From: a virus | Lineage: Duplodnaviria > Heunggongvirae > Uroviricota > Caudoviricetes | Virus record (IMG/VR): IMGVR_UViG_3300029305_003072 | DNA length: 64,000 nucleotides | Reading direction: 5' to 3' (one strand) | Shown: positions 1 through 64,000 of the stretch, in pieces | How the letters are laid out: every line of letters begins with the position of its first letter | How positions within the stretch are numbered: the first letter of the stretch is position 1 | Notes under the pieces: model-generated | The model's input: only the letters and a program-made list of their open reading frames with translations | Database searches by the model: none | Told to the model about the DNA's origin: nothing | Program-made: the position numbers and the translations under genes

Positions 1-771
1 AATCGCAGATTCAGTCTTATTGACGTGCTGACCGCCTTTTCCGCTTGAACGGAAAGTATCAACTCTAACATCTTTCATATCGAGTTCCACAGAGTTATCT
101 GCCTCGATTTCAGGCATTACTTCGACTGCTGCGAATGAAGTATGGCGTCTATTTTGAGAATCAAAGGGAGAAACGCGAACCAAACGATGGACGCCATTCT
201 CAGCGTTCAGCAAGCCGTATACATTCTCTCCTCTGATTTCTACCGAAACACTTTTCACGACTGAGCTATCTTCACCATCTTGCCAATCCAAAATATTGAA
301 TTGAAAATCATGATTACTAGCCCAGGCCGCATACATCTGAAGTAACATTCTGGTCCAGTCTTGTGCTTCTTTACCACCGGCACCAGAATGAATATTTAAA
401 ATGGCGTTGCAGGAATCGTACTTACCTGTGAACATTAACTCTAACTTGAGCTTTTGGATTTCCTCGACGAGGTAATTATAATCCATCTCAAATTCATGCA
501 AATAGTTGACTTCGCCTTCCTCTATTGCATACTCAGTTAAAGTTTTAAGGTCATCATACATATTCCAGATACCGAAATATAAATCATATTTCTTTTTGAG
601 GCGAGAGTATTCCTTCAGCTCCTCTTCTGGAATTTCATTCCAGGTTGAGTGGTTGAACTTAGCTTCGAGATAAGCCATACGGTCTTTCATCTCTTGAGGT
701 TTCAGAAGTTCAGCTACCTGTCTGATTTCCTCGTGCAAGTCTCTCACTTTTAACATAAATTCGCTTAACAT
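1..771 (-). CDS. prfB: peptide chain release factor 2 (RF2), N-terminal ~257 aa; 3' end lies beyond window start
   Basis: Minus-strand translation from ATG (plus 771-769), preceded by GAGGAGG: MLSEFMLKVRDLHEEIRQVAELLKPQEMKDRMAYLEAKF...NAILNIHSGAGGKEAQDWTRMLLQMYAAWA...RVSPFDSQNRRHTSFAAVEV...SSGKGGQHVNKTESAI. The SPF tripeptide is RF2-specific and the GGQ motif is present. No in-frame UGA frameshift site occurs near codon 25. Confidence 0.88.
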   Translation of the reverse strand, partial: MLSEFMLKVRDLHEEIRQVAELLKPQEMKDRMAYLEAKFNHSTWNEIPEEELKEYSRLKKKYDLYFGIWNMYDDLKTLTEYAIEEGEVNYLHEFEMDYNYLVEEIQKLKLELMFTGKYDSCNAILNIHSGAGGKEAQDWTRMLLQMYAAWASNHDFQFNILDWQDGEDSSVVKSVSVEIRGENVYGLLNAENGVHRLVRVSPFDSQNRRHTSFAAVEVMPEIEADNSVELDMKDVRVDTFRSSGKGGQHVNKTESAI

Positions 772-788
772 AATACTCCTCCTCTCTC

Positions 789-818
789 AAAAAGAATGGG
801 GGCGGAAGTCCCGCCCCC
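789..818 (-). terminator. rho-independent terminator (GGGGGCGG..CCGCCCCC hairpin, T-run on minus strand)
   Basis: An 8-bp GC stem at ~798-818 preceded on plus by AAAAAG, which is a U-run on the minus strand, downstream of gene 844-1257. Confidence 0.6.
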
Positions 819-843
819 GTGAATTAAGCTATCTGAGTTAGGC

Positions 844-1257
844 TCAGGCTTCCACTGCGCGGAAAGCCTTTACCTTACGAGCCTTGGCGCCATCAACGCC
901 AGGAACAGTGACATCAGTCTTCTCTGCGTCACCAGCCTCAACCAGCTTAGTCAAGCGGTAAGTAACCTTAGACACAGTAGCGTCTGCGTTGACCTCAGCA
1001 ACAGCAGCGGCGATGTCAGCGATAGTCTGGAACTCGCCAGTCAAAGCGTCACGGACCTGGTCCATGAGAACATCGGCCTCAGCCTTCTTAGCAGCGGCAC
1101 GCTCCTTAGCCTTAGCAGCCTTGGAATCCAAGGAAGCAATCTCCTTGTCGCAGAATGCCATCACAGTGGCAGCATCGAACTTGCAAGAACCAGTCTCGAA
1201 AGTCTCCTTGATAGCCTCGAACATCTCTCTCTTAGTAATCTTTTCCATAATTTGCAC
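844..1257 (-). CDS. hypothetical protein (137 aa, Ala/Lys-rich)
   Basis: Uninterrupted minus ORF with a cassette promoter just upstream (1310-1346). Confidence 0.6.
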   Translation of the reverse strand: MQIMEKITKREMFEAIKETFETGSCKFDAATVMAFCDKEIASLDSKAAKAKERAAAKKAEADVLMDQVRDALTGEFQTIADIAAAVAEVNADATVSKVTYRLTKLVEAGDAEKTDVTVPGVDGAKARKVKAFRAVEA

Positions 1258-1309
1258 CTATACCTTTCAAAAATTTATTTATTTCGTAAGGCTTTCTTTC
1301 TTTACCTTA

Positions 1310-1346
1310 CATATATATTATATCATATTTTTTTGAAAAAATCAAT
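1310..1346 (-). promoter_or_regulatory. early promoter cassette copy A (TTGATT-17-TGaTATAAT)
   Basis: Minus-strand -35 TTGATT at plus 1340-1345 and -10 TATAAT at 1317-1322, with a 17-nt spacer. It is followed by the conserved GTAAG(G/A)TAAAGAAAG leader. The same ~60-bp cassette recurs 7 more times. Confidence 0.75.
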
Positions 1347-3057
1347 AGACGATTTTCCCGAGTAGGTCAATACGCTCTTCATCGCTCTTTGTGGCTTGCA
1401 TTTGCTTTAGCCACTCGATGGTGCGTCGACTCAAATTGCCGGCATTGAAGCCGTCCTCAGTAACATTGCGGATGTCAAATGCTTGGCGTCTATTACCCCA
1501 GCTATCTCTAACATCATACAACTGACCGAATAGAGGTTCATACTCTTCCGGATGGTTCAAACAATCTTCACAGATAGATACATAGAAGTTGTAATTAAAT
1601 CCATCACGAATTTCTTCGTTTTCAGTATCTGCAAACTGAAGATAAATGTGTGCAACGCAATCATTTCTATGATGGTCGCCGCAAACCTCACATTCACTCA
1701 GTTCATTGTGGTAACACCAGTCGCAGGCGATATAATCGTCGTCAACTGTATAGGACTCATCATATGAGCTGTGCCAGTCGCCGCAGAAATCGCAACGCCA
1801 GTGTCCGTCACACGCTCTGCACTGTACAACATGAGCATCGACCTCGTCAAGCTCAATAATATCGCCGCAGCCAGTGCAAACTGCAGGTCCAGAGAAGTTG
1901 CAAGAATAATGGTCATCATCTTCAATCTTCTGGTCTGCCACATATGCTAAACGATAATCATAGACATCATTGTACATATAATTACAGTAGAAGTTGAAAC
2001 GAATGTGTTTATCCTTGACAGTGTTCCAGCTGTCATTTTTCAGCTGAATAGTTTCTTCGGGATAAGGTCCATATCCCGGAATCTGAGTCATCAAATCTCG
2101 AATCCATCTAATCGCTACACCCTGCAAATCATCGCTGATGTAAGGATACTGACGATTTCCAAGAATGACTTCTCTTGTTACGATGTAAAGCTGACGCCAA
2201 CGCTTACTATTCCAGTTACCGCCGGGAGTCCACATAGGCTCCTTGGACTCAACATATGCCACGATGACACAAGGAGAGTTCATCATTTCGATGGTTCCCA
2301 GTCTGTAATCGCCAGGTTCGTCCATCCAGCTCATACAAGAGGTCCAGCCGCAGTTGTTATCACTCATAGTGATAAAATCAAGCGGGTGAATAGACAGGCA
2401 AAGATTACCTTTAATCTGCTTCTGGTTTAGAACTTGAGAATGTGCCTGTCGGAACAGCTCATATCCAGAAGACTTTTCTAACGGCCCGCAGCACTCTGTT
2501 TCGCCATCAGTGTAGTAGCAGCCACAACCGCTGCAGTACATGATGGGGAGTTCTACATTAAGAGCCGCCGCAATCTTACCAAGCATTTTAACAGCTTTGC
2601 AGTTAGCATTAACCACAAGAGGTCGTCCATCCTTAGTAAACTTGCCAGGGATTGTGAAACCAGGACCGGGATAAATATTGTCAACCAACATATCCCAATC
2701 TTCAACAAAGGACTTGAGGCGATAAGTCATATCAATATCGCCCATCTCGTTGCCGATATGTCGAGCAGCATCCTTATAGGCAGAAATAAAGTTACGAATC
2801 ATCTGGTGTCCGTTGTTTAAAGCGGAATACATATCATTGGACAGTTCATCTTTTGGCTTAACTAAACGAACTTCCTTTTTTACGATAAACTGCTCTCCGA
2901 ACGCCCGGAAGAACGGTTCTTTATTTTCGTCCCAAAAACGAAGGAAATATCCCATTTTGTCTAACGGAAGAGTTCCGTTACCTTCATCACCGTAGTGAGA
3001 AATATAAGACTTAAATTGTGACTTATCTTCGTCCGGGAGCCTTTCAAATATACTCAT
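1342..3057 (-). CDS. hypothetical protein, 571 aa, Cys/His-rich (zinc-binding) C-terminal region
   Basis: Long uninterrupted minus ORF with many CxxC/HxxC clusters in the last ~150 aa. Promoter cassette B lies upstream. Confidence 0.65.
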   Translation of the reverse strand: MSIFERLPDEDKSQFKSYISHYGDEGNGTLPLDKMGYFLRFWDENKEPFFRAFGEQFIVKKEVRLVKPKDELSNDMYSALNNGHQMIRNFISAYKDAARHIGNEMGDIDMTYRLKSFVEDWDMLVDNIYPGPGFTIPGKFTKDGRPLVVNANCKAVKMLGKIAAALNVELPIMYCSGCGCYYTDGETECCGPLEKSSGYELFRQAHSQVLNQKQIKGNLCLSIHPLDFITMSDNNCGWTSCMSWMDEPGDYRLGTIEMMNSPCVIVAYVESKEPMWTPGGNWNSKRWRQLYIVTREVILGNRQYPYISDDLQGVAIRWIRDLMTQIPGYGPYPEETIQLKNDSWNTVKDKHIRFNFYCNYMYNDVYDYRLAYVADQKIEDDDHYSCNFSGPAVCTGCGDIIELDEVDAHVVQCRACDGHWRCDFCGDWHSSYDESYTVDDDYIACDWCYHNELSECEVCGDHHRNDCVAHIYLQFADTENEEIRDGFNYNFYVSICEDCLNHPEEYEPLFGQLYDVRDSWGNRRQAFDIRNVTEDGFNAGNLSRRTIEWLKQMQATKSDEERIDLLGKIVY

Positions 3058-3089
3058 ATCGGCTACCTCTCATCTCTTTCTTTATCTTA

Positions 3090-3126
3090 CATATATATTA
3101 TAACATATTTTTTATAAAAAATCAAG
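3090..3126 (-). promoter_or_regulatory. early promoter cassette copy B
   Basis: -10 at plus 3097-3102 and -35 at 3120-3125, spacer 17; same cassette sequence as copy A. Confidence 0.75.
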
Positions 3127-3165
3127 AAAGATTTTTATCTCCCACGAGGGGAGCCCTAAGGCTCC

Positions 3166-4455
3166 TTACTCGTGATGCTCACCGCAGTGGCACTCATGAG
3201 CACCAGCGGGCTTATTAGCGTTCATCATCAGCATAAAGGGAAGCATATCACCCATCTTACTGTCACCGCTCATCAGAGCATACATCATCAGAGGGTTGGA
3301 CATATCGATGTTGCCACCATTAGCCATCAGCATCAGAGGCAGCATATCCTTCACACCATTGCCATCCTCAGACAGCATCATCATCAGACCCAGATTACCA
3401 AAGGGATTATTGGCATCTGCATTGAAAGCATTGCCCAGGAAGTTGACAACCTTGGTAACGAAATTGAAGCCGAAGGGGCTCTTAGTCAGCATAATCTCCT
3501 TACGCTCGCCAGAAACAGGGTCGACTGCAACGACAGCCTTACCGTCCTCAGCCTTGCCAACAACGAACATAGGAACGCTCATATGAACGATGATATCGCC
3601 AACAGCAACATCATTGATAGCCACAGGCATCTTATACATGAACTTGGAACCCTCGAAGTTGAACACATCGACGTCCATAATCTCGCCAGCCTTGGCATCA
3701 TAAGACACCCAAGTACCGACCTTATTTTTCACAGCCATACCGTAAACAGACATACGGACGACATTGTTATTCATAGGACCGAAGTCAAAATTGAAACCCT
3801 TCATAGTAGAATTCTCCTTTTTATTTTCATATTTATTCAAGACATTCTCAACCTTGGAGGTCAAGTCGTCCAGTCTTTTATCAAACTCTGCTTTATCGAC
3901 CTTGGTGTCGATTACGCAAGAAAGTGTGGGACCGGTATCTGCCGCAATAGCAGAAATACCAATGTCTGCCAGCTTATCTTTTGTGATTGCCAAAGAATGC
4001 TTTAGAGCCTCGCCGCAATCAATAGCGATATTTTTTGCAGACTCAATGGCTGCAATATCCAGTTTATAATTCTTAACAGGATATACACTACTGGAGGTGC
4101 ATTGTACCGTTGCATCAATAGGCACCTCGAGTTCATTACTCAAAGGCATATTATAATAATTCCAGTCGTGGTCATATTCCTTGACATCAATCAGATTTTC
4201 AAACAGAAAGTCGCCAAAACTTTCATCACCACGACAAAAGCGATGATATTCATCTTCGTGACCAATAATCACGACAAAGGAATCGCCGCACTTTTCAATG
4301 ATAACTTGAGTTTCATTATCTCTGCTGTATTTCAGCTTTCGCCACATATGGTAATCCATCTTATGAAACACACCATCATAGACGAAATCTTCAAAATCTG
4401 ATAGATAGCCACAAAAATCCCACCAACTCATATAGAGTTTAGAACCTGTCGGCAT
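3166..4455 (-). CDS. hypothetical protein, 429 aa, Met-rich C-terminus ending in a HECHCGEHHE metal-binding-like tail
   Basis: Uninterrupted minus ORF; overlaps the next upstream gene by a few nt, suggesting an operon. Confidence 0.6.
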   Translation of the reverse strand: MPTGSKLYMSWWDFCGYLSDFEDFVYDGVFHKMDYHMWRKLKYSRDNETQVIIEKCGDSFVVIIGHEDEYHRFCRGDESFGDFLFENLIDVKEYDHDWNYYNMPLSNELEVPIDATVQCTSSSVYPVKNYKLDIAAIESAKNIAIDCGEALKHSLAITKDKLADIGISAIAADTGPTLSCVIDTKVDKAEFDKRLDDLTSKVENVLNKYENKKENSTMKGFNFDFGPMNNNVVRMSVYGMAVKNKVGTWVSYDAKAGEIMDVDVFNFEGSKFMYKMPVAINDVAVGDIIVHMSVPMFVVGKAEDGKAVVAVDPVSGERKEIMLTKSPFGFNFVTKVVNFLGNAFNADANNPFGNLGLMMMLSEDGNGVKDMLPLMLMANGGNIDMSNPLMMYALMSGDSKMGDMLPFMLMMNANKPAGAHECHCGEHHE

Positions 4456-4768
4456 ATCTTTTACTTACCTCTCTCTCGATATATTCTATATCATCGGAGG
4501 TCAAAGCATCTGGACTTAGACCTACCGCATATAGCAGATTTGCCTGCGTTGCACTGTCATTCGGGTCATCAGCTGCCGCAAGCCTTTCAACATAATCATC
4601 AATGCAAGTCTGATGATATGCGTAGGCAGAAAATGCCAGATTGTTTATTGAAGTATGTCTGTCCGGTGCAAACAGACCAAATTCACAATGGCTGTGAACG
4701 CCGTGATTATTGTGGTCGCACTCATTATGCTCAGCGCGATGAGCATCACAAAACCAACTCATACGCAT
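4439..4768 (-). CDS. hypothetical protein (109 aa, His/Cys-rich)
   Basis: Minus ORF with ATGA-type start/stop overlap to the neighbouring gene. Confidence 0.5.
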   Translation of the reverse strand: MRMSWFCDAHRAEHNECDHNNHGVHSHCEFGLFAPDRHTSINNLAFSAYAYHQTCIDDYVERLAAADDPNDSATQANLLYAVGLSPDALTSDDIEYIEREVSKRYADRF

Positions 4769-5094
4769 TACCCCATAGAGAAATGACCCGCTCCGAAGTG
4801 TTTGAAGTAATCAAACAGGTTTACTTCGGTGCTTTCGCCGCAGTCTTCGCAATGAGCTTCGAAAGTCAGCTCCACATAAGGATACTCATCTTTCAGAGCA
4901 GTCAGAGCCTCGGCCGCAGCCTTCGCCAGCTCATTGAAACGCTTTTCCTTACGATGCATCTTTTCAAAGTGGATAGCCTTTTCCAGAGCCTCCAGCTCGT
5001 CCCAAGACATATCAATGAAATCTACATTCTTACACATAGTATCAATCCTTTCAAATGTGATGCGGTTTTGGATATTATTCTGGCGAGACCGCAA
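4768..5094 (-). CDS. hypothetical protein (108 aa)
   Basis: Minus ORF and first gene of the transcript from cassette C. It has an unusually long ~270-nt leader that contains the tRNA-like element. Confidence 0.55.
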   Translation of the reverse strand: MRSRQNNIQNRITFERIDTMCKNVDFIDMSWDELEALEKAIHFEKMHRKEKRFNELAKAAAEALTALKDEYPYVELTFEAHCEDCGESTEVNLFDYFKHFGAGHFSMG

Positions 5095-5205
5095 ACTCCC
5101 AGGGGGATAGGTTTTGTCATTTTGGATTACCTGCCCACAACCTCACTAGCCAGTTTTACGACTCCATCTGCTGTCGGTCAAGATACAAGACATATTACAT
5201 AACGT

Positions 5206-5282
5206 CGCTCTAACCAGTTGAGCTACTGGGCCATGTGGCGACCCAGGCAGGACTCGAACCTGCAACCCCCGGCGTGACAGGC
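5206..5282 (-). tRNA. permuted/split tRNA-Asp(GTC)-like element: 3' part (anticodon loop CTGTCAC, T-arm GCAGGTTCGAGTCCTGC, acceptor CTGGGTC, G, CCA; plus 5236-5282) followed by 5' part (GGCCCAG TA GCTCAACTGGTTAGAGC G; plus 5206-5232)
   Basis: Read on the minus strand: ...GCCTGTCACGCCGGGGGTTGCAGGTTCGAGTCCTGCCTGGGTCGCCA CAT GGCCCAGTAGCTCAACTGGTTAGAGCGACGTT. The 3' piece matches the bacterial tRNA-Asp anticodon/T-arm layout and has an encoded CCA. The 5' piece is a textbook acceptor plus D-arm whose first 7 nt pair perfectly, with one G-U, with the 3' acceptor strand. The 3' half precedes the 5' half, so no canonical tRNA can be folded. Confidence 0.5.
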
Positions 5283-5319
5283 AAATTGAAATTGCTGTTA
5301 ATGTCTTTCTTTATCTTAC

Positions 5320-5355
5320 ATATATATTATATCATATTTTTTTATAAAAATCAAA
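5320..5355 (-). promoter_or_regulatory. early promoter cassette copy C
   Basis: -10 at 5326-5331 and -35 at 5349-5354, spacer 17. Confidence 0.75.
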
Positions 5356-5387
5356 GAGAACTCTTTTCGCCAGGTGGCTGGCTGTCC

Positions 5388-6104
5388 TTACTTCACCAAA
5401 GAACAGCGAGTAAGGACAGTAGTTTCCACATTGCGAATGACCTTATGGTCTTTTACAGTACCCTTAATATGACGCTTATCGCCAACTTCCCAACTCTTGG
5501 AAGCAGTGCTCCACAGATACTGATTGCCAGCAGCATCAACCATATAGTGAATAGTCTGCTCACCATAGTAGCCATCACGCTTATGAGCAACGATAACTTC
5601 GACCTCAAGGTCAAGTCTTTCACCTACAGTGCCCTGGAAAGTAGAATCGCCCTTGTCATACAGGATAGACTCAACCGCAGACTTAACATCTGCATCAGGC
5701 TTCAGACAACCTTCTTCTTCACCAACCAGTTCCCACTTTAGCTCAATAGGCTCAAGGCCAGCAGGCAGGTCGAAAGGAACTGCTTCAGTAGATACAATGT
5801 ACCAGCCCCACCACTTACAGTATCTTGCGATGGACTTCTGGAACCATTCCAGGTTAGCATATGTATCACCCTTGAAGATAGTTACATAGCCATTCTCAAA
5901 GCCGAGAACCTGCTTCTGAGTCTTGAAAACTTTTGCAGGAGCATCTACTTTTTCGCCATACATTTTAGCGTACTCAGCTTCAGTATACCAACGAACCTTA
6001 CGAACAGTGCCGGACTTTTCATTCTGAACATTTACATACATCTTACCTTTTTCGCAGAAAGGCTCGCCCAACTGTTTCATACTCTGAAAAGATTTTGCTA
6101 CCAT
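5388..6104 (-). CDS. hypothetical protein (~238 aa)
   Basis: Minus ORF. The start was chosen at ATG MVAKSFQ, preceded by GAGGAGG from the end of the upstream small gene. Confidence 0.6.
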   Translation of the reverse strand: MVAKSFQSMKQLGEPFCEKGKMYVNVQNEKSGTVRKVRWYTEAEYAKMYGEKVDAPAKVFKTQKQVLGFENGYVTIFKGDTYANLEWFQKSIARYCKWWGWYIVSTEAVPFDLPAGLEPIELKWELVGEEEGCLKPDADVKSAVESILYDKGDSTFQGTVGERLDLEVEVIVAHKRDGYYGEQTIHYMVDAAGNQYLWSTASKSWEVGDKRHIKGTVKDHKVIRNVETTVLTRCSLVK

Positions 6105-6105
6105 A

Positions 6106-6297
6106 TTATTCCTCCTCAATCATAGCTTCACAGACGGGGCAAATCATACCGACGCTGATATAGGGATAATCACACTTGTAAATAGGCTCGCCACATTCGG
6201 GGCACTCGAAGAACTCTTCATCCCAGTCCACGTAAGCACCGAAATCTCTCTCAACAAAAGTTGCTACATACTGCCAACTCCATACCATATTTATCAT
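6106..6297 (-). CDS. small zinc-ribbon protein (63 aa; CPECGE..CPVCE)
   Basis: Minus ORF directly downstream of cassette D, with two CxxC pairs. Confidence 0.55.
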   Translation of the reverse strand: MINMVWSWQYVATFVERDFGAYVDWDEEFFECPECGEPIYKCDYPYISVGMICPVCEAMIEEE

Positions 6298-6318
6298 TTC
6301 CTTTCTCTTTCACTTTCT

Positions 6319-6354
6319 ATATATATTATATCATATTTTTTTATAAAAATCAAA
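6319..6354 (-). promoter_or_regulatory. early promoter cassette copy D
   Basis: -10 at 6325-6330 and -35 at 6348-6353, spacer 17. Confidence 0.75.
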
Positions 6355-6387
6355 GAAGCCTACTAGCATCTAGTAGGCTTCTTATCT

Positions 6388-6705
6388 TTACCACATTACA
6401 TCAACGACCACATAGTCGTACTCAGGAAACATATCCCGCAGAAAAGTCTTGATGCAATTTTCCAGACGGATGTGGGCTTCATCCTGCCAAGAATGACCCT
6501 CATATTCATCAAGCTCGTCAATGTAATATTTGCAGCACACATCGTTCATGTAGAAATTATCAAACATTAAACGACGAATACCATTGTGCTTTGCTCGAAT
6601 CTCCTGGATGAATTCAGGTCCATATTGAGCTTCAAGAGCATTTTCTAAATCTCCAACCCAAAAACAGGGAACGGTTTTATATTTCATTATATACACCCTC
6701 CACAT
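6388..6705 (-). CDS. hypothetical protein (105 aa)
   Basis: Minus ORF in a tightly packed leftward operon driven by cassette E. Confidence 0.5.
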   Translation of the reverse strand: MWRVYIMKYKTVPCFWVGDLENALEAQYGPEFIQEIRAKHNGIRRLMFDNFYMNDVCCKYYIDELDEYEGHSWQDEAHIRLENCIKTFLRDMFPEYDYVVVDVMW

Positions 6706-7007
6706 TCACCAGGACGGAAGTCCTCGGCTTGAAACGCCAAATAAATGTCGAACAAAGAAGCCGGCAGGTCATGAACCCAGGGATTCTCCGCAACCCACTC
6801 CTCAAATTCTAGACCATCCTCGTAGTTTCCAAACTGTTCGCACATATCGTCATCAAACCACCACTCTTCATAAGTGCCGGCAGTGTTCATATGAGAAGTT
6901 CGCAGGTCTTCTGGAATCATATGGGAATAATTCACTCCTCCGATGAAGAGTGACCACTCACCAGAGCAACGGCAAGGGTATTCGCCAGACCATTTTGCAA
7001 TTACCAT
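6687..7007 (-). CDS. hypothetical protein (106 aa)
   Basis: Minus ORF overlapping neighbours by a few nt. Confidence 0.5.
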   Translation of the reverse strand: MVIAKWSGEYPCRCSGEWSLFIGGVNYSHMIPEDLRTSHMNTAGTYEEWWFDDDMCEQFGNYEDGLEFEEWVAENPWVHDLPASLFDIYLAFQAEDFRPGECGGCI

Positions 7008-7017
7008 AGAAACCTCC

Positions 7018-7323
7018 TTACTTCACATAAATATCAATATCTTCACCCATAAAACAGTAATTAAACTCTATCTTTTTGACAATATATCCATATTGCCAAC
7101 CATTTAAGTGATGATAAAAGATGTTATTATTATATAGGTCGTAATCAAAACAACGCACAATATTATCAGAGCCACGATAAATGGTTACTGTTCCCCAAGT
7201 TTTTTGATTTTCCCGAAGCCACTTCAGAGCCTCTTCGAGCGTAACAGCATTTTGTTCAATTTCGATATGACCAAAACCGCTGCCCATGTCAGACATCTGA
7301 GGTCTATCAATTATTCGTTTCAT
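7018..7323 (-). CDS. hypothetical protein (~101 aa)
   Basis: Minus ORF. The start was chosen at MKRIIDR, preceded by GGAGG; the longer ORF-track start lacks an SD. Confidence 0.5.
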   Translation of the reverse strand: MKRIIDRPQMSDMGSGFGHIEIEQNAVTLEEALKWLRENQKTWGTVTIYRGSDNIVRCFDYDLYNNNIFYHHLNGWQYGYIVKKIEFNYCFMGEDIDIYVK

Positions 7324-7324
7324 T

Positions 7325-7630
7325 TTAATCCTCCAAATCAAACAACAGTTCTGGCGGGCAACAATACCCGTATAAACGGTACTTATCATTATACCACTTA
7401 GCAGTCTTCCGCAAATCTTGTTCTGCTTCGTTTAATTCCTCGATGGAGATAATGAAATCATGTCCAGTCTCATACTGGTCTTTGATGCGGCGATATTTAA
7501 TCCATTTCTCAATGATAATCTTCTTATCTAGCCAAGCCTGCATACGAATTGTATCCATATGCTTAGCGAAAAGAAATGAACCTAAAAGAATACTCGCCAC
7601 AACAATAGGGATAATGACTGTCTCCCACAT
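7325..7630 (-). CDS. hypothetical membrane-anchored protein (101 aa, N-terminal TM helix)
   Basis: Minus ORF with a hydrophobic N-terminus (VIIPIVVASILLGSFLFA). Confidence 0.5.
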   Translation of the reverse strand: MWETVIIPIVVASILLGSFLFAKHMDTIRMQAWLDKKIIIEKWIKYRRIKDQYETGHDFIISIEELNEAEQDLRKTAKWYNDKYRLYGYCCPPELLFDLED

Positions 7631-7920
7631 TAGAACATCCCCCTCGTACCATTTACAAGGAATTTCATCATATCACACAGCTCAGATTGCTTTTTCATTT
7701 TCTCCAGAACTTCATCGGGAGTTGCCGCACCCTCTGTGAGATAAGTAATGGCCTCCCGCAAACTCTGATTTTCGCATTCATATGCCAACATTTCCTGCTC
7801 CTGGGCAGCTATAATGGCTTGAGATTGATTATATTTCATACGCCACTCTTCAGCCTCGTGACGTAGCTTAGCTCGTTCTCTGTCCCAGGCTAAGTCTTTC
7901 GCAGTTTTTTGATATGCCAT
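7630..7920 (-). CDS. hypothetical protein (96 aa, coiled-coil-like)
   Basis: Minus ORF with start/stop overlap to the neighbouring gene. Confidence 0.5.
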   Translation of the reverse strand: MAYQKTAKDLAWDRERAKLRHEAEEWRMKYNQSQAIIAAQEQEMLAYECENQSLREAITYLTEGAATPDEVLEKMKKQSELCDMMKFLVNGTRGMF

Positions 7921-7929
7921 ACTTCCTCC

Positions 7930-8238
7930 TTACCACCACAGACGATTGGCAGAATTCCAAAACAGTTCAAAAATCAAATCGCCAATCATATTTTCGGGAA
8001 GACGACCATAACCAGTCATATAGTCAAACATAGAATTGACTTCTTCCTCTTCAAAATCTGCCAGACCGCCTTCCCATTCATCAACGATGGCAAACATCTT
8101 AACTTCAACCTGGCAATCGTGAGGCTTAGACAGGAAGTCTACCAGCTCCTTACAGGTACTAAACACAGTACCATCCTCACAGCGGAAGCAAGGAGAGTGA
8201 TTATCATCATCAAGACCCAGAATTCTCAAATTTTCCAT
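7930..8238 (-). CDS. hypothetical protein (~102 aa)
   Basis: Minus ORF starting at MENLRILG, with AAAGGA 10 nt upstream; cassette E is immediately upstream. Confidence 0.5.
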   Translation of the reverse strand: MENLRILGLDDDNHSPCFRCEDGTVFSTCKELVDFLSKPHDCQVEVKMFAIVDEWEGGLADFEEEEVNSMFDYMTGYGRLPENMIGDLIFELFWNSANRLWW

Positions 8239-8281
8239 ATATATCAATTCCTTTCTGAACTTTTCTTATCCTTTACTTTCT

Positions 8282-8317
8282 ATAAATATTATATCATATT
8301 TTTTTATAAAAATCAAT
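8282..8317 (-). promoter_or_regulatory. early promoter cassette copy E
   Basis: -10 at 8288-8293 and -35 at 8311-8316, spacer 17. Confidence 0.75.
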
Positions 8318-8326
8318 AGACCCTCT

Positions 8327-8360
8327 GAAAACCAGAGGGTCTATTTTTTTACATATATTT
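8327..8360. terminator. stem-loop terminator (TAGACCCTCTG/CAGAGGGTCTA) with T-run, probably bidirectional
   Basis: An 11-bp stem followed by TTTTTTT on plus; it overlaps the stop of minus gene 8349-8576. Confidence 0.55.
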
Positions 8361-8576
8361 AAAATACATTTGGCAGACTTTACATTCTAATCGGTCCAAT
8401 TCTCTTTGAACCTTTTCAATATTTTCTTTTGATACTGCGACATAATTATCGCTATAATGTTGATTAAAATATCCCATTGCAACAATAGTGTCATCCACCC
8501 AGTCATGAATAGTTGCAGAACTCATGCCGCTAGCAAGCGCTTTTCTCAGCGCATTTACATTAATAATATTCTCCAT
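8349..8576 (-). CDS. hypothetical protein (75 aa)
   Basis: Minus ORF with its own promoter at 8626-8661. Confidence 0.5.
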   Translation of the reverse strand: MENIINVNALRKALASGMSSATIHDWVDDTIVAMGYFNQHYSDNYVAVSKENIEKVQRELDRLECKVCQMYFKYM

Positions 8577-8625
8577 TTAAAATACTCCTTTATTAAAATT
8601 GTTTTTCGGTTTGGCCTCACCCTGT

Positions 8626-8661
8626 ATTATTATTATACAAAAATTTTTTCAGAAAATCAAC
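8626..8661 (-). promoter_or_regulatory. promoter (TTGATT-17-TATAAT), cassette variant H
   Basis: -10 at plus 8632-8637 and -35 at 8655-8660. Confidence 0.65.
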
Positions 8662-8789
8662 GGATGGATGCGACCAACCGTACGACTTTTCCAGTGAACG
8701 GCACGCGGACAGTTTTAATGAACGGCTCCCGGACACATCTTAATTTTTATATGCTATGGAGCTTGCCCTCAACCGCACGCATCCGACAG

Positions 8790-8818
8790 TTGATTTTGGT
8801 TTAAAATTTTGGTATAAT
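8790..8818 (+). promoter_or_regulatory. rightward promoter TTGATT-17-TGgTATAAT
   Basis: -35 at 8790-8795 and -10 at 8813-8818; it shares the AAATTTTnTGGTATAAT core with the late promoters at 34112, 50283 and 60357. Confidence 0.7.
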
Positions 8819-8850
8819 AAAAGTAAGAAAGTATAAAGGAGGGAAGAAAT

Positions 8851-9420
8851 ATGATAAAGTCTATCATGGCCGGCTTTATGATTACTCTCGCCGCAGCCAT
8901 TTACTTAATCGTAGGTGGAGCGTTGGGTGCTTTCATGTTCTCTATTGGTCTGTTGACAATCTTATTTTTCCAATTCAATTTATTTACCGGCAAAGCCGGT
9001 CTGCTAGCGCAGCGCCAGATTAAACCTTTGTCTCTCGCCACGATATGGATTGGCAACCTAATTGGCTGTGCGTTATGCTCACTCTTGCTTTTGGCAACTC
9101 CACTGGGGGCATCTCTCACAACAGGGGCAGCCGCAATCACTCTGACAAGAATTTCCAATTTGTGGTTTGAAAATATTATTCTCGGTGTATTCTGTGGTAT
9201 TCTTATGTATATCGGAGTGAAACAGTATCCAACGGCGCCATATGTTACGATTCTTTCTGTTGCATCGTTCATACTCTTGGGCGCAAACCATTGTGTCGCG
9301 GATATGGCATATATGTTTTTAGCCGCGGACACCAAGATATTACTCCCAGCATCCGCGGCTCTTTTATTTACAACAGCCGGGAATGTTATCGGCTGTAATT
9401 TAATTCCTTATTCGCAGTAG
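8851..9420 (+). CDS. integral membrane protein, ~6 TM, small-transporter-like (189 aa)
   Basis: Strong SD AAGGAGGG upstream and hydrophobic throughout; architecture resembles vitamin/ECF S-component or PnuC-like carriers, but function is not established. It terminates with TAG. Confidence 0.6.
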   Translation: MIKSIMAGFMITLAAAIYLIVGGALGAFMFSIGLLTILFFQFNLFTGKAGLLAQRQIKPLSLATIWIGNLIGCALCSLLLLATPLGASLTTGAAAITLTRISNLWFENIILGVFCGILMYIGVKQYPTAPYVTILSVASFILLGANHCVADMAYMFLAADTKILLPASAALLFTTAGNVIGCNLIPYSQ

Positions 9421-9779
9421 CAATCTGCGTCATCGTCGTCATAATCATCATCATAACCGTCGTAATCATCGGGGAAGTCGTCGGCTACGGGGACTACGTG
9501 ATAAGTAATCCAACCTTCGATTTCCTCGGTTAATGCGATGTCGACATCTTCGGGGTCAACCTGTTCGATATCTCCATCGTATTCATCGTCGGCAATGGTT
9601 TGACGCATAGAATCCCAGGTATAGAGTCCGTGGTAACCACCGTAAGACTCATATTCCTCAATGGCAACCTCGCGAGCATATGTTTCAGCTTCAGCCTGGC
9701 TGCCGCACTCATAGACTTCACAGAAGTGTGAGCCTCCAAAACCACCAGACAAGCCGGCATAAATTTTAAACTTCGGCAT
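9408..9779 (-). CDS. highly acidic protein (123 aa; C-terminal DDFPDDYDGYDDDYDDDDAD)
   Basis: Minus ORF with an extreme Asp/Glu/Tyr composition, as in DNA-mimic anti-restriction proteins. Confidence 0.55.
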   Translation of the reverse strand: MPKFKIYAGLSGGFGGSHFCEVYECGSQAEAETYAREVAIEEYESYGGYHGLYTWDSMRQTIADDEYDGDIEQVDPEDVDIALTEEIEGWITYHVVPVADDFPDDYDGYDDDYDDDDADCYCE

Positions 9780-10119
9780 TTTCTACCTTCCTTCCTACGA
9801 GGTGGCAGTCTCGCCGCACACACTCGATTATCACTTTTTCAAGAGTATCTAAACCAGTATCTGGTTCAAATGCGGTTAGCCAAACGGGACAGCTGCCGCA
9901 GTAGTTACAAGGATAGGTGTCCTTGTGGTCTTGCATGGTCATATACGGCGTATGGACCGCCGCATAGTTTGCACAGAAAGCCATTCCCCATTGTGCGGAG
10001 GCCGCATGAGCCTCCGTACATTCAAGGGCTTTCTTCCATTCTTCACTCCCGAGACATTTGAGCATTTGACTCATAAACTCGTCTCGGTCGACATAGATTT
10101 TAGTCGTAGACTGGCTCAT
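9766..10119 (-). CDS. hypothetical protein (117 aa, Cys-containing)
   Basis: Minus ORF in an operon. Confidence 0.5.
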   Translation of the reverse strand: MSQSTTKIYVDRDEFMSQMLKCLGSEEWKKALECTEAHAASAQWGMAFCANYAAVHTPYMTMQDHKDTYPCNYCGSCPVWLTAFEPDTGLDTLEKVIIECVRRDCHLVGRKVENAEV

Positions 10120-10540
10120 AACTTACACCGCGGAAGTAGAACTCAATAGGACCCATGTTCTCAGACCAGTTCTTGGGGAAGAGAGTGCCGAACATAAAGT
10201 CTTCCTGTACAACAGCCAATCTGTCATACTCAGCATTAAAGTCTTCAATCTTCTCGTAGTGGCCGAAGCGCACCTGCTCATTGTCGCAATTACTTACGAC
10301 TTCATGGTACAGCATAATGTCATCATACTGTGCCTGCAGGTTACTTACTTCATTGTGGTAGATACCGCCGAGTACCATGCAGAAAGTGATGAGGGCTGCG
10401 CAGATAGCTACGCCGACATAAATGGTTTTACGGTAGGCCTTGGTCTTGAGACGCCCAAACACGCCACCCAGCAAAATGGCTGCAGCGGTTATAATGAGGG
10501 CAATGAGCAGAATCCAGACAATCATTACTTGTTCCTCCAA
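10100..10540 (-). CDS. hypothetical membrane protein (146 aa, two N-terminal TM helices)
   Basis: Minus ORF with the hydrophobic stretches IVWILLIALIITAAAILLGGVFG and YVGVAICAALITFCMVLGGIY. Confidence 0.5.
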   Translation of the reverse strand: MEEQVMIVWILLIALIITAAAILLGGVFGRLKTKAYRKTIYVGVAICAALITFCMVLGGIYHNEVSNLQAQYDDIMLYHEVVSNCDNEQVRFGHYEKIEDFNAEYDRLAVVQEDFMFGTLFPKNWSENMGPIEFYFRGVSYEPVYD

Positions 10541-10986
10541 TTTATTTTAAGATTTTGGCAGCCACACCCATATTCACGCATACAACCATGTTCTACGTGA
10601 TAACATGGGCAACCTTGCGCGCAGGTGGCTTCAACGCGCTTGGGGTTCTGAATTTGTTGCTGTACTACCATATTGCCTTGGCGTTGCTGAACCATCACAT
10701 ACGCTGGCTCCTGGCAGGTTTCGTCGGTATTGAACCGACATTGGATTACTTCCTTGCAAGTTTTGCAAGGGTGGCCGGTCGCGCAATTGTGGCAGAAAAG
10801 ATGGAATACTCCATTTTCCTCTTGGAGGTAGCTATTGCTGAGAATGAGATTACCACAAATCTCACAAATTTTGAGTTCTGTGGTAAAATACGGACAACCG
10901 CTTTCGTCCTCCATATTCGCATTAAAGACCGGGCACATCCCATTTTTTAGCGCCTTGAGGGCGCAGTCGCCGCATTTTCGTTCCAT
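10525..10986 (-). CDS. Cys-rich zinc-binding protein (153 aa, ~8 CxxC pairs)
   Basis: Minus ORF with multiple CxxC motifs. Confidence 0.5.
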   Translation of the reverse strand: MERKCGDCALKALKNGMCPVFNANMEDESGCPYFTTELKICEICGNLILSNSYLQEENGVFHLFCHNCATGHPCKTCKEVIQCRFNTDETCQEPAYVMVQQRQGNMVVQQQIQNPKRVEATCAQGCPCYHVEHGCMREYGCGCQNLKINWRNK

Positions 10987-10995
10987 ATTTTCTCC

Positions 10996-11349
10996 TTAGC
11001 AGTAACAATATGTTACGATATAGATGTTTGGATGACCCCACTTAGTATTGATTTCTTCAATGCTAATGCCGCAGTCAACCAACATTGCACCATACTTGGC
11101 ACCAAATGTGCCGTCGTCCTGTAAAACAGGCAAAGTCGCCAGAGTTTCGAGGCTTTTGGCATCGCCCCAACCGTCGAGTTCATAGACCATCTCACCGAAG
11201 AACCATTTCTCGTCCATATCGTAGCAGAACATTTCGTCCATAATTTCGTTATAGCGCTGAGGATTAGTGTCTTCGAGATGGCCCATTAACTCTTGTCTTT
11301 CTCTCTCAGAGAGAATATAACCTACGCCAACAAAAGTTCCGAAATCCAT
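10996..11349 (-). CDS. hypothetical protein (~117 aa)
   Basis: Minus ORF starting at MDFGTF, preceded by GGAGG; ATGG overlap with the upstream gene. Confidence 0.5.
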   Translation of the reverse strand: MDFGTFVGVGYILSERERQELMGHLEDTNPQRYNEIMDEMFCYDMDEKWFFGEMVYELDGWGDAKSLETLATLPVLQDDGTFGAKYGAMLVDCGISIEEINTKWGHPNIYIVTYCYC

Positions 11350-11594
11350 TATGCTTCCTCCAAGCAAGTCTTAATCTTTTCCCACACTTCGAAGGAAACG
11401 ATAGGGCACGCATCAAAGAGTTCCATATGCTGGATTTCCAACAGGTTATCACCGTACAGATGCTGCTCCAGATACTGGACCGCACTGGTAAAATCATTGG
11501 CGAAACAAAAACCGTGTTCAACTTTATCCTGGTTGGCTACATCGTCAACGACGAGAACACGGAACATACAAATAAAATTAAAGTCCTGCATCAC
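11349..11594 (-). CDS. hypothetical protein (81 aa)
   Basis: Minus ORF. Confidence 0.45.
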   Translation of the reverse strand: MMQDFNFICMFRVLVVDDVANQDKVEHGFCFANDFTSAVQYLEQHLYGDNLLEIQHMELFDACPIVSFEVWEKIKTCLEEA

Positions 11595-12045
11595 GCTCTA
11601 CTCCTTTCGTACAGGGGGTATCCAGGTCAACCGGCTCATTGTCCAGGCCGCACAGATACGTATTCAAAACTTCATCGTAAAAAGAATTGTCACAATATTT
11701 ACAGATGAGTGTATCACTGGGTACCTTATCAGCACAATCGCGGCAAATTCTATTGGCGTGTTTATAGTCTTCCGCAATCACGATAGTCCATCGTTTCCAA
11801 TGGTATTGCGGGTCGTCGGTGATATCACCAGTAATATCGTAGATACGACCGTCAATTTCGGTTGCAAAGTGGTTTATGACTTCATCGTAAACGGGAGTTG
11901 TGCAGAATGGACCGAAACGCTTACGCAGGATAGTCATAAACTGATAACACATTCCGTTGGAAAAACAGTCTACGACTTGCGGCCCGAACTTCTGGAACTG
12001 CTCGATGAAGTTAATGATTACATCATGCTTCGTTTCGAGTTTCAT
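11578..12045 (-). CDS. hypothetical protein (155 aa, CxxC pair near C-terminus)
   Basis: Minus ORF. Confidence 0.5.
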   Translation of the reverse strand: MKLETKHDVIINFIEQFQKFGPQVVDCFSNGMCYQFMTILRKRFGPFCTTPVYDEVINHFATEIDGRIYDITGDITDDPQYHWKRWTIVIAEDYKHANRICRDCADKVPSDTLICKYCDNSFYDEVLNTYLCGLDNEPVDLDTPCTKGVERDAGL

Positions 12046-12310
12046 CTACTCTGATACCTCCATATATGCGGTCCAGCGCCCGCAGTTTTGCCATTAAGTC
12101 GAAGTTATCAAGGCTTCCACCTTCGCCGTTCATACCTCTTTGGATTGCGGCTGCCACGATTTCCGGTACGAAAAAGCCAGGTACGAGATATTCTTTTTCG
12201 GCGTGAGCATAATCAATACGCACGATTGTACCCTCATCACACTCTTCACAGTTGATATCGTACATCGGGTCCAGATGAATGATTGAGGAGCCAATTCTCA
12301 TTGTTTTCAT
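12023..12310 (-). CDS. hypothetical protein (95 aa)
   Basis: Minus ORF. Confidence 0.45.
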   Translation of the reverse strand: MKTMRIGSSIIHLDPMYDINCEECDEGTIVRIDYAHAEKEYLVPGFFVPEIVAAAIQRGMNGEGGSLDNFDLMAKLRALDRIYGGIRVDETRNEA

Positions 12311-12612
12311 TCTTCATCCTCCTTCGGACAGAAAGCATCATATCGCACATTCAGTACGATATGATGGAGCTCGCCGCATTCAATCCAAGCGAAAGATACG
12401 GATGCACCGCTTTCATCAGGATAAGAATCCCAGATGCAGTTCCACTTGACGCGGCAGGACAGGAGGAAGGACTCCACGGCCCGCATACACTTCTCGGTGT
12501 ACTCCTTGGAGGACACGATGAAATCCGCACGGTCAATTAAGTTGTAGATGCCATCTTCAATGGCGGAAGGGGTGAAACCCGCAGAACCGATAGCCATATA
12601 GTTTACCTCCAA
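12307..12612 (-). CDS. hypothetical protein (101 aa)
   Basis: Minus ORF and first gene after cassette F. Confidence 0.5.
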   Translation of the reverse strand: MEVNYMAIGSAGFTPSAIEDGIYNLIDRADFIVSSKEYTEKCMRAVESFLLSCRVKWNCIWDSYPDESGASVSFAWIECGELHHIVLNVRYDAFCPKEDEE

Positions 12613-12724
12613 AGTCGATTTTTTCAGCCTTTTTCTTTCGACGAGAGAAAATGACGGGAAACGATTTTTACGGAGTCCGTCAGCAATCTTTCATCTTTTA
12701 TCTTTATCTCTTTCTTTACTTTAC

Positions 12725-12760
12725 ATATATATTATATCATAAATTTTTTATAAAATCAAT
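12725..12760 (-). promoter_or_regulatory. early promoter cassette copy F
   Basis: -10 at 12731-12736 and -35 at 12754-12759, spacer 17. Confidence 0.75.
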
Positions 12761-12857
12761 TAGCAAATAAATAGTTGCGGTTTGGAGAATCGTAGTGTCT
12801 AGGGGTCCAGAGACGAGAGATTGGTTTAGCTGACATAAAAGCGCTTTGGAGCCTCCC

Positions 12858-13060
12858 GGCCGCAAACTTTAAATGAAAAATGTTAAAAAATTAGACAGCT
12901 ATATTTTTGTTAAAAAATTAGACTTCTATGTATTTGGTTAAAAAAATAGACATCTATATATTTGTTAAAAAAATGTGTTAAAATTTTGTACATCTATATA
13001 AAATGTTAAAAATTTAGACTTCTATATCGTGGGTAAAACTTGTTAAATGGTTAACAACTT
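12858..13060. repeat. iteron array: >=5 direct repeats of GTTAAAAAATTAGAC-N3-CTATAT at ~28-30 bp spacing
   Basis: Repeats are visible at ~12866, 12894, 12922, 12950/12965 and 12990, and three more copies lie at 13715-13780 on the other side of the gene. Confidence 0.65.
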
Positions 13061-13086
13061 TTCTTAAGAATAGTTGGAAGGGAGGT

Positions 13087-13707
13087 GTGATTGTGTTAAA
13101 GATTCAACCAAATTCAAGACAGGTTCCCAAGGCTAAAGATATTTGTTCGAATAAAAAGTATTATGATATTCTTTATGCTTATCTTCAGTGTATCTCAACA
13201 AGAGATGAGAAGAGCGGAACTAGATATTTTTCAAAGAAAGATATAAATTTTAGTAAGCTTGGTGAGATGTTTAACTTATCGAGACAGACGGTTTCAACGA
13301 AGTTTAAGAATCTAAAGGAATTGGGTTTAGTTGTTGAAGCAGGAAAAGATACATATAGATTAGTTGAATTAAGTGCTGATTTAGCTTCTTTGGTTCCATA
13401 TGGGACATTAAAGTTAATTACAGACACTTTAAGTGAGAATTCTATTTCAACTTATATTTATTTATTGAATTGTTATTATGCTAATGAGTGTCGTCCGTTT
13501 TAGTTTACATTAGACCAGGTAAAGAGTTATATTGGAATTAGCACAAGCACGAGAAGTAATAATGATACCGTAACGAATATCCTGTATGTATTAGAAAAGG
13601 TGGGGCTGATTAAGTATTCATTGACTACAATGAAACAAGAGGCGGACACTTTTCAAAATGTGAAAACAATTTATCAATTAGACTGGTTAACTAATACGTT
13701 GAATTAA
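13087..13707 (+). CDS. replication initiator / replisome-organizer-like winged-HTH protein (~206 aa), read through an in-frame TAG at 13501-13503
   Basis: GTG start after GGAAGGGAGG, with an HTH segment LSRQTVSTKFKNLKELGLV. The frame stays open for 68 codons past the TAG and encodes a second wH-like segment (DQVKSYIGISTSTRSNNDTVTNILYVLEKVGLIKY) ending at TAA 13705-13707. Confidence 0.55.
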
Positions 13708-13714
13708 AGTGTTA

Positions 13715-13780
13715 AAAATTTAGACGCATGAGTGTTAAAATTTTGTACATACTTTGTTAAAAAAATAGTATCCTTATAAA
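13715..13780. repeat. second iteron cluster (GTGTTAAAAATTTAGAC..., TGTTAAAATTTTGTACAT...)
   Basis: Same repeat family as 12858-13060, flanking the initiator-like gene. Confidence 0.55.
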
Positions 13781-13872
13781 TAGAAATAGAGAACTGTCAA
13801 TCGTAAGAGGCTTTAAATGTCCCTTCGGGCCATTTAAATCCTCTATACGCGGGGCCGGAGGGAGGTATAGAA

Positions 13873-14091
13873 GTGATTATCTTAGATGAAAACAAATTAA
13901 GAAATGGAACTATTCGGATGATTGGAGAAGATTATGGTATGGAATTAAGTTCTCCAATTGAACATCCAGAATGGTATGAACAAGAAATCGATATGATTGT
14001 AGATAAATTTAAGTTTGATATTGATAGTTTCAAAGAAAGATTAATTGAAACTATTAAAAATGGTATTAAAGTAGAATTGAAGGTGAAGTAA
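13873..14091 (+). CDS. hypothetical protein (72 aa)
   Basis: GTG start after GGAGGGAGG and TAA stop; it overlaps the next small ORF by 1 nt. Confidence 0.5.
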   Translation: MIILDENKLRNGTIRMIGEDYGMELSSPIEHPEWYEQEIDMIVDKFKFDIDSFKERLIETIKNGIKVELKVK

Positions 14092-14276
14092 TGGAAGGTT
14101 TTGAGATACCTAAGGGAGCAGTAAAATTCGCTATGGGTAGTTATGATAAATTACCAGAGAATGTGGTAGAAGTGAAGGTATATATGCGAAGTGGAGACCC
14201 AAAGATGTATATAGTACCAATTTAGAAAAATGAATCGAAAATTGAAATTGAACCTTTGCTAGATAATCCATTTTTA

Positions 14277-14305
14277 ATTTGAAAATTAAAATAAAATTTT
14301 GTATA
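14277..14305 (+). promoter_or_regulatory. rightward promoter TTGAAA-17-TATAAT
   Basis: -35 at 14277-14282 and -10 at 14300-14305. Confidence 0.6.
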
Positions 14306-14397
14306 ATAATAGTAGGAAGAAAAACTGATTTCAAAATCTCGTTTGAAAATCTGAAATTGAAATCAAAAATGAAATGAAAATCGAAAGGAAAAATGAG

Positions 14398-14928
14398 ATG
14401 ACATTTGATTATAATACTTTAAAAAGAGCAGCTAGAGATGGATTAAGACTAGGTAACTGGAATGGTAAGGCTGTATTTGCTGCTCCCTCTAGTAGATTGG
14501 ATAACTTGGGAAGTGGTGCTTATTATATTCTCTATGATGATGAGAATAAGATTGTCGCCAAGACCAGCAACGGATGGAAGAGTTATGGTGAGGTAAGTGA
14601 GAGTGGTAGTGTAAGCGAGTACAGTAGTGTCCGCACTTATAGAACTCCCGCAGAGACAGCAGCAGCCGCACGCAAGGCTTCTACTTCTGGAATGAGATAC
14701 AGTAGTGAACCCATTCCGCAGGCTACTATGACTGTAAGCTATGCGGATTCCGCAGGAACTGGAGGTACTTACTCTCCTGGATATAACAGAACTGAAAGAC
14801 CTGTGGGAGATGTGAAGCTGGGCCTTGATGTTGAAGGCACATTGAAGAAGGCAAGAGAGATGACGGTTGAGAGCCTCTTGGAGGGATTCTTGCCGGAAGT
14901 TGATTTTGGCGTAATGGCTAAAGGTTAA
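14398..14928 (+). CDS. hypothetical protein (~176 aa, Ser/Thr/Gly-rich)
   Basis: Plus ORF. ATG 14398 is preferred over 14374, which is too close to the promoter; a terminator follows. Confidence 0.5.
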   Translation: MTFDYNTLKRAARDGLRLGNWNGKAVFAAPSSRLDNLGSGAYYILYDDENKIVAKTSNGWKSYGEVSESGSVSEYSSVRTYRTPAETAAAARKASTSGMRYSSEPIPQATMTVSYADSAGTGGTYSPGYNRTERPVGDVKLGLDVEGTLKKAREMTVESLLEGFLPEVDFGVMAKG

Positions 14929-14945
14929 GTCACTTCGCTTCGCTC

Positions 14946-14980
14946 GTGACTTTAGGGGAACACTGTAATGGTGTTCCCCC
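14946..14980 (+). terminator. rho-independent terminator (GGGGAACAC..GTGTTCCCC + TTTTTTT)
   Basis: A 9-bp stem followed by a T-run. Confidence 0.8.
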
Positions 14981-15104
14981 CTTTTTTTGCTCTTTTGGAA
15001 GAAATTGTGTGTTTTGCGGAGGTTTTGCGAGAGTGTGGTGGCCGATCGGCCCCAGGTATATGAATCGTATTTTCCACGTCCCCGTCACCGTTAAATTCAC
15101 ATAT

Positions 15105-15148
15105 AAAAAAATAACTCCCAGACCTTTGACAATCTGGGAGTTTCTTTC
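15105..15148. terminator. bidirectional terminator (A-run, ACTCCCAGA..TCTGGGAGT, T-rich)
   Basis: A 9-bp stem flanked by AAAAAAAA and TTTCTTTC, downstream of minus gene 15218-15685. Confidence 0.65.
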
Positions 15149-15217
15149 ATAATTCAATTTGCCTGCTCTTGGTCTTCGTAGCTAGCTATAGAATAAACAG
15201 ACGTCTTTCTCATCACA

Positions 15218-15685
15218 TTAATTAAACATCTTGATAAAATCGGCCAGAATTTGCTCGTCGCTCTTTGCCACAGGAGTAATTCTGCCGCTCGCAGGACCAG
15301 GGTGATGAAGACGCACTGAGCCGCTCTTGTCGGAGTCCAGCTTAGCCTCCAGGTCCGCAAACATCTTCTTCAAATCGCGCATGGCCGCAAACATCTCAGT
15401 GAAAGCCGCAACCAGCTGGTCCATTTCCTCGTCGGAAAGGGTCATCTCATCGGGGTCCATACCCTCCAAAATAGCCAGCTCCTTGATGATATCGACCATC
15501 TCTTCAATTAGGTCTCTCTTGGTGGCTTCCTTCTCTACCTCAGCCTGCTTTGCGGCCTCGGCCTCTAGAGCAGCATTGTGCTCGTCGATAGCGGCATTCA
15601 TCATTGCGGCAATCTCGTTGCCGATAGCAGTCATATCCTCACCATTCTGCAGACGGGTCAGGAAATAATTCTTATCAATAACCAT
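15218..15685 (-). CDS. acidic coiled-coil protein (155 aa)
   Basis: Minus ORF with SD AAAGAGG and promoter 15715-15750. Confidence 0.55.
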   Translation of the reverse strand: MVIDKNYFLTRLQNGEDMTAIGNEIAAMMNAAIDEHNAALEAEAAKQAEVEKEATKRDLIEEMVDIIKELAILEGMDPDEMTLSDEEMDQLVAAFTEMFAAMRDLKKMFADLEAKLDSDKSGSVRLHHPGPASGRITPVAKSDEQILADFIKMFN

Positions 15686-15714
15686 TGGTATATACCTCTT
15701 TCTTTTCTTATTGT

Positions 15715-15750
15715 ATTATTATTATACAAAAAAATTTTATAAAAATCAAA
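15715..15750 (-). promoter_or_regulatory. promoter cassette variant G (TTGATT-17-TATAAT)
   Basis: -10 at plus 15721-15726 and -35 at 15744-15749. Confidence 0.7.
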
Positions 15751-15763
15751 TGGCCGTTCGGCC

Positions 15764-15792
15764 TTGATTTTTATAAAAAAATATGTTATAAT
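15764..15792 (+). promoter_or_regulatory. rightward promoter TTGATT-17-TATAAT driving an ORF-less ~250-nt transcript
   Basis: -35 at 15764-15769 and -10 at 15787-15792. The downstream 15800-16050 stretch has no credible ORF. Confidence 0.65.
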
Positions 15793-15799
15793 ATTAAAA

Positions 15800-16035
15800 A
15801 AACATATTTTTACCGGTCGGCCCGCGTATATGCGGGCGGTTTTTGTAGGACCGGTCGGCTCCCGACCGGGGCTCACTTTACGGGAAAATTAAGTGCATAT
15901 GAAAAGTCGCTAGAAGTAGCAAAAAATTTGCATATGGGGTGTACCGGTCGGAAAATCGGGCCTTGGCCTCCGTCCGCGGCCCGTTGAACCCCACCATTAT
16001 TATACCATACCGGGCCGCACTTGTCAAGTGGTAAA
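15800..16035 (+). ncRNA. candidate structured non-coding RNA (three ACCGGTCGG-containing hairpins); region is also transcribed antisense from the 15999-16027 promoter
   Basis: No ORF of 60 aa or more with an SD. Hairpins are CCCGCGTATATGCGGG, CCGGTCGGCTCCCGACCGG and CCGGTCGGAAAATCGGGCC, and the region lies between convergent consensus promoters. Confidence 0.4.
15999..16027 (-). promoter_or_regulatory. leftward promoter TTGACA-17-TATAAT
   Basis: Minus strand reads TTGACAagtgcggcccggtatggTATAAT. Confidence 0.65.
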
Positions 16036-16036
16036 A

Positions 16037-16068
16037 TGAAAAAAAAATGAGACCCCTGCGGGGGTCTC
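16037..16068 (-). terminator. rho-independent terminator (GAGACCCCTGCGGGGGTCTC preceded by A9 on plus)
   Basis: An 8-bp GC stem with a U-run on the minus-strand RNA. Confidence 0.65.
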
Positions 16069-16264
16069 ACCACCAATTCGGACCGAGGTCATCCAGCGTA
16101 TAGCGGTCTTCGACTTCCGCAATGTCATCGAAAAACTCGCCATCCTCGCAACAGTTACAGCAAGCCACATCGTCTGTGGTTTCCTGCCCCACATGGGTAC
16201 ACCGCATGCATCTATTTTCTGCGGTGGGCTTGGGGTTAATGAATCGGGTTTTCTTATTCTTCAT
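16067..16264 (-). CDS. small Cys-rich protein (65 aa)
   Basis: ATG with GAGGAGG 9 nt upstream. It is one of three tandem small ORFs of 48, 45 and 65 aa between promoter 16538-16566 and terminator 16037-16068. Confidence 0.4.
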   Translation of the reverse strand: MKNKKTRFINPKPTAENRCMRCTHVGQETTDDVACCNCCEDGEFFDDIAEVEDRYTLDDLGPNWW

Positions 16265-16391
16265 CCCAGTCATCCTCCTCACAGGGTGCTTTGCCGAAGC
16301 CATCGAAATGACAGCGGGGGTAATCTTCGTCCTCGTCCTGCCAGTAGTAGCCACAGCCACTATCAGCACAGCCCAGATGCTTTTTGCTCAT
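16254..16391 (-). CDS. small acidic Cys-containing protein (45 aa)
   Basis: ATG MSKKHLG with GAGGA upstream. Confidence 0.35.
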   Translation of the reverse strand: MSKKHLGCADSGCGYYWQDEDEDYPRCHFDGFGKAPCEEDDWDEE

Positions 16392-16508
16392 TGCCTTTGT
16401 CCTCGCTTTCTTTGGGGTTGGTGTTGGATTCTTCTTGGCATCCGCATCTATCGCATCGGCTTTCGTCAATGTCGGTGCGCCAGTAGTTATCACATTTCAG
16501 ACAGTTCA
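16362..16508 (-). CDS. small zinc-ribbon peptide (48 aa; CLKCDN..CDRCGC)
   Basis: First ATG downstream of the promoter 16538-16566 and its conserved leader. Confidence 0.35.
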
Positions 16509-16537
16509 TTGTATCAGTTCCTTTCCTTTGATGAACT

Positions 16538-16566
16538 CATTATAGCACATTCTTGGAGATTTGTCA
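16538..16566 (-). promoter_or_regulatory. promoter, family 2 (TTGACAA-17-TGcTATAAT + conserved leader ..AAACCAGAAAGGAACTGATACT ATG)
   Basis: -10 at plus 16538-16543 and -35 at 16561-16566. About 25 copies of this promoter+leader lie between 16500 and 30300. Confidence 0.75.
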
Positions 16567-16613
16567 ATAGGTTTTTGAAAAATATTTTTCGCCGGGGTTT
16601 CCACTCCCTGCCT

Positions 16614-17219
16614 TTAGAAAGGCAGTTCGTGGTGTTCCGCCGCCCACTGGCAAGCGATTTTGTTGTATTCCTCTGTGATGGAAGGAATGTCGATGAAAGA
16701 GCGACTTGCCATGTAGTCCGCCATGTGAACACATCTGTCCACGCTGGTGAAAGGTCTGTCCTCTCGTTCAGTAGACCATTGACCCATGTGACTTTCAACT
16801 GCGTTCAGCAGAAGAAAATGGGGAGTAAAATCGAACACCTGTTCGCACCAACCTGCAAAAGCCTTGCTTGCGTTTCTTGCGTGGTTCTTGTATTCTGCCT
16901 TGTCAAACCAATCGACACCATACTTTGCGGTATCATGGATGATACAAGCCGCAATTACGAAGTCCTTGTACTCGTCTTTCATGTAGGCGTAGGAACTCAT
17001 GCGGAGCAGTTCTTCAGCGAACATCACAACCGCCTTGGTGTGACGAACCAGACCGCCGATGCCCTGCGAAAACTGGGGATGATACTTGCCAGAAGAGGAA
17101 GCACCATCTGTCCAGAAGTAGTCAGGGGTGGCTTCTTCCATGTAAGACTTGACCGCCATACGCAGGTCTTCATTGACAATCAGATTGATTTCACGCTCAA
17201 ACAGTTTAATGGTTCTCAT
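16614..17219 (-). CDS. HD-domain metal-dependent phosphohydrolase (201 aa)
   Basis: The H...HD...D signature is present: KYHPQ, GGLVRHT and IIHDTAKYG. Confidence 0.65.
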   Translation of the reverse strand: MRTIKLFEREINLIVNEDLRMAVKSYMEEATPDYFWTDGASSSGKYHPQFSQGIGGLVRHTKAVVMFAEELLRMSSYAYMKDEYKDFVIAACIIHDTAKYGVDWFDKAEYKNHARNASKAFAGWCEQVFDFTPHFLLLNAVESHMGQWSTEREDRPFTSVDRCVHMADYMASRSFIDIPSITEEYNKIACQWAAEHHELPF

Positions 17220-17268
17220 AGTAAATTACCCTTTCTTGTGGAGCACTCGCTCCCTTGATTACATACTT

Positions 17269-17297
17269 ATTATAGCACAGACTTAATAATTTGTCAA
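17269..17297 (-). promoter_or_regulatory. promoter, family 2
   Basis: -10 at 17269-17274 and -35 at 17292-17297. Confidence 0.75.
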
Positions 17298-17305
17298 GCA
17301 CTTTT

Positions 17306-17476
17306 TTAATTTTCATTGGAAAAAGGAACACAAGCTAAAAGCTCATTAGACGCTAATTCGATAATGTATCGATACATGGTTGCATCGTCATGGAGAGTTC
17401 CCCCAAAAGATAAAACAGTATCAATAATAACTTTGTGCAATTCAGCTTTAGCCTTGCGCATTTCTTCTGCGGTCAT
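17306..17476 (-). CDS. small hypothetical protein (56 aa)
   Basis: ATG with AGAGGTGAGG upstream and a TAA stop. Its promoter is TTGATT-17-TATACT at ~17495-17540. Confidence 0.4.
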   Translation of the reverse strand: MTAEEMRKAKAELHKVIIDTVLSFGGTLHDDATMYRYIIELASNELLACVPFSNEN

Positions 17477-17614
17477 TTGCCTCACCTCTTAGGATTAGTA
17501 TACCACCAATTGCGGGAAAAATCAAGATGACAAACTGCACAAAAAATTCGATTGGAAATTTACGGGGACTAGTTATTTTGACGAATTCCGGGCGCCACAC
17601 TCGTTGGCGCACGG

Positions 17615-17652
17615 CGCAAAAAAGCCCCTGCCCCACGAATTGGGGGCAGGGG
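17615..17652 (-). terminator. rho-independent terminator (CCCCTGCCCC..GGGGCAGGGG)
   Basis: A 10-bp GC stem preceded on plus by CAAAAAAG, downstream of gene 17666-18034. Confidence 0.65.
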
Positions 17653-17665
17653 GAGGAAGGGGTCA

Positions 17666-18034
17666 TCACTGGATGACCCTGAAGAACGCCTTGCGCTTCT
17701 CCTCGATGCGCTCGACAGACACACCAATCATGCCACGCACGATGGCGCTCACTCGCTGATTAGTCAGCTCTGCGCAGGCAGGCACTTCCTTAATCAGCTC
17801 AGTGATGGAGAACAGACGATTGGGGTCTGCGCTCATGTGGGACAGAATGGCTTCTGCCACACCAGCATTGGCGACCTGCTGGGCAGTAGGCTTCTTCTCA
17901 GCAGAGTTCTTCTTCGCCAGGAGTTCCAGCTCATGCTCGATGAACTCGACCAGCGCAAGGTTGGACTTGACCTCAGCCAGGGTCAGCAGGGTGTTGAAAT
18001 GGTCCTTCTTAGTCAGCTTCTTAGTGTTTGCCAT
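17666..18034 (-). CDS. paralog family A protein, copy 1 (~122 aa)
   Basis: Start at MANTKK after the conserved leader. It shares the core ELELLAKKNSAEKKPTAQQ..VPACAELTNQRVSAIVRG.IG..VER.EEKRKA.FR with 19201-19569 and 22239-22598. Confidence 0.65.
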   Translation of the reverse strand: MANTKKLTKKDHFNTLLTLAEVKSNLALVEFIEHELELLAKKNSAEKKPTAQQVANAGVAEAILSHMSADPNRLFSITELIKEVPACAELTNQRVSAIVRGMIGVSVERIEEKRKAFFRVIQ

Positions 18035-18088
18035 AGTATCAGTTCCTTTCTGGTTTTTTAGGGTTTTCCTTCCCTTGATTACATACTT

Positions 18089-18117
18089 ATTATAGCACAT
18101 GGTTTTGAGTTTGTCAA
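18089..18117 (-). promoter_or_regulatory. promoter, family 2
   Basis: -10 at 18089-18094 and -35 at 18112-18117. Confidence 0.75.
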
Positions 18118-18683
18118 GAGGTTTTCAAAAAATATTCGCGACTATTTTTTTTATTCCCACAGCATCCTTGCGCTCACTGGACTTGTTTCTGCCCCCTGCC
18201 TTGAGTCTACTCGCACCCTTTCGTTGCTCACCACTCACCCTAGTAGGGGGGAATCTTGCGTAGGAGTTGTAGAGTTTCAATTCGCCTGTGTCTGTTTCCA
18301 CCATCTGTTGCGGTCTTGCCTCGAAGGAGTTCCCCTCTTGATTACATACTCATTATAGCACATCTTGTGCTGTTTGTCAAGTGGTTTTTCAAAAGTTTTT
18401 TGAAAAAGTTTCGGTGGTCTGATTGGTGGGACAATCTAACCCCTCTGCCCAACATTTTTCAACCCTCTGCGCCGACCCATCTGCGGGGGTTTACTTCATC
18501 CCCTTGACACTACTAATTATAGCAGATTTTTAGGAAAATGCAAGTGGTAATGTTGTACAAATAATTGGGTAAAAAACTTGTTGAACTTGTGCATTTTGCC
18601 GAATACCGGGCCGCACATCTGTGTGCGGCCGGCCGATTTTTGTGCAAATTGCACAAATTTAAATTTAATTTGGAAAAAATAAC

Positions 18684-18712
18684 GAAAAAATCGCCCTTTT
18701 GGGGCGATTTTC
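18684..18712. terminator. bidirectional terminator (ATCGCCC..GGGCGAT flanked by A- and T-runs)
   Basis: A-run, 7-bp stem and T-run; adjacent to the stop of 18713-19084. Confidence 0.65.
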
Positions 18713-19084
18713 TCAACTTTTTGGCTTGCGTTTCTGCACAAGCGTCAGTTCGTAGGCATTTTCACCAACTTTTAAGGCGATTTGACGCTCTTTATTGGTG
18801 ATTTCGACCATTTCGTAGCCATTTTCAGCCAAAAACTGAGCAATTTCGGCAATTATCGTGGCTTTTGTGGGGTTTTCCTTGCGTTTTCGCTCGGTTTTCT
18901 GCCCATTTGTCTGCCTTGTGCCAGTATTTGCGAATTTTTTGGCTTGCTTTTCGGCTTCAGGTGAGAGGTCAAAAGCCATTCGCTCACCTCTGTCGATTGC
19001 CTTGTCGTCTGCGATAATCTGTTCGGCTTCTTCTTTGGAGCATTTCAGATTTCGCATAATGCGTTCGACTTGACTTTCTGCCAT
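18713..19084 (-). CDS. paralog family B protein, copy 1 (123 aa)
   Basis: Shares the N-terminal ..S.EEA.Q.I.DDKAIDRG..M....P..EK.AKK motif with 21754-22113. Confidence 0.6.
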   Translation of the reverse strand: MAESQVERIMRNLKCSKEEAEQIIADDKAIDRGERMAFDLSPEAEKQAKKFANTGTRQTNGQKTERKRKENPTKATIIAEIAQFLAENGYEMVEITNKERQIALKVGENAYELTLVQKRKPKS

Positions 19085-19109
19085 TGGTTTACCCCCTTTC
19101 TGTACTTAC

Positions 19110-19138
19110 AGTATAGCACATCTTGGGCGGTTTGTCAA
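19110..19138 (-). promoter_or_regulatory. promoter, family 2 (TTGACA-17-TATACT)
   Basis: -10 at 19110-19115 and -35 at 19133-19138. Confidence 0.7.
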
Positions 19139-19200
19139 GACCTTTTTTGAAATTCCGTGCCCCATTTTGGGGGGGCTATTGCCCCCCCTTGGGGAGTGGC

Positions 19201-19569
19201 TCAGCGAATGGCTCTGAAATAAGCCTTTCGCTTCTCTTCCACACGCTCCACAGAGGTGCCGATGAGACCACGCACGATTGCGGACACTCGCTGATTGGTC
19301 AACTCAGCACACGCAGGCACTTCCTTGATAACCTCAGTGATGGTAAAGAGGCGGTTGGGCTGGCTCTGGAGATGAGCCACGATGGCTTCGCCGATGGAAG
19401 CATTGGCGGTCTGCTGAGCAGTGGGTTTCTTCTCAGCGGAGTTCTTCTTGGCGAGCAACTCCAACTCGTGCTCGATGAACTCCACGAGCATTGCGTTCTC
19501 CGCAACAGCGGGGATAGCCTTGAGCATTGCAAACTTCTGAGCCTTGGTAATCTTCTGAGTAGTAGCCAT
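19201..19569 (-). CDS. paralog family A protein, copy 2 (122 aa)
   Basis: See 17666-18034; it has its own promoter at 19621-19648. Confidence 0.65.
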   Translation of the reverse strand: MATTQKITKAQKFAMLKAIPAVAENAMLVEFIEHELELLAKKNSAEKKPTAQQTANASIGEAIVAHLQSQPNRLFTITEVIKEVPACAELTNQRVSAIVRGLIGTSVERVEEKRKAYFRAIR

Positions 19570-19620
19570 AGTATCAATTCCTTTCTGGTTTTTAAGACTG
19601 TCCTTGTCTTTGTGTATTTA

Positions 19621-19648
19621 TTATATCATAGGTTGAGCGATTTGTCAA
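19621..19648 (-). promoter_or_regulatory. promoter, family 2 (16-nt spacer)
   Basis: -10 at 19621-19626 and -35 at 19643-19648. Confidence 0.7.
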
Positions 19649-19903
19649 GAGGTTTTTTTGATTTTTTTGAAAATCTTTTTTGAACCTTTGGCTTTCTCTC
19701 TCCCTTTGATGTATTCATTATATCACATCTTTGGGGGTTTGTCAAGAGGTTTTTTTAAGTTTTTCAAACTTTTTTTCGGTCTGTCCGCTTGGGTCTCTCC
19801 CTTACTGACATAGATAGTATACCACATCCAAAAGCGAATTGCAATAGGCAAACTGCACAAATTACAGGAAAATTAAAAAGATTATTTTGTGCAACATTTC
19901 CTC

Positions 19904-20000
19904 TTGACAAATTGTGCGGGGCATGGTATAATGGTAAATTCGGCCGGGCACAGTCGCGCCCGGGCCGCGCAAAAAGCGAGGGTTTTACTCCTCGCTTTTC
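19904..20000 (+). ncRNA. micro transcription unit U1: rightward promoter (TTGACA-17-TATAAT), 5' GC hairpin (CGGCCGGGC..GCCCGGGCCG), A-tract, bidirectional terminator; ~65-nt RNA
   Basis: -35 at 19904-19909, -10 at 19927-19932, hairpin at 19941-19970, and terminator GCGAGG..CCTCGC+TTTT at 19976-20000. No ORF. Confidence 0.5.
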
Positions 20001-20263
20001 ACCAGCTTCCGCACTTCGCCCAGAAGCTTCTTGATTTGTGCCATCTTTTCGTAGTCGTCCACGCAGGTTTCGATGGTGTCCACCAGATGGTCAATTTCGC
20101 CATTCAGATTGGCTTCGTACTTGCGGAAGCAGACAGTATCTCTGCCATCGATGAAGATTTCGAGGGGTTCGCCCTCGCGGATGCCCATTGACCGACGGAT
20201 TTCTCTGGGGATAACCACTCTGCCGAGGTCATCAACTCTGCGGATAATTCCAGTTGCTTTCAT
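19985..20263 (-). CDS. AbrB/SpoVT-family DNA-binding protein (92 aa)
   Basis: The N-terminus GIIRRVDDLGRVVIPREIRRSMGIREGEPLEIFID matches the swapped-hairpin AbrB/MazE domain. Confidence 0.8.
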   Translation of the reverse strand: MKATGIIRRVDDLGRVVIPREIRRSMGIREGEPLEIFIDGRDTVCFRKYEANLNGEIDHLVDTIETCVDDYEKMAQIKKLLGEVRKLVKSEE

Positions 20264-20295
20264 TGTATCAGTTCCTTTCCTCTTGGATTGTCTTA

Positions 20296-20324
20296 ATTAT
20301 AGCACATTTGGTGGAGTTTGTCAA
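20296..20324 (-). promoter_or_regulatory. promoter, family 2
   Basis: -10 at 20296-20301 and -35 at 20319-20324. Confidence 0.75.
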
Positions 20325-20331
20325 GACCTTT

Positions 20332-20811
20332 TTACAAGGTCTTGCTTTCACTCACAAAGTATTTTGCATCGTATTTTTCAAGCAAGGCTTTGACTTTCTT
20401 GCTTTTCTCTTGGCTGTCGCAGTAAATGTTGAACACAGACCACTTGCCGATTTTGGGAATGTAGTTGCAAGGGATTTCTTCTGCGGTCAAATCACAATGC
20501 AGGCTTTTGGTGTAGGGGTCAAAGACAGTTGCTTCAATCTTCCAAAGCTTGTCCTTGCGTGCCTTTTCTTCAATGAGTTTTACCACATAGACACCCACCA
20601 AATTACACAGAGCCACAATTCCTGCTTTGAGGTAGAGGTCAAGTTCACACATTAAGTAAACAGTGACGATGGTGTACAGACCATAGGCAACCGCATTGAT
20701 AACTGCGGCAGACACCTTTCCGCATTTAACAGTGGCGATAGATTTTACAGTTTGAATGATAACATTGGCGATGTTCAGAGCGATGAACACAATCAGCAAT
20801 TTCGTATCCAT
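20332..20811 (-). CDS. hypothetical membrane protein (159 aa, ~3 N-terminal TM helices)
   Basis: Minus ORF with a hydrophobic N-terminal half. Confidence 0.55.
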   Translation of the reverse strand: MDTKLLIVFIALNIANVIIQTVKSIATVKCGKVSAAVINAVAYGLYTIVTVYLMCELDLYLKAGIVALCNLVGVYVVKLIEEKARKDKLWKIEATVFDPYTKSLHCDLTAEEIPCNYIPKIGKWSVFNIYCDSQEKSKKVKALLEKYDAKYFVSESKTL

Positions 20812-20905
20812 TCACTTCACTTCCTTTCTGTGGTTATTATAGCACAAATCTCTCTGTTTGTCAATACCCTTTTGGAAATTATTTTTCCGGGCGGAGCCAA
20901 AGGGG

Positions 20906-21151
20906 TTAGAACCCCCTGGCATCCTTGTCGTTGTCCTTGGCAGGCATCGGCACCGCAGGAGTGGGAGCCTTTGGCTTGTTGATAATGGCATCCACCTGCT
21001 CATAGAGTGCGTAAGCCCTCTTGGACTTCTTGTACACCTTGCGGAGTTCGGAGTAGGTGAGGGAGTTGAACTGCTCGTCGGTCATAGTGACACCGACCTT
21101 GCTGAGCTTGTTGCGGATGGACTTGAGGGACATTTCATTGAACATTTTCAT
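20906..21151 (-). CDS. hypothetical protein (~81 aa)
   Basis: Start at MKMFNEM after the leader AAAGGAACTGATACT. Confidence 0.5.
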   Translation of the reverse strand: MKMFNEMSLKSIRNKLSKVGVTMTDEQFNSLTYSELRKVYKKSKRAYALYEQVDAIINKPKAPTPAVPMPAKDNDKDARGF

Positions 21152-21246
21152 AGTATCAGTTCCTTTCTTGTTTTCTGTAATTATTATAGCACACTTTTGG
21201 ATGTTTGTCAATAGGTTTTTTGAAACTTTTTTTCTTTTGTGGGGAA

Positions 21247-21429
21247 TTAGTACCCCCCACAACCGCGGTAAGTGCGGAAGAGACTGTCAGCCTTTTCCTT
21301 GGTCATCGGACCGAACTCTTCGCAGTAGTAGCGGAAAGAGAGTTCATCCCAACACTCGACCACACAATCACCGCCGTTGCAGTAGTTCTGCATTGCGTAG
21401 TCCATGAACTGCTTGTAAGTCATACCCAT
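21247..21429 (-). CDS. hypothetical protein (60 aa, Cys-rich)
   Basis: Minus ORF with promoter TTGACA-17-TATAAT at ~21440-21475. Confidence 0.5.
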   Translation of the reverse strand: MGMTYKQFMDYAMQNYCNGGDCVVECWDELSFRYYCEEFGPMTKEKADSLFRTYRGCGGY

Positions 21430-21600
21430 TGTTGTTACCTCCTTGACTTTGTACCCTTATTATACACCCGATAATGGGAAATGTCAATAGTCAATTTGCA
21501 CAAAGATTTCGCCCCAAAAATTGTTGAAACTGGTTATTTCGCCGAAAAACCGGCGCTGGCGTACGTCAGCGCGCGGCCGAATTTTTGTGCAAAATGACGA

Positions 21601-21646
21601 AGACCCAAGGGCGCCCCCCTGGGTCTTTTCTCGGCTGTTTTGTTTT
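21601..21646 (+). terminator. rho-independent terminator (AGACCCAAGGG..CCCTGGGTCT + T-rich)
   Basis: GC stem followed by TTTTCTCGGCTGTTTTGTTTT. Confidence 0.6.
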
Positions 21647-21753
21647 AGTACCATACCCCAGGGTTGGGCGCCTTCCCCCTAGTGGTTTACCTCCAGACGA
21701 TGACAGCACACCGCCAATGGAATGGGGCCGATTGGCTCGACCCCTTAGGAGCC

Positions 21754-22113
21754 TTAGGAACGAGGGCAGGCAAGTGTGACCTTGTACTTCGTTCCATTGT
21801 GGATGAACAAGAACTCGCGTTCGGGGTTGTTGATGGTGAAATCTTCCACACCCAAAACTCGCAGACCATCCATCATTGCGGAGCAGATTTCAGCCTTTTC
21901 AGGCTTGGCTTTCTTCTCTCGCTTCACTGGGGTGGTGCTGACCTTGCGCTCGGCTTGTCTTGCCTTTTTTGCGCCTTTCTCAAGTTCGGGGTCAAGCTCA
22001 AACATCTTTGCGCCCCTGTCGATTGCTTTGTCATCCTCAATCAACTGGATTGCTTCCTCTCGGCTGATGCCGAGGCTTGCCATGTGCTTGGCAATTAACT
22101 TTTCATCAAGCAT
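21754..22113 (-). CDS. paralog family B protein, copy 2 (119 aa)
   Basis: See 18713-19084. Confidence 0.6.
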   Translation of the reverse strand: MLDEKLIAKHMASLGISREEAIQLIEDDKAIDRGAKMFELDPELEKGAKKARQAERKVSTTPVKREKKAKPEKAEICSAMMDGLRVLGVEDFTINNPEREFLFIHNGTKYKVTLACPRS

Positions 22114-22238
22114 TGACTCACTTCCTTTCTGTGATTATAGTATAGCACAGACAGAGGGATTTGTCAAGTGCTTTTTGAAAATTTTTTCGCCGGGGTCAAG
22201 GTGGGCAGGGGTTACCCCCTGCCCTTGGGGGAGTAGGC

Positions 22239-22598
22239 TTACTCCGCAATCTTGCGGAAGTATGCCTTACGCTTTTCCTCGACACGCTCAACCTTGGTGC
22301 CAATCATACCACGCACGATGGCAGAAACACGCTGGTTGGTCAGTTCCGCACACGCAGGAACAGTCTTGATGAGGTCGGTGATGGTGTAGAGGACACCATC
22401 TTCCATCGCATTGACGATGGCATCAGCGACACCTGCGTTTGCCACCTGCTGTGCGGTCGGCTTCTTTTCCGCAGAGTTCTTCTTGGCGAGCAGTTCCAGT
22501 TCGTGGGCGATGAAAGCCTGCTCATCGGCAGTCAGAGGGTAGTTGGCAGAAATCTGCTTGAAGTAGTCAGCCTTGGTCATCTTCTTGTTGTTAGCCAT
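22239..22598 (-). CDS. paralog family A protein, copy 3 (119 aa)
   Basis: See 17666-18034. Confidence 0.65.
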   Translation of the reverse strand: MANNKKMTKADYFKQISANYPLTADEQAFIAHELELLAKKNSAEKKPTAQQVANAGVADAIVNAMEDGVLYTITDLIKTVPACAELTNQRVSAIVRGMIGTKVERVEEKRKAYFRKIAE

Positions 22599-23157
22599 AG
22601 TATCAATTCCTTTCGGTTTTAACGACTTGAACCTGTCGATGAATTTATTTGTAAGAGGTTTTCCTCTTTACATACTTATTATAGCACATCTTGATTTGTT
22701 TGTCAAGAGTTTTTTTTAATTTTTTTTTCTTTGGCTTGGCTGAGCCTTTAAGCCACAGTTAGGGTGAGTCCGCTTTCACCACCAAAGAAATTGGCTTTTG
22801 TATCCTGCGTATCCACGACATTTTTTCAGCCTGCGTGGTCTGGTTCACATTTGTATTCCGCAAACAGGAACACCTTGCGGTCGGGTCATTGGTAACAAGG
22901 TCTTACTCGCTCTCGTGGGCACCCACCTTTTCGTGGTCGCCTTGCCCTCGCCTTTTGTACCCTTATTGTATCACACTTTAAGGGGTTTGTCAAGGGGTTT
23001 TCTCAATTTTTTTTGAGATTTTTTTTTCGCCCTTGGGGGCAGGCTCACCTATCTCCCCTTGACAATGATAGTATACCACAGACCGCACCAAAAGTCAATA
23101 GGTAATAATGCACAAAAACAGGAATTCAAATCAATCAAACTTTGTGTAACTTTTCTC

Positions 23158-23273
23158 TTGACAAATTGCTGGCGGTGTGGTATAATGGAAATTCCGGCGC
23201 CCACATCCGAGGGCGCCGCGCCCAAAAATTGAAATGAAAAAGCCACCCCTTGCGGGATGGCTCTTGGTTTGTT
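23158..23273 (+). ncRNA. micro transcription unit U2 (promoter TTGACA-17-TATAAT; hairpin CCGGCGCCC..GGGCGCCG; terminator AGCCACCCC..GGGATGGCT + U-rich)
   Basis: -35 at 23158-23163, -10 at 23181-23186, hairpin at 23194-23218, and terminator at 23241-23273. Confidence 0.5.
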
Positions 23274-23514
23274 ACTTTGCCAGGTGTGCCATCAGCACAC
23301 CCAGGGTCATCAGAGCGAACTCAGACTGGACGAACTGGTCGGGGTGGTTGACGAGGGCGAGGACTTCGCCAGTCAGACCATCAACGCAGTGGGCGTGGAC
23401 ACCATCCATGTCCCTCTGCATCATTTCCAGAACTGCGACCTCGGGGTCGTTGGTTTCGACAGTGACCTTGGCATCATCGTAGAAGCTCTCAACAACATAC
23501 TTGTAGTTCATCAT
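23272..23514 (-). CDS. hypothetical protein (~80 aa)
   Basis: Start at MMNYKYVV after the conserved leader. Confidence 0.5.
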   Translation of the reverse strand: MMNYKYVVESFYDDAKVTVETNDPEVAVLEMMQRDMDGVHAHCVDGLTGEVLALVNHPDQFVQSEFALMTLGVLMAHLAK

Positions 23515-23602
23515 GGTATCATTTCCTTTCTGGTGTTTGGGATTTTCCTTTCCCTTTGTTGTATTTATTATAGCACACTCTTGGGGGTTTGTCAAGGGTT
23601 TT

Positions 23603-24010
23603 TTACATTCTTTCAGAAAAATATTTGAAACCCTTTTCGCAGATTTCGAGATAAACCTCTCGGCTTACTCTCACCCACTCTTCGCTTTTTTCTACCTTGC
23701 CTTTGCAAACTGCATACAAAATTGCGTGGCACTGCCATTCGGACTTGCCGACCATGGGGCGGGGAATGGTACAAAAATCAATGTGGAACATTCCAGGGTT
23801 GGTGGTGAGATAATCTTTCATTCTGCGTTGCAGGTTGTAGCTTTTACCAACCTTTACCAAATAGATTTCTTCATGGGTAAAGGGATTGAAATTGGTGCTA
23901 CCTACAAGGTACAAACCTTCGCTTTCGGGTGCAGAGAAGCGCAGGGGGTTTGCTTCGTTAATAAATGCGGGAGTATTTCGCATAGCTTCCAAATGTTCTG
24001 CCCAAGTCAT
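23603..24010 (-). CDS. GIY-YIG / T5orf172-like domain protein (135 aa)
   Basis: GLYLVGS..(12)..EIYLVKVGKSYNLQRRMKDY resembles the GIY..YKIGxT..R motif of T5orf172/GIY-YIG modules. Confidence 0.45.
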   Translation of the reverse strand: MTWAEHLEAMRNTPAFINEANPLRFSAPESEGLYLVGSTNFNPFTHEEIYLVKVGKSYNLQRRMKDYLTTNPGMFHIDFCTIPRPMVGKSEWQCHAILYAVCKGKVEKSEEWVRVSREVYLEICEKGFKYFSERM

Positions 24011-24099
24011 TACTGTCAGTTCCTTTCTTGTTTTCTGAGTTAATTATAGCACATGATTTTGAATTTGTCAATACCTTTTTTCGCCCGGGAGGGCAGATT

Positions 24100-24768
24100 T
24101 TAGAATCTGCCCTTGACCACTTGGAAGCGATAGGCGGAATCGCCCTTGTGAACATTGCGAGTAAACTTGCGGTGAGTTGCCCAAACCGCACGCAGAATCT
24201 GCATTTCGATTTCACAATCTGCGAGGGCGGTGTGTTCCTCGACGAACTCAATGTCTCCGCTGATGAAGCGGTAGCAGATTTCTGCGGTCATCTGAACGTT
24301 TCCGCTCTTGGTTACAAAGCCATTTTCACAGCAGAATTTGTTGTACTTGGTGTACTTGCCGATGGTCTCGAAAAATGCCTGCCAAGTGTCGATGAATTCC
24401 ATTCCCTCGATACACTCAGCAACGAAAGTCTTGTTGAAGTCAAAACCGCTGTTGTGGGCGCAGGCGCAGGACACATTGTTTTCAGCAAGCCACGCAGAGA
24501 AGATTTCGCTTGCCTCTGCTTCGTTGTAGCAGATAATAGTTGCAGGGTCGCGGAGCAGGTCGCGGTAGTAGTCTTTTTTGAATTTGCCATAGAACGCAGA
24601 ATCCAAAAGTAGGTTGCCGATGACCACGATGTTGATTCTGCTGATTTCTGCTCTCTTGGTGAAAGCAATGCCAGCGCAGTGGTAGGTAGGGCAGTGCGCC
24701 TGAGAAGCACCGCCGAGGGTTTCAGTGTCGATAATTGCAAAAGTTTTTTCAGTAAACATTGGTATCAT
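24100..24768 (-). CDS. DEDDh 3'-5' exonuclease (DnaQ/epsilon-like), 222 aa
   Basis: Exo I FAIIDTETLG, Exo II AHNSGFDFNKTF and Exo III HTALADCEIEMQIL are all present. Confidence 0.8.
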   Translation of the reverse strand: MIPMFTEKTFAIIDTETLGGASQAHCPTYHCAGIAFTKRAEISRINIVVIGNLLLDSAFYGKFKKDYYRDLLRDPATIICYNEAEASEIFSAWLAENNVSCACAHNSGFDFNKTFVAECIEGMEFIDTWQAFFETIGKYTKYNKFCCENGFVTKSGNVQMTAEICYRFISGDIEFVEEHTALADCEIEMQILRAVWATHRKFTRNVHKGDSAYRFQVVKGRF

Positions 24769-24843
24769 TTCCTTTCACTTGATAAATTTATTATAGCACA
24801 GATTGTTTGATTTGTCAATACCTTTTTTTAATTTTTCCGGGGA

Positions 24844-25248
24844 TTAGCCTTGCTGTAAGGCTACTCCCCTTTCACGCAGGTATTCTGCGAACTCGTCCGC
24901 AGGAAGTTTGTCCATGAGGGTGGACATGGGCAGGTGGGAGACTTCTTTGGTGTAGTTCCACACGCACACCTCTTTGAAGTTCCTCTTGGTGACAGTATAG
25001 TGGTTCATGCCACATTTCACCAATACCTTGGGGGTCTTGAACAGACCGATGTAGGCTTCTGCATTTCTTACCTTGTTTTCACAGACCGCTTCAAAAAAGC
25101 TCTCGAAAGTGTCGTAGTAAGTGCGGTTGGTGCGGTCGAGGGATTCTTCCGCATCGAGCAGGTGCAGGTGCCACCAAATAGAAGTTTCTTCAAAATCTCT
25201 GCGAGGAGACAGAGAGATGGATTGTCCGCAATCGTAAACCAGTTTCAT
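24844..25248 (-). CDS. hypothetical protein (134 aa)
   Basis: Minus ORF with a family-2 promoter upstream. Confidence 0.5.
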   Translation of the reverse strand: MKLVYDCGQSISLSPRRDFEETSIWWHLHLLDAEESLDRTNRTYYDTFESFFEAVCENKVRNAEAYIGLFKTPKVLVKCGMNHYTVTKRNFKEVCVWNYTKEVSHLPMSTLMDKLPADEFAEYLRERGVALQQG

Positions 25249-25397
25249 GTGTATCAGTTCCTTTCCTTTGTTGATACTATTGTATCACACCTTTTGGGAT
25301 TTGTCAACTGTTATTTTGCACAAATAAATTGCACGGAAAATTGTTGAAACTGGTTATTCTGACGAAAATCGGCGCGCCTGGACCGTGAGCGCGCCGC

Positions 25398-25428
25398 CAA
25401 AAACAAACGACTGCTTTTTCAGCAGTCG
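25398..25428 (-). terminator. rho-independent terminator (ACGACTGC..GCAGTCGT with U-run on minus)
   Basis: Stem preceded on plus by AAAAACAAA, next to the GC palindrome CGGCGCGCC..GGCGCGCCG at 25366-25392. Confidence 0.6.
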
Positions 25429-25688
25429 TAAGTATAACAACCTGCGAAGGGGTCGAACCCGCATTCGTCCGCATCGGGCTCGTCCTCGCTTTCGCCCTGG
25501 GTCTGTTCCAGGTCGCGGTATCCTGCAAGGGTGTATTCCTCGTGCCACTGGTAATGGTTTCCGCAGTGGTCGCACTCGCCAACCTTAAAGAGGGTCACAG
25601 TGGTGTTGTCCACCTCAATGTCGAGAGTATCGAACTCAACAACCTCGCCCCCGCAAGTGGGGCAAACTACAATTCCAGTTTTCAGCAT
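25419..25688 (-). CDS. zinc-ribbon protein (89 aa; CPTCGG...CDHCGN)
   Basis: Minus ORF with two CxxC pairs. Confidence 0.55.
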   Translation of the reverse strand: MLKTGIVVCPTCGGEVVEFDTLDIEVDNTTVTLFKVGECDHCGNHYQWHEEYTLAGYRDLEQTQGESEDEPDADECGFDPFAGCYTYDC

Positions 25689-25691
25689 TCT

Positions 25692-25832
25692 TCATCATCC
25701 TCCAATCTTTCTTTGATTGCTTCAACGATTATCTTGCCGACCTTGACAGCCATCATCAAGGCGAATGCTCCGACAAAGCCAACCAATGCCCAGCCGATTT
25801 CTTCGGGGATTGCGCAAATCATTTCTAACATT
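25692..25832 (-). CDS. small membrane peptide (~46 aa)
   Basis: ATG after the conserved leader; the hydrophobic core is WALVGFVGAFALMMAV. ATGCTGA overlap with the next gene. Confidence 0.35.
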
Positions 25833-25901
25833 TTTATCAGTTCCTTTCTTCTTTGTGTCTTAATTATAGCACATCAATTGCCGTTTGTCAAGAGGAAATT
25901 C

Positions 25902-26354
25902 TCAGATTTCTCTGAGAATTTCCAAGATGTTCTGCACATCGTAGGCTCTGCCTGTCCAGTTCGTTCTGTTGCGTTCTTCATCGTCGAACAGAATGTCGAG
26001 AGGATTGTTGCAGAAGTTCTGCTTCGGAGTGCCATAGGGAACGATGTGGATTTCGTTCCAGTTCACGCTCGGCAGGTGCTTTCTCAGCCAGTTCAGCTTG
26101 ACTTCGGTAACTGCTTCGTTGTATTCAGCAGTTCCACTTTTGCTCAACCAAGAGATAACTGCGAGGTTGTAGCCGTTCCGCTGAAGTGCGTTCAGCTTGC
26201 GAGCCAGTGCGGAGAGGTGGAGCAGAGGTCTTGCGTTTGCGTAGGGGAAAGTGTCACCTGCGATGAGGTATTCGAGCCAGTTCTCTACACCATAGAGGTC
26301 AGCGATTGTGCCGTCCATGTCGAAGTTAATTGTGATGTTCATCTGCTTTGCCAT
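25902..26354 (-). CDS. HAD-superfamily 5'(3')-deoxyribonucleotidase-like protein (~150 aa)
   Basis: The motif I sequence INFDMDGTIADL (DxDGT) and overall size match NT5C-type phage nucleotidases. Confidence 0.6.
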   Translation of the reverse strand: MAKQMNITINFDMDGTIADLYGVENWLEYLIAGDTFPYANARPLLHLSALARKLNALQRNGYNLAVISWLSKSGTAEYNEAVTEVKLNWLRKHLPSVNWNEIHIVPYGTPKQNFCNNPLDILFDDEERNRTNWTGRAYDVQNILEILREI

Positions 26355-26444
26355 TTGTATCAGTTCCTTTCCTTTTTGTACCTTAATTATACACCCAAAA
26401 CCGTGATTTGTCAATACCTTTTTTGAAAAAAGGGAAAGTTTTTT

Positions 26445-26918
26445 TTACTTTCCCTTTTTCATTTCTCTTGCCCGCTTCTGTGCCTTGTGGAGCACATCCA
26501 CATTGGTCAGGCTTGCGTTTTCGTACTTGACCTGATACTGAACGCCACCGATTTCCACATCACCGCAGTAGTCAAAGCGGACATGGTCGGGAGTGTACTC
26601 ACCCAGACCGCAAGCCTTGTGCAGATAGGCTTCGCACTTGTGACCCTTGTTCTTGTAAGGAATGGCTTCAAATTCAGCCTTGGTCATGATGGGGGTTGCA
26701 CCCTTGGCAATCAGCTTATCCTTTTCGGATACGCTGATGTACATCTTGAATTTCTGCTGTCCGCCGTTCTTGGAGGACTCAAATTCTTCGTGTGCCCAAC
26801 GAGGAGCGATGTGCTTGCAGTTGTAGATGTAGATGATACCCTTGCGCTCGAAGAAAATCAGAGTGCGGTCAGCGCCAGTCAGCTTGTTGTAGTAGCGGAA
26901 GAAATTACCCTTAGTCAT
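26445..26918 (-). CDS. hypothetical protein (~157 aa)
   Basis: Start at MTKGNFF after the conserved leader. Confidence 0.5.
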   Translation of the reverse strand: MTKGNFFRYYNKLTGADRTLIFFERKGIIYIYNCKHIAPRWAHEEFESSKNGGQQKFKMYISVSEKDKLIAKGATPIMTKAEFEAIPYKNKGHKCEAYLHKACGLGEYTPDHVRFDYCGDVEIGGVQYQVKYENASLTNVDVLHKAQKRAREMKKGK

Positions 26919-27123
26919 TGTTATTATCTCCTTTTCAGTTCCTTTTTGTATCTTAATTATAACACCAGTTTCCCGGTTTGTCAAGAACTTTTTTTCATTT
27001 TCTTGAACTTTTTTTTGATTTAGTGGTCTCTCTCAACCACAAGAACATTGTATCACATCCGGAATAGAAAGTCAAGCACAATTTTAGGAAAAACAACTAT
27101 TTATTTTTTGTGCAAATTGCCTA

Positions 27124-27240
27124 TTGACAAATTGCTGGGGCTGTGGTATAATGGAAATAACGCGCGCCTGGGCCGTGGGCGCGCGACCGAAAAAGCAAAA
27201 TGGAAAAAGCGCCTTAGTAGTAAGGCGCTTCGATTTCCAG
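27124..27240 (+). ncRNA. micro transcription unit U3 (promoter; hairpin CGCGCGCC..GGCGCGCG; terminator AGCGCCTTA..TAAGGCGCT)
   Basis: -35 at 27124-27129, -10 at 27147-27152, hairpin at 27160-27186, and terminator at 27206-27238. Confidence 0.5.
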
Positions 27241-27453
27241 TATCTCGGTTTGAATGAGTGTAAAATGTGCCCTGAACCGACACCCGCACCCGCAAATGTA
27301 ATCGTCTTTTTTCTCTCTGCGGTTGCTTGTATTGTCCTGGTACACCAGTTCGGATTGGGCACTACTCCCGCAGTTAGGACATCTAATGCGAGGGTCACGC
27401 AATTGTGCTTGCCACTCTCGTGCTATTTCTGCTGCTGTTTTCATTGTTCTCAC
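27214..27453 (-). CDS. zinc-ribbon protein (79 aa; CPNCGS...CGCGC)
   Basis: Minus ORF whose stop lies inside the U3 terminator. Confidence 0.5.
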   Translation of the reverse strand: MRTMKTAAEIAREWQAQLRDPRIRCPNCGSSAQSELVYQDNTSNRREKKDDYICGCGCRFRAHFTLIQTEILEIEAPYY

Positions 27454-27489
27454 CTCTTGGCATTATTATAACATGGTTTGGGGATTTTG

Positions 27490-27714
27490 TCAACCCCCGC
27501 AAGCACATTTTTTTTCGTAATGTTCTCTAACAAGGAGAGCATCCCGCACTCGCTTCTGGTTGAAATCTTCTTTGTGAATTACTGTGCAATAGTAGTATTT
27601 TGTGCGGAAAATGGGCCAATTGGGATGAATTATCTTTCGATAGACTACATGAACATAGTCTTCGCCGAGCTTCCATGTGGCTTCGTACTCACCATCTGCC
27701 CCTTTAATAATCAT
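27490..27714 (-). CDS. hypothetical protein (74 aa)
   Basis: Minus ORF. Confidence 0.45.
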   Translation of the reverse strand: MIIKGADGEYEATWKLGEDYVHVVYRKIIHPNWPIFRTKYYYCTVIHKEDFNQKRVRDALLVREHYEKKCACGG

Positions 27715-27866
27715 CCATTATCACCCCTTTTGAATTTCTGTCTGTTGTATTTCTTCTTGCTTTCTACCACAGAGCCACGCTTGCGAAAGTGGAGATACTG
27801 CTGAAGTTCTTCTCCCTCTTTCTTGAACATTCTGCGGTCGATTGTGTTTTTCTTTTTCTTACTCAT
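27711..27866 (-). CDS. small basic protein (~51 aa, Lys/Arg-rich)
   Basis: Start at MSKKKKN. Confidence 0.4.
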   Translation of the reverse strand: MSKKKKNTIDRRMFKKEGEELQQYLHFRKRGSVVESKKKYNRQKFKRGDNG

Positions 27867-27928
27867 TTCGTTTACCTCTTTTCTTTTTGTAATTAAATTA
27901 TACCATAGATTTAGGGATTTGTCAACCC

Positions 27929-28255
27929 CTAAATCCAATTATTTTCACAGTCCCATGCTTTTGCCCGTCTGATGATTTCAGAGTAACCAGCAGGAGGATA
28001 ACCACCAGTAGTTTCGTAGAACATCTTGCAGGCAATCTTCCATCTTGCAGGGTAGGCGGTGACAAGAATGTTGCTCTTGGCATCCATTACCATTAAGATA
28101 CCAGTGGAAGTCAAGCAGTTTCTCTTTCCTCTGTAAATTGTGGTGCAAATGATTTCGCCGAAGCCTAACTCTCTATCCATTTTTACAAGTCTTTCTCTGC
28201 GTTCGGTGTAGCAGTGGTCGGTGAAACTCACGGTGATGCTCATGCTCTTTAACAT
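27929..28255 (-). CDS. hypothetical protein (~108 aa)
   Basis: Start at MLKSMSITV after the leader. Confidence 0.5.
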   Translation of the reverse strand: MLKSMSITVSFTDHCYTERRERLVKMDRELGFGEIICTTIYRGKRNCLTSTGILMVMDAKSNILVTAYPARWKIACKMFYETTGGYPPAGYSEIIRRAKAWDCENNWI

Positions 28256-28322
28256 TTGATTTACTCTCCTCTCTTTTTGTATCTTAATTATAACACGGGA
28301 AAGGGGTTTTGTCAACCCCTTT

Positions 28323-28763
28323 TCAAAAAATTTTTTCGCCAATGTTTGTCACAACTGTGGCTTCAATCCACCGCACGCAAATGCCCTTGCTTTCCAAAAG
28401 GCGATAGTATTGCAGGTCGTTGTCGAAATTTTGTTCGAAGTCTGCGATTGCCTTAAAGTTTGCGAGGATGGGGTTCTTGTGGTAGCGGAACTCAAGACGA
28501 GCACGCCAAGCCTCTTTGCTCTGCGAGGGTGCGAGGATAACAAAGGGAATGTTGTTGTTCATGCAGTATTCAATCACCACACGATGAGCGGAGATGAATA
28601 CATTCTTGTCAGTAGCGAGGGCAACCGCCGTCCGCACATAGTTTTCTTCCCATCCTGCGACCTTGACAAATGCGGAGCTGTCGAGGTCAACAGTAGTATT
28701 GGGGTTATTTCTACAGTAGGTAGATTTTCCACTACCCTGATAGCCACAGTAAATCATTTTCAT
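28323..28763 (-). CDS. P-loop NTPase, nucleotide/nucleoside kinase-like (~146 aa)
   Basis: The Walker A motif IYCGYQGSGKST sits at the N-terminus, at a size typical of phage dNMP/polynucleotide kinases. Confidence 0.55.
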   Translation of the reverse strand: MKMIYCGYQGSGKSTYCRNNPNTTVDLDSSAFVKVAGWEENYVRTAVALATDKNVFISAHRVVIEYCMNNNIPFVILAPSQSKEAWRARLEFRYHKNPILANFKAIADFEQNFDNDLQYYRLLESKGICVRWIEATVVTNIGEKIF

Positions 28764-28814
28764 TTCAGTTCCTTTCCTTTTGTACCTACATTGTATCACA
28801 GAGAAAGGCTTTTG

Positions 28815-29138
28815 TCAAGCCTTTTCTGCGAGAATTTCCAAAAGTTCATAGCCAGAAAGGAAAGTATTTCCTGCGAGGTGGTAGGCTCGGCAGTGCTCAG
28901 CCAGTTCTTCCCTTGCTCTGTCGTAGCTACGCAGAGCGGAAACCAGTACCCATTTATCCTCGGTTACATCGCCCGCAAACATCTTGTATTCTGCGGACTC
29001 TTGGGGCAACATAGCCATTGCCTTCTGTCTGCGGTTGATGACTCTCACACAGTACTCAATCTTGTCCTTTGCATTGCGAGTAGCGATGACGAGTTCGTCT
29101 CTCTTGGTCTCTTCGGCAGTCTTGGTAATCTTCTTCAT
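28815..29138 (-). CDS. hypothetical protein (~107 aa)
   Basis: Start at MKKITKTAEE. Confidence 0.5.
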   Translation of the reverse strand: MKKITKTAEETKRDELVIATRNAKDKIEYCVRVINRRQKAMAMLPQESAEYKMFAGDVTEDKWVLVSALRSYDRAREELAEHCRAYHLAGNTFLSGYELLEILAEKA

Positions 29139-29246
29139 GGTGTTTAGCTCCTTTGTTCTTTTGTTGTACTTAGTATACCACACGGAGACCGATTTGTCAA
29201 TACCTTTTGGGAAAAATAATTATTTATTTTTTTTCTAATTTTCCTC

Positions 29247-29370
29247 TTGACAAAATGGCTGGGATGTGTTATACTGGCAATTAGGGCGCGCCAGGACCGT
29301 TGGCGCGCCTATGGCGGGATTCGTCACATTGCACAATTAAAGGGTGTGCCTTACTCTTGGCACACCCTCA
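29247..29370 (+). ncRNA. micro transcription unit U4 (promoter TTGACA-17-TATACT; hairpin GGCGCGCC..GGCGCGCC; terminator AGGGTGTGCC..GGCACACCCT)
   Basis: -35 at 29247-29252, -10 at 29270-29275, hairpin at 29284-29309, and terminator at 29341-29368. Confidence 0.5.
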
Positions 29371-29572
29371 TCAGCAGTCTCTCATAGGACACACCTGCTA
29401 CCTTACACAGCACACGCAGGTTGTCTCTCACCATCAGCTTCTCTGCGTAGGTGATGTCCTCGTTGTCCTTGTTCAGTACCATGATGATGTACTTGTACTG
29501 ATGGCTTGCCTGCACCTCAGGCTTTAGCTCTCTTACTGTGCTCAGCATCTTGTTGATAGGTCTCTTGTTCAT
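29351..29572 (-). CDS. hypothetical protein (~73 aa)
   Basis: Start at MNKRPINKM. Confidence 0.45.
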   Translation of the reverse strand: MNKRPINKMLSTVRELKPEVQASHQYKYIIMVLNKDNEDITYAEKLMVRDNLRVLCKVAGVSYERLLMRVCQE

Positions 29573-29589
29573 TGTCTTGTCCTCCTCTA

Positions 29590-29745
29590 TTAGTTCTTGT
29601 TGACAGCGATGATAGTGGCAATAGCAGCTACGCCAAAGGCTACGACTAGAGCCACAAGAGTGATACCCAGCCACTCAGGACAAGTAGTAGTATTGTCAAG
29701 GTTGCTGTTAGCAATCCACATAGCGATGTTGTTAGAAATGGTCAT
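29590..29745 (-). CDS. small membrane protein (51 aa)
   Basis: ATG after AAGGAGATAACAACA; the hydrophobic core is LGITLVALVVAFGVAAIATIIAV. Confidence 0.4.
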   Translation of the reverse strand: MTISNNIAMWIANSNLDNTTTCPEWLGITLVALVVAFGVAAIATIIAVNKN

Positions 29746-29950
29746 TGTTGTTATCTCCTTTACTCTGTGAGGTTGTGTCCCTCTCTCTTTGTGTCTTTAT
29801 TATAGCATTACGGGAGCTTTTTGTCAAGAGTTTTTTTGCTTATTTACGCAACTTTTTTTTAGCACCCCCTACAGTATGCCCCACTAGGGGACCTGACGCC
29901 TGTGCTCGGTGGCTACTACTACATAGTATAATAGAGTAAGGCTGTGTACC

Positions 29951-30232
29951 TTACTCTACATCTACTACTCTGTCATCATAGATAGTATCACTGCCCATGG
30001 CTAGCATGGTTAGCACTACCCTTGTGCCTACACATGGTACAGTGTCACCCTCTACATCATAGCACCACACATTGCCTGTGGTGTCCTCTGCGCTGATGGT
30101 GTTACCCTCTACCTCTACTACCACAGCTTCTCTTGTGTACCTATCATTAAGCTGTGCTTGACCTAGTGCATTGAAGGTCACTACCAGTAGTATAGCACAC
30201 AGCACACACAGTACCTTCTCACTCATTGTCAT
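29951..30232 (-). CDS. secreted/lipoprotein-like protein with N-terminal signal peptide (93 aa)
   Basis: The N-terminus MTMSEKVLCVLCAILLVVTFNALGQAQ is signal-peptide-like. Confidence 0.5.
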   Translation of the reverse strand: MTMSEKVLCVLCAILLVVTFNALGQAQLNDRYTREAVVVEVEGNTISAEDTTGNVWCYDVEGDTVPCVGTRVVLTMLAMGSDTIYDDRVVDVE

Positions 30233-30364
30233 TACCTCACTGTTCCTTTGTTGTATCTACAGTATACCACATTACAGGATGTTTGTCAATAGGTAAGATG
30301 CACAAATGTGTAGAACTTTTTTTGTGTAGGGTATTATTGCATGGCAGCTAGGGCCGCGCCGCAC

Positions 30365-30465
30365 GTGCACGGCCCAGCGTGTGTATTGTGTATGTATTAT
30401 TGTGTGTGTATTGTTTATTATACATACATTATTGTGTATGTATGAGGATGTGTTGTGTGTGTCTT
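30365..30465. repeat. TG/TA-rich low-complexity tract (TGTGTAT/TATTGTGT-type microsatellite-like)
   Basis: Simple-sequence composition with no ORF. Confidence 0.6.
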
Positions 30466-30635
30466 TGCGCCTCTTTGCCGGGGCTGGCAATACCTTTGCT
30501 GTGTGCGCTCGCCGCGACGCAGACTATAGACTTTGTGTTTTTCCCCAGATGTGAATAAAACCCCGGGGCCTATTTCGGGAAAAAAATTTTTTTGCCCAGA
30601 CAAAACGCTTTTGTCTGGGCATTATAATCTTGAAA

Positions 30636-31451
30636 TCAATTTTCAATTTCGGAAAACGATAATTCTGGGAAAAAAGATAATAGGTACCCTATTGTCAAAT
30701 TATTATACTCAGTATATGGTATTCTAATAAGACGAATATTATTTTCCTTACACCATTGATTTTTTCTTGTATCACGCTCTTGTTGAATTTTTAACTGTTC
30801 TTCTCCACCCCATAATTCAACAGCTTCAAAATGTTGCTGACCATCATATTCAATCAATCCCAATAATTTACCATCTTTAAAAATGGCGAAATCAAATGGT
30901 GATAAAATATTGAACTCTTTAATCCTATACTGTGTTTGAAAATCAATACCTGCTTTTACCAATAGCTGAGTAAGTTTTATTTCTCCGCTGGATTGAGAAG
31001 CGCATCCACAAGAAATAGTACGATTATGAAATTGACCTTTTAAATGCTCAACTCTGACATCAATAATGTTACCACACTCGCACTTACATTTAACATAACT
31101 GTGATTACCTTTTGATTCAGCTCTATCTATAATTTCTAATAAGCCAAATCTATCTCCTTTATGCCAAGAAATTAAACCTCTTTCTTCTGCTTTTTGTCTA
31201 ATCTTTTCTCCTTTGCATTTATTACAACATTCACTTTTTCCATTTACTAAGCTATCTCTTGAAACACTAATTACTTCTCCACATAATCCACATTTACAAA
31301 ACCAAAATGTTGAATGCTGCTTAGAAGTTGGATGATAATCTCTTTCAATAACTTCCCATTCTCCAAATTTCATACCTGGTATAATTTTTAATGGTGGCAT
31401 AATATTTCCTCCTTGTTTTATGCTATTATATATAATTTTCCCGAAACTCAT
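30636..31451 (-). CDS. zinc-finger + DUF559-like (restriction-endonuclease-fold) nuclease, homing-endonuclease candidate (271 aa)
   Basis: Two Cys clusters (CKCGLCGE..CCNKC; CKCECGN..CGC) are followed by a C-terminal region IEYDGQQHFEAVELWGG..ERD..KNQWCKENNIRLIRIPY, which resembles the EvDG..H-type Vsr/DUF559 endonuclease domain. Confidence 0.45.
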   Translation of the reverse strand: MSFGKIIYNSIKQGGNIMPPLKIIPGMKFGEWEVIERDYHPTSKQHSTFWFCKCGLCGEVISVSRDSLVNGKSECCNKCKGEKIRQKAEERGLISWHKGDRFGLLEIIDRAESKGNHSYVKCKCECGNIIDVRVEHLKGQFHNRTISCGCASQSSGEIKLTQLLVKAGIDFQTQYRIKEFNILSPFDFAIFKDGKLLGLIEYDGQQHFEAVELWGGEEQLKIQQERDTRKNQWCKENNIRLIRIPYTEYNNLTIGYLLSFFPELSFSEIEN

Positions 31452-31476
31452 ATTTCGGGATTTTGTCCAAAGAAAA

Positions 31477-31518
31477 ATGGGAAAATATGTTTTTATTATA
31501 TTTTCCCATTTTTTAATT
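31477..31518. repeat. perfect 16-bp inverted repeat AAAAATGGGAAAATAT-N9-ATATTTTCCCATTTTT
   Basis: Seen directly in the sequence; it lies upstream of the 30636-31451 start. Confidence 0.6.
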
Positions 31519-31523
31519 ATTTT

Positions 31524-32069
31524 TTACGTACACGCTCTTACAGATGCCGTTTTACCGGTTGCCACGGCCGCAGTTAAATATTCCACGACACCTTGCAAAT
31601 TGTCAATACTTGTTGTATAATCATTATACACTTTTGATTCCAGTCCAGAGACCGCTGAACCGGCCTCGCCGCAAGAAATCGTAATGCTGTATCCGGGGTC
31701 TGGCTGTCCCTTTGTTGTCAAAGTATAATCGTAAGGATTATAGTCATATTCCTATACTGTGATAGGCTCATAGATAGAATCAGCCTCGCGCATGAAATAA
31801 TGCCATACATAACCACCCAGGTCTTGCGCTGTTCCTAGATAGCTCATGAACATCAACTCGTCGGGAACCATCCAGCCGGTACCCCAGGCCGCAATCTCAT
31901 AGTTTCTCGCATTGCCATTTTCTTCGACGATTGCCCAGATGTGAGGCCAGCCATTTTGCTCTTGGATATCTAGCCATTTAATTACATCCGCATGAATGGT
32001 AATTACTTCGCCATCTCTTGGCAATCTATATTTAAATATTTTCTTCATTTTTTGCTTCCTCTTCTTCAA
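31524..32069 (-). CDS. hypothetical protein (~181 aa) with one in-frame TAG (plus 31752-31754)
   Basis: ORF-track pieces 31752-32069 and 31524-31721 are in the same frame, separated only by TAG, with no TAA/TGA in between. Confidence 0.45.
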
Positions 32070-32268
32070 CGTGCTTAGTTACACAAATAAACCATCTGCC
32101 ATCAACAAAGGTGGTATAATAGTCCATATTGTCGCCATTTTCAATTCCAAATTTTGCTTTCAAATGAGAAGGTACGACAATTCGACTTGAACTATCAACC
32201 TTATATGGTCTGCCTTCTGGAATCAATTGCGCGTTGTTAATCCAATCACTCATTGGCATAATGTACAT
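32032..32268 (-). CDS. SpoVT/AbrB (MazE-like) domain protein (78 aa)
   Basis: KVDSSSRIVVPSHLKAKFGIENGDNMDYY fits the looped-hinge AbrB/MazE pattern. Confidence 0.45.
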   Translation of the reverse strand: MYIMPMSDWINNAQLIPEGRPYKVDSSSRIVVPSHLKAKFGIENGDNMDYYTTFVDGRWFICVTKHVEEEEAKNEENI

Positions 32269-32303
32269 CCTCCTTCCTTATAGTAGGCACAGAACATTGT
32301 GCA

Positions 32304-32546
32304 CTAGCCGCCGTTCTGGTCACAGGGTTTATATTTTTCTATCATCTCTTGGATATGCGGGCACCGCTCTACAAATCGCAAGAAATAATCATATCCATAA
32401 AGGGCAAAAATGCGGTCAGCTTTAAAAGTATCTCGTTCTACCCGATACTTCTGCGGGTCGCAGCCAATTTGCCCTAGATATGCGGCATAGCTATCTGCTT
32501 CCCACATACCTTCAACTTCTAATAAAATCAAAGTCCATTTATCCAC
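32304..32546 (-). CDS. hypothetical protein (80 aa)
   Basis: Minus ORF overlapping folD by 8 nt. Confidence 0.45.
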   Translation of the reverse strand: MDKWTLILLEVEGMWEADSYAAYLGQIGCDPQKYRVERDTFKADRIFALYGYDYFLRFVERCPHIQEMIEKYKPCDQNGG

Positions 32547-33351
32547 GTTTTAAACTCACCCTTGCTTTCGCATCAATTACATTCTCCAAAAGTGCGCATC
32601 TGGTCAAAAGACCGACCCCTCCTGGAACTGGTGTTACATCTCGTCCTTCTGTATTGAAGGCATCGCCGACAAGTCGGCTTCTGCCTTCAGCATCTGTTAC
32701 AAAGTTAATGCCGACGTCAATAACAGGCACATGAATTGGGTAGCAATTTAAAAAGCCTGCTTTACCTACTGCTGTGACAATCAGGTCAGCCCCATACAAA
32801 TGATGTGACAATTTTGATTTACTGTGGCAAAGAGTTACTGTCGCATCTGCGTCTGTCATCATTCTCGCCAAAGGCTTACCAACAATATTACTGCGACCAA
32901 TGATTACGACGTCGCGTCCCGCAACGTCGTAATCGCAAGCACGAAGATATTTCATGATGCCTGCGGGAGTTGCTGGGTCATAAGGACTATCTGGATGAAA
33001 TCCATCAACATCCTTCAAAGGATTGATTGCGGCAACCACGACCTTCTCGCGGATATGAGGTGGGAGTGGTAGTTGCACTATAACGCCGTCATAGTGTTCC
33101 TGGTCGAGCTTGATATTTTCACATAGCTCATGTTCAGTAATATCCTCTGGATATTGATAAACATCAGCAATGATACCGACCTCTTCACAATCTTTCACTT
33201 TGTTTTTGATATAACGATTTGATGCTTCTACATTTCCAACTTGGATAATTGCTAACTTAGGTGCATCACCAATTGCGGTAATGCGGTCTTTAAATTGTTC
33301 TTTCAGTGCTTTAGTATATTCTTTAATATTTCCAAGGACCATCGTCGTCAT
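32539..33351 (-). CDS. folD: bifunctional methylenetetrahydrofolate dehydrogenase / methenyl-THF cyclohydrolase (FolD), 270 aa
   Basis: The full-length match includes QLPLPPH, KDVDGFH, PATPAGIM, VVIIGRSNIVGKP, TVTLCHS, PVIDVGIN and TPVPGGVG. Confidence 0.85.
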   Translation of the reverse strand: MTTMVLGNIKEYTKALKEQFKDRITAIGDAPKLAIIQVGNVEASNRYIKNKVKDCEEVGIIADVYQYPEDITEHELCENIKLDQEHYDGVIVQLPLPPHIREKVVVAAINPLKDVDGFHPDSPYDPATPAGIMKYLRACDYDVAGRDVVIIGRSNIVGKPLARMMTDADATVTLCHSKSKLSHHLYGADLIVTAVGKAGFLNCYPIHVPVIDVGINFVTDAEGRSRLVGDAFNTEGRDVTPVPGGVGLLTRCALLENVIDAKARVSLKRG

Positions 33352-33574
33352 CCCCCCACCCTTCCGGTAAAATACAGTCTAAAATTGCTTCAAGTACATT
33401 TGCGGCCGCGAATATTGGACCGCCAATAATAAAGATAATGCCTACGATTAATTGGTCTTTCCAATTTAAATCTTTACAGGCTGGTGCATATTGAATCATC
33501 ACCAGGAGTGACATGATTGCCCATAAAATAGCAATAATTAATCCGCTGGTTTCCATGTCCACATTCCTTCCCAA
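33323..33574 (-). CDS. small membrane protein (83 aa, 2 TM)
   Basis: Minus ORF, hydrophobic. Confidence 0.45.
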   Translation of the reverse strand: MGRNVDMETSGLIIAILWAIMSLLVMIQYAPACKDLNWKDQLIVGIIFIIGGPIFAAANVLEAILDCILPEGWGDDDDGPWKY

Positions 33575-33966
33575 GGAGCATATACAACAACATTCTTAAA
33601 TATTGTCGGAGTTCCAAAAGCCTCTTCAAGGATTTCATCGGGAACATCATCACCTTGCGCACCGATATATTCTCGTTCACTTTCTTTCGTACATATTGTA
33701 AAACCTACAATTTTCTTTTCATCATACATCGAAAAATCTGTAATCATCATTTCAGAATCTGAATTGAATTTAACTTGCGAGATTACTGTTGCGGGATAAT
33801 ATTTACCATCATATGCTTTCCCGAATTTCGCGGAAGGTTTGCCGGAGGCCATATCTAAAGAGGCTTCAACAATATCAAAGGTGTTTTTTAGCACCCCAAG
33901 TAACCAAAAAATAAAGGCGGTTGCGCCGACCAATAAGATACTTAGGATAACGATTGCGACAATCAT
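33538..33966 (-). CDS. membrane-anchored protein (142 aa, N-terminal TM)
   Basis: SD AAGGAG and promoter TTGACA-17-TATAAT at ~33990-34022 on the minus strand. Confidence 0.55.
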   Translation of the reverse strand: MIVAIVILSILLVGATAFIFWLLGVLKNTFDIVEASLDMASGKPSAKFGKAYDGKYYPATVISQVKFNSDSEMMITDFSMYDEKKIVGFTICTKESEREYIGAQGDDVPDEILEEAFGTPTIFKNVVVYAPWEGMWTWKPAD

Positions 33967-34111
33967 ATATACTGCTCCTTATCTTTTATTTATATAAATA
34001 TTATAACAAAAAATTTTTCTTTTGTCAAGTCGGTTGCTTCAGGTCAAATCCAATTTATTTTATTGTCAGAATTTTTAAATATAAGTTAGGGAAAAATTTT
34101 TCGGAAAAACT

Positions 34112-34140
34112 TGACTCAAGAAAAATTTTCTGGTATAATA
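34112..34140 (+). promoter_or_regulatory. rightward promoter TTGACT-17-TGgTATAAT at the head of the late operon
   Basis: TTGACTcaagaaaaattttctggTATAAT; it is divergent from the 33990-34022 leftward promoter. Confidence 0.7.
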
Positions 34141-34167
34141 AAAGTATGAAAGACTGGAGGTAAAGTA

Positions 34168-35220
34168 ATGACCAAATTAAATTATACTTTAGAATCTCCA
34201 GAAGAAAGAAAATAGTTAGTCGAAAAAATTTTAGAAGAGTGTCCCAATCCTACTCCCTAGTACCTTGAGACACTTGCGGACTACCTAGTTCTTTGCATGG
34301 AGAAACAAGAGAAAAAGGAGCGTAAGCTATTAACTGAGAACCGAATGGCCACAGTCAATAAACGTGAAACTTCTTTCGAAGGTCTTGTTTCCCAACTCGA
34401 AAATGGCGAAGATGGCATTTATGGAATGATTAGTAATGATAAGAATTAGATTTTTCAACCAAAAGTAATGATAACAAAGAAAGATGTAGAAGAGATACCT
34501 GGGTTAGCACAATTAAGAGAAGCCATTAAGATGTGGGAACAGAAGTTAAAGACTACTTCCGGGCGTGATGCTTTTATCATCAAGACTGCGATTATCGAAT
34601 TACGAAAGGACCAATATATTCTTAAAGATGCCTATCGTAAACCAATAATCCCCAAAAATATCACCCGCTCGAAACACTTTATACCTTTAGAAAGCGACTT
34701 TGATTTTGACGATGAAGGTTATGTGATTCCAGAGGGTGTTTCTTTATGTGACCCGAAAGTCGTTTCAGCAATCTTATGTAACTACTCCTTAATGAAGCAA
34801 GAAAGTTGGGGAGAGTTTGAAAAGGATTTGTGGTATCTTATGTAGGAATTTGATGAAGTTGCGGATGCAGCTTTAAAAGATTATCCTTTATATGACCGCA
34901 TTTGTGAATACAAAGTTGATGGGTTGCAAAATATTGACATTCAAGAAAAACTTCAAATGGAATTTGGGATTAAACATAGTGTTGAATATATTTCAAGTTT
35001 ATGGAGAAATAAAATTCCAAAATTAATAGCTTCCGAGGCGGAAGATAGATTACTTAACTGGTATTTTTTAAATGAAATGAAAGGTAAGTATAAGAAGTGC
35101 AGCCGCTGTGGAGAAATTAAATTAGCACATAATAAATATTTTAGTAAGAATAAGACTTCAAAAGATGGCTTTTACAGTATTTGTAAAAAGTGCAGAAACT
35201 CTAAGGCCAAAAAGTCATAA
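34168..35220 (+). CDS. hypothetical protein (~350 aa) with C-terminal zinc ribbon (CSRCGE...CKKCRN); 4 in-frame TAG
   Basis: ATG 34168 after GGAGG; the pieces 34168.., 34468.. and 34924..35220 are all in one frame and are separated only by TAG. Confidence 0.6.
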
Positions 35221-35262
35221 TTCCGGCCTTGAATTTTCATTATAAGTAAAGGAGGAATTTTT

Positions 35263-36480
35263 ATGGCTGAAAGCTTTTATTGTGAAAAATGTAATCGAAC
35301 AATGAACGCTGATTAGTTCTATGGGTCTAATAATACAAGTAAGTATCCAGAAGGTAAGTTGCATAAATGTAAGAAGTGTGCGACGATGCATGTAGATAAT
35401 TTTAATCCAGATACTTATTTATGGATTTTACAAGAATGTGATGTTCCATATGTTCCAGAAGAATGGAACAAGTTACTGGCATCATATGGTAAAGACCGTT
35501 CTAAATTAACTGGTACGACTATTGTAGGTCGTTATCTTTCAAAGATGAAACTAAAGCAGTTTAGAGATTATCGTTGGAAAGATACTGAGTTCTTACAAGA
35601 AGTCGCAAATAAGAAAATTGAAGAAACTATGAAGCGTTAGGGATATGAAGCTGCGGAAATCGCTCAAGCGCTCGCCACGGCTAGTGTTCCGATTCCCCAA
35701 GGGGAAATTGAAATTCCTGTTTACCAGGAAACTAATGATAATCCATTCCTGTCGTCTGGAGACGACTACTTTGCGGAGCAAAGTGGAGGCCAAGACGATT
35801 TTGTGGATGATTTAACTGAAGAAGATAGAACATATCTTCGATTGAAATGGGGTAAAACCTATAAGCCAGAAGAGTGGATTAGACTTGAATAGTTATATGA
35901 AGAAATGATGCAATCATATGATATTCAAGGCGCCGGACACATTGATACTTTGAAATTAGTATGTAAGACATCTCTCAAGGCGAATCAATTAATCGACATT
36001 GGCGATATTGAGGGCTTCCAGAAGATGAGTAAAGTTTATGACAGTTTAATGAAGTCTGGTAAGTTTACTGCGGCTCAGAATAAAGCTGAGTCTGGCGAAT
36101 TTATTGATAGTATTGGTGAATTGGTTGCTCTCTGTGAGAGAGAGGGATTTATTCCTAGATATTATATTGATGAACCAAATGATAAAGTTGATAGAACATT
36201 ACAAGATTTACAGAGTTATACACGCGATTTAATTAATGAAGAGACTAACTTGAGTTCTATGATTGAACACGCTCTTCGTGAAATTGAAAAAGATAAGGAA
36301 AATGAAGCTAAACTTGAGTCCGATGATGGTTCTGAGGACGAAGATGCATTTGAAGCTTCTCTATTCGAAGATAATGCTGAGAAAGTTTTACATGATGAGG
36401 ACTTTACTGCTTTTAATGATTTCGAAGATGAGCTTGCGGATGATGATGAAGCTTTCTTAAAATCAATTTTAGGTGGATAA
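35263..36480 (+). CDS. hypothetical protein (~405 aa): N-terminal zinc finger (CEKCN..CKKC), acidic C-terminus, 3 in-frame TAG; small-terminase candidate
   Basis: ATG 35263 after AAGGAGG; the frame is continuous through TAGs at 35638 and 35890; it lies immediately upstream of terL. Confidence 0.55.
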
Positions 36481-36482
36481 TT

Positions 36483-38219
36483 ATGGCACTGCAGGATTTA
36501 TTGAATTTATCACAATCTCGTAAAAAGGTTGGTCTTTCTGAAGAAAGAGTGCGTGCCATAATTCCTGTAGCCAGAGACTATGTAGCTTACTGGCGAGAAT
36601 ACCCAGATATGTTTATTGACTTCTTACAAGATGGTGGTAATCCAGAAGTTAAGAAGGAATTAAAATTTTATTTCTATCAACGAGTTTTCTTACGTGCGGC
36701 AATGCGATATAAATATGTTTACATGGTATTCCCCCGTGCGTATTCTAAATCTTTCCTTTCTATTATGGTTTTGATGTGCCGTTGTGTTTTATATCCAGGG
36801 GCAAAGTTATTTGTTACATCTGGTGGTAAAGAGTAGGCAGCTGGCATCGTAAAAGAAAAGGTTCAAGAAATTTGTACTCTAGTACCTGCGTTCCGTCGAG
36901 AAATTGACTGGGGTCGAGGTAAAACACTAGAGGGTAAAGACTATTGTAAATATGTCTTTAAAAATGGTTCTTATTTCGATAATATTGCGGCTCGTGAGAG
37001 TTCGCGTGGTAAGCGTCGTCATGGAGGACTAATTGAGGAATGTGTTGGCGTTGATGGTACCATCCTTTCTGAAGTTATTATTCCTACCACTAACGTTTCT
37101 CGTAGATGTTTAGATGGAACTGTTCATCCAGAAGAGACGCTGAATAAGAGTCAGATTTATGTCACAACCGCAGGATGGAAAAATACTTTCCCATATGATA
37201 AATTAATTACCTTACTTGTTCGTATGGTAACCGAGCCTGAAAAAGCAATTATCATGGGTGGTACTTGGCGAATTCCTGTTTTGGTCAAATTGCTTGATGC
37301 GAATTTTATTAAAGATTTAAAGAATGACGGAACTTTCAATGAAGCTTCTTTTGCTCGTGAATATGAGAGTCGTTGGTCTGGTACTGTTGAAGATGCATTC
37401 TTTAATGGTGAGTTCTTTGATAGAAATCGTAAGTTACAGAAACCTGAATATGAGCATTCCGGCAGGAGTGCGGCGAACGCCTACTATATCCTATCAGTTG
37501 ACGTAGGTCGTAAGGGATGTGACTCTGTTGTTTGTGTATTTAAGGTAACCCCTCAAGCACAAGGTCCCGCAATTAAGTCTTTGGTTAATATTTATACTTT
37601 TGCGGATGAACATTTTGAGGACCAGGCAATTAGAATTAAGAAATTATATTATAAGTATAAAGCCCGCACAATCGTAATCGACGGTAATGGTCTTGGTATT
37701 GGATTAGTTGACTATATGATTAAATCTCAAGAAGATGAAAATGGTGACTTCTTCCCAGACTTTGGTGTTGAGAATGATGAAGATGGTTATTATAAAAAAT
37801 ATCGAACTGCAAATACTGAGTTTGATGCTATGTATATTCTAAAAGCAAATGCTCCTATTAATACTGAGTGTCACGCAAATGCGCAGACTCAGCTACAAGC
37901 CGGTAAGGTAAAATTCCTTATTGACGAGCGTGGAGCTAAGGAAAAATTATTGGCAACTAAAATGGGACAAAATATGAAGCCTGAGGAAAGGGCAGAATAT
38001 TTAAAACCATTTACCTTAACTTCCATATTAAAGGAAGAGATGATGAATTTGCGTGAAGAAAATGAAGGCGTAAATATCATCTTAAAACAAGCTAATCGTG
38101 GAATTAGGAAAGATAAATTTTCCGCTTTTGAATATGGTCTTTATTATATTAAGCAAGAAGAAGATAAAAAGAAAAAGAAAAAGAAGTTTAATGCCGCTGA
38201 TTGGGCATTCTTCAATTAA
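36483..38219 (+). CDS. terL: terminase large subunit (~578 aa), one in-frame TAG at 36835-36837
   Basis: The ATPase region (FPRAYSKSFLS, GLIEECVGVDG, IYVTTAGW) and nuclease region (VIDGNGLGIGLVDYM, ILKQANRGIRKDKFSAFEYG) are both present. The start and stop of the two track pieces are in the same frame. Confidence 0.8.
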
Positions 38220-38230
38220 GGAGGTTGACT

Positions 38231-38587
38231 ATGAGAGCTTCGAGAGGAGAAATTAAGATTGAAGAAATCTTAAAGGAAGCTGAACTCCCCTTTAAAATGG
38301 AGTATATCTTCCCCGACTTAAAGAGCCCAAATGGTCGCCCTTTAAGATTTGATTTTGTCGTTTTTGATGATGATGGAAAAATTGATTTTATTATTGAGTA
38401 TCAAGGTAAGCAACATTATGAGCCTAGTGCGAAATTCGGTGGTAAAAAAGGTTTCTTCCAACAATAGTATAATGATAATCAAAAACGACGCTTTTGTGCT
38501 TTACATGATTTTAAGTTGATTGAAATTCCATATACTGACGAAAATTTAATCTCCTATGACTATATTATGAATTTAGCAGGATATTAA
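38231..38587 (+). CDS. DUF559-like endonuclease-domain small protein (~118 aa), one in-frame TAG
   Basis: RFDFVVFDDDGKIDFIIEYQGKQHYEP..FGG...NQKRRFCALHDFKLIEIPY parallels the C-terminus of 30636-31451. Confidence 0.45.
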
Positions 38588-38601
38588 AAGGAGGTGGAGT
38601 T

Positions 38602-40257
38602 TTGGAGTTGAGTAGACAAGAAGAAATCCGTTCAAAAGGTTTTAATATGATGGATAATCGAATTACCGAATATGGTAAGATTAAAATCAATACTAAAACT
38701 TTGGATGATGCTGTTTTAAATCTTGGCGCGATTCAAGGTGTTACCCGTGGCGTTATTAATAAGGCTATTATTTATCGTGCTTTGATGGATAACGATGTTG
38801 TCCGTTTGCGTGAGATTTCTAATTATTTCTATAAGGCTAGCGGTATTTATCAACGTGTTTGTAATTATGCGGCAACCATGTATAGATATGACTGGTATGT
38901 TGTACCTGAAGTATTTGACGAGGCTGCTAAGACAAATGAGAAGATTTTAACTGATTTGAATAAAGTCCTCCATTATCTTGATAATTCTTACATCGCTAAA
39001 GTTTGCGGTGATATTGCTCTTGGAGTTGTGAAGAATGGCGCTTATTATGGCTATATTGTTCATAGTCCAAAAGGAGTAATCATTCAAGAACTTCCCATTA
39101 ATTACTGTCGTAGTCGTTTCAACCAAGGTAATTTACCTGTTGTTGAATTTAATATGAAATTCTTTGATTAGGCTTTTCCAGACACCACTTACCGTATGCA
39201 AGTATTGAATATGTTCCCTGACGAGTTTAAGAAAGGCTATGTCGCTTACAAGAGTGGAAAGTTGAGTAGACAGAAGTCTCTTGGTCAAGACCCAACCGTT
39301 GGTGGTTACTTGGGTAGCCGTTGGGTGGACGATTCTGGTTGGTGGATGCTGGAACCTCAGAACACTGTGAAATTCAGTTTCGCTAATGGTGGCAATGGTG
39401 CCGCCGACATCCCTTTATTTATCAACGCTATTCCTGCAATTCTGGATTTGGATGCGGCTCAAGATTTGGACCGTAGAAAGCAAATGCAGAAATTGTTGAA
39501 AATTGTAGTCCAGAAGTTACCAATGGATAAAAATGGAGATTTGATTTTCGACGTTGATGAAGCAAGAGATATTCATAATAATGCTGTGCAAATGTTAAAG
39601 CGTGCGGTCGGCGTCGATGTGTTGACCACATTTGCAGACATTGATAGTATTGATATGTCAGATAAAAATACCACTACTTCACAAGATGATTTAGCTAAAG
39701 TGGAGCGTAGTGTGTTTAATGCTCTTGGTATTTCTCAGAATATGTTTAATACCGATGGTAATTTGGCATTAACTCAATCTATTTTAAATGATGAAGCTGC
39801 TTTACGCACATTATTATTACAATTTGAGATTTTCTTTGATAGAATCACTCAATCATTGAGTGGGGCAAAGAAGAAATATAACTTCAGATTATATATGCTG
39901 GAAACCACACAATATAATTATAAAGAGTTAGCTAAGATGTATAAAGAACAAGTCCAAATGGGATATTCAAAAATGTTACCCCAAATTGCGTTGGGTCACT
40001 CCCAGAGCTTTATCTTAAATACTGCTTACTTTGAGAATGAAGTTATGAAGTTGAGTGAGATTATGATTCCTCCTCTAATGTCTTCTACTATGAAAATGGA
40101 AGATTTAAAAGGTGGGGGCAATTCTAATTAGACTCAAACAAATAAAACTCAAACTAATACAGGAGGATAGACTTCTGAGAAATCTGCGGGCCGTCCGGAA
40201 AAACCAGACTCCGAGAAATCTGAAAAGACTATCCAAAATAAAGAATCTATGAGCTAA
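38602..40257 (+). CDS. portal protein (~551 aa), 3 in-frame TAG
   Basis: TTG start after AAAGGAGG. It has the size and position expected after terL, and its frame is continuous through TAGs at 39169, 40129 and 40168 before ending at TAA 40255-40257. Confidence 0.6.
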
Positions 40258-40270
40258 GGAGGAGATTAAA

Positions 40271-41809
40271 ATGCCAATGCATACAAGTATTAAATTGGAC
40301 ACACCTGTTGAATTTATCAATATCACTCCTCTTAATCCTTTGATTTCTAAATGTCAAATTAAAGTGTGTTATGTTGGTGATGAACCAAATCGTAATAGAA
40401 GTATTATTACCAAGGAGACTGCTAAACAAATGGCAAACTCCCTCCCCGGCTGCCCTATTGTCGGATTTTATAATGAAGAAAAGGGCGACTTTGAGGAGCA
40501 TAACCGCATTATTGATATTTCAAATGGTAAGTTTGAAATTAAGGATACAACTAGACCCTATGGATTTGTTGATTTAAATGCTAAGGTTTGGTTTCAAAAG
40601 TTTTTAGATGATGGAATGAATGAGCGTGAATATATGATGACTGAAGGCTGGCTATGGACTGGTCAGTATCCCGAGTGTCGTAGAATTTTATCCCAGGGTA
40701 ATAATCATTCTATGGAACTCGATGAAGACACAATTGATGCACATTGGTCAAAAGATGGTAATGGAGAACCTAAATTTTTCATTATCAATGAAGCAATTAT
40801 CTCAAAACTTTGTACATTGGGTGTGAATAATGAACCTTGCTTCGAAGGTTCTACTATTGGTGCCCCTGTAATTCAATTCGCTTTTGCTGATGGTTTTAAA
40901 GAGCAAGTATTCTCTATGATGAACGAATTGAAAGAATTACTAAATAAAGGAGGAGAAAAAGTGTTTACTAGATACGCTGTTGAAATCGGTGACGCTTTGT
41001 GGACCGCTCTTTATAGCCATGTAGAAGGTACTTACGGCATTGAGAGTGTCTGTGAAGACGAGGGACAGAAGCTATTTGCTGTTCTAACTGCCGATGAAAA
41101 GTACTATCGTCTTGATTTCTCCGTTGCCGAAGATGGCTCTGTTGTGTTTGCGGCCGAGGCTCAGTTATTGGAGGATTATACTCCAGCTGAAGAGCCACAG
41201 TTCGACGCAGCCGCAGTTGCTGAATATGCTAAGTCAAAGAAGGACGAGGGTAAGAAGCCCGAGGACGACGATGATGAGGGCGGCGAAGAGGAAAAATGCC
41301 CTAAGTGTGGAAAGAAGAAGTCCGAGTGTGAGTGCGAGGATGACGACGATTCCGATGATGAGGACGAGAAAAAGAAAAAGCAGGGCAAAAAGGAAAAATA
41401 CAATCTTGAGGAAATTCAAGAATATGTAGAGCTAAGCAATAAATATTCTGCTTTAGAGACTGATTATGCTAATGCACAGTCCACTATCACTACTCTACAG
41501 AGCCAGCTAAATGAGTTGACTACTTTCAAGAAGGGTATTGAGAAGGCAGAAAAAGAGAAGATGATTGCAAGTTTCTATATGCTTTCTGATGAAGATAAGA
41601 AAGATGTCGTAGAAAATATTGACAAATATTCTCCAAAAGAAATTGAAGCAGAGCTTTCTATTTTATGTGTTCGCAACAAGGTCAGTTTCAACCTTGATGA
41701 TGATAAGAACGATGGCAAAGACCCAATGACCTTTAGTTTAAATGGTGGCATGAATGATGATGCTCCAGCTTGGATTAAAGCTATTCGTTCTGTTGCGAGT
41801 GAAATGTAA
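40271..41809 (+). CDS. head morphogenesis protein, scaffold-like (512 aa; acidic coiled-coil C-terminus with a CPKCGKKKSECEC motif); no TAG
   Basis: Position between portal and capsid genes; the C-terminus is a long Glu/Asp/Lys-rich coiled coil. Confidence 0.45.
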   Translation: MPMHTSIKLDTPVEFINITPLNPLISKCQIKVCYVGDEPNRNRSIITKETAKQMANSLPGCPIVGFYNEEKGDFEEHNRIIDISNGKFEIKDTTRPYGFVDLNAKVWFQKFLDDGMNEREYMMTEGWLWTGQYPECRRILSQGNNHSMELDEDTIDAHWSKDGNGEPKFFIINEAIISKLCTLGVNNEPCFEGSTIGAPVIQFAFADGFKEQVFSMMNELKELLNKGGEKVFTRYAVEIGDALWTALYSHVEGTYGIESVCEDEGQKLFAVLTADEKYYRLDFSVAEDGSVVFAAEAQLLEDYTPAEEPQFDAAAVAEYAKSKKDEGKKPEDDDDEGGEEEKCPKCGKKKSECECEDDDDSDDEDEKKKKQGKKEKYNLEEIQEYVELSNKYSALETDYANAQSTITTLQSQLNELTTFKKGIEKAEKEKMIASFYMLSDEDKKDVVENIDKYSPKEIEAELSILCVRNKVSFNLDDDKNDGKDPMTFSLNGGMNDDAPAWIKAIRSVASEM

Positions 41810-41836
41810 TAAAAACTAAAAGGAGGAAATATAGAA

Positions 41837-42721
41837 ATGCTTAAAGAGTTTTTAAGTAAGCATATTACTAGTCAGGCTTCTGTGAAGAATGGCGGATATG
41901 TTGAACTGGGCTACGGCCAGGTTGAGCCTAACCACTTGTCTGCACAGCGCACTGCTCAGATTTATGCTCAGTTACCTGCAGACCCCTCTATTGAGGTTCT
42001 GGAGCAGGGACAGTTTGTTAAGTATGACTATGCAGCTGGCCTTGTAAACTTTGGTTCTGATGACCATGATACTGGTGAATGGATGCTGGTTTACAACGAA
42101 ACTAAGTTGTATCGTGAGCATCAGTTGGATTGCGAATTCGCAATGATTAAGGGCAACTATCAGGCCCGTGTTTATAGTCCATTGGATGGCGATAACAGCA
42201 AGATGGCTGAGGAGCTATATGGACCTACTCGTTTGCTACAGGGTGTTAGCGAAGTGTATAAGAATGGCTCTTTTGAAGCAAGACCTGTTTTTGACGCTAA
42301 TGGTAATGTTGTTGCGCCAGTTGTTGATGAAGAGACTGGTAAAGTAAGTTATCCTGGCGTTGACGATTTTGGTGTCGCTTCTACTGTTTATGACCCATAT
42401 GAGATGAACGATATTAACAATCCTGAAATTAAGGAAGATTATCGTCGTCGTTTGTTTATGAAGCTGCGTGCTGTTAAGCATCCTGAGAAGATGATGCCTA
42501 CTGGCACTACTATGGTACCTCGTGTATTCAAGACTAATGTTGGTGACCATTATACTACTAACATGATTCTTGAGTCTGAATTGGCTGTTGGTGATATTTT
42601 GGCACCTAATGCTAAGGGTATCTTGGCTAAGGATAACAGCCAGGCTATGAAATGGCAGGTTGTTAAGGTTTATACTATGCCCGACCATCAAAAGGGCGTT
42701 AAGATTCTACGTATTGCGTAA
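41837..42721 (+). CDS. virion structural protein, capsid-associated (294 aa); no TAG
   Basis: Strong SD; it lies between the scaffold-like and putative capsid genes. Confidence 0.4.
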   Translation: MLKEFLSKHITSQASVKNGGYVELGYGQVEPNHLSAQRTAQIYAQLPADPSIEVLEQGQFVKYDYAAGLVNFGSDDHDTGEWMLVYNETKLYREHQLDCEFAMIKGNYQARVYSPLDGDNSKMAEELYGPTRLLQGVSEVYKNGSFEARPVFDANGNVVAPVVDEETGKVSYPGVDDFGVASTVYDPYEMNDINNPEIKEDYRRRLFMKLRAVKHPEKMMPTGTTMVPRVFKTNVGDHYTTNMILESELAVGDILAPNAKGILAKDNSQAMKWQVVKVYTMPDHQKGVKILRIA

Positions 42722-42738
42722 GAAAGGAGAGAAGAGTA

Positions 42739-43851
42739 ATGGCTTTAGATAGAAATAATTTAGTACAGTTGGCTAAGACTGTTGCAAAGGCTGACCCTTC
42801 TGCTTCTGTGTCTTATAGCTTTAACGGTGAAAACTTTAGTTATGCCGCTTTGAACGAGACTCTACGTCGTGAGTTCAATGAGTTGGCTGGTACTTATTCT
42901 TTATATCGTGATAACAAGAATTTGATTTTCTCTGTTATCGAAGAGACTTTGGACGAGGTTCTGCCTAAGAAGGTTGAAATGGCTTATATGCAGTTCGCCG
43001 AGACTAAGCAGTTCGCTCAGGGCGACAAGCCTATTTTCCGTCGTAAGAGAGACGTTCGTTCTCGTGCTAAGCAGTTCATCACTCGTGTTGGATTGGCTGG
43101 TATTTACGAAGTATTTAAGCTAGGTCCTGCAGAAGAAGAGAGCTTCGAAGTTCGTACTTCTGCTATCGGTGGAGCTGCTCAGATTGGATTCGAGGAGTTC
43201 CTAGACGGTCGTGTGGACTTCGCTGAAGTAACTAATATTGTTATGGAAGGTATGGATGAGTTAATTATGAAGGAAGTTGGACATGCTCTAGCTGCTTCTG
43301 TTAACCAGTTACCTCCTGCAAATATTGTTGTTGCTACTGGCTTCGATGAAAAGGCTTTCGACAACTTGTTGGTTATCGCTTCCGCTTATGGTGAGCCTTC
43401 TATTTACTGCACTTATGAGTTCGCAGTTAAGATGGTTCCTGAGCAGGGTTGGCGTTGGACTGAGAATATGAAGCAAGAGTTGTGGGATACTGGTCACTTG
43501 GCTATGTACAAGGGACGTAAGGTTATCATCCTACCTCAGGGCTTGGAAGACGAGACCAATACTCGTAAGGTAATCAATCCTGGTTATTGCTATATCATCC
43601 CAAGTGGTGCTGATAGCAAGCCTGTTAAGATTGCTTTCGAGGGTGGTACAATCGTTGACGAGTATGTAAATGCTGACCGTTCTCGTGAGATTCAGGTTTA
43701 CAAGAAGGTTGGCGTAACTGCTATGTTAGCTAATAACATCTGCGCTTATGCTGATACTGAGTTGCTAGGTCAGTATGATTTGGCTGACTCTATTTGGGAC
43801 AGCTCTAACTATGTTGATATGTCCTATAACGTTAAGGACGTTAATGCCTAA
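42739..43851 (+). CDS. putative major capsid protein (370 aa); no TAG
   Basis: Size and position are typical for the capsid gene, a very strong terminator follows immediately, and there is no TAG. Confidence 0.5.
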   Translation: MALDRNNLVQLAKTVAKADPSASVSYSFNGENFSYAALNETLRREFNELAGTYSLYRDNKNLIFSVIEETLDEVLPKKVEMAYMQFAETKQFAQGDKPIFRRKRDVRSRAKQFITRVGLAGIYEVFKLGPAEEESFEVRTSAIGGAAQIGFEEFLDGRVDFAEVTNIVMEGMDELIMKEVGHALAASVNQLPPANIVVATGFDEKAFDNLLVIASAYGEPSIYCTYEFAVKMVPEQGWRWTENMKQELWDTGHLAMYKGRKVIILPQGLEDETNTRKVINPGYCYIIPSGADSKPVKIAFEGGTIVDEYVNADRSREIQVYKKVGVTAMLANNICAYADTELLGQYDLADSIWDSSNYVDMSYNVKDVNA

Positions 43852-43882
43852 TTAAATATTAATATATAACTAAGAGGGGGAA

Positions 43883-43923
43883 GTGGGGATATCCCCTCTT
43901 CCCCCTTTTTTTCATTTTAAAAA
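43883..43923 (+). terminator. strong rho-independent terminator (AGAGGGGGAAGTGGGGATATCCCCTCTTCCCCCT + T7)
   Basis: Long GC hairpin followed by a T-run. Confidence 0.85.
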
Positions 43924-43945
43924 CAGAGAAAAAGGAGATATAAAA

Positions 43946-44566
43946 ATGAGTACAATGTATAGAGTAAAAAACCGTGGTGCAAGCACCGTTGTTTATAAGA
44001 TTCCAGACAAGGGAATTCGTAGAGAATTCAAGCCTGGTCAGATTATTCCAATTAGTTCTGAAGAGTTAGAAGAATTAACTTTCCAGCCTGGTGGAGTTAC
44101 TATGTTAAGTCAATTCTTGCAGATTTTGGACCTTGAAGGAATTCAAGCTGCTCGTATTAAGACTGAACCTGAATATCATATGAGTGAAGCTGATGTTGCC
44201 AAGTTGATTACTAGTGGTTCCTTGGATGCTTTCTTGGATGCACTTGACTTTGCTCCCATTGGAGTTATTGATTTAATTAAGAAGTTGAGTATTTCTATTC
44301 CTATGGTTGATATCCCAAAGCGTAAGGCTTTGAAGGAAAAGACTGGTTTTGATGTGGAAGCCGCATTGAAGCACAATGAGGAAGATAAAGAAGATGACCA
44401 GAAGACAATCTTGAAAACTAATAATGGTGGCGAGCGTAGAGTACAGCCTGCTGCAGCTCCTGCCGGACGTCGTACAGCACCTACTGTAACTGCTCCTGCG
44501 GCCGCACCTAAATATAATATTGTTACTAAACCTGCAGTTGAGGCTCCTGCTGAATCTGCTGAATAA
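43946..44566 (+). CDS. virion protein (206 aa) with Pro/Ala-rich C-terminus; no TAG
   Basis: ATG after AAAGGAG. Confidence 0.5.
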   Translation: MSTMYRVKNRGASTVVYKIPDKGIRREFKPGQIIPISSEELEELTFQPGGVTMLSQFLQILDLEGIQAARIKTEPEYHMSEADVAKLITSGSLDAFLDALDFAPIGVIDLIKKLSISIPMVDIPKRKALKEKTGFDVEAALKHNEEDKEDDQKTILKTNNGGERRVQPAAAPAGRRTAPTVTAPAAAPKYNIVTKPAVEAPAESAE

Positions 44567-44585
44567 TAAATAAGGAGGCAATTAT

Positions 44586-45164
44586 ATGGCTGAGACACAA
44601 TTTTCGGCTGTTTATAATCGCTTTCTTGGACAAGTTACCGATGATTTATACTTGGAATTAACTCCCGAAGATACTTTAAAAGATTTGCAAAATCTTTTAA
44701 TTAATGCAATTCCTGGTTTTGAATTTCCTCGTCAAGATTTATACAATTATACGATTGAAGTTAGAACTATGGGAGCGGATGAATTAACTCCCGATGATTT
44801 TGTATTGGGAACTGTTTGGGGAGAGTTACCAAGTGACACATTGTAGACTCCAAATGTTTTAGTTGATAAGTCTCGATTTAATGTTGAGCTTACTCAAGAA
44901 GAAATCAACATCCTGGCGCTTTTAATGAAGCAAGGTTGGGTTCAGCGCCAGGTTGCTTCTATCGAAAATACTCGAATGAAATATAGTGGCTCTGATTTTA
45001 AAATGACTTCTCAAGCGAACCACTTATCTAAGCTATTGTCTTTATTGACTGAGGCTCGCAGAGATTCGTTCCATATGCAACGCTTATATAAACGCAGAAA
45101 ACCTGCGGAAGGCGGTTATAAGAGCAACTGGTCTAGCTTAATGGAGGTTAGTGCTCTTGACTAA
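44586..45164 (+). CDS. head-tail connector/adaptor candidate (~192 aa), one in-frame TAG
   Basis: Track pieces 44586-44846 and 44925-45164 are in the same frame and joined by TAG. Confidence 0.45.
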
Positions 45165-45459
45165 ATATGGATTTGATTTTGATGATAGAAGCATTGATGT
45201 AAATGTTCGTCGTTTAACCAACCAACTTTGGAAATTAATTCCAATGCGCGAGCATGAAGAAGATTGGCCTAAACAATTAGATACAGTTATTTTAGAAATT
45301 GCGGGCATGAATGAAGTATTCATGAACCCGCAATTTTTACAGCTGCTATGTAAATTAGAGGGACTGAAAGCTCAAGAGACGAATTTTGAACTATACCGCA
45401 AGACTGTGTTTGAAAGCATTAGTCTTTTGTAGGAGTTAAGCCATGGCATCAGGTTATGA
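45151..45459 (+). CDS. hypothetical protein (~102 aa if TAG 45430 is read through to TGA 45457-45459; 93 aa otherwise)
   Basis: The frame continues 9 codons past the TAG to a TGA; where this gene ends depends on how TAG is decoded. Confidence 0.4.
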
Positions 45460-46660
45460 TTTAAGTAGCCGTGTCCCTTTTAGATTAATGAAAGGTCGAT
45501 TAGGAGTTTACGATAAAAGACCGTTTGACCCAGCTGGTTCTACTGCCGAACAACTTGAATAGCAAAATCGTGTAGAAGAATTGATGAAAGTAATTAAAAA
45601 TATGAACATTGATTTAGATACTGTAACAATCCAAAAGATTGAGAATTTGTTGTCACAAGATAAAATTGATGAGGCTGGTATCGTATTGACGCAACTAGAC
45701 CCCAAAATTACTGGTATTTGGGAACAAGCTACTCGTTTTCGTCAGGCGGGCGGTAACAGACAGCAAGAACGTATGATTAAAGACAAGCGTCGTTCTTTAG
45801 ACCATGCAGTTTGGAATTCTTATCAGGCTGCTGAGGTCGTGCGAGTGGATGCGGAGAACCGCAAGCCAGTTCGCGCACTTATTAATCCAAATAAACTAAA
45901 ACAAGACTATGATGATAAAATCATTTCTGTGGGTTTTGAATATAATTTCAAATGCGGCGATGTGTTTGAGTGGTTAGGTACAAAAACTCACTGGTTAGTT
46001 TATTTACAAGATTTAACTGAATTAGCTTATTTCCGTGGTGATATTCGCAAGTGCTCTTATTAGATTGCTTGGGAGGATGAAGATGGTATTCATACCACAT
46101 ATGCGGCCGTGCGCGGTCCAGTGGAAACTAAAATTAACTTCATTCAAAAACATGGAATTAGTGTTGACACTCCTAATCACTCATTGAGTATTTTAATGCC
46201 AAAAAATGAATACACAATGAATTATTTTAAACGATATAGTAAGTTTTATCTTCAAGGCGATGATACTTGTTGGCGTGTTGAAGCTTCTGATTGGATTTCG
46301 ACTCCTGGAATCTTGGAAGTTATCGCAGTAGAGTATTATGCTAATGAAACTGAGGATGATGTAGATGCTGGTATCGTTGGTGGTTTAATTGAACCAATTA
46401 AAGACCCAAATGAAGGAACTGTTGATGAAATGGATATTATTGGAGAAACATTTATTAAGGTTAAGAAATTGTATGATTATGAATTTAATGGTACAAAAGC
46501 TGATGAATGGTATGTCGACAAGAAATATCCTGTTGAATTAATTCCTGACCCAACTGACCCAAGACGAGTATCTGTTCGATGGGTTAGTTCTTATAGTGGA
46601 CAATTTGAATTACTATATGGAGATTATAGTAAAACAATTGTTGTTGAGTCTTTATTTTAA
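45443..46660 (+). CDS. head-tail joining / neck protein candidate (~405 aa), 2 in-frame TAG
   Basis: ATG after AGGAG; three track pieces are in one frame and joined by TAGs at 45560 and 46061. Confidence 0.45.
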
Positions 46661-46687
46661 TAATTAAGTGATAAAGGAGATATAGAT

Positions 46688-47272
46688 ATGAAAAGAGAAG
46701 TTTATTCTTATCCTAAATCAAGTTTTTTGTCTACTGAAAAAGATATGAATTTGATTGTTCAGATGATTATGAAAAATGAGCGTCTGAAAAAAATGTTATA
46801 CTACACAACTCGTGATTGTATGAATAAGCCTAATTTAACCGAGGATGAAACTCTTGGTTTATTTGGTGAATAGATTAAGATTGTACCTAAGCTAACTGTT
46901 GATGGTTCAGTATTGAATTATATTATTGTTAGTTTTGATAATTTTACTGGTAATCGTAAGAATCCCGAGTTTAGAGATAATATTATTGAGTTTGACATTA
47001 TTTGTCATTTTGACCAATGGAAAATGAAAGACTTTGAGTTGCGTCCTTATAAGATTGCGGCAGAGATTGATTCTATGTTCAATGGAAAACATTTAACTGG
47101 AATTGGTGAGTTGGAATTTTTAGGCGCAAATCAAATGATTCTTACGGATGAATTTGGTGGATTGTGTTTAATGTATCAAGCTATCCATGGAGAAGAGGAT
47201 AAAAAGAAAATGCCTAATCCTAATGATGAAGAAGACTTCATCAAAAACTTTGATGCAATGTTTAATAATTGA
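46688..47272 (+). CDS. tail completion/neck protein candidate (~194 aa), one in-frame TAG
   Basis: Pieces 46688-46873 and 46913-47272 are in the same frame. Confidence 0.45.
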
Positions 47273-47994
47273 TGGATACTCGATTATCTTTAATGTGCGG
47301 AACGGATTATCCCGTTCCTGAATGTTAGTTAGTTATTCATCAACCTCGCATCAAAGAGATTGCATTTATAGGGGAAGCAGATTTTTTTACAGGTATTTAG
47401 TGTTTGTGCTTAAATAAATCCATGTTTATCAAGGACGAATCTCTTTTAAGAGATACAAATAATTTTCAAATATTTATGACGATAATGTCAGAAAAAGAAG
47501 CGGCAGATAAAAAGTTTGCGGTGCAGCAAGTCTTTACTTTAATATTTCCAAAATATAAAGTAATGATGACTCCACGCTCTGTGCTACTTAGTGGAGATGG
47601 AATGACAATTCAAATTGATGAAAAGAATTTTGAGTCATTACAAGCAGCGTTGACAAATATCTGTTGTCTGAAAACTGGCCCTATGGATTAGTAGAGTTTT
47701 AATCCAGCAAATGCTAAAGCTCGAGAGATAGCAGAAAAACTTATGCGAGGACGAGCTAAGGTTGCTGCTGAAAAGGGTCAAAGTAATATCAGTATATTTA
47801 GCCAGTATCTTTCAATACTTACAGTGGGATTACATATTCCTATGTAGGAGCTAATGGATTTAACCATGTTCCAATTATATGACTTAGTTGAAAGATATAT
47901 GCTATATATTAATTGGGATATGGACGTCCGTTGTCGTTTGGCTGGAGGCAAACCCGACAATCAACCTGACAATTGGATGAAAAATATTCACTAA
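47272..47994 (+). CDS. hypothetical virion protein (~240 aa), 5 in-frame TAG including a TAG-TAG doublet
   Basis: ATG overlaps the previous TGA (TGATG). The frame is open to TAA 47992-47994, with TAGs at 47326, 47398, 47689, 47692 and 47845. Confidence 0.4.
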
Positions 47995-48020
47995 CTAAAA
48001 TTTTAAGGAGGATACAAACC

Positions 48021-49025
48021 ATGAAATTTGGCGTTCGCGAAATTTGTGATGTTGTCTTAAAGGCAAAGGCTAACCAGAAGGTTGGTAACAAGATTTTCTA
48101 TAAGAACGAACCTGTTATCTATTTTGATACTCTGAAGACTTCTAGCATGGAGGGTGCTGCTACTACCGTTTATGCACAGGGCGGCCGTGGTAACTCTCGT
48201 TTGATGGCTTGGGAAGGTGAGCGTACCATTACTTTCACTATGGAAGATGCTCTAATCTCTCCCGCTGGCTTCATGATTCTATCTGGCGCAGGTTTGATTG
48301 AGGCTAGTGATGCTAAGCCCATTATGGTTCATACTACTGAGCAGACTGATGCTGTTGTTGTTGGCGATGGTGAAGTAACTATTACTCTACAGGAAGCTCC
48401 TTATGTACCTGAGTTGGGTAAGAGTGGCTATGGTGAAGATTTCATTTATGTTATGTTAATGCAGAATGGTGAAATCGTTACTGAGCCTTTCATTCCTAGT
48501 TCTGTTGAAGGCAATGTAATTAAGTTAACTGAAACTTGGACTGATGAAGCTCGTAGTGAGGTTAATCAGCAGGCTCGTGCTAACGATTTGAGTCCTTTCT
48601 ATGCTGGTTGTGTTGTATTGGTTGACTACTATGTTGCTCGTAAGTCTATGGCACAGCAGATTGATATCACTCCCGACAAGTTCGGTGGTAACTATTACCT
48701 AGAGGCTTCTACTCTGTTCCGTAATACTGAGGGTGTTGATATGCCTGCAGAGTTCGTAATTCCTAACTGCAAGATTCAGTCTAACTTTACTTTCACTATG
48801 GCATCTTCTGGCGACCCATCCACTTTCACTTTCACTATGGATGCATTCCCAGATTATACTCGTTTCGACCGCACTAAGAAGGTTCTGGCAGCTATTCAGA
48901 TTATTGAATCTGCTGATACCGATAGCGCTATCGACCGTGTAAGCACTCATTCTACTGATACTATTGACTTCAATGGCATGGTAGCTGGTACTCGTCCCTT
49001 TGCAGGTTTTGCAACTGAGGAATAA
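48021..49025 (+). CDS. major tail protein (334 aa); no TAG
   Basis: AAGGAGG followed by the ATG of MKFGVREICDVV. Size and position match a major tail protein, and a strong terminator follows. The longer ORF-track start at 47973 would include the SD itself. Confidence 0.5.
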   Translation: MKFGVREICDVVLKAKANQKVGNKIFYKNEPVIYFDTLKTSSMEGAATTVYAQGGRGNSRLMAWEGERTITFTMEDALISPAGFMILSGAGLIEASDAKPIMVHTTEQTDAVVVGDGEVTITLQEAPYVPELGKSGYGEDFIYVMLMQNGEIVTEPFIPSSVEGNVIKLTETWTDEARSEVNQQARANDLSPFYAGCVVLVDYYVARKSMAQQIDITPDKFGGNYYLEASTLFRNTEGVDMPAEFVIPNCKIQSNFTFTMASSGDPSTFTFTMDAFPDYTRFDRTKKVLAAIQIIESADTDSAIDRVSTHSTDTIDFNGMVAGTRPFAGFATEE

Positions 49026-49046
49026 TTGACAATTAAATAAATTTAA

Positions 49047-49082
49047 GGGGAGAGATTAAGAAATTAATCTCTCCCCTTTTTG
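49047..49082 (+). terminator. rho-independent terminator (GGGGAGAGATTAAGAAATTAATCTCTCCCC + T-run)
   Basis: A 12-bp stem followed by a T-run. Confidence 0.8.
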
Positions 49083-49108
49083 TCATTTGTAGTAAAAGGA
49101 GGAATAGA

Positions 49109-50278
49109 ATGGCTGAAGGTATTATTTTTGGTGGACATTTATTGGATAAAGATACTTTTATTCAAATATTTGAAGAATGGTATAATGAAAAAAATCAAGA
49201 ATTTTATCACGATTTAGTAATATTAAAAGATGAAATATCTCAAATGTATACTATGGAATTAAGAGAGAGTCAGTCTCATCCAGGAGTATGGAAAAATGCT
49301 ATGAGACGTCAGTCATCTTATAGTGCAAAAAAGATATATGAAAGATGGGAATAGATTCAAAAAAAATATTTTGGTAATAATGCTGTTACCTTAATTGCTA
49401 TTACTAAATTTGGAGAAAAAGAATTGACTTGGTCCTAGAATATAGAAGAAGCAAGTGTAATGACTGAGGGTGGTATTAATGTTACTAAAACTCAATTAAA
49501 TACGGCAGTTGGTTCTTTGGATAAAGATTTAGCTGCATATGCGGCCGCTCAAGAGATTTAGAATTTTTTTAGACGACATTATAGTGATATGTGTAATCAA
49601 CTTTCTGGCTATAAAATGAATAATACAGATGCTCAATTATTACATAAAACAATTTCTTCAAAATCTCCTTTGTATTAGTCTAGACATGAATCTTTTACTG
49701 GACGTAGTTATGGAGAAATTATTTTTGCTTCTTAGGGCAATGCCGAAGGTAAATAGTTAGATGCTTTTATGAATCATGTGGCTCAATACAATAAACAATT
49801 ATTTGGTTTAATGTCTGCTAGTGCTGTTAATAGTAATTAGCTTGTAAATTTAAAAATAGATGACCACGGTGGATTTTCAGGGATTTTTAGTTCTCCACAA
49901 GTAGTATAGCCTTGGTTATTAGCATCATTAAACTCAGCTAGTTGGTTGACAGGAGGAGACGTTGTTGTTATTGATGAGTCTGGAGCCGTAATTTATAATA
50001 TTTAGATTAAATCAACATTAGCAGATTCAGGTAAAAACTTTGAATTAGCATTAACAAGACTTGAGAGTTTAATTAATAGACTTATTAAAAGAATGGAAAG
50101 AATGCATGAAAATCCAAGATTAAAACCTAAGTCTTTAGCTAATATAATGTATAAGTCTTTAAAAACTACTAGTAGCAATGATGTTGCTAAAAGCGAATCT
50201 TTTATGGAGACTGAAGCTTATAATACTGTGCGTAAAAACTTAAATTTAGCTCCAATCAATATAAAGTTTAATGTATAA
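49109..50278 (+). CDS. hypothetical tail-associated protein (~389 aa) with 10 in-frame TAG
   Basis: A single frame runs from ATG 49109 to TAA 50276-50278 and is interrupted only by TAG; there is no alternative ORF on either strand. Confidence 0.5.
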
Positions 50279-50282
50279 AATT

Positions 50283-50311
50283 TGACAAATCAGAAATTTT
50301 CTGGTATAATA
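50283..50311 (+). promoter_or_regulatory. promoter TTGACA-17-TGgTATAAT
   Basis: TTGACAaatcagaaattttctggTATAAT, just upstream of 50346. Confidence 0.7.
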
Positions 50312-50345
50312 TAATTGTAAAATGAGATAAAGGAGGAGTTTAGCT

Positions 50346-50885
50346 ATGGCTAAAGTACCATTTTCAAAACTTCAAGCTAAAGTAGACGGAGGGGCAACAA
50401 GTGTCTTTTATTATAATTTAGCAGGAGAAGAAGTTTATTATGAAGTAAAACATTATTTACCTTTTAAGGAAAAGCTTGAATTAGTATCAAACATTATTAA
50501 TAAGTCTATTGATGATAATGGATTTTACAATCCAATGAGAGTAAAATTTAATATGGTATTAGAAATTACTTATGCTTATACTAATTTAAGTTTCACTGAA
50601 AAAATGAAAGAAGACCCATTTAAATTATATGATATTTTAGTAAGCACTGGTATTTTTACAGATATTGTTGATGTTATTCGTGAAAAAGATTGGCAAGAAA
50701 TTCAAGAAAATGTTTGGTCTACTATTAATAATATTTATCAATATAATAATTCTGTAATGGGAATTTTAGATACATTAAAAGCTGATTATGATAATTTAAA
50801 TTTTGATGCTACTGAAATCCAAAAGAAGATTGGGGACCCAGAGAATATGGCTTTATTGCGTGAAGTCCTAACTAAATTGGGCTAA
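50346..50885 (+). CDS. tail assembly chaperone candidate (179 aa); no TAG
   Basis: Position immediately upstream of the tape measure gene, with an acidic C-terminal half and typical size. Confidence 0.4.
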   Translation: MAKVPFSKLQAKVDGGATSVFYYNLAGEEVYYEVKHYLPFKEKLELVSNIINKSIDDNGFYNPMRVKFNMVLEITYAYTNLSFTEKMKEDPFKLYDILVSTGIFTDIVDVIREKDWQEIQENVWSTINNIYQYNNSVMGILDTLKADYDNLNFDATEIQKKIGDPENMALLREVLTKLG

Positions 50886-50932
50886 TTAAATTATTCTTAT
50901 TATTTAGATTTTTAAATTTTAATAGGAATAGT

Positions 50933-50975
50933 CGGGGATGAGAATTTGATTATTCTCATCCCCGATTTTTTATTT
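50933..50975 (+). terminator. rho-independent terminator (CGGGGATGAGAAT..ATTCTCATCCCCG + T-run)
   Basis: A 13-bp stem followed by TTTTTTATTTT. Confidence 0.75.
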
Positions 50976-51017
50976 TGCAAAATAAAAAATTAGGAGAGAA
51001 AGGAGATAAAAATTTGT

Positions 51018-54000
51018 ATGGCAAAAAATCTTAATGTTAGTTTAGCTTTTACTGCGAATACGAATGAGGCTATTGCCGCAATTAAAAATTTGCAAAAAGA
51101 GCTTAATGGATTGGCTACTGGTTCTGCATTGAAAAATAGTGGAATTTCACAAATTACACCTGAAATTCAAAGAGCTATGACCGCAGCAGGAGAGTTATAG
51201 GCTAAACTAGAAGCGGCTACAAATTTAAAAACAGGAAAATTAGATTTAGGTCAATTTTCTGATTCCTTAAAAAAAGGCGGAGTTTCTCTTCAGCAATATG
51301 CTAATCAATTAAATGCTCTTGGTCCGGCCGGTCGTCAAGCATTTACGAATTTAGCTTAGTCTGTTTTATAGGCAGAAGCTCCTTTAATTAGATGCAGTCA
51401 AAGGGTTAGAGAGCTTGGTACTACATTAGCAAATACTGCAAGATGGCAGTTATCTTCTAGTATTTTACATGGTTTTATGGGAACCGTATAGTCTGCTTAT
51501 GGATATGCTCAAGATTTAAATAAATCTTTAAATGATATTCGCATTGTTACTGGTGCTAGTGTTGCTGAAATGGATGCATTTGCAGCTAAGGCAAATAAGG
51601 CAGCGCGGGCATTAAGTACAACAACTAATGAATATGCTAAAGCTTCTTTAATCTATTTCCAATAGGGTGATACTCAATCTGAAGCTATGCAAAAAGCTGC
51701 TGTTACTGCAAAAATGGCAAATGTAACTGGACAAAGCGCAGATGTTGTTTCTAATCAATTAACTGCTATTTGGAATAATTTTAACAAAGAAGGCGATGTT
51801 GCTTATGAACATTATGCCGATGTATTAACAAAATTAGGTGCTGCAACTGCGTCTAGCACTGATGAAATTGCTGGTGGATTAGAGAAATTTGCCGGTATTG
51901 CAGATACTATTGGTTTGAGTTATGAATATGCTGCATCTGCTTTGGCAACAATTACTGCAACATCTCGTGAAAGTGAAGAAGTTGTTGGTACAGCATTAAA
52001 AACAATCTTTGCACGTATTCAAGGTTTAAAGCAAGGAGACACCCTTGAAGATGGTACTACTTTAAATAAATACTCTGAAGCTTTGCAAAAAGTCGGTATT
52101 AGTATTTTTGACCAAACTGGCGAATTGAAGAATATGGATAGTATTCTTGAAGAAATGGCCGCAAAATGGGTAACTTTAAATAAAGACCAATAGTTGGCAT
52201 TGGCTCAAACTGTTGCTGGTGTTCGTCAATATAACCAAATGGTTACTTTGATGGATAATTGGGATTTTATGGAAGAAAATCTTGCAACTGCTGGCGCAGC
52301 GGATGGAGAACTTAATAAACAAGCTGAGATTTATGCTGAAAGCTGGGAGGCTGCTCGAGACAGAGTAACAGCAGCAGCAGAAAATTTATATACTAAAATT
52401 TTAGATGACGATTTTTTCATTGGTTTTTTAGATGGTTTAAGCCATGTTATTGATGGAGTAGGTAGTTTAGTTGATGCTTTTGGAGGTTTAGGTGGCGTTC
52501 TAGCAACTATTGGAGCTATTGCCACAAAAGTTTTCCATAAAGAAATTGCTTAGGGTTTAAGAAATGCTGCTTATAGTATTAAGCAATTTACTCCAGCGGG
52601 TAAAAAAGAACATGAAAAGACTAAAGAAGATGCTCTTGAGGGTATTCGTAACTTAAAATCTAATATGCGTGGTCGTGAAGGCGATGCAGAAAATGCTTCT
52701 CTTGATAGAGAAATTCGTATGCAAGAATAGCTACGTGCAGCTGCTGGTCGCGTAACTGAAGAAGAGCTTAAATAGCTTCAAGTTCAAATGGATTTAGTAC
52801 GAGCAATGGATAAGAGAGCAATTGCTGCTGGTAAAGCAGCGGATGCAGCAAGGGAAGAAGTTGAAGACGCTCGAGATTTAGCAAAAGCCTATGAGAAAAT
52901 TGAGGCTAGAGATAAGGCCAAGGAAGATTTTTAGAAGAAACATTAGGGTGAAGAAAATCAAAAACGAAATGACGCAATATCTCAAGCCTTTGACGATGTA
53001 ATAGATTATGGAGCAAATCACAGAAAGACAAAACATCATCGATTTGGTGAGTAGGGAGATTATATTAATTAGCAATATGCTTAGGCTCGGTAGAGGGTAG
53101 TAGATTCTGGTGAAACAGTAACAGCTGATGCTGTTCGAGGAGAATTTTTAGCTGGATTAAGAGAGGCGGCCGACAGTAGAGATGAAATGGCGAAAGCTAT
53201 TTTTGATAAAGTTAAAGCTGCTGGAGAAGAAGCTGCTTAGGCATATGGTGAAGCTATGAAGTCTGAGCTAGATGAAGCAATGAGAGATGCTGAAAGATAG
53301 GCTAGCGAAAAAATTGAAAATATTGGAAAAGCAGTGGATAAAGGTGCTATGACGGAAGTCCGTGCCAAAGATTTAAGAGAAACTGCTTCTAAACTTTCAG
53401 TAAAAACTAAAGACGATAATGGTAATGAAGTTTATAAAACTGCCGATACTGGATTAGGTAAAGTATAGGATACATTAAAACAAAAGCTTGCTGCGACAGC
53501 TGCTGAAGCTAAAGAATTATAGGCTGCATTAGCTGCTTTGGGTAAATCTGATAGTGTATTAGATGGTAGAATTGCAGATTTAGAAAATATGACACAAGAA
53601 TTAAATAGTACTACTGCTAGTGCTGAACGTCTTGAAGAAATTTTAGGATAGCTATCTAGTGAAGAGGAAGGCGGTATTACTTCAGTTCTTGAAGATTAGG
53701 CTCAAATGTTGACAGTGGATGCAGCAGGAACGCCTTATGGTGGAGAAACAAGCGCAGATGCAAAAACTCGTGGAGGAGAAGATTATCTTCGTTCTAAGCA
53801 AGCTGCTTAGAAACAAATGGATAGCGAAAACGCTAATTTAAATGTTGGCGGTAGTGAAGAAGGTTTAAATGAATCTTTTAATAAGAGCGGTTTAACAGAT
53901 TGGGCCGATTAGATTACTAATACTACTGATTTAATTATGGGACTAGGCTCTGCAATCAGTTCAGTATAGGGAGCTATTGATGTTTTTAATAATCCTGATG

Positions 54001-57000
54001 CAACAGCTTGGGATAAAATTAGTGCAGTAATCAGTGTTGTAATCGGTATTTTACCAGTTGCATCAACTTTAATGACAATGTTTGGTACTACTGCAGCAAC
54101 AGCAGGTGCAACTGCGAGTGCGGGTATGACCGCTGCGTTAGGTTCAATTGGTTGGATTATTTTAGCAGTAACAGCATTGATTGCAATTTTTATTGCTTTA
54201 GGTTCTGCGATAGCAGCAAATTCTCCAGAAGGATAGCTGAAGAGTGCACAAGAAGCCACTGAAAAAACTGCACAAGCGGCACAAAATGCAAAAAGTGCTT
54301 ATGAAGAATTGTTAGCTACTATCAATAGATATGATAGTGCAAAAGAATCGTTAGAAGGATTAGCTAAGGGTACCGAGGAATATACGGAAGCTCTCATGGA
54401 GGCTAATGCTGCGGCAAGAGAATTAATTGATACTTATGAATTAACAAGTGATTAGTTCCATGTGGATGAAAATGGTTTAATTCAAATTGATGAAAATGCT
54501 CTTTAGACAAAGAAAGATGAACATCGTGAAAGAGTTGAAAAAACTTCTAGTGCATTAACAGGCGCTTAGAAATATGAGAATGAAAAAGAAGACGATGTTA
54601 CTATTTCTAATATTCGAAAAGAAGCTAATAAGGATTCCATGTATTATGGGTCTGATTATTAGAATTATTTAATCTCTGATACTAATATTGAAACTGTATT
54701 AGCTGCGGCCAGAAATGCAGAAGGTGGTTCTGATGCTTATTTCGCTGAAGGTGAAAAAAATATTGCAGCAACAATGGGATGGGACCCAGATGCATTAACA
54801 ACTTATTAGCAAGATTTTATAAATGCATTAATGGAAAATTCCGCGGCCCTATCTGAAGCAAATGCAGCAATTTTAGCAAACGCAGCGGCCAATGAAGCTG
54901 CTACAAAAGCATAGTTGGCGCAAAATTTGAGTGATGAAACTGCATTTTAGGACAGTGAATATCAAGATGAGTTATTAGAAGCTGCATTAAATACTCAAGG
55001 GACTGAGGAATCAGAAGCTCAAGATAAGCTTGACGGAATGACTCAAGACCAAATGTATGATGCTTATGCTGAAATGATGGGCTATACCAATAATGGTATA
55101 GGTACTTGGTTAGATGGTAAGCAAGAGTTCTTGGATGCTGACGGAAATCCAATTGAGTTAACTCCAGAGCAAGTAGAAGCTCAAATGCGTGAAATGTACG
55201 CGCAAGAGGGTATGGAAGAAAATGCATTAAATCTTGTAGATACTATGAATCAAGTAATGGCACGAGCTGATGAAAATAAAGGTGTTATTAGTACTGCTAT
55301 TACTGGAGATACAGAAAAATTAACTATTGGTTAGTAGGGTATGAGTGCAGATGAAGTTGCTGCTATGGTTACTGATGAAGAAGCTCAAGCGATGGGCTTT
55401 GAAAGTGCGGCAGCTTTTGGAGAATCATTTGCTTCTGCTACAGAGAGCTTTGCTGGTGAATGGCAATCTTTAATGGGAAATTATGTTGACTCCGTTTCTG
55501 ATTAGATGCAAACCATGTTTGATAATGGAGAGTTAGATAATCTAACTCTTGGACAGTCAGAAAATTTAGCAAATGCTTTTGAAACTGCATATGCAACTAG
55601 TGGATAGGCTGGTATGGATGTATTGGCTAAGATGTTTACTGATGCTGGTGAATATTCTGACGAATTTGCAAATGCTCTTGGAACTATAGACTGGAGCACT
55701 GCTACCCCAGAGACTTTACAAGACGCATTGGATGCCGCGGGTGTTGCTACTCATTATACTGCTGATGAATTAAATAATTTAATTAATGTAATGAACGAAG
55801 GAGCTATGGGCTTCGAAAATGCTGCAAATAAATATAAAACATTATCTGAGATTGTTGATTCATTAAAATCTGGTGATACTATTACAGCTGAGCAATTTAA
55901 AGAATTGGGTCCAGGTATGGAAGATTATTTCATGCGAATGGCTGATGGTACTTATAAATTAATTGGTGATGCAGAAGCTTTCTATGCTGCTGTTAATGAA
56001 TAGTAGTTGGAAGGTTTTGAAAATACAATTACTGCAAAAACTGAAGATAATGCAGAAATTGAAAATGTATTAAATCATGATATTAGCTCTTTGGGTAAGA
56101 TGGATAGTACTACAATGGGTGGTCATGTTTACACTGGAAATGGACAATTTGTTTAGAATACTGATGTAGCTAATGCTCAATTAAATTTCTTAGAGTAGAC
56201 TGGCTATGACCCCGCTCAAGTTCAACAATGGCGTGATGATATGTAGGCTGGCACTTTAGATGTTAAAGCATTGACAACTGCTGTGAATGAACAAACAACG
56301 TCTCTTGGCGGAGCAGCAGCTGCAGAAGAATATTTAACACAATAGCTGGATGCTAATAATACAGAAATTGAACAAAGTAAAGAGGCTATTGCATCTACGG
56401 CTACATCTTTAGATGAATTAGATTAGATGTTGCAAGATGGTAAGATTTCTGTAGAAGCATATGATAAAGCTGCCTAGGGTGCTTTTGAAAAAGAAGTTGA
56501 AGCTGAGGGTTTCGACACTGAAGAACTTAATAATTATGTTGATGCATTAATTGAATCTGGTAAATTCTTAGAAGAAAATCGACAAGAAGCTCAAAAATTT
56601 GCTTTAGCTCAGTATCGGATGGAAAAAGGATGCACTGAGTTGGTTGAAAGTTATGAAGATTGGGACAAAGTTTTATCAGATAATGAAGCTAGTTTAAAAG
56701 ATATTAATAAAGTTATGCCAAAAGTAAATTCTATGTTACAAGATATGATGGACTTATCTGATGAAGAATTTGCTTTATTACCAGATAATTTTGCTCAAGA
56801 TAATTGGAATTTAATTCAAGACGTTTATAATGAAGTTGATGGAGCTTATGAAGCTTTAAGAGCAAAAATAACAGAAGAAATTGTTATGAAGGTTGTACTT
56901 GATGAATCTGCTTAGGGTCAAGTTATGACAGAAGTTAATAATTTTTTAGCCAATGTTAATTTGGATGATATTGAAGTTGGAGCAACTTTAGATTCCACTG

Positions 57001-60000
57001 GATTTGCAGCTGGTTTATAGGGATTATTGGATTCTGGCGCAGTAACTGTAGAACAAATGAATGACATTTTATCAGGTATTGGTTATGAACCAATTATTGA
57101 ATATGAACAAGTAGCAGTTAGTTCTTTTGCCCGTCAAAGCCAATAGGGTTATATTCAAGTTGCAGGTGTTGATGGAAGCATTGAATATGTGCCAATTACA
57201 TCTGACATGGATATTAGTGGTGAACAATATGTATATGTTCCAAAAATCGGTAGTTCTAAATATAAAGGCGGCGGTGGTGGTGTCGCTGATGCTAAAGCCA
57301 ATAAAGGCGGTGGCGGAGGAGGCGGTGGCGGCTCCAAGCCAAAGAAAGCCGACAAAGTAAAGAAAACTGATGTTGTTGACCGATATAAAGAAATTGACGA
57401 TAAACTTGATGACATTGCAGATAAAATGGATGATGCTTCTAAGGCTGCTGACCGTCTATGGGGTCCTGCACGTTTAAAGCAAATGAAAAAAGTTAATGAT
57501 GCTTTAGAAGAAGAAATTGATGCATTAAAGAAAAAACGAAAAGAAGCACAAGATAATCTTGATATTGATAAAAAAGCTTTGAAAGATACTATTAGTGCAG
57601 AAGCAGGAGTTACAATTACAGACGCAGATTTTGACGCAGAAGGCAATTTCACTAGATATGATGAAGTTTTAACTGATTTATATAATGAAATTGATGCTGC
57701 TATAGAAGCGGCCAATGCTGATGGTAATGCTGATGAAGATGAACAAGAAAAAATTGATAAAATTCAAGAGCGTATTGATAAAGTAAAAGAAGCAATTGAC
57801 CAATATGATGAAACTCGTGAATTAATTGAAGATTTAGACAATGATATTCAAGATAAAATTTACGAATGGCAAGATAACAATTATGAACAATTAAATTATA
57901 AACTTGAATATGAAATTGAAATTAATGATTCTGAACTTGAATTATTAGAATATTATATGGGCAAAGCTGAAGGTAATATTTATAAAACTGCAGAAGCTTT
58001 TGGATATTTAGCTGGACAAGCCGATATTTATACTGATAATTTAAAGCATCAAGAAGAATATGTTAATGAATTAACTAGGGCTTATTATGCTGGTGAAATT
58101 TCTATGGATGCATATAAGGAAGGTTTGCGTGAAGCTCAAAGTGCAACCATTGAAAACTTATAGGCATTAGAAGAACAAAAGAAAGCTATGCAAGAGTATT
58201 ATGGTGAAGTAATGGATATGGCTCTTGAAGAAATTTCTTTGTATACAGATGAAATGGAAGAGTTAAATTCTGTTCTCGACCATTATTCTAATATTCTTGA
58301 ATTAGTTGGTAAGCAAGAAGATTATGCAACCAAGGGTAAAGTTTTACAATCCAAAGCCGCAAATCTTCGCAATGAAATGCAAGTCCAACAAAAACTTTAT
58401 GAAAAGTCTAATGCCGAAGCTGAAGATTGGGCTGCTAAAATGGCAACAGCAATTGAAGGTTCTAATGAGTATGAAACTTATAAAAAGAATTGGATTGCGG
58501 CCCAAGAGGCAGCTAATGAAGCTCAAGAAAATATGTTAAGTAAGACTGAAGAGTGGGCTGAAGCAATGAAGGCAGTTATTGAAAATGAATTAGCTGGATT
58601 AGCTAAGACCATGGAAGAGTCTTTAACGGGCGGAACTTCATTTGATGAGTTATTAACTTCTATGGAGCGCCGCAGTAGTCTACAAGAAGAATATCTAACA
58701 ACTACAAATCAAATTTATGAAACTAATAAATTGATGCGTCAAGCTCAACAAGAAATTGATAAAACTACTAACTCTGTAGCAAAGCGAAAGTTGGCTAATT
58801 TCATTAATGAAACAGAATAGATGCAAAATCAAACTGAGTTAAGTCAATATGAGTTAGATATCCAGTAGGCCAAGTATGATTTACTTTTGGCTGAAATTGC
58901 ATTAGAGGAAGCTCAAAGTGCTAAATCTACTGTTCGCTTACAGCGCGATAGTGAAGGCAATTTTGGTTATGTTTATACTGCGGACCAGTCTGCGGTCGGT
59001 GAGGCCGAACAAGAATTGGCAGATAAGCAAAATGCTCTTTATAATCTTGGATTAGAAGGTGCTAATGATTATAGTCAAAAGTATGCTGAAACCATGCAAG
59101 AAGCTCAAGATGCTATTACTGAATTAACAGAAATGTGGATGAATGGTGAAATTGAGTCTGAAGAAGAATATCAAAGACGCAAGGCTGAAATTCAGGATTA
59201 TTATTATGAGAAATTAAAGCAATATTCAAGCTTATATCAAGTAGCATTAACTACTGATAGTAATGTTATCAAAGATGCTTGGAGTACTGACTTTAGTGAT
59301 ATGATGTATAAGACTGAAGATTGGAAAGTCGCAACTGATGATTACTTTGCCGGAGCTGCTGAAAGCATGAAGACCTGGGCTGAAGTTTGTGGAACCGTTC
59401 TTGAGGAATCTGGTCTTGATGACGTAAGTAAAAAGGTTGAAGAAATCAATACCAAGAGTGAGAATTTGAAAAATACTCTAATTGGTGAAGATGGCGAGAG
59501 CGGCGTTGTTGGTGCAATGATGTCTGAAGTTGAAGCTGCGGGTAAGTTAAGTGAAGCTTATATTGGCATTCAAAATCAAATTGATGAAGTTATTAAGAAG
59601 TATGAAGAAATGATGGGTGTAATTAATGAAGATTATACCAATGAAAATACTCCTGAAGTTACTCCTGCGATTACTCCAGACCCTGAACCCGAGCCAGAAG
59701 AACCAGTTCCTGAACCAGAGCCTGAACCTGAGGAGGCCACTGTTCCTGAATTAAAGGTTGGTTCTACAGTTACCGTTAAGAAGAGCGCAAGCAGATGGGC
59801 TACTGGAGAAGGTATTTGGAATCCAGTTAAGGGCAACAATTTCAAAGTTAAGAAAATTAATGGAGAAAAAGTTCTTATTGGAGACCCTTCAGGTCCTAAC
59901 TATAGTGCTTCTGGCATTACAGGTTGGATTAAGAAAACTGACCTAGAGGGCTTTGCTACTGGTGGCTACACTGGAGACTGGGAAGGTTCTTATGGTAAGT

Positions 60001-60293
60001 TAGCAATGTTACACCAAAAAGAATTGGTGCTAAATGCAAATGATACTGAAAACTTCTTGCAAGCAATGGATATTCTTGATAAGATTGTTTCTGCTATTGA
60101 TTTGTATAGTATGAATTCTCAGCTTGGTGGAGCTTTATCTAGTCCGTCTCTTGGAAATATGGGCGGTGGAGATGTCCTTGAACAACAAGTACATATTGAA
60201 GCTAGTTTCCCAGGAGTACAAGATAGAAACGAAATCGAAGAAGCATTTAATACTCTTATCAATAGAGCATCTCAATATGCTAATCGTAAATAA
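51018..60293 (+). CDS. tail tape measure protein, ~3091 codons, containing ~50 in-frame TAG
   Basis: Nine ORF-track pieces (51018, 51687, 52194, 55038, 55614, 56619, 57189, 58188, 58887) share one frame. Codon-by-codon reading shows only TAG interruptions and a single TAA at 60291-60293. The protein has Ala/Gln/Glu/Lys-rich coiled-coil composition, Gly-rich (GGGGGVADAKANKGGGGGGGGGSKPKK) and Pro/Glu-rich (PEPEPEEPVPEPEPEPEE) linkers, and a conserved-looking C-terminal domain. Confidence 0.8.
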
Positions 60294-60299
60294 ATTTTT

Positions 60300-60339
60300 G
60301 GGTAGGTTATAGAAATATAACCTACCCTTTTCTTTATTT
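60300..60339 (+). terminator. rho-independent terminator (GGGTAGGTTATA-GAAA-TATAACCTACCC + T-rich)
   Basis: A 12-bp stem with a GAAA loop. Confidence 0.8.
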
Positions 60340-60356
60340 GGTCTAATTAAAAAAAT

Positions 60357-60385
60357 TGACTTTTCACAAATTTTATAGTATAATA
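60357..60385 (+). promoter_or_regulatory. promoter TTGACT-17-TATAAT
   Basis: TTGACTtttcacaaattttatagTATAAT. Confidence 0.65.
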
Positions 60386-60417
60386 GATTAAGGAGAGAAA
60401 GGAGAGTTTGAGTATTT

Positions 60418-63400
60418 ATGGCAATTGAAGTTGATAATCTATTTCAAGCACTAGATATTATTTTAGATTAGCGCTTGCAAAATATGAATTATGATAAAAC
60501 CGATGTTTGTATTATTACTGATGATAGAGATGCTAAAAATGGTCACTATTGGGTTTCTCCAAACAATGGTGAAACTAGATATGAAGCATTTAGTGAGTCA
60601 GAAGAATATAAAAAAGGTGAGAGTGTCAGAGTTTCTATTTTAAATGGAGATTATACTCAAAAGAAATTTATCGTAGGTAAATATGTAGTAGATGATGCTA
60701 TTACTCCCATTACTTATGTTTCTCCTCTAGATACGGTTATTGATGTTACTGGAAATATGATTAGTGAAGCCAAAGCTAATGCTCAATATGGTTTAATTTC
60801 AAATGGTACAGTATCAGAAATTCCGATTTGGAGTGCGGATTTGGCTTTAGACCAATCTTATAAAGATTTACAAGCCAGTGGCATTTATAATACTATTAGT
60901 TTATCTGCTAATTTTAAAACTTTATTAGATAACTATGATATGCGTTCAGGCTCTTTTGGATTGCGCCTAGATGTATATGTAAAATTAAATCCAAGTAGTG
61001 AAAAATATATTGTTCGCTCTGTGTATATGGATAGTTCTGAAATGTTTGGTAATCCATATGCTTTTACACTATATTCTCCCCAGAGTAGAAAATATGATTT
61101 AAGTCAGCTTGGTGCCGTTGAAAAATTAAGTTTATGGTTTTATCAACGAGGAGATTTTTCTTATTATGATTCAAATCAAAGACAAACAGTTAATATTGAT
61201 TATAAAAAAATTCCAAGAGAAAATATTTTATTGAGAGATATTAAAATTGGATTTGGTAGCGATTTGACTATTGTTCAAGATAATACAATTCAAGCTTTTA
61301 CAACCAATTCTTCTACTTATAGATTAATTGTTACTAAAGCAGATAATGAAAAAGGATTAGGATTTTTGTGGTATAACAAAGATGAAAACAATCAATATTT
61401 GGGATACAGCGATGGCATTGTTGATTTTGAATATAAGGATGGAAATGTTGTTTATACCAATAAGCTTGATAAAAATTAGAATAAAGTAACTCAAGATGTT
61501 CTTGATGAAAAGAAACGAGCTATTTTAGAATTTGCTAAGGATGATAAGGATAATGTTATCCTAGTCTCTGTATTAGATGATGATGGATATGAAATTTCTT
61601 TTGATGATTTAAAAATCACTATTGACGATGCTTTAATCATTTTAGCAAATGAGGTTAGTAATTTAAAACTCCAATTACAAATTCAATATGACAATGAAGA
61701 AATTGGTTTTAATGAGTTCATAGCTCGTAAATCAGATATTGATAATTATGAGCGAGTTAAACGGACTTATCTTAATACTAATTATTCTAATGAAGAGCTT
61801 GAGCAAGCTATTGAGAGCCAGCGTAGTGCAGAATTGGAGGGTTTAAGATTACAATTCGAAGCTGGTGCTTTTGGCGAAGGCGATGAAGCAAATTAGAGAT
61901 ATAATAAAGAAATAGCAAAAGTTAATGATTTATATAACAATAAGCGTGCTGAATTAAGAAATTATAGAGTTCAAAAAACCTATGTTCTTTAGAAGAAATA
62001 GCAAGATGTAATGATACAAAAAGTCGCTCCATATGATGAGTTTAAATATATGGAAGAAAGCGAAACAGATGCTCGTTTAACCGCACAAGCCGGCAAAGAA
62101 GGCGTTCCTTCTGATGCTAAGAGTTTAAAATTATCTGCAGATTTGGCTGAAGTTAAGCCTTTAATGACTAAAACTTTTGATTTAGTTACCAAAGATTTAA
62201 CTGCGGTGCTCCGTCAAATGCGCGACCGCACGAACTCTATCGCAGATATCACTACGGCTTTAAATGCATTACTATTAACTCCTACCAAGGATGCCGCAGG
62301 ACAAATCCACGGTACGGAAAGAAATAACATTCTTGCTTGGTATGATTTTACTGATGCAATGAGAGAAGAAATGTATGGTGTTTATACAGAACTTCTAGAA
62401 TATAATTATTTACATTAGGAAAATTTAAAGAAACTTCCTGCAGAGCAAGAAACTGATGCTATCCTTAGAGAGAAAATGGGAGAGCATTTACAAGCTTGGA
62501 ATAAATCTGATTTATATTTAAATATTCAAAATAGTTTTAAGTCTTCTTTAATTCCAATGATAACTAACTTTTTTACAAATGCTCAAACTACAATTGATGC
62601 AAATTATAGTGGTTATCAAGGTATTTATGATACTTATAAAACTAAGGCTGATAAAATAATTGTTCAAATTAATGAGAATTTAAATAAAATGTGGGCAATT
62701 GTTGATGACAATAATGCTATTATGGTAGACATGAGACCTTATAATAATGGCCGCGTATATTTAGATTATAATAAAAAAGATTTATCTAACTATGATAATC
62801 GTTATGCAATCTATTGGTATAGATATGAGCCTGGATACACAAGTGATGATAGATTATATCCAACTGAATGGAAACGTTTAACGACAAAAGCTGATTTCGG
62901 TATTGATGAGTCTGATGAATTAGTATATAACTTTGGATTACCAATTTATGATGATTTTGTTTTAAGAGATGGACAATACTATTTTTCTGATAAGGTTCAA
63001 GGAACCAATGTCTCTGCAATTCGCATGATGGATGGACAGAGAGTAAATGAAAAATATAAAATTGTTTTATTCTATAATCACGAAATGTATGAAAGTAATG
63101 AAGTAGAATTTACTAATTTAGATGATGTAGTTGACCCAACCACAGCAGATAAGAATGATGCTATTGTTATTACTCACGGCACGAATTCACAAGATACTTA
63201 CCAGAGTTATGGTTTAAGTAATTTCTTGGTAAATGCGGCCGACGCAAGTAAGGTGCGAGAATTATCTGTGCATTATGAAGGTATTCTTGCAGGAGATGAA
63301 GCTTTAGCTAATACACAAGTATATTGGTATATTCCAAATACTGCTACTATGTTAACTTGCGATGATAAGCATTTAACTGAAACTTTAGGTTTTTATTCTG

Positions 63401-64000
63401 ATTTAAATATTTCAGACGGAGAAAAACCTGATTATAGTAGAAATGGTTATACTTGTTATTATAAAACAATTGGTGTAGAAACAGTGCAAATTACAGATGA
63501 CCCAGAAACAGAAGAGGTTGAATCTGGAGAAAAAGTTACTGCAAAAGCAAGTGATTTAACATTCACTTATAAGATTAAAGATTATTATTTATCTACCTCA
63601 AGCCGCAATGAAATTTTCTGTAAGGTAGTAAAGGATGAATATACATTTGAGACAAGTATTGTTTTGGCATTTACGTCTCTTGGAACCAGTGGTACTGATT
63701 ATACATTGGCAATTACTCCTTCTACAACTCAAATTGCAACTTATGCTTCTGGATATTTGCCATTAAATATTGTTTTATATGATTATAAAAATAATACTAT
63801 TCCTATGACTACAAATTTATTATCGACAGTAAAAGATGGAGCATCTAACTTTAAGTTAGGTTGGGAAGGACCACACTCCTATGATTTTGCTACATTATCT
63901 GATGCCGATGATAATATCGTTGGAGCGAATATTCAATTAACAACTTAGCCATAGGATAATAATAGTTTAATTTATGGTGTTTTAAAAGCAACTGTTGATT
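60418..64000 (+). CDS. large tail protein (distal tail/baseplate/fibre candidate), >=1194 codons, continues beyond window end; >=8 in-frame TAG
   Basis: ATG 60418 after AAAGGAG. One frame stays open to the window end with no TAA/TGA; the 61480-62010 and 62419-62475 gaps were checked codon by codon. Track pieces 60475, 62011 and 62476 are in this frame. Confidence 0.6.

What the first reader, a model, noticed from the sequence alone, without database searches (positions are those of the whole stretch)
1..771. Phage-encoded release factor 2 next to an amber-recoded operon, apparently without the prfB frameshift site
The first gene is an unmistakable RF2 (SPF and GGQ motifs). RF2 terminates at UAA/UGA but not UAG, so a phage copy fits a strategy of keeping non-amber termination efficient while UAG is reassigned. 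The N-terminal region shows no in-frame UGA like the CUU-UGA autoregulatory frameshift common in bacterial prfB.
Basis: partly seen in the sequence, partly recalled or inferred. Interest (0 to 1): 0.8.

Follow-up and report, generated by a model that had tools for sequence, protein, structure and literature searches.

The report
Phage release factor 2 gene
A large gut or rumen phage that reads the TAG stop codon as glutamine in its late genes carries its own intact copy of release factor 2; this is a real but already described accessory of such phages, and the missing frameshift site was inherited from the bacterial donor lineage rather than evolved in the phage.

Summary
Window 1-771 (minus strand, ATG at 771) encodes the first 257 of 360 codons of a true RF2. 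It has SPF and GGQ, and the full-length protein scores 445 bits against the prfB model (cut-off 370). An identical IMG/VR contig supplies the intact C-terminus and a TAA stop.

The element is a phage: it has a portal protein, a terminase-like protein and a sigma factor. Its late genes (34.2-64 kb, plus strand) carry 87 in-frame TAGs that align with CAA/CAG in relatives, so TAG is read as Gln.

RF2 is not next to the recoded genes. About 33 kb of TAG-free early genes lie between them.

There is no frameshift site, but all 80 nearest bacterial prfB genes (Oscillospiraceae and related Clostridia) also lack one, so the absence is inherited.

RF2 is an optional cassette sitting between two terminators. 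A TAG-recoded relative with 91% capsid identity lacks it at exactly this site, as do other relatives.

RF2 in TAG-recoded phages is already published for Lak, Agate and jumbo phages. This is a new member of a known kind, of modest interest. It most likely supplements UAA/UGA termination during the switch of genetic code.

The parts
1..771 (-). RF2 (prfB-like) coding sequence, codons 1-257 of 360. The C-terminal 103 codons lie beyond window position 1.
   Evidence: Translation; NCBIfam and Pfam matches; full length recovered from the identical contig L001 2487-3569.
163..171 (-). SPF tripeptide codons (aa 201-203), the RF2-type stop-codon recognition motif.
   Evidence: aligns with E. coli S205-P206-F207.
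28..36 (-). GGQ codons (aa 246-248), the peptidyl-tRNA hydrolysis motif.
697..711 (-). Codons 21-25 (ELLKP; GAA CTT CTG AAA CCT). This is the position homologous to the E. coli CUU-UGA frameshift site. It is open in frame 0, with no UGA.
355..378 (-). GGKEAQDW, a signature of the phage RF2 clade (Lys where 79 of 80 bacterial relatives have Thr).
776..782 (-). Shine-Dalgarno sequence GGAGGAG, 4 nt upstream of the ATG.
789..818 (-). Intrinsic-terminator-like hairpin GGGGGCGGGACTTCCGCCCCC plus a T tract. It lies downstream of the 137-aa gene and 17 nt upstream of the RF2 ribosome-binding site. No promoter lies between it and RF2.
   Evidence: equivalent hairpins in relatives L004, L005 and L112.
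844..1257 (-). Upstream 137-aa gene of unknown function (GC 0.52, TGA stop), conserved in relatives with and without RF2.
1317..1345 (-). Sigma-70-type promoter TTGATT-N17-(TG)ATATAAT that would drive the 137-aa gene and, by read-through, RF2.
1342..3057 (-). 571-aa Cys-rich protein (phrog_18912, function unknown). It is a paralogue of a 468-aa protein downstream of RF2 and served as the synteny anchor.
34168..35220 (+). Phage sigma-factor gene with 4 in-frame TAGs. It is the first recoded gene and the nearest one to RF2.
34168..64000 (+). Late structural module using TAG as Gln: 17 ORFs with 87 in-frame TAGs; the 16 ORFs that end inside the window stop at TAA (15) or TGA (1). It includes a terminase-like gene (36483-38219), a portal gene (38647-40257), a capsid-like gene (42739-43851) and a 3092-codon ORF (51018-60293).

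Best explanation
The gene encodes a functional, phage-adapted class-I release factor 2. An ancestor of this phage clade acquired it long ago from a Clostridia (Oscillospiraceae-like) host, and it is now carried as an optional cassette in some members.

Proposed mechanism:
1. RF2 is transcribed early or in the middle of infection by host RNA polymerase. Transcription would start at a sigma-70-type promoter in front of the upstream 137-aa gene and read through that gene's terminator.
2. The tRNA array that begins 4.6 kb downstream is expressed in the same period.
3. The extra RF2 raises the cell's capacity to terminate at UAA and UGA. Apart from 2 of the 54 early ORFs, whose TAG may be a sense codon rather than a stop, these are the only stop codons the phage uses. 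UAG is meanwhile decoded as Gln by a suppressor tRNA.
4. Phage termination therefore does not depend on host RF1, the only factor that competes with the suppressor at UAG. Termination would stay efficient if RF1 is titrated, outcompeted or inactivated late in infection.

Shown here: the identity and integrity of RF2, purifying selection on it, TAG read as Gln, the stop-codon usage, the cassette structure and the fact that RF2 is dispensable.

Inferred: the timing of expression, the benefit to termination, and any link to RF1.
For: - RF2 identity and motifs.
- Intact 360-codon gene ending in TAA.
- Purifying selection: dN/dS is 0.075 against the 84%-identical homologue. All motif residues are invariant across 29 protein clusters.
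- GC content of 0.41 matches the phage average of 0.40, so the acquisition is old.
- The phage RF2s form a single clade apart from the 80 nearest bacterial RF2s.
- TAG is Gln: in-frame TAGs align mainly with CAA/CAG in 16 related loci.
- Stop codons: late ORFs TAA 15, TGA 1; early ORFs TAA 37, TGA 15, TAG 2.
- RF2 and its neighbours contain no TAG, so they can be translated before the code switch.
- Promoter and terminator layout.
- A tRNA array lies downstream (13 tRNAs in L001). A tRNA with anticodon CUA sits in the arrays of relatives L004 and L155.
- Two contigs from another phage family that carry RF2 (L025, L026) also look TAG-recoded.
- Published parallels exist in Lak, Agate and jumbo phages.
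Against: - RF2 is dispensable for recoding. L112/L006 is one 176.6-kb contig, TAG-recoded, with 91% capsid identity. It has the 138-aa gene, a terminator, a promoter and the 273-aa homologue, with no RF2 between them. The pattern scan found no RF2 of this clade anywhere in that contig.
- L029 has an HNH endonuclease gene and a small gene at the site instead.
- None of 36 viral loci and none of 51 metagenome loci from the wider phage group carry RF2 near the syntenic anchors.
- No tRNA-CUA was found in the window or in the 10-kb extension.
- RF2 has no promoter of its own and sits behind a strong terminator, so it may be expressed only weakly.
- There is no evidence that host RF1 is inhibited.
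- A relative that carries RF2 (L023) also carries two tRNAs with the opal anticodon UCA. This does not fit a simple 'protect UGA termination' picture.
Confidence: 0.55

Rival explanations
1. RF2 is a generic booster of translation capacity, unrelated to recoding. Like the large tRNA array beside it, it would sustain termination when host factors decay after host shut-off, or match the TAA-rich stop usage of an AT-rich phage.
For: RF2 sits with 13 to more than 25 tRNA genes in a translation-related region. It is optional even among recoded relatives. PHROGs already holds a phage family of RF-like proteins, phrog_19918. Late genes end almost only in TAA, which RF1 could also serve.
Against: Wherever the genetic code of an RF2-carrying phage could be judged here, it is TAG-recoded: the window, and L025/L026. 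The published cases pair RF2 with TAG recoding and RF1 with TGA recoding. A generic booster would not be expected to match the recoded codon in this way.
Confidence: 0.28
2. RF2 is a weapon or a necessity in a host that itself reads TGA as sense and lacks RF2 (the phage-host antagonism model attributed in the Borges et al. preprint, to an earlier single-genome study). The phage RF2 would truncate host proteins at UGA and allow the phage's own TGA stops to work.
For: The phage does use TGA stops, which need RF2: 15 of 54 early ORFs and 1 of 16 late ORFs. The model is summarised.
Against: Genes upstream of RF2 and in the promoter-rich 16-34 kb block, which includes the region next to the divergent early/late promoters, already end in TGA. 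They would have to terminate before any phage RF2 exists. The nearest RF2 relatives and the structural-gene relatives point to standard-code Bacillota or Clostridia hosts. Borges et al. found that recoded phages infect standard-code hosts.
Confidence: 0.04
3. RF2 is a decaying or neutral passenger picked up by horizontal transfer, with no role in infection.
For: Presence varies among close relatives. There is no dedicated promoter, and the gene lies between two terminators like an inserted cassette.
Against: dN/dS is 0.075. The reading frame is intact in at least 29 protein clusters spanning 49-100% identity (55-90% over the full-length alignment), with SPF/SPY, GGQ and about 100 other columns invariant. 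The composition matches that of the phage, and the gene has a strong ribosome-binding site.
Confidence: 0.05

Closest known systems
RF2 genes of TAG-recoded Lak megaphages (Devoto et al. 2019, PMC6784885) and of TAG-recoded Agate and jumbo phages (Borges et al. preprint 10.1101/2021.08.26.457843; PMC13037316)
   Same: A phage-encoded RF2 occurs in a genome whose late genes contain in-frame TAG read as Gln. The RF gene itself is written in the standard code. The proposed role is to keep TAA/TGA termination working while TAG is suppressed.
   Different: The phage lineage differs. Here the hosts are probably Clostridia, relatives have contigs of about 175-200 kb, and the structural genes are nearest the phAss-1 and Enterococcus EF1 group. 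Lak RF2 matches only residues 101-257 of the query, at 48% identity. This work also shows that the gene is an optional cassette, absent from a close recoded relative.
Bacterial prfB (RF2; TIGR00020), closest in Oscillospiraceae (Oscillibacter, Dysosmobacter, Ca. Fimenecus, Ca. Limivicinus)
   Same: Same domain architecture, SPF and GGQ motifs, and length. As in these bacteria, the ORF is continuous with no +1 frameshift.
   Different: Identity is only 47-57%. The phage genes form a separate single clade. Signature changes are GGTE to GGKE, SPFD-(SSG/AAG/ANA) to SPFD-SQN, and AGGQ to KGGQ. The gene lies in a phage genome and has phage-like GC content.
E. coli prfB with the autoregulatory CUU-UGA-C +1 frameshift
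   Same: An orthologous protein; E. coli RF2 gives 268 bits over residues 9-358.
   Different: There is no in-frame UGA, no frameshift cassette and no Shine-Dalgarno-like stimulator at the homologous codons 21-25. Autoregulation by RF2 level is therefore absent, as it is in the donor lineage.
The 'code change module' of TGA-recoded Jade phages (suppressor tRNA, TrpRS and RF1 upstream of the lysis cassette; Borges et al.)
   Same: A release factor matching the stop codons that are not recoded, written in the standard code and clustered with tRNA genes.
   Different: Here the factor is RF2 rather than RF1. No aminoacyl-tRNA synthetase was seen. The module is not next to lysis or late genes. The suppressor tRNA was not recovered for this genome.
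phAss-1 / proposed Phassvirus group (PMC10607447)
   Same: A TAG-to-Gln phage of presumed Clostridia hosts. Its capsid-like protein is 45% identical to that of the window phage, it has many tRNAs, and it has recoded and standard-code relatives.
   Different: The phAss-1 genome is smaller (136 kb), and the paper describing it never mentions a release factor.

Membership tests
Class-I peptide chain release factor RF2 (prfB, TIGR00020) | PCRF domain followed by an RF-1 (GGQ) domain | tested here: met
   Pfam PF03462 at 1.6e-46 and PF00472 at 8e-11 on the window fragment.
Class-I peptide chain release factor RF2 (prfB, TIGR00020) | Whole-protein score above the curated prfB cut-off and above the RF1 models | tested here: met
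   Full-length protein from L001: prfB 445.5 bits (cut-off 370). The RF1 models score 262 and 250 bits, below their cut-offs of 400 and 423.
Class-I peptide chain release factor RF2 (prfB, TIGR00020) | SPF tripeptide (RF2 type) rather than PxT (RF1 type) in the codon-recognition loop | tested here: met
   RVSPFDSQNRRHTSF at aa 199-213. It aligns with E. coli SPF 205-207.
Class-I peptide chain release factor RF2 (prfB, TIGR00020) | GGQ catalytic motif | tested here: met
   SGKGGQHVN, with GGQ at aa 246-248.
Class-I peptide chain release factor RF2 (prfB, TIGR00020) | Programmed +1 frameshift at CUU-UGA near codon 25 (common in bacteria, not universal) | tested here: not met
   The ORF is continuous and the homologous codons are CTT CTG AAA. 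This is not a defining feature: 80 of 80 nearest bacterial prfB genes also lack it.
Class-I peptide chain release factor RF2 (prfB, TIGR00020) | Peptide release at UAA and UGA but not at UAG | not testable with these tools
   Needs an in vitro termination assay.
Phage code-change machinery for TAG recoding (Lak, Agate and jumbo phage type) | In-frame TAG codons in late or structural genes, decoded as an amino acid | tested here: met
   87 in-frame TAGs in 17 late ORFs. They align mostly with CAA/CAG in relatives.
Phage code-change machinery for TAG recoding (Lak, Agate and jumbo phage type) | The release factor matches the stop codons that are not reassigned, and its gene is readable in the standard code | tested here: met
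   The factor is RF2, its gene has no in-frame TAG and it ends in TAA.
Phage code-change machinery for TAG recoding (Lak, Agate and jumbo phage type) | A suppressor tRNA with anticodon CUA in the same genome | tested here: inconclusive
   None was found in the 64-kb window or among the 13 tRNAs of the 10-kb extension. One is present in the arrays of relatives L004 and L155. The array of this phage continues beyond the available sequence.
Phage code-change machinery for TAG recoding (Lak, Agate and jumbo phage type) | Expression before the recoded late genes | not testable with these tools
   Only inferred, from the sigma-70-type promoter at 1345-1317 and the position within the TAG-free block.

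The most novel reading that the evidence does not exclude
The phage RF2 clade may not be a plain extra copy. It could be a functionally altered factor. Three substitutions are invariant in the 29 clade representatives aligned here: Lys in the GG-x-E tip of helix alpha5, next to the Glu that reads U1 (from my knowledge of RF2-ribosome structures); Gln-Asn right after SPFD; and Lys before GGQ. These could change its kinetics or partners. Possible outcomes include hyperactive UAA/UGA release that makes RF1 fully dispensable, stricter rejection of UAG, or resistance to a phage factor that disables host release factors. The conserved neighbouring M28-like peptidase or the Cys-rich paralogues might be such a factor. 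RF2 would then be one half of an 'RF1 knock-down plus RF2 replacement' system.
Probability: 0.1. Interest if true: 0.65.

Novelty: new member of a known kind. Interest (0 to 1): 0.3.

Why it matters
The finding adds a well-resolved example of a phage-encoded RF2 in a TAG-to-Gln phage. The example comes from a lineage with probable Clostridia hosts, where this had not been described.

Two points sharpen the published picture. First, the missing prfB frameshift is inherited from the donor bacteria and is not a phage adaptation. Second, RF2 is an optional cassette: a close relative that is equally recoded lacks it at exactly this site. RF2 is therefore a modulator of the code switch, not a requirement for it.

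These natural variants with and without RF2 would make a clean comparison for testing what a phage release factor actually contributes.

Tried and rejected
- Near-identity search of window 1-25000 against GenBank phages found no match. No named close relative exists.
- The short RF2 homologues P0040 (328 aa) and P0032 (325 aa) were suspected of hiding a frameshift or an in-frame TAG. Their DNA shows ordinary GTG starts further upstream in the same frame. Rejected.
- The sequence 'CTT CTG A' at the homologous site looked like a healed CUU-UGA site. The frames do not fit a simple one-base change, so it was treated as coincidence.
- The 97-nt tRNA-CUA of L004 has a long extra arm and lies next to a tRNA-Ser, which suggested TAG might mean Ser or Leu. 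The codon-substitution analysis shows Gln. Its acceptor stem (U1-A72, G2-C71, G3-C70) also looks Gln-like.
- I tried to recover the suppressor tRNA of this very phage. A pattern search in the held loci found only the L004 copy. An exact 51-mer from the end of L001 found nothing in metagenome contigs. Anchoring on the 104-aa gene gave 51 metagenome loci, none of them from this phage.
- I tried to test RF2 against genetic code across relatives. The RF2 alignment found only 6 IMG/VR contigs. The ±10-kb loci rarely include both RF2 and late genes, so the association remains anecdotal.
- Simple ORF coverage under alternative codes did not discriminate at first. Listing the long TAG-containing ORFs did.
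- The neighbouring proteins gave no informative family beyond an M28-like peptidase and HNH endonucleases.
- In the dN/dS script the L004 row is invalid because my start coordinate was off by one. It was ignored.

Full report
**What is at 1-771**

The gene lies on the minus strand. An ATG at 771-769 follows a GGAGGAG Shine-Dalgarno sequence at 776-782. The frame stays open to window position 1, giving 257 codons.

The product matches the NCBIfam prfB model at 276.5 bits, against 158 bits for prfA. It contains the Pfam PCRF and RF-1 domains. SPF lies at aa 201-203 and GGQ at aa 246-248.

The window removes the C-terminus, not the N-terminus. Contig IMGVR_UViG_3300024303_001623 (L001) is identical to window 1-3257 with no mismatch, and it extends 10 kb further left. 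On it the gene is intact: 360 codons, a TAA stop and its own terminator-like hairpin. The full-length protein scores 445.5 bits against prfB (cut-off 370) and fails both RF1 models. Against solved structures it gives 312 bits to the best-matching RF2 chain (9fy1_8) and 268 bits to E. coli RF2 over residues 9-358.

**The frameshift question**

In the alignment with E. coli RF2, the L25/D26 frameshift position falls on phage L23/K24. These codons read GAA CTT CTG AAA CCT, at 697-711. There is no in-frame UGA, and an in-frame stop lies just upstream of the ATG.

It is not a phage-specific feature, however. The 80 nearest bacterial genes are from Oscillibacter, Dysosmobacter, Ca. Fimenecus, Ca. 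Limivicinus and other Clostridia, at 47-57% identity. All 80 are continuous ORFs from an N-terminal MLEFEEYK-type start. Two shorter phage homologues that might have hidden a frameshift simply use upstream GTG starts. The frameshift-less state was therefore inherited from the donor lineage.

**Is this a phage, and is it amber-recoded?**

Yes to both. On the plus strand from 34.2 kb onward lie:
- a sigma factor (phrog_5767, 2e-51);
- a terminase-like protein;
- a portal protein (phrog_2739, 4e-81);
- capsid-region proteins and very large structural ORFs.

Read with TAG as sense, 17 consecutive ORFs appear with 87 in-frame TAGs in 9468 codons. One of them is a 3092-codon ORF with 51 TAGs and no TAA or TGA. 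Of the 16 ORFs that end inside the window, 15 end in TAA and 1 in TGA.

In 16 related IMG/VR loci, the window's TAG codons align chiefly with CAA and CAG. The relatives' TAGs likewise align with the window's CAA and CAG. CAA differs from TAG at two positions, so this is not an effect of mutational proximity. TAG is read as Gln.

The minus-strand genes from 844 to about 34 kb need no TAG read-through. Of the 54 ORFs of at least 90 aa, 37 end in TAA, 15 in TGA and 2 in TAG. RF2 is therefore about 33 kb from the first recoded gene, not next to a recoded operon.

**Genomic setting**

RF2 is the second gene of a small unit. The order is:
1. a promoter, TTGATT-N17-TGATATAAT, at 1345-1317;
2. a 137-aa gene;
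3. a strong terminator-like hairpin at 798-818;
4. the ribosome-binding site and RF2;
5. a second hairpin overlapping the stop codon.

Downstream come a 273-aa protein, an M28-like peptidase, a 468-aa Cys-rich protein that is a paralogue of the 571-aa protein upstream, an HNH endonuclease and a 104-aa protein. A tRNA array follows, with 13 tRNAs before the contig ends. The same gene order is seen in four metagenomic relatives that carry RF2.

The window holds 42 perfect TTGA-N18-20-TATAAT promoters, against 1.5 expected by chance. Nearly all lie in the 1-34 kb block. This fits early or middle transcription by the host polymerase.

**RF2 is an optional cassette**

L112 is the start of the same 176.6-kb contig as L006. 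That phage has 91% capsid identity to the window phage and is clearly TAG-recoded: ORF coverage rises from 0.53 to 0.92 when TAG is read as sense, and it shares in-frame TAG codons with the window. In it, the 138-aa gene and its terminator are followed directly by the conserved promoter and the 273-aa homologue. No RF2 lies between them. The pattern scan found no RF2 of this clade anywhere in that contig.

L029 has an HNH endonuclease gene and a 96-aa gene at the site instead. No RF2 lies within 10 kb of the 571-aa homologue in 36 viral loci. None lies within reach of the 104-aa homologue in 51 metagenome loci.

Where RF2 is present, it is under strong purifying selection. dN/dS is 0.075 against the 84%-identical copy, and the catalytic and recognition motifs are invariant in 29 protein clusters. 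Its GC content of 0.41 matches the phage average of 0.40. The phage RF2s form one clade apart from the bacterial ones, with signature changes GGKE, SPFD-SQN and KGGQ.

**Suppressor tRNA**

None is present in the window or in L001. A tRNA-CUA occurs in the arrays of two relatives. In L004, which has RF2, it is 97 nt long with an insertion in the variable region. In L155, which has no RF2 in the 9.4 kb available upstream, it is 75 nt long with a U1/C72 mismatch and G73. The array of this phage continues beyond the available sequence, so this component is unresolved.

**Most likely mechanism**

The phage ends virtually all of its genes with TAA or TGA, which are the codons RF2 recognises. The late genes, which include a sigma factor, cannot be translated until TAG is suppressed.

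An early-made phage RF2 would let all phage termination run without host RF1, the only factor that competes with the suppressor at UAG. It would also keep TAA/TGA termination efficient if RF1 is outcompeted or lost.

This is the interpretation already published for Lak megaphages, Agate phages and jumbo phages. The fact that RF2 is dispensable shows it is a modulator and not a requirement. I put this reading at about 0.55.

The rivals are:
- a generic booster of translation capacity, about 0.28;
- a weapon against a TGA-recoded host, about 0.04, which is disfavoured because genes upstream of RF2 and in the promoter-rich 16-34 kb block already use TGA stops;
- a neutral passenger, about 0.05, which is disfavoured by the purifying selection.

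**Comparison with known systems, and novelty**

The protein is a member of the RF2 family on every feature that could be tested. The system matches the described phage code-change machinery, except that the suppressor tRNA could not be recovered for this genome.

By structural genes, the nearest named phages are phAss-1 (45% identity to the capsid-like protein), Enterococcus EF1-like phages and some Bacillus phages. The phAss-1 paper reports TAG read as Gln and probable Clostridia hosts, and it does not mention a release factor.

The finding is a new member of a known kind. Its added value is the evidence that the frameshift-less state is inherited and that the cassette is optional.

Noticed in passing
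window 1317-34139 and 50282-60384, both strands: The pattern TTGA-N18-20-TATAAT gives 42 perfect sigma-70-type promoters, against 1.5 expected. They fall into two classes. One is 'TTGACAAA...TGnTATAAT', about 25 copies, mostly on the minus strand between 16 and 34 kb. The other is a near-identical 29-mer, 'TTGATTTTTATAAAAAAATATGATATAAT', found between 1.3 and 15.8 kb. Only three such promoters precede late plus-strand genes (34111, 50282, 60356).
   Followed up: partly
L001 8210-8281 (about 7.4 kb left of window position 1); homologues in L002, L004, L005, L023, L145-L150 and L162: The first tRNA of the array, just 5' of tRNA-Trp(CCA), is one conserved scaffold that carries a different anticodon in related phages. 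The anticodons are CCT (this phage), TCT, TCA (opal suppressor), GCT, GAT, GCA and TGA. CCT, TCT, TCA, GCT, GCA and TGA are linked by single-base changes; GAT is two changes away from the nearest of them. The amino-acid identity and function of this tRNA are unknown.
   Followed up: partly
L023 6584-6657 and 10543-10616; L145 8518-8591; L147 1277-1350: Predicted tRNAs with the opal anticodon UCA occur in relatives. One of these relatives (L023) also encodes RF2, and its early genes still use TGA as a stop. This is hard to reconcile with a simple role for RF2.
   Followed up: partly
L004 19818-19914; L155 18739-18813: Amber-suppressor tRNAs (anticodon CUA) are found in relatives' arrays. One is 97 nt long with a 28-nt stem-loop insertion in the variable region and a Gln-like acceptor stem. 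The other is 75 nt long with a U1/C72 mismatch and G73.
   Followed up: partly
window 34168-35220 (+): The first gene of the late plus-strand block is a sigma factor (phrog_5767) with 4 in-frame TAGs, preceded by a sigma-70-type promoter at 34111-34139. Late transcription may therefore be gated by TAG suppression.
   Followed up: partly
window 51018-60293 (+): A single 3092-codon ORF with 51 in-frame TAGs and a GC3 of only 0.20. It is probably a giant virion or tail protein and was not annotated further.
   Followed up: no
L009, L010, L011, L019 (capsid loci; L019's contig is 192 kb), also L015 and L020: Close relatives of the late module (87% capsid identity) have essentially no in-frame TAG. 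The window's TAGs are CAA or CAG there. The genetic code therefore differs between near relatives, as reported for Agate phages.
   Followed up: partly
window 1342-3057 (-) and L001 5537-6943 (+): Two paralogous Cys-rich proteins of 571 and 468 aa (phrog_18912, no Pfam domain) flank the RF2 region. They share an HPLDF...SC...WNSK(R/K)WR core and C-terminal CxxC repeats. Homologues are widespread in 130-200 kb viral contigs. Their function is unknown.
   Followed up: partly
window 844-1257 (-): The 137-aa gene just upstream of RF2 is much more GC-rich than its surroundings (0.52 against 0.40). It is Ala/Lys/Glu-rich and is highly conserved in relatives whether or not they have RF2. No protein family matched it.
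   Followed up: no
window 27929-28342 (-) and 31752-32069 (-): These are the only two early-strand ORFs of at least 90 aa that end in TAG. A TAA or TGA follows after 5 codons in the first and after 75 codons in the second. It is unclear whether TAG acts as a stop or as Gln in them.
   Followed up: no

What the first reader, a model, noticed from the sequence alone, without database searches (positions are those of the whole stretch)
1310..15750. Eight copies of a ~60-bp early promoter cassette with a conserved AG-rich transcribed leader
Near-identical minus-strand cassettes lie at 1310-1346, 3090-3126, 5320-5355, 6319-6354, 8282-8317, 8626-8661, 12725-12760 and 15715-15750. Each is TTGATT, then 17 nt of ..AAAAAAATATGA, then TATAAT ATATAT GTAAG(A/G)TAAAGAAAG. 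All have an extended -10 (TGn). Translating across them on the plus strand produces the recurrent artefact peptide FFILHIYYIIFFYKNQ in the ORF track. The cassettes likely drive strong host-RNAP early transcription and may be mobile within the genome.
Basis: seen in the sequence. Interest (0 to 1): 0.6.

Follow-up and report, generated by a model that had tools for sequence, protein, structure and literature searches.

The report
Standardised phage promoter–leader cassette, clade-wide
A gut/rumen phage that rewrites the TAG stop codon starts each of its non-late transcription units (protein genes, tRNAs, a small RNA) from one almost invariant ~41-base housekeeping-type promoter, often fused to the previous unit's terminator; the same cassette is found nearly unchanged in dozens of distantly related phages.

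Summary
The repeats are real, but there are not eight of one kind. Six minus-strand sites (-35 at 1345, 3125, 5354, 6353, 8316, 12759) and a missed plus-strand site (15764) form one tight family. Sites 8660 and 15749 belong to another promoter class with no TGn and a different leader.

The family is a canonical sigma-A/sigma-70-type promoter: TTGATT, 17 bp, TATGnTATAAT. It is followed by a conserved initial transcribed region (ATATAT-R-K-AA-RR) and a C-free purine leader.

The exact 29-mer occurs in about 56 IMG/VR phage contigs and 14 mis-binned MAG contigs, in 71 distinct contexts. Flanking genes there are only 30-80% identical in protein.

About 45% of copies abut a hairpin, so TTGATTTTT doubles as the terminator U-tract. 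About 72% precede SD+ORF with a median 28-nt leader, and 13% precede tRNAs. One window copy drives a YrlA-like RNA, and another is the nearest promoter upstream of a phage RF2 gene.

The phage is a phAss-1 relative. Late genes at 34-64 kb are TAG-recoded; cassette-driven genes use the standard code.

Autonomous mobility is not supported. Recombination at cassettes has modest support. The closest analogue is the PeSL cassettes of T4-like phages. I rate this a new variant of a known kind.

The parts
1294..1347 (-). Cassette 1. -35 TTGATT 1340-1345, -10 TATAAT 1317-1322, putative +1 G at 1310. The leader begins with a 5' hairpin GTAAGG..CCTTAC. It drives the 134-aa gene 844-1248. It is also the nearest promoter upstream of the RF2 gene (1-771), which lies beyond terminator 798-818.
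   Evidence: (35.7 bits). The TGA stop of the 571-aa gene (1342-1344) lies inside the -35 hexamer.
3073..3128 (-). Cassette 2, the T6-AT-A6 TATGT variant. -35 3120-3125, -10 3097-3102, putative +1 at 3090. A 33-nt leader precedes the ATG at 3057 of the 571-aa gene 1342-3057.
   Evidence: (24.4 bits). The same variant, including 8 nt upstream (AATCTTTC), recurs twice more in the same phage (L106 16708 and 18599).
5303..5357 (-). Cassette 3, with the exact 29-mer. -35 5349-5354, -10 5326-5331. It is followed by a YrlA-like tRNA-mimic RNA rather than an ORF.
   Evidence: (42.8 bits).
5180..5291 (-). YrlA-like (Y RNA-like) candidate RNA transcribed from cassette 3.
   Evidence: Rfam RF02553 scores 41.9 bits, below the gathering score of 69. 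E = 6.9e-6 over the whole window and 4.2e-8 locally. ARAGORN finds no tRNA.
6304..6356 (-). Cassette 4, with the exact 29-mer. -35 6348-6353, -10 6325-6330, putative +1 A at 6318. A 30-nt leader precedes the ATG at 6288. It drives the 63-aa and 243-aa genes (6106-6297, 5388-6119).
   Evidence: (42.6 bits).
6353..6383 (-). Terminator hairpin of the upstream unit (14 bp, -19.7 kcal/mol). Its T-tail is the cassette's own TTGATTTTT.
8267..8319 (-). Cassette 5, with the exact 29-mer. -35 8311-8316, -10 8288-8293, putative +1 A at 8281. A 43-nt leader precedes the ATG at 8238. It heads the run of small genes from 8247 down to 6388.
   Evidence: (40.6 bits).
8315..8345 (-). Terminator hairpin (flagged on both strands) abutting cassette 5. 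Its T-tail is TTGATTTTT.
   Evidence: -18.9 kcal/mol.
12709..12761 (-). Cassette 6 (T4-ATA6-TTTATG variant). -35 12754-12759, -10 12731-12736. A 127-nt conserved leader precedes the operon running from 12597 down to 9408.
   Evidence: (21.7 bits). Orthologous cassettes sit in front of the same operon in L097, L071 and L030.
15762..15796 (+). It fires into a non-coding stretch holding three ACCGGTCGG motifs and faces promoter 16027(-).
   Evidence: (24.0 bits).
8632..8660 (-). NOT a family member. This is a promoter of the A-tract/T-tract class (TTGATTTTCTGAAAAAATTTTTGTATAAT) with no TGn. It drives the 75-aa gene 8349-8576.
   Evidence: D19; no HMM hit.
15721..15749 (-). NOT a family member. 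It belongs to the same other class (TTGATTTTTATAAAATTTTTTTGTATAAT, leader AATAATACA) and drives the 155-aa gene 15218-15685.
   Evidence: D19; 6.4 bits, partial.
8790..8818 (+). Other-class promoter, divergent from 8660, driving the FNT-like membrane protein 8851-9420. Together with 8349-8576 it forms a ~1.1-kb block (about 8325-9407) that relatives lack at this position.
   Evidence: (D16).
1..771 (-). N-terminal 257 codons of a phage release factor 2 (the SPF motif falls within this part; the GGQ motif at about residue 265 lies just beyond the window edge). It follows terminator 798-818 directly and has an SD but no promoter of its own.
   Evidence: (prfB TIGR00020, 445.5 bits against a cut-off of 370).

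Best explanation
The repeat is a standardised transcription-start module of a TAG-recoding gut/rumen phage related to phAss-1.

Anatomy. Each copy is a strong housekeeping-sigma (sigma-A/sigma-70-type) promoter:
- a -35 hexamer TTGATT
- a 17-bp spacer T5-AT-A7
- a Gram-positive '-16' TRTG motif (TATG)
- a perfect -10 hexamer TATAAT
- an AT-only discriminator, ATATAT.
Behind it lies a conserved initial transcribed sequence (+1 A/G, then K-A-A-R-R) and a C-free purine leader that runs into the Shine-Dalgarno sequence.

Payloads. The phage uses this one module to start most units of its standard-code (pre-late) region. The payloads are small protein genes, tRNAs, a YrlA-like RNA and, by terminator read-through, RF2.

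Terminator fusion. In about half of the copies the preceding unit's terminator hairpin abuts the -35 element. TTGATTTTT then serves both as the terminator U-tract and as the -35 plus upstream spacer, giving compact, insulated units.

Why it is so conserved (inferred). The roughly 41 conserved positions (~50 bits of information) are more than sigma recognition needs. I attribute the excess to overlapping functions under purifying selection: the U-tract, spacer geometry, start-site choice and promoter escape from a tight-binding promoter, and an unstructured leader. A small genome-specific homogenisation is added on top. The identical patches occasionally serve as junctions for homologous exchange of modules.

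Shown versus inferred. Shown here: sequence anatomy, positions, conservation, terminator fusion, payload types and the coding split. Inferred: recognition by host RNAP, promoter strength, early/middle timing and the role of the initial transcribed sequence.
For: Promoter anatomy and placement. The sites carry TTGATT, 17 bp and TATAAT with TG in the seven members. All are intergenic and co-oriented with the downstream gene.

Statistics. The pattern matches 4 times against 0.00 expected.

Clade-wide conservation.
- The exact 29-mer occurs in 85 IMG/VR stretches and 17 MAG stretches, with 71 distinct flanks.
- Conservation starts abruptly at the first T of the -35 hexamer. It continues at about 0.6-1.6 bits per position to +6, and C stays at about 0-1% to roughly +22.
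- Flanking genes are only 30-80% identical in protein and 66-84% in DNA.
- Across 236 cassettes in 71 contigs, the mean between-contig distance is 1.97 of 29 positions.

Terminator fusion. 45% of about 190 copies have a hairpin of -8 kcal/mol or stronger in the 40 nt upstream, against 16% in a control window. In 70 of 85 such cases the hairpin ends 0-2 nt before the -35 hexamer. The window examples are 6353-6383 and 8315-8345. phAss-1 terminators keep their own T-tract before TTGACA.

Payloads. 129 of 178 copies are followed by an SD plus ORF, with a median 28-nt leader. 24 of 178 are followed by tRNAs, and these keep the same initial transcribed sequence. One window copy precedes a YrlA-like RNA. 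RF2 lies behind cassette 1.

Timing.
- Late plus-strand genes are TAG-recoded; the tape measure has 3126 codons with 51 in-frame TAG.
- Reading TAG as sense changes nothing on the minus strand at 1-34 kb.
- phAss-1 carries about 24 copies of a sister cassette (TTGACATAAAAAAATTTTTATGGTATAAT plus the same ATATATAGAAA) in front of RNR, ThyX and tRNA arrays including Sup-CTA.

Literature. The initial transcribed sequence can change promoter output more than 10-fold. Purine content correlates with productive yield, and GA/GG near +6 favours escape (PMC5961368).
Against: - There is no transcript data, so the start site, strength, timing and the identity of the polymerase or sigma factor are all inferred.
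- Invariance of the spacer is not expected for a plain sigma-A promoter and may instead indicate a trans-acting factor.
- phAss-1 uses the opposite tract order (A7T5). This argues against a single DNA-shape requirement and for lineage-specific co-evolution or concerted change.
- Only 2 of the 7 window copies have strong fused hairpins.
- The HMM used to collect variants biases the variant set toward the consensus.
- The host is unknown, and the MAG bin taxonomies are inconsistent.
Confidence: 0.75

Rival explanations
1. The cassette is a regulated 'middle' promoter rather than a plain one. Its invariant spacer (T5-AT-A7-TATG) and/or initial transcribed region would be the recognition site of an unknown phage-encoded factor. 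That factor could be a repressor, an activator, or a MotA/AsiA-style RNAP appropriator. It would switch this promoter class on or off as a block, and so time RF2, tRNA and suppressor expression and the change of genetic code. This reading is compatible with the best explanation for promoter function; it differs on why the spacer is invariant.
For: - The spacer and the region from +1 to +6 are conserved at 1.0-1.7 bits per position, even in non-exact copies, across phages whose proteins are 30-50% identical.
- The window holds three distinct classes of sigma-A-like promoter that differ mainly in spacer and leader.
- In phAss-1 all ~24 copies share a different spacer (A7T5) but the same initial transcribed sequence. 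This is a concerted, lineage-specific change.
- Within-genome copies are slightly but significantly more alike than copies from different genomes (0 of 500 permutations).
Against: - No candidate regulator was identified. No sigma or anti-sigma domain was found among 20 window proteins scanned.
- The -35 TTGA, the TRTG motif and the perfect -10 are sufficient for unaided initiation.
- The only dyad is the low-complexity TTTTTATAAAAA.
- Part of the T-tract conservation is explained by its use as a terminator tail.
Confidence: 0.25
2. The cassettes are autonomous or passively mobile repeat elements (MITE-like, or copy-paste promoter 'parasites') that spread within and between genomes. On this view their promoter-like look is secondary.
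For: - Many near-identical short copies occur per genome: at least 12 in this phage.
- L001 and L020 differ by a clean one-unit indel, cassette plus ~240 bp plus cassette against a single cassette.
- Homology breakpoints between contigs that are at least 88% identical lie near cassettes in 20 of 73 cases, against 4.7% expected. They are not enriched near cassette-less gene starts (0.5x).
- Three copies in this phage share 8 extra upstream bases.
Against: - There are no terminal inverted repeats or target-site duplications, and no transposase.
- Homology among window copies ends within about 71 nt (D7).
- Every copy is co-oriented with, and at a fixed distance from, a downstream gene or RNA.
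- Orthologous positions keep position-specific variants across phages. For example, the 'TTTC' spacer and the GTAAGG..CCTTAC leader sit before the 134-aa gene in both the window and L082, and T6ATA6-TATGT sits before the 571-aa gene in both the window and L098. This indicates vertical descent.
- One apparent cassette-adjacent indel (L036) is a homing-endonuclease-like gene insertion, not a cassette exchange.
- The breakpoint enrichment may partly reflect fast-evolving hairpins next to the cassettes.
Confidence: 0.05
3. The cassette is read by a phage-encoded sigma factor or RNA polymerase rather than by the host housekeeping holoenzyme.
For: - The cassette shows lineage-specific uniformity.
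- Many large phages encode their own sigma factors or polymerases.
- Only 64 kb of a genome of at least 155 kb was inspected.
Against: - The elements are textbook sigma-A: TTGA at -35, a 17-bp spacer, TRTG, and TATAAT.
- No sigma or RNAP domain was seen in the window proteins scanned.
- Early and standard-code genes must be expressed before any phage factor exists.
Confidence: 0.07

Closest known systems
PeSLs (promoter-early stem-loops) of T4-like myoviruses RB49/phi1, PST and nt-1 (PMC2839356, PMC4122927)
   Same: - Both are short composite intergenic cassettes, repeated many times.
- Each is made of a strong sigma-70-like early promoter plus a stem-loop that terminates upstream transcription.
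- Each ends in the SD and start codon of the downstream, mostly ORFan, gene.
- Both are associated with indels and module swaps between related phages.
   Different: - There is no sequence relationship to PeSLs.
- The host is likely Bacillota and the phage is a large phAss-1-like, TAG-recoded phage, not a T4-like myovirus.
- Here the hairpin lies strictly upstream and borrows the promoter's TTGATTTTT as its U-tract. In PeSLs the stem-loop position varies.
- Here the spacer and the initial transcribed region are also near-invariant across distant genomes, and the payloads include tRNAs and ncRNAs.
- Evidence for recombination is much thinner than for PeSLs; no mini-circle data exist.
phAss-1 (OQ749652.1) repeated promoter, not described in its paper (PMC10607447 contains the word 'promoter' 0 times)
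   Same: - It is the closest named phage (portal 40.6% aa identity).
- The genome has the same layout: late genes on the plus strand are TAG-recoded, and the minus strand holds a long region punctuated by about 24 copies of one promoter.
- Both have the same initial transcribed sequence ATATATAGAAA(A/G)TGAG and the same TATG/TGTG extended -10.
   Different: - The -35 hexamer is the consensus TTGACA.
- The spacer is A7T5 (TAAAAAAATTTTTATG) instead of T5ATA7.
- Terminators keep their own T-tract.
- The window family's exact 29-mer is absent.
Strong early promoters of coliphage T5 (e.g. PN25) and the early host-takeover promoters of Bacillus phage SPO1 (own knowledge; role of the initial transcribed sequence from PMC5961368 and PMC12464699)
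   Same: - These are families of very strong host-RNAP promoters.
- They are conserved beyond the two hexamers, with an AT-rich spacer and a purine-rich initial transcribed sequence that governs promoter escape.
- They are clustered in front of small early genes.
   Different: - Those families are looser consensus sets within one phage. They are not a ~41-nt near-identical unit shared by phages with 30-50% protein identity.
- They are not fused to terminators in this way.
- In this window the SPO1/T5-like array of tiny genes is actually served by a different promoter class (TTGACAAA..TGTGCTATAAT, 16-30 kb).
Gram-positive '-16 region' (TRTG) extended -10 promoters (own knowledge: Voskuil and Chambliss 1998)
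   Same: TATG or TGTG lies immediately upstream of TATAAT in the family members.
   Different: That is a general promoter feature and does not explain the invariance of the rest of the spacer or of the initial transcribed sequence.

Membership tests
sigma-70/sigma-A extended -10 promoter | A -35 hexamer resembling TTGACA | tested here: met
   TTGATT (4 of 6 matches) in all members.
sigma-70/sigma-A extended -10 promoter | A 17 +/- 1 bp spacer and a -10 hexamer TATAAT | tested here: met
   The spacer is exactly 17 bp and the -10 matches 6 of 6 in all seven members.
sigma-70/sigma-A extended -10 promoter | TGn (TRTG) immediately upstream of the -10 hexamer | tested here: met
   TATG(A/T)TATAAT in the seven members. 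The feature is NOT met at 8660 and 15749, where the scan gives TG 'no'.
sigma-70/sigma-A extended -10 promoter | Initiation by housekeeping holoenzyme at about 7 nt past the -10 hexamer | not testable with these tools
   No transcript or biochemical data are available. The +1 position (offset 35; A 75%, G 24%) is inferred.
PeSL-type composite promoter/terminator cassette | A repeated strong sigma-70-like promoter in intergenic regions, ending in the SD and start codon of the next gene | tested here: met
   129 of 178 copies are followed by an SD plus ORF, with a median 28-nt leader. The window copies are listed.
PeSL-type composite promoter/terminator cassette | An adjacent stem-loop acting as terminator or attenuator of upstream transcription | tested here: inconclusive
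   Hairpins of -8 kcal/mol or stronger are present in 45% of copies against 16% in the control, ending 0-2 nt before the -35 hexamer. They are strong in only 2 of the 7 window copies. Termination itself was not measured.
PeSL-type composite promoter/terminator cassette | Indels or replacements between related phages have their junctions in the cassettes | tested here: inconclusive
   - One clean one-unit indel, L001 vs L020.
- Breakpoints are enriched 5.8x near cassettes, against 0.5x near other gene starts.
- A window-specific 1.1-kb block lies next to cassette 5.
- However, the contigs are non-independent, a hairpin-divergence artefact is possible, and one case is a homing-endonuclease-like insertion.
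PeSL-type composite promoter/terminator cassette | Cassette-to-cassette mini-circles in infected cells or virions | not testable with these tools
   Experimental (inverse PCR; PMC2839356).
PeSL-type composite promoter/terminator cassette | Belongs to T4-like myoviruses, with sequence related to the T4-type early-promoter consensus | tested here: not met
   The phage is phAss-1-like and the cassette sequence is unrelated. It is therefore an analogue, not a member.
MITE / IS-like mobile repeat | Terminal inverted repeats, target-site duplication, orientation independent of genes | tested here: not met
   Conservation begins abruptly at the -35 hexamer and fades in the leader. Repeat homology is at most ~71 nt. 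All copies are co-oriented with their downstream payload.
T4 MotA-dependent middle promoter | A MotA box centred at -30 replaces the -35 element | tested here: not met
   The -35 TTGA is retained at the canonical 17-bp distance. No MotA or AsiA homologue was looked for beyond the Pfam and PHROG scans.
Rfam YrlA (RF02553), for the RNA behind cassette 3 | A score at or above the curated gathering threshold (69 bits) | tested here: not met
   The score is 41.9 bits, with E = 6.9e-6 over the window. T-arm, closed acceptor stem and D-arm are aligned. This is a candidate only, and no Rsr/TROVE gene was seen.

The most novel reading that the evidence does not exclude
The invariant spacer and start region are not just a good promoter. 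They would be the address label of a clade-specific phage factor that switches this whole promoter class as a block. That class drives RF2, tRNA arrays (with suppressor tRNAs in relatives) and tRNA-mimic RNAs. The cassette would then be the transcriptional timer of the phage's change of genetic code from standard to TAG=Gln. Its uniformity would also make it a natural plug-and-play junction for exchanging gene, tRNA and ncRNA modules among these phages.
Probability: 0.2. Interest if true: 0.75.

Novelty: new variant of a known kind. Interest (0 to 1): 0.5.

Why it matters
- **Annotation.** The cassette is a simple sequence marker. It delimits transcription units and the standard-code (pre-late) region in a poorly annotated clade of TAG-recoding gut and rumen phages, where gene calling is hard.
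- **Testable mechanism.** It places RF2, tRNAs and tRNA-like RNAs under one promoter class. This gives a concrete, testable handle on how and when these phages switch genetic code.
- **Promoter biology.** About 41 near-invariant non-coding positions persist across genomes whose proteins have diverged to 30-50% identity. That is unusual for a bacterial-type promoter. It poses a clear question about what constrains spacers and initial transcribed sequences.
- **Engineering.** The unit is compact (terminator, promoter and minimal leader in about 90 bp) and is a candidate portable strong expression part for Clostridia/Bacillota.
- **Phage evolution.** It extends the PeSL idea, regulatory cassettes as module boundaries, beyond T4-like phages of Gram-negative hosts.

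Tried and rejected
- **Megablast** of window 1-16000 against 50,697 phage records gave no match. The phage had to be placed by protein, using portal tblastn.
- **ARAGORN and Rfam at gathering thresholds** found nothing in the window. The tRNA-looking sequence behind cassette 3 is not a tRNA (14.1 bits). It is a permuted tRNA-like domain that matches YrlA below threshold.
- **Minimum-free-energy folding** of that region alone was uninformative (z = -1.37).
- **Literature search** for the cassette sequence returned 0 papers. The phAss-1 paper never mentions promoters.
- **A sigma, anti-sigma or RNAP gene** to explain the class was sought with Pfam and PHROG scans of about 30 window proteins. None was found.
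- **The L036 vs L040/L011/L021 indel** looked like a cassette-mediated swap. It turned out to be a 785-bp insertion of a homing-endonuclease-like gene directly behind the leader, so it was not counted as cassette recombination.
- **An operator palindrome** was considered. Only TTTTTATAAAAA is dyad-symmetric, which is too low in complexity to argue from.
- **A CodY-box resemblance** in the other promoter class (AATTTTCTG) was considered and dropped as unsupported.
- **A translational-enhancer role for the AG-rich leader** was considered as the main explanation. It was rejected as the sole one because tRNA- and ncRNA-driving copies keep the same leader.
- **A single DNA-shape explanation for the spacer** is weakened by phAss-1 using the opposite tract order.

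Full report
**1. The observation**

Reading the minus strand at the stated places shows the described sequence. An example is TTGATTTTTTCAAAAAAATATGATATAAT ATATATGTAAGGTAAAGAAAG at 1345 down to 1296. A scan for TTGATT-N14-TGATATAAT finds all eight minus-strand sites. It also finds plus-strand sites at 8790 and 15764.

The repeats are not chance. The 35-mer core with up to 3 mismatches occurs 4 times against 0.00 expected in shuffles. The leader motif also occurs 4 times against 0.00 expected. The 'artefact peptide' FFILHIYYIIFFYKNQ is simply the plus-strand translation of 5307-5354.

The eight sites are not one family:
- A profile HMM of the family scores six of them: 1345, 3125, 5354, 6353, 8316 and 12759 (21.7-42.8 bits).
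- Sites 8660 and 15749 have an A-tract-then-T-tract spacer, no TGn and a different leader (AATAATACA).
- These two group with 8790(+), 14279(+), 34028(-), 34111(+), 50282(+) and 60356(+) (families D16 and D19).

**2. What the window is**

The window is a phage. Portal, terminase-like, virion and tape-measure matches lie on the plus strand at 34-64 kb. There is no nucleotide-level relative in INPHARED. The nearest named phage by portal protein is phAss-1, a human-gut phage of the 'code 15' clade (40.6% aa identity).

Reading TAG as sense raises the long open frames on the plus strand at 34-64 kb from 14.0 to 24.3 kb. It joins the tape measure into one frame of 3126 codons with 51 in-frame TAG. 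It changes nothing on the minus strand at 1-34 kb. The late genes are therefore TAG-recoded. The genes behind the cassettes use the standard code, with stops TAA 22, TGA 4 and TAG 2.

The phAss-1 paper states that suppressed stops are characteristic mainly of late genes (PMC10607447).

Contigs 100% identical to the window exist in four assemblies, the longest 155,655 bp. They extend 8.7 kb beyond the window's left edge. That extension holds at least five more cassettes, two of them in front of tRNAs.

The window's first 771 nt (minus strand) encode the N-terminal part of a phage release factor 2. The evidence is prfB TIGR00020 at 445.5 bits, plus SPF and GGQ motifs. The RF2 gene follows terminator 798-818 and has an SD but no promoter of its own. 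Cassette 1 is therefore its nearest upstream promoter.

**3. Anatomy of the cassette**

Every family member has these elements:
- TTGATT at -35
- a spacer of exactly 17 bp, T5-AT-A7 or one-base-shifted variants
- TATG(A/T), which is the Gram-positive '-16' TRTG form of the extended -10 (own knowledge)
- TATAAT at -10.

Using 71 non-redundant contexts that share the exact 29-mer, the unbiased flanks show three things:
- Conservation begins abruptly at the first T of the -35 hexamer. Only a T-bias is seen at -1 to -4.
- Conservation continues through ATATAT and a start region R-K-A-A-R-R at 0.6-1.6 bits per position.
- The leader contains essentially no C down to about +22.

In 103 non-exact copies, the variable positions are the three central spacer bases, the N of TGN, and a few positions around +1. 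The rest are 83-100% conserved (these copies were collected with the HMM, so they lean toward the consensus).

**4. Spread**

The exact 29-mer occurs in 85 stretches from about 56 IMG/VR contigs, many of 105-190 kb. It also occurs in 17 stretches from 14 MAG contigs. Their bin taxonomies are mutually inconsistent (Alistipes, Treponema, Succinivibrio, Clostridia and others), and several titles say 'Yak_Colon', so these are best read as mis-binned phage contigs.

Homologues of the window's genes lie next to these cassettes in conserved order. They are only 30-80% identical in protein and 66-84% in DNA.

Across 236 in-register cassettes from 71 contigs, two copies from different contigs differ on average at 1.97 of the 29 core positions. 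Copies from the same contig differ at 1.68, a small but significant genome-specific signature (0 of 500 permutations).

Orthologous positions keep position-specific variants across phages:
- The 'C' in the spacer and the GTAAGG..CCTTAC 5' hairpin lie before the 134-aa gene in both the window and L082.
- T6ATA6-TATGT lies before the 571-aa gene in both the window and L098.

Most copies have therefore descended vertically under strong purifying selection. They are not constantly overwritten.

phAss-1 itself has about 24 copies of a sister cassette, TTGACATAAAAAAATTTTTATGGTATAAT followed by the same ATATATAGAAA(A/G)TGAG. These sit on the minus strand at 55-126 kb, in front of RNR, ThyX, NAD-salvage genes and tRNA arrays that include Sup-CTA tRNAs. 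The spacer has thus changed in concert in that lineage, while the start region stayed the same.

**5. What the cassettes are attached to**

*Upstream.* 45% of about 190 non-redundant copies have a hairpin of -8 kcal/mol or stronger in the 40 nt before the -35 hexamer. The figure is 16% for a control window 100 nt further up (p = 1e-4). In 70 of 85 such cases the hairpin ends 0-2 nt before the first T.

The hairpin sequences all differ, so they belong to the upstream unit, not to the repeat. Their U-tract is the cassette's own TTGATTTTT. In the window this is clear at 6353-6383 and 8315-8345. In phAss-1, where the -35 is TTGACA, terminators keep a separate T-tract. This fits the idea that TTGATTTTT is a dual-use sequence.

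*Downstream.* Of 178 copies, 129 are followed by an SD plus an ORF of at least 35 codons. The median leader is 28 nt, with an interquartile range of 25-36. Much of the 'AG-rich leader' is therefore simply the start region running into the Shine-Dalgarno sequence.

Another 24 of the 178 are followed by tRNAs within 330 nt, and these keep the same start region. The conservation is therefore not explained by translation alone.

In the window, cassette 3 (5354) drives a permuted tRNA-like RNA with T-arm, closed acceptor stem and D-arm. It matches Rfam YrlA at 41.9 bits, below the gathering score of 69, with E = 6.9e-6 over the whole window.

**6. How it most likely works**

*Shown here:*
- canonical housekeeping-promoter geometry
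- intergenic placement, co-oriented with the payload
- fusion to upstream terminators
- payload types
- a coding split between cassette-driven and late genes
- extreme conservation.

*Inferred:* the host sigma-A holoenzyme initiates about 7 nt after TATAAT, at offset 35 (A 75%, G 24%). The near-perfect extended -10 gives tight binding. The AT-only discriminator and the purine start region (..AGAAAG / GTAAGA) then set the start site and help escape. The literature records more than 10-fold effects of the initial transcribed sequence on promoter output. It also records a correlation of purine content with productive yield, and GA/GG near +6 favouring escape (PMC5961368; PMC12464699).

The C-free leader keeps the 5' end unstructured.

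*Timing* is also inferred. The window holds a second, more consensus promoter class (TTGACAAA..TGTGCTATAAT). There are 36 such sites (including close variants) at 16-30 kb, each before a tiny ORF. A similar set lies at the end of the phAss-1 genome. That class looks like the immediate-early 'takeover' set. The cassette class is therefore better called pre-late (early to middle) than simply early.

**7. Mobility**

There are no terminal repeats or target duplications, and no larger duplicated flanks. Repeat homology is about 71 nt at most. Autonomous mobility is not supported.

Evidence that the identical patches act as recombination junctions is modest:
- (a) L020 has cassette, about 240 bp, then cassette, where 90-94% identical L001 has one cassette. 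The junction lies inside the cassette.
- (b) Internal ends of homology at 88% identity or more between contigs lie within 45 nt of a cassette in 20 of 73 cases, against 4.7% expected. They are not enriched near cassette-less gene starts (0.5x).
- (c) In five relatives the 9408-gene orthologue is followed directly by terminator, cassette and the next gene. The window has an extra ~1.1 kb here (about 8325-9407). This block carries the FNT-like gene and a 75-aa gene with their own, other-class promoters, which are the two 'odd' sites 8660 and 8790.
- (d) A 105-aa gene family sits directly behind cassettes in different neighbourhoods in different phages.

Caveats apply. The contigs are not independent. 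Hairpins next to cassettes evolve fast and can end BLAST alignments. One striking indel (L036) is a homing-endonuclease-like gene inserted right behind the leader.

**8. Comparison with what is known**

The closest described system is the PeSL cassettes of T4-like phages. These are composite strong sigma-70-like early promoters plus terminator stem-loops, ending at the SD and ATG of ORFans, which mediate modular shuffling (PMC2839356, PMC4122927).

The present cassette works like a PeSL but is not a member. It differs in these ways:
- The sequence is unrelated.
- The phage type and probable host are different.
- The hairpin is strictly upstream and shares the promoter's T-run.
- The spacer and start region are near-invariant.
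- The payloads include tRNAs and ncRNAs.

Families of strong early promoters with extended conservation are also classical in T5 and SPO1 (own knowledge). No paper in the library contains the cassette sequence, and the phAss-1 paper does not discuss promoters.

**9. Verdict**

This is a real and highly non-random feature. It is a standardised promoter-leader module, often terminator-fused, of a clade of TAG-recoding gut and rumen phages. The count, the uniformity claim, the 'early' label and the 'mobile' suggestion need correction or remain inferred.

Novelty: a new variant of a known kind. Interest is moderate (0.5). The surprising part is the clade-wide invariance of the spacer and start region, and the link to RF2, tRNA and tRNA-mimic expression in recoded phages. 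The main open question is whether a phage factor reads the invariant spacer.

Noticed in passing
window 5180-5291 (-): A YrlA-like (Y RNA-like, permuted tRNA-mimic) RNA lies directly behind cassette 3. It scores 41.9 bits against Rfam RF02553, whose gathering score is 69, with E = 6.9e-6. No Rsr/TROVE gene was seen nearby. Similar sub-threshold hits occur in related locus L008 (40.8 and 31.7 bits).
   Followed up: partly
window 1-771 (-); full gene at L106:9654-10736: A phage-encoded release factor 2 (prfB, 445.5 bits; SPF and GGQ motifs), which reads TAA and TGA but not TAG. It follows terminator 798-818 with an SD but no promoter, so its expression probably depends on read-through from cassette 1.
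   Followed up: partly
window 34150-60293 (+): The structural genes are TAG-recoded (code 15). The tape measure 50916-60293 is one frame of 3126 codons with 51 in-frame TAG. The portal frame 38560-40257 has 3 and the terminase-like frame 36450-38219 has 1. Standard-code ORF lists fragment these genes.
   Followed up: yes
window 16000-30300 (-): A second promoter class, TTGACAAA-N9-TGTGCTATAAT: 36 sites (including close variants). Each sits 25-55 nt before a small ORF of 48-220 aa, and several ORFs are paralogous (repeat families D8, D9, D13). This looks like an immediate-early host-takeover array. HD-domain (16614-17219) and NT5C-like (25902-26414) proteins are among them.
   Followed up: partly
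window 19904, 23158, 27124, 29247 (+): Four plus-strand consensus promoters (family D10: TTGACAAATTGCTGG.GCTGTGGTATAATGGAAAT) fire straight into GC-rich hairpins (GCGCGCC..GGCGCGC, family D20). They are antisense to the minus-strand small-gene array and may produce antisense or small RNAs.
   Followed up: no
window 12882-13040 and 13087-13503 (+): Four iteron-like direct repeats (~28-36 nt, GTTAAAAAATTAGACnnCTATAT.TTTG) lie between cassette 6 and a divergent winged-HTH gene (HTH_11/MarR-like, PHROG ScpB-like). The block is 80% identical in L071. It could be an origin with its initiator, or an operator with its repressor.
   Followed up: no
window 15764-16027: Convergent promoters 15764(+) and 16027(-) stand ~230 bp apart. 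They bracket a non-coding stretch with three ACCGGTCGG motifs and a terminator-like hairpin at 15820-15837. No Rfam match was found.
   Followed up: no
L008 (IMGVR_UViG_3300018495_000082, 11108-21781): A related cassette-bearing phage carries a ROOL RNA (323 bits, L008 5852-6477 -) and about 24 tRNAs including a CTA suppressor. It also has a partial OLE-like match (52.9 bits against a gathering score of 50; model positions 436-595).
   Followed up: no
L106:14187-14915 (+) and L036:1162-1946: A homing-endonuclease-like gene family (..RFDFAI..IEFDGEQH..). The copy in this phage, just outside the window, has two in-frame stops where a repeat of the motif has Q (LC*CECGK*K vs WICQCECGN), so it is read with TAG=Gln. 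In L036 a member is inserted exactly behind a cassette's leader and replaces the start of the next gene.
   Followed up: partly
L058 7068-7156 (+): ARAGORN calls a tRNA with an 8-nt anticodon loop ('atag', amino acid unassigned) starting 19 nt after a cassette.
   Followed up: no
window 8851-9420 (+) and 32539-33351 (-): Possible auxiliary genes. One is a short formate/nitrite-transporter-family membrane protein (Pfam 69.2 bits) on an inserted block. The other is a FolD-type methylene-THF dehydrogenase/cyclohydrolase (130 and 98 bits).
   Followed up: no
window 12597-12724 (-) and 1286-1310 (-): Two leaders look functional. A 127-nt leader before the 12597 operon is conserved in L097 (..GATAAAGATAA..TTGCTGACG..CCGTAAAA). 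A 5'-terminal hairpin GTAAGG-N13-CCTTAC at the very start of the cassette-1 transcript is conserved in L082 and others.
   Followed up: no
window 16000-34000 (-): Reading TGA as sense raises stop-free stretches of at least 600 nt on this strand from 3.0 to 14.3 kb. Reading TAA as sense gives 5.9 kb and TAG gives 3.1 kb. The cause is probably composition (a T-poor strand where TGA is the commonest stop triplet), but this was not examined.
   Followed up: no

What the first reader, a model, noticed from the sequence alone, without database searches (positions are those of the whole stretch)
5206..5282. Permuted tRNA-Asp(GTC)-like gene halves inside a long 5' leader
The minus strand carries the 3' 47 nt of a tRNA-Asp-like molecule (anticodon loop CTGTCAC, variable loop, T-arm GCAGG-TTCGAGT-CCTGC, acceptor CTGGGTC, discriminator G, encoded CCA). 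Three nt later comes a 5' acceptor + D-arm piece (GGCCCAG-TA-GCTCAACTGGTTAGAGC) whose acceptor strand is complementary to that 3' strand. The order is 3' half then 5' half, with the break in the anticodon stem, so no normal tRNA is encoded. The element sits in the only long (~270-nt) leader among the early promoter cassettes. Possible explanations are a circularly permuted tRNA gene, decay of a tandem tRNA-Asp pair after insertion of the mobile promoter cassette, or a recombination scar.
Basis: seen in the sequence. Interest (0 to 1): 0.75.

Follow-up and report, generated by a model that had tools for sequence, protein, structure and literature searches.

The report
Y-RNA-like tRNA mimic in phage leader
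The apparent "scrambled tRNA-Asp gene" is a 121-nt member of a conserved family of phage tRNA-mimicking Y-like RNAs that normally sit beside a Ro60-type protein gene; here an orphan copy is grafted onto the tip of a hairpin in an early mRNA leader, in some strains of the phage but not others.

Summary
On the minus strand, 5282..5206 reads: Asp-type anticodon-loop remnant, V loop, T arm, acceptor 3' strand, GCCA, CAU, acceptor 5' strand, D arm. No tRNA is encoded there.

It is not a permuted tRNA gene or a decay scar. It is the core of a 121-nt RNA (5307..5187) with the YrlA/Y-RNA layout: a basal stem, an invariant ACAGCAAU motif, a T arm, a 7-bp acceptor helix closed by a loop, and a D arm.

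Evidence for family membership:
- A covariance model built without the window scores it 97 bits (E 2e-18). Tandem-tRNA junction controls score 47-55 bits.
- All four helices covary in 15 other members (19 of 22 pairs compensatory).

Family members lie in tandem, co-oriented and just upstream of a DUF2828-DUF7788 gene. An AlphaFold model of that protein, searched with Foldseek, matches Ro60 structures best. Unannotated copies occur in cultured Enterococcus phages.

In this window the RNA has no Ro60 partner within 64 kb. It replaces the apical loop of the first hairpin of an ancestral, structured ~180-nt leader. Strains with and without it coexist.

Its function is inferred, not shown: a tRNA mimic processed from the leader (a likely RNase P site with an encoded CCA) that acts with a Ro60-type protein or as a decoy. 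I rate it a new variant of a known kind, of moderate interest.

The parts
5326..5354 (-). Sigma70-type early promoter cassette: -35 TTGATT (5354-5349), 17-nt spacer, -10 TATAAT (5331-5326). The predicted transcription start is about 5320-5317.
   Evidence: The cassette is repeated at least 6 times on the minus strand, with 0 expected by chance. The sequence is read. The start site is inferred, not mapped.
5312..5317 (-). Outer stem, 5' strand AAGAUA. This is the ancestral P1 hairpin of the leader. It pairs with 5185-5180.
   Evidence: The stem is present in both module-plus and module-less alleles (A1; A2). It forms in both the unconstrained and the constrained folds.
5187..5307 (-). The complete Y-RNA-like (YrlA-type) tRNA-mimic module, 121 nt.
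   Evidence: Rfam YrlA gives a full-length match, 41.9 bits, E 7.6e-8. The leave-out family model R2 gives 97.4 bits, E 2e-18, with all modelled pairs canonical. The module is absent from L135/L136 and all more distant leader homologues.
5301..5307 (-). Family basal stem, 5' strand AAGACAU. It pairs with AUGUCUU at 5193-5187.
   Evidence: Covariation: 5 of 7 pairs compensatory in A5 and 6 of 7 in 15 non-window members.
5291..5298 (-). Hallmark motif ACAGCAAU. It is invariant in the family and aligns with the ACAG-UUAC (YUAY) region of canonical YrlA.
   Evidence: Invariant CAGCAA in A3-A5. In 67 Ro60-like loci the motif occurs 195 times on the gene strand and 20 times on the opposite strand, with 141 copies within 1.5 kb upstream of the gene.
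5269..5285 (-). Degenerate anticodon-arm remnant: UUUGC, CUGUCAC (Asp GUC loop), GCCGG. Only 2 G-C and 2 G.U pairs can form.
   Evidence: Sequence. L029a has the homologous CUGUCAA loop. Other members have different arms or none.
5264..5268 (-). Variable-loop equivalent GGGUU. U48 (5264) can form the Levitt pair with A15 (5218).
   Evidence: Sequence. The A15:U48 alternative is described for YrlA in PMC4201824.
5247..5263 (-). T arm GCAGG-UUCGAGU-CCUGC.
   Evidence: Strains L134, L230 and L231 have GUAGG, which keeps the pair as U.G.
5226..5246 (-). Closed 7-bp acceptor helix: CUGGGUC (5246-5240), loop GCCACAU (5239-5233, made of discriminator G, encoded CCA and CAU), GGCCCAG (5232-5226). The predicted RNase P site lies between U5233 and G5232.
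   Evidence: All 6 modelled acceptor pairs covary. N-CCA follows the 3' strand in 5 of the first 10 family members. M. smegmatis YrlA, which also has a 7-bp stem, is cut by RNase P and receives CCA (PMC4201824). Cleavage at this site in the window is inferred.
5207..5225 (-). U8-A9 plus D arm GCUC-AACUGGUUA-GAGC, with A14 and G18-G19.
   Evidence: The D-loop varies among strains (AAUUGG, AAUCGG) while the stem stays intact.
5194..5206 (-). Linker GACGUUAUGUAAU between the D arm and the basal stem.
   Evidence: L029a has the homologous AACGUAAAACG... linker. The linker is A-rich in all members.
5180..5185 (-). Outer stem, 3' strand UAUCUU. AUGUCUUG followed by UAUCUUG looks like the recombination joint.
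   Evidence: A1 and A2. L232 carries ...GUAAU-GUAUCUUG without AUGUCUU.
5038..5179 (-). Ancestral structured leader: hairpin CGAC/GUCG (5176-5159), a variable hairpin, an H-type pseudoknot (S1 5102-5096 with 5087-5080; S2 5092-5089 with 5065-5062), and RBS AAAGGA (5051-5046).
   Evidence: Compensatory changes across L135, L139, L142, L144, L146 and L230.
4768..5037 (-). First gene of the early operon (89 aa, no known family). It is followed by genes of 109 aa (4768-4439) and 429 aa (4455-3166).

Best explanation
WHAT IT IS (shown). The feature is the tRNA-like core of a 121-nt RNA module (5307..5187, minus strand). It belongs to a conserved family of phage RNAs with the YrlA (bacterial Y RNA) layout. 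In order, the layout is:
- a covarying basal stem;
- an invariant ACAGCAAY motif;
- a variable region that is often a decayed anticodon arm;
- a V loop and a T arm;
- a 7-bp acceptor helix closed by a loop;
- a D arm and an A-rich linker.

Elsewhere these RNAs occur in one to several tandem copies, on the same strand and mostly within 1.5 kb upstream of a DUF2828-DUF7788 gene. That protein's predicted fold is that of Ro60, a HEAT-repeat ring plus a vWA domain. The RNAs often sit at the edge of phage tRNA arrays.

In this phage lineage one copy replaces the apical loop of the first hairpin of an older, structured, roughly 180-nt leader of an early operon. Alleles with and without it coexist. 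No Ro60-type gene lies in the 64-kb window.

HOW IT MOST LIKELY WORKS (inferred).
1. It is transcribed from the strong early promoter as the 5' end of the mRNA.
2. It folds into an L-shaped tRNA mimic: the elbow nucleotides G18-G19/U55-C56 and the Levitt pair A15:U48 are present.
3. tRNA enzymes recognise it. RNase P cuts between U(-1) and G(+1) in the acceptor loop, and trimming exposes the encoded GCCA. This is what happens in M. smegmatis YrlA.
4. The module is thereby freed, or left base-paired, and acts as a Y-type RNA. It either binds a Ro60-type protein encoded elsewhere in the phage genome or by the host, gating or tethering it to an exonuclease, or it serves as a decoy for tRNA-directed nucleases.
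5. As a side effect it gives the early mRNA a processed, base-paired 5' end.
For: Identity:
- Rfam YrlA full-length hit, E 7.6e-8.
- Leave-out covariance model R2: 97.4 bits, E 2e-18. Tandem-tRNA junction controls score 47-55 bits and the module-less allele gives no hit.
- Alignment with members from other phages shows invariant CAGCAA and covarying stems.
- On a structure-blind MAFFT alignment, 98.5% of cells pair, 15 of 22 pairs are compensatory, 0 of 500 shuffles reach this, and slid registers give 26-47%.
- Among 15 non-window members, 19 of 22 pairs are compensatory.

Protein partnership of the family:
- Enterococcus phages EfV12-phi1 and CCS1 have two copies about 250 nt upstream of a 510-aa DUF2828+DUF7788 protein.
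- The same protein lies next to the RNA in L006, L074, L014, L058 and L073.
- In 80 loci fetched by the protein alone, all 43 RNA hits are on the gene strand.
- ACAGCAAY occurs 195 times on the gene strand against 20 on the opposite strand, and is present in the upstream 1.5 kb in 47 of 67 loci.

The protein is Ro60-like:
- hhalign against TROVE proteins gives 98.5% probability, E 1.9e-15.
- The AlphaFold2 model has pLDDT 90.9.
- The top 7 Foldseek hits are all Ro60/TROVE structures, TM about 0.6.

Positive control: 9 of 10 GC-rich YrlA-like RNAs in the same scan sit beside TROVE proteins.

Insertion and polymorphism.

Selection on the fold: in strains about 10% diverged, changes fall only in loops or as G-C to G.U.

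Fold energy: the enforced tRNA-like fold is -39.4 kcal/mol against an MFE of -40.0.

Against: - No Ro60/TROVE/DUF2828 gene lies in the window (Pfam; tblastn; hhalign below 1% probability).
- The nearest complete relative, Phass-1, has neither the RNA nor the protein.
- The score is below Rfam's curated YrlA threshold (41.9 against 69). The GNCGAA Ro-binding motif of canonical YrlA is absent.
- Module-less alleles are common and viable, so the module is dispensable.
- The covariance signal comes largely from the tRNA-like core, which tandem tRNAs also mimic.
- There are no expression, processing or binding data.
- L232 shows that this module recombines with tRNA genes, so a copy could land somewhere without being useful there.
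Confidence: 0.7

Rival explanations
1. Same descent, but here it works only in cis. The tRNA-like module serves as an RNase P processing and 5'-end protection signal for the early mRNA (compare mascRNA or mitochondrial t-elements), or it modulates the structured leader. No Ro60-type partner is involved.
For: - It lies inside an mRNA leader, at the tip of a conserved 5' hairpin.
- No Ro60-like gene is in the window.
- The RNase P determinants are ideal: a 7-bp stem, U-1, G+1 and an encoded RCCA.
- The basal P1 stem is preserved, so the leader architecture is kept.
Against: - The family-specific ACAGCAAU motif and basal stem are fully retained, although a pure RNase P signal would not need them.
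- Relatives express the same operon without the module.
- Only 64 kb of a probably 130-200 kb genome is visible, so a partner gene may exist.
Confidence: 0.15
2. Neutral passenger. A family copy was recently transferred by recombination, through promoter-cassette homology on the left and UCUUG microhomology on the right. It has no function in this position.
For: - Presence/absence polymorphism among near-identical strains.
- A duplicated AUGUCUUG-UAUCUUG joint.
- L232 shows the same 82 nt recombined with a tRNA-Arg gene in an unrelated context.
- The usual protein partner is absent.
Against: - The module is present and intact in at least four backgrounds, up to about 12% diverged, that are mosaic for the downstream hairpin type.
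- Substitutions are restricted to loops or wobble-compatible positions, while the neighbouring leader hairpin varies freely.
Confidence: 0.1
3. Remnant of a tandem tRNA-Asp gene pair. The 3' two-thirds of copy 1 and the 5' third of copy 2 were left after deletions or a cassette insertion, and are now decaying.
For: - The un-permuted halves make a clean tRNA-Asp(GTC), with matching acceptor strands and a Levitt pair.
- Real tandem duplicates (L045, L101, L120) give the same 7/7 acceptor signature and sub-threshold YrlA and R1 scores.
- Chen et al. 2014 warn of this artefact.
Against: - The window holds no tRNA genes at all.
- The break points coincide exactly with the architecture of a conserved family.
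- The non-tRNA parts (basal stem, ACAGCAAU, linker) are homologous to those of L029a, L006, L084, L039, L074 and the Enterococcus phages.
- It scores 97 bits against 47-55 bits for true tandem junctions.
- It is conserved rather than decaying.
Confidence: 0.04
4. A genuine circularly permuted or split tRNA gene that yields a working tRNA-Asp after processing, or alternatively a phage attP core that copies a host tRNA junction.
For: - The 3'-then-5' order and encoded CCA resemble permuted tRNA genes.
- The Asp identity elements G73, G34-U35-C36 and C38 are present in the sequence.
- L232 places the shared 82 nt beside an integrase and tRNA genes.
Against: - The 5' strand of the anticodon stem is missing. 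ACGUU pairs with GCCGG at only 3 of 5 positions, and UUUGC at only 4 of 5, two of them G.U.
- Bacteria lack the bulge-helix-bulge splicing route (established knowledge).
- The anticodon-like arm is variable or absent in family members.
- ARAGORN, which also detects permuted tmRNA genes, finds nothing.
- For the attP reading: none of the roughly 20 window ORFs scanned, which include every ORF of 300 aa or more, matches an integrase; the flanks of L232 do not match the window on either side; module-less strains exist; and the site lies inside an early transcript.
Confidence: 0.02

Closest known systems
YrlA, the bacterial Y RNA-like tRNA mimic (Rfam RF02553; Chen et al. 2014, PMC4201824)
   Same: - The order of elements matches: stem, V region, T arm, closed acceptor-like helix, D arm, stem.
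- The tRNA tertiary nucleotides and the A15:U48 Levitt alternative are present.
- The family is co-oriented with, and close to, a Ro60-type gene, often in several copies.
- It has a 7-bp acceptor stem as in M. smegmatis YrlA, which RNase P cuts.
- Being co-transcribed with mRNA has precedent in the rsr-yrlBA-rtcBA operon (PMC7790460).
- The region AACAG-CAAU-UUCA aligns with AACAG-UUAC-UUCA of a TROVE-type phage YrlA (L092).
   Different: - It is below Rfam's gathering score.
- It has ACAGCAAY instead of the GNCGAA and YUAY motifs.
- The family's partner is a DUF2828-DUF7788 Ro60 paralogue, not a Pfam-TROVE protein.
- This copy has no Ro60 gene within 64 kb.
- This copy is embedded in the apical part of an mRNA leader hairpin.
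- This copy keeps an Asp-type anticodon-loop remnant and an encoded CCA.
Tandem (dimeric) tRNA genes in phage tRNA arrays
   Same: - A T arm plus 3' acceptor strand is followed within a few nucleotides by a 5' acceptor strand plus D arm.
- The acceptor strands are complementary when the two genes are duplicates (L045, L101, L120).
   Different: - Neither flanking tRNA is complete here.
- The flanks are a family-specific stem and motif.
- The covariance score is far higher (97 against 47-55 bits).
Circularly permuted tRNA genes (Cyanidioschyzon merolae and some archaea) and permuted two-piece tmRNA genes
   Same: - The 3' half is encoded upstream of the 5' half, with the acceptor strands joined by a short intervening loop.
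- The CCA-ending piece comes first, as in two-piece tmRNA.
   Different: - Those genes encode every tRNA (or tRNA-like domain) part and are processed to a functional molecule.
- Here one strand of the anticodon stem is missing.
- There is no tag reading frame and no Ala G3:U70 identity pair.
- ARAGORN detects nothing.

This comparison rests on my own knowledge of those systems. Only the ARAGORN result was tested here.
tRNA-like processing or decoy elements in long RNAs (mascRNA of MALAT1, plant mitochondrial t-elements, the RNase P-processed C4 RNA of phages P1/P7)
   Same: A tRNA-shaped element embedded in a longer transcript could recruit RNase P and define a new RNA end.
   Different: - Those elements are ordinary-order cloverleaf mimics, not T-acceptor-D modules with a closed acceptor.
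- No homology was tested.

This is a functional analogy from my own knowledge only.

Membership tests
YrlA / bacterial Y RNA (Rfam RF02553) | Match to the Rfam covariance model at its gathering score (69 bits) | tested here: not met
   The window scores 41.9 bits, full-length, E 7.6e-8, and gives nothing at gathering score. Caveat: phage YrlA-like RNAs that sit beside TROVE genes also score only 39.5-50.3 bits. A tandem-tRNA junction scores 36.9 bits.
YrlA / bacterial Y RNA (Rfam RF02553) | tRNA-like domain in the order T arm, closed acceptor-like helix, D arm, enclosed by a stem, with tRNA tertiary nucleotides | tested here: met
   Sequence: U8, A14, A15:U48, G18-G19, U54-U55-C56 and A58 are present. 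Alignment to the YrlA model. Covariation of all four helices.
YrlA / bacterial Y RNA (Rfam RF02553) | GNCGAAN0-1G motif near the 5' end (the proposed Ro60 contact) | tested here: not met
   A regex scan of the whole leader finds none. The family has an invariant ACAGCAAY motif instead.
YrlA / bacterial Y RNA (Rfam RF02553) | YUAY motif at the start of the V region | tested here: inconclusive
   The window has CAAU (a YAAY pattern) directly after ACAG. This is the position where the TROVE-linked L092 RNA has ACAG-UUAC.
YrlA / bacterial Y RNA (Rfam RF02553) | Encoded within about 4 kb of, and on the same strand as, a Ro60/Rsr (TROVE) gene | tested here: not met
   No TROVE, DUF2828 or vWA_Ro60 protein is found in the 64-kb window: Pfam on about 20 ORFs, which include every ORF of 300 aa or more; tblastn; hhalign below 1% probability.
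YrlA / bacterial Y RNA (Rfam RF02553) | Physically bound by Ro60/Rsr | not testable with these tools
   This needs immunoprecipitation or in vitro binding.
   R2, built from 15 non-window sequences, gives 97.4 bits, E 2e-18, full-length, with no non-canonical pair. Controls score 47-55 bits.
   The feature holds for the family. In the window there is a single copy, no such gene and no tRNA genes.
Functional tRNA-Asp | Complete cloverleaf in normal order, detectable by tRNA finders | tested here: not met
   ARAGORN finds 0 genes in the window and in the native leader. There is no Rfam tRNA hit. A tRNA is called only after artificial un-permutation.
Circularly permuted tRNA gene | All tRNA segments present, so that end-joining and cleavage regenerate a full tRNA (both anticodon-stem strands) | tested here: not met
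   After the D arm comes ACGUU, which pairs with GCCGG at only 3 of 5 positions. Before the loop, UUUGC gives 2 G-C and 2 G.U pairs.
Permuted (two-piece) tmRNA | tRNA-Ala-like domain plus a tag reading frame; detected by ARAGORN's tmRNA search, which by my own knowledge includes a permuted-gene mode | tested here: not met
   ARAGORN finds 0 tmRNA genes. Rfam tmRNA matches only a 17-nt T-loop stretch, 7.7 bits.
Phage attP at a tRNA gene | An integrase nearby, and identity to a bacterial tRNA 3' end with phage sequence on one flank in lysogens | tested here: inconclusive
   None of the roughly 20 ORFs scanned, which include every ORF of 300 aa or more, matches an integrase; shorter ORFs across most of the window were not scanned. 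L232 shares 82 nt beside tRNA genes and an integrase, but neither of its flanks matches the window. The genome-contig collection was not scanned.

The most novel reading that the evidence does not exclude
The phage makes an early mRNA whose 5' end is a Y-RNA/tRNA mimic.

RNase P cleavage inside the closed acceptor loop would give a two-piece, tRNA-shaped complex. In that complex the mRNA body begins with the 5' acceptor strand and the D arm. It stays base-paired, through 7 + 7 + 6 bp, to a small RNA of about 85 nt that ends in GCCA and carries an Asp-type loop (G73, GUC, C38).

Such a particle could do one of three things:
- hijack a host Ro60/PNPase machine;
- titrate anticodon nucleases or other tRNA-directed defences early in infection;
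- be charged.

The presence/absence polymorphism would then reflect an ongoing arms race in a phage group that already rewires decoding (TAG recoding).
Probability: 0.12. Interest if true: 0.85.

Novelty: new variant of a known kind. Interest (0 to 1): 0.55.

Why it matters
**For this locus.** An apparent "impossible tRNA" becomes an interpretable element: a Y-RNA-type tRNA mimic that has been captured by an mRNA leader. Natural plus and minus alleles exist, and they could serve as a ready-made experiment.

**More broadly.** The follow-up delimits a low-GC class of Y-like RNAs marked by ACAGCAAY.
- Rfam's YrlA threshold misses this class.
- It is unannotated in the two cultured-phage records inspected (Enterococcus phages EfV12-phi1 and CCS1).
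- It accompanies a Ro60-fold protein, DUF2828-DUF7788, which is found in 691 cultured phage genomes and thousands of metagenomic ones.

The 2014 survey of YrlA looked only at genomes with annotated TROVE proteins (254 bacteria and 22 phages). This class therefore suggests that the Ro60/Y-RNA system is much more common in phages than recorded there.

The function of bacterial and phage Ro60-Y RNA particles is still open. Tractable phage-host pairs (Enterococcus, Listeria, Felix-O1-like coliphages), together with an orphan leader-embedded copy, would make it directly testable.

Tried and rejected
**Searches that led nowhere**
- ARAGORN on the window and on the native leader found nothing.
- Rfam at gathering score found nothing.
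- Megablast of 3000-8000 against phage genomes found no match.
- Exact or near-exact patterns for the module and for the invariant leader in IMG/VR gave 0 hits.
- Distant relatives fetched through the flanking proteins (37-52% identity) have no T-loop/D-arm motif nearby.
- Phass-1, the nearest complete relative, has no family RNA and no Ro60-like gene.
- Sequence and profile searches of the DUF2828 protein against PDB sequences found no Ro60. The kinship appeared only with hhalign and a fold search.

**Measures rejected as uninformative**
- The single-sequence fold z-score is uninformative (0.15).
- The Rfam YrlA bit score cannot discriminate on its own. A tandem tRNA-Asn junction scores 36.9 bits and true TROVE-linked RNAs score 39-50 bits.
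- My own model R1 also scores tandem-tRNA junctions at up to about 52 bits. L065 and L007 were therefore rejected as false positives.
- R1's score for the window was set aside as circular and replaced by the leave-out model R2.

**Ideas rejected**
- The window's large unannotated proteins (571, 429, 512 and 490 aa) are not cryptic Ro60s.
- Stop-codon recoding does not explain the ORF-poor 17-31 kb region.

**Not done**
- I did not scan genome contigs for a host tRNA-Asp.
- I did not walk out of the window to the rest of the phage genome.
Full report
**1. The observation**

In order it contains:
- an Asp-type anticodon loop, CUGUCAC;
- GCCGG, then a V loop, GGGUU;
- a T arm, GCAGG-UUCGAGU-CCUGC;
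- an acceptor 3' strand, CUGGGUC;
- G-CCA, then three nucleotides, CAU;
- an acceptor 5' strand, GGCCCAG;
- UA, then a D arm, GCUC-AACUGGUUA-GAGC.

ARAGORN finds no tRNA or tmRNA in the whole window or in the native leader. Rfam finds nothing at its curated thresholds. When I join the two pieces in the normal order, ARAGORN calls a 77-nt tRNA-Asp(GTC). The halves are therefore mutually compatible, and they include an A15:U48 Levitt pair.

The context claim is also right. A sigma70-type promoter cassette (TTGATT, 17 nt, TATAAT) is repeated at least six times on the minus strand, with 0 expected by chance. The other cassettes have leaders of about 20-60 nt. This one has about 280 nt.

**2. First lead: YrlA**

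A permissive Rfam scan of the region gave one strong hit. It was a full-length match (model positions 1-114 of 114) to YrlA, the bacterial Y RNA-like family, at 41.9 bits and E 7.6e-8. That is below the gathering score of 69.

YrlA RNAs have exactly this "permuted" order. According to Chen et al. 2014 (PMC4201824):
- a T arm, an acceptor-like helix closed by a loop and a D arm are all enclosed by a stem;
- the RNA lies within 4 kb of a Ro60/Rsr gene, on the same strand;
- there is a GNCGAA motif and a YUAY motif;
- the M. smegmatis YrlA, which has a 7-bp acceptor stem, is cut by RNase P and receives CCA;
- dimeric tRNAs can imitate the signature.

**3. Calibrating that lead**

I scanned IMG/VR for a T-loop, a short spacer and a D-arm in this order. 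This returned 120 loci, and the distribution was bimodal. In 20 loci the acceptor 7-mers were perfectly complementary. Most of the rest were ordinary neighbouring tRNAs.

The complementary class split three ways:
- true tandem duplicates of one tRNA (L045, L101, L120);
- GC-rich RNAs with a GUUACUUC motif;
- AT-rich RNAs that share a 5' ACAGCAAU motif and similar flanks with the window.

The Rfam YrlA scores overlap across these groups:

| Group | YrlA bits |
|---|---|
| tandem tRNA junction | 36.9 |
| GC-rich class | 39.5-50.3 |
| AT-rich class | 31.7-42.8 |
| window | 41.9 |

The Rfam score alone therefore proves nothing. Nine of ten GC-rich RNAs lie directly beside a TROVE protein, some of which also have the Ro60 vWA domain. 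They are canonical YrlA/Rsr pairs that Rfam's threshold misses.

**4. The window element belongs to a conserved family**

I aligned the window with L029a/b, L006a/b, L084 and L039. The alignment shows an invariant CAGCAA and an enclosing stem that changes by compensation:

| Member | 5' strand | 3' strand |
|---|---|---|
| window | AAGACAU | AUGUCUU |
| L029b | AAGGCAC | GUGCCUU |
| L006a | UAGACAC | GUGUCUA |
| L006b | UAGACCC | GGGUCUA |
| L084 | AGAUACG | CGUAUCU |
| L039 | UAGAUGCG | CGCAUCUA |

On the structure-blind MAFFT alignment:
- 98.5% of cells pair, against 26-47% in slid registers;
- 15 of 22 pairs have changes on both sides;
- 0 of 500 shuffles reach this.

A covariance model (R1) found further members: L039b, L074, L029c and the Enterococcus phage copies. 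It also found tandem-tRNA junctions, at up to about 52 bits.

Because the window was in R1's seed, I built a second model, R2, from 15 non-window members. R2's results:

| Sequence | R2 bits |
|---|---|
| window element (E 2e-18, full-length, all pairs canonical) | 97.4 |
| tandem-tRNA controls | 47-55 |
| L232 chimera | 59.9 |
| module-less allele (L135) | no hit |

Among those 15 members, 19 of 22 pairs covary.

For the window element itself, the enforced tRNA-like fold has an energy of -39.4 kcal/mol, against an unconstrained minimum of -40.0. Both folds share the two basal stems, the T arm and the acceptor hairpin.

**5. The family's partner is a Ro60-fold protein**

*Adjacency in cultured and uncultured phages.* blastn found the module at 74-76% identity over positions 8-106 in about 150-kb cultured Enterococcus phages, with nothing annotated under the match. 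In EfV12-phi1 and vB_OCPT_CCS1, two tandem copies (68-76 bits) lie at the end of the tRNA array. They are about 250 nt upstream of a 510-aa "RNA-binding protein" that matches Pfam DUF2828 + DUF7788, with a weak vWA match. The same protein sits next to the RNA in L006, L074, L014, L058 and L073.

*A test free of RNA-based selection.* I fetched 80 loci by the protein alone; more than 583 exist in IMG/VR.
- All 43 RNA hits with E < 1e-5 are on the gene's strand. Most lie within 1 kb upstream or just downstream of the gene.
- ACAGCAAY occurs 195 times on the gene strand, 20 times on the other strand, and about 15 times per strand would be expected by chance.
- 141 of those copies fall in the 1.5 kb upstream of the gene.
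- The motif is present there in 47 of 67 loci, against 3 of 67 on the opposite strand.

*The protein's fold.*
- hhalign links its C-terminal half to TROVE-family proteins at 98.5% probability, E 1.9e-15, including the DxSGSM MIDAS motif.
- An AlphaFold2 model has pLDDT 90.9 and pTM 0.90.
- The seven best Foldseek matches in the PDB are all Ro60/TROVE structures. They include Xenopus Ro 1YVR/1YVP (TM about 0.6 over about 550 columns), Thermus phage phiLo Ro60, and the Ro60-pre-5S rRNA complex.
- Everything lower on the list is only a vWA domain.

*How common it is.* Homologues occur in 691 cultured phage genomes. In one mycobacteriophage record it is already labelled "Ro-like RNA binding protein". 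The protein's kinship to Ro60 is therefore not new. The 2014 YrlA survey covered only genomes with annotated TROVE proteins: 254 bacteria and 22 phages. I found nothing in the searchable literature on DUF2828 in phages or on this RNA class.

**6. What is special about the window copy**

*It is an insertion into an older leader.* I retrieved contigs that encode exactly the 89-aa protein downstream of the leader, together with contigs encoding its homologues at 69-89% identity. Every more distant relative, and some near-identical strains (L135, L136), has a structured leader of about 180 nt without the module. In those leaders the first hairpin reads AAGAU-AAAGA-AAGAG-AUAAAAA-CUCUU-CCAAAA-AUCUU. 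In the window, L134, L137, L230 and L231, the apical part of that hairpin is replaced by the module. The outer stem AAGAUA/UAUCUU is kept.

*It has been maintained.* The module-bearing strains differ by up to about 12% in their flanks and are mosaic for the type of the next hairpin. Inside the module, substitutions occur only in loops and spacers, or convert G-C to G.U.

*It recombines with tRNA genes.* The right-hand junction, AUGUCUUG-UAUCUUG, looks like a microhomology joint. L232 carries 82 nt of the same module (96% identical) fused to the 5' two-thirds of a tRNA-Arg(ACG). This lies in a tRNA cluster beside an integrase gene, in an otherwise unrelated sequence. That shows the module exchanges with tRNA genes.

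*It has no visible partner.* The window contains only this one copy and no tRNA genes. It contains no Ro60-type protein by Pfam, tblastn or hhalign. The nearest complete relative is Phage Phass-1, a 136-kb phage of the "code 15 clade". It has a tRNA array of about 35 genes but neither the RNA nor the protein.

**7. Mechanism**

*Shown:* the fold-defining covariation, the family's genomic partnership with a Ro60-fold protein, the insertion polymorphism, and the position immediately downstream of a strong early promoter.

*Inferred from established knowledge of YrlA* (PMC4201824, PMC7790460):
1. The module folds as an L-shaped tRNA mimic.
2. RNase P probably cuts it between U5233 and G5232. The determinants are a 7-bp helix, U at -1, G at +1, and an encoded G-CCA that can pair with RNase P RNA.
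3. The 3' end is then trimmed to CCA. N-CCA follows the acceptor 3' strand in 5 of the first 10 family members, against 1 in 64 per sequence expected by chance.
4. The resulting RNA, or two-piece complex, would act either as a partner or gate for a Ro60-type protein (from the unseen part of the phage genome, or from the host) or as a decoy for tRNA-directed nucleases. The decoy idea was proposed for YrlA in PMC7790460.

Whether any of this happens in this leader is untested. The cis-only reading and the neutral-passenger reading remain open.

**8. Verdict**

The element is a new variant of a known kind. It is a YrlA-type Y RNA of an unannotated low-GC class, and it is unusual in being an orphan copy built into an mRNA leader hairpin and polymorphic among strains.

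Noticed in passing
window 5038-5179 (minus strand): The rest of the leader is a conserved structured RNA in all relatives. It has a CGAC/GUCG hairpin, a hypervariable hairpin with compensatory changes, and an H-type pseudoknot (S1 5102-5096 with 5087-5080; S2 5092-5089 with 5065-5062) that ends about 10 nt before the RBS. The compensatory variants are L139 GGUGG/CCACC plus CCGC/GCGG, L230 CUGUAAG/CUUGCAG, and L144 GCGAGA/UCUCGC with an extra hairpin. It is a candidate new cis-regulatory leader and matches no Rfam family.
   Followed up: partly
window 34000-64000 (+ strand genes): Reading TAG as a sense codon nearly doubles the residues in long ORFs (6,067 to 11,287 aa, while the ORF count rises only from 21 to 26). 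TGA as sense has almost no effect. The nearest complete relative, Phage Phass-1 (OQ749652), is classified in the 'code 15 clade' and carries three tRNA-Sup(CTA) genes. The late genes here are probably TAG-recoded, yet the window has no tRNA gene.
   Followed up: partly
window 17000-31000: This stretch has a strong negative AT skew (about -0.2) and few long ORFs on either strand under any single stop-codon reassignment. It has only patchy tblastx similarity to the ends of the Phass-1 genome.
   Followed up: partly
window 12876-13040: Five direct repeats of about 36 nt (GTTAAAAAATTAGAC...TATATTTTTG) lie 27-40 nt apart, with related copies at 13705-13768. They are iteron-like and may mark a replication origin or a regulatory array.
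   Followed up: no
window 1292-1362, 3072-3142, 5301-5371, 6300-6370, 8263-8333, 12706-12776 (minus strand): The early promoter cassette is repeated. Several copies are preceded by a GC-rich hairpin that looks like the terminator of the previous unit, and each is followed by a purine-rich start, GUAAGAUAAAGAAAGAG. Homology between these cassettes is a plausible route by which the RNA module moved.
   Followed up: partly
L029 5852-6477 and 187-276 (IMGVR_UViG_3300018495_000082, a relative of the window phage): A ROOL RNA (323 bits) and a partial OLE RNA match (52.9 bits against a gathering score of 50) lie in the same tRNA-array region that holds three copies of the Y-like RNA.
   Followed up: no
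L054, L092, L008, L099 and other GC-rich loci: Rfam's YrlA gathering score (69 bits) misses phage YrlA-like RNAs that sit directly beside TROVE/Ro60 genes. These score only 39-50 bits, so YrlA is under-called in phage genomes.
   Followed up: yes
L232 70-211 (ERZ808032 NODE-4635): This is a chimera. The 5' two-thirds of a tRNA-Arg(ACG) is joined to the T arm, closed acceptor and D arm of the window's module. It follows tRNA-Ser and tRNA-Phe and lies near a tyrosine integrase gene. The called tRNA-Arg has a poorly paired acceptor stem (three Watson-Crick pairs, three G.U wobbles and one mismatch).
   Followed up: partly
L162, L163, L188, L182, L152, L171 (upstream of Ro60-like genes): Many lower-scoring ACAGCAAU-bearing RNAs have long insertions (25-55 nt) where the acceptor loop would be, or lack a simple closed acceptor. 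The family is structurally more diverse than model R1/R2 captures.
   Followed up: no
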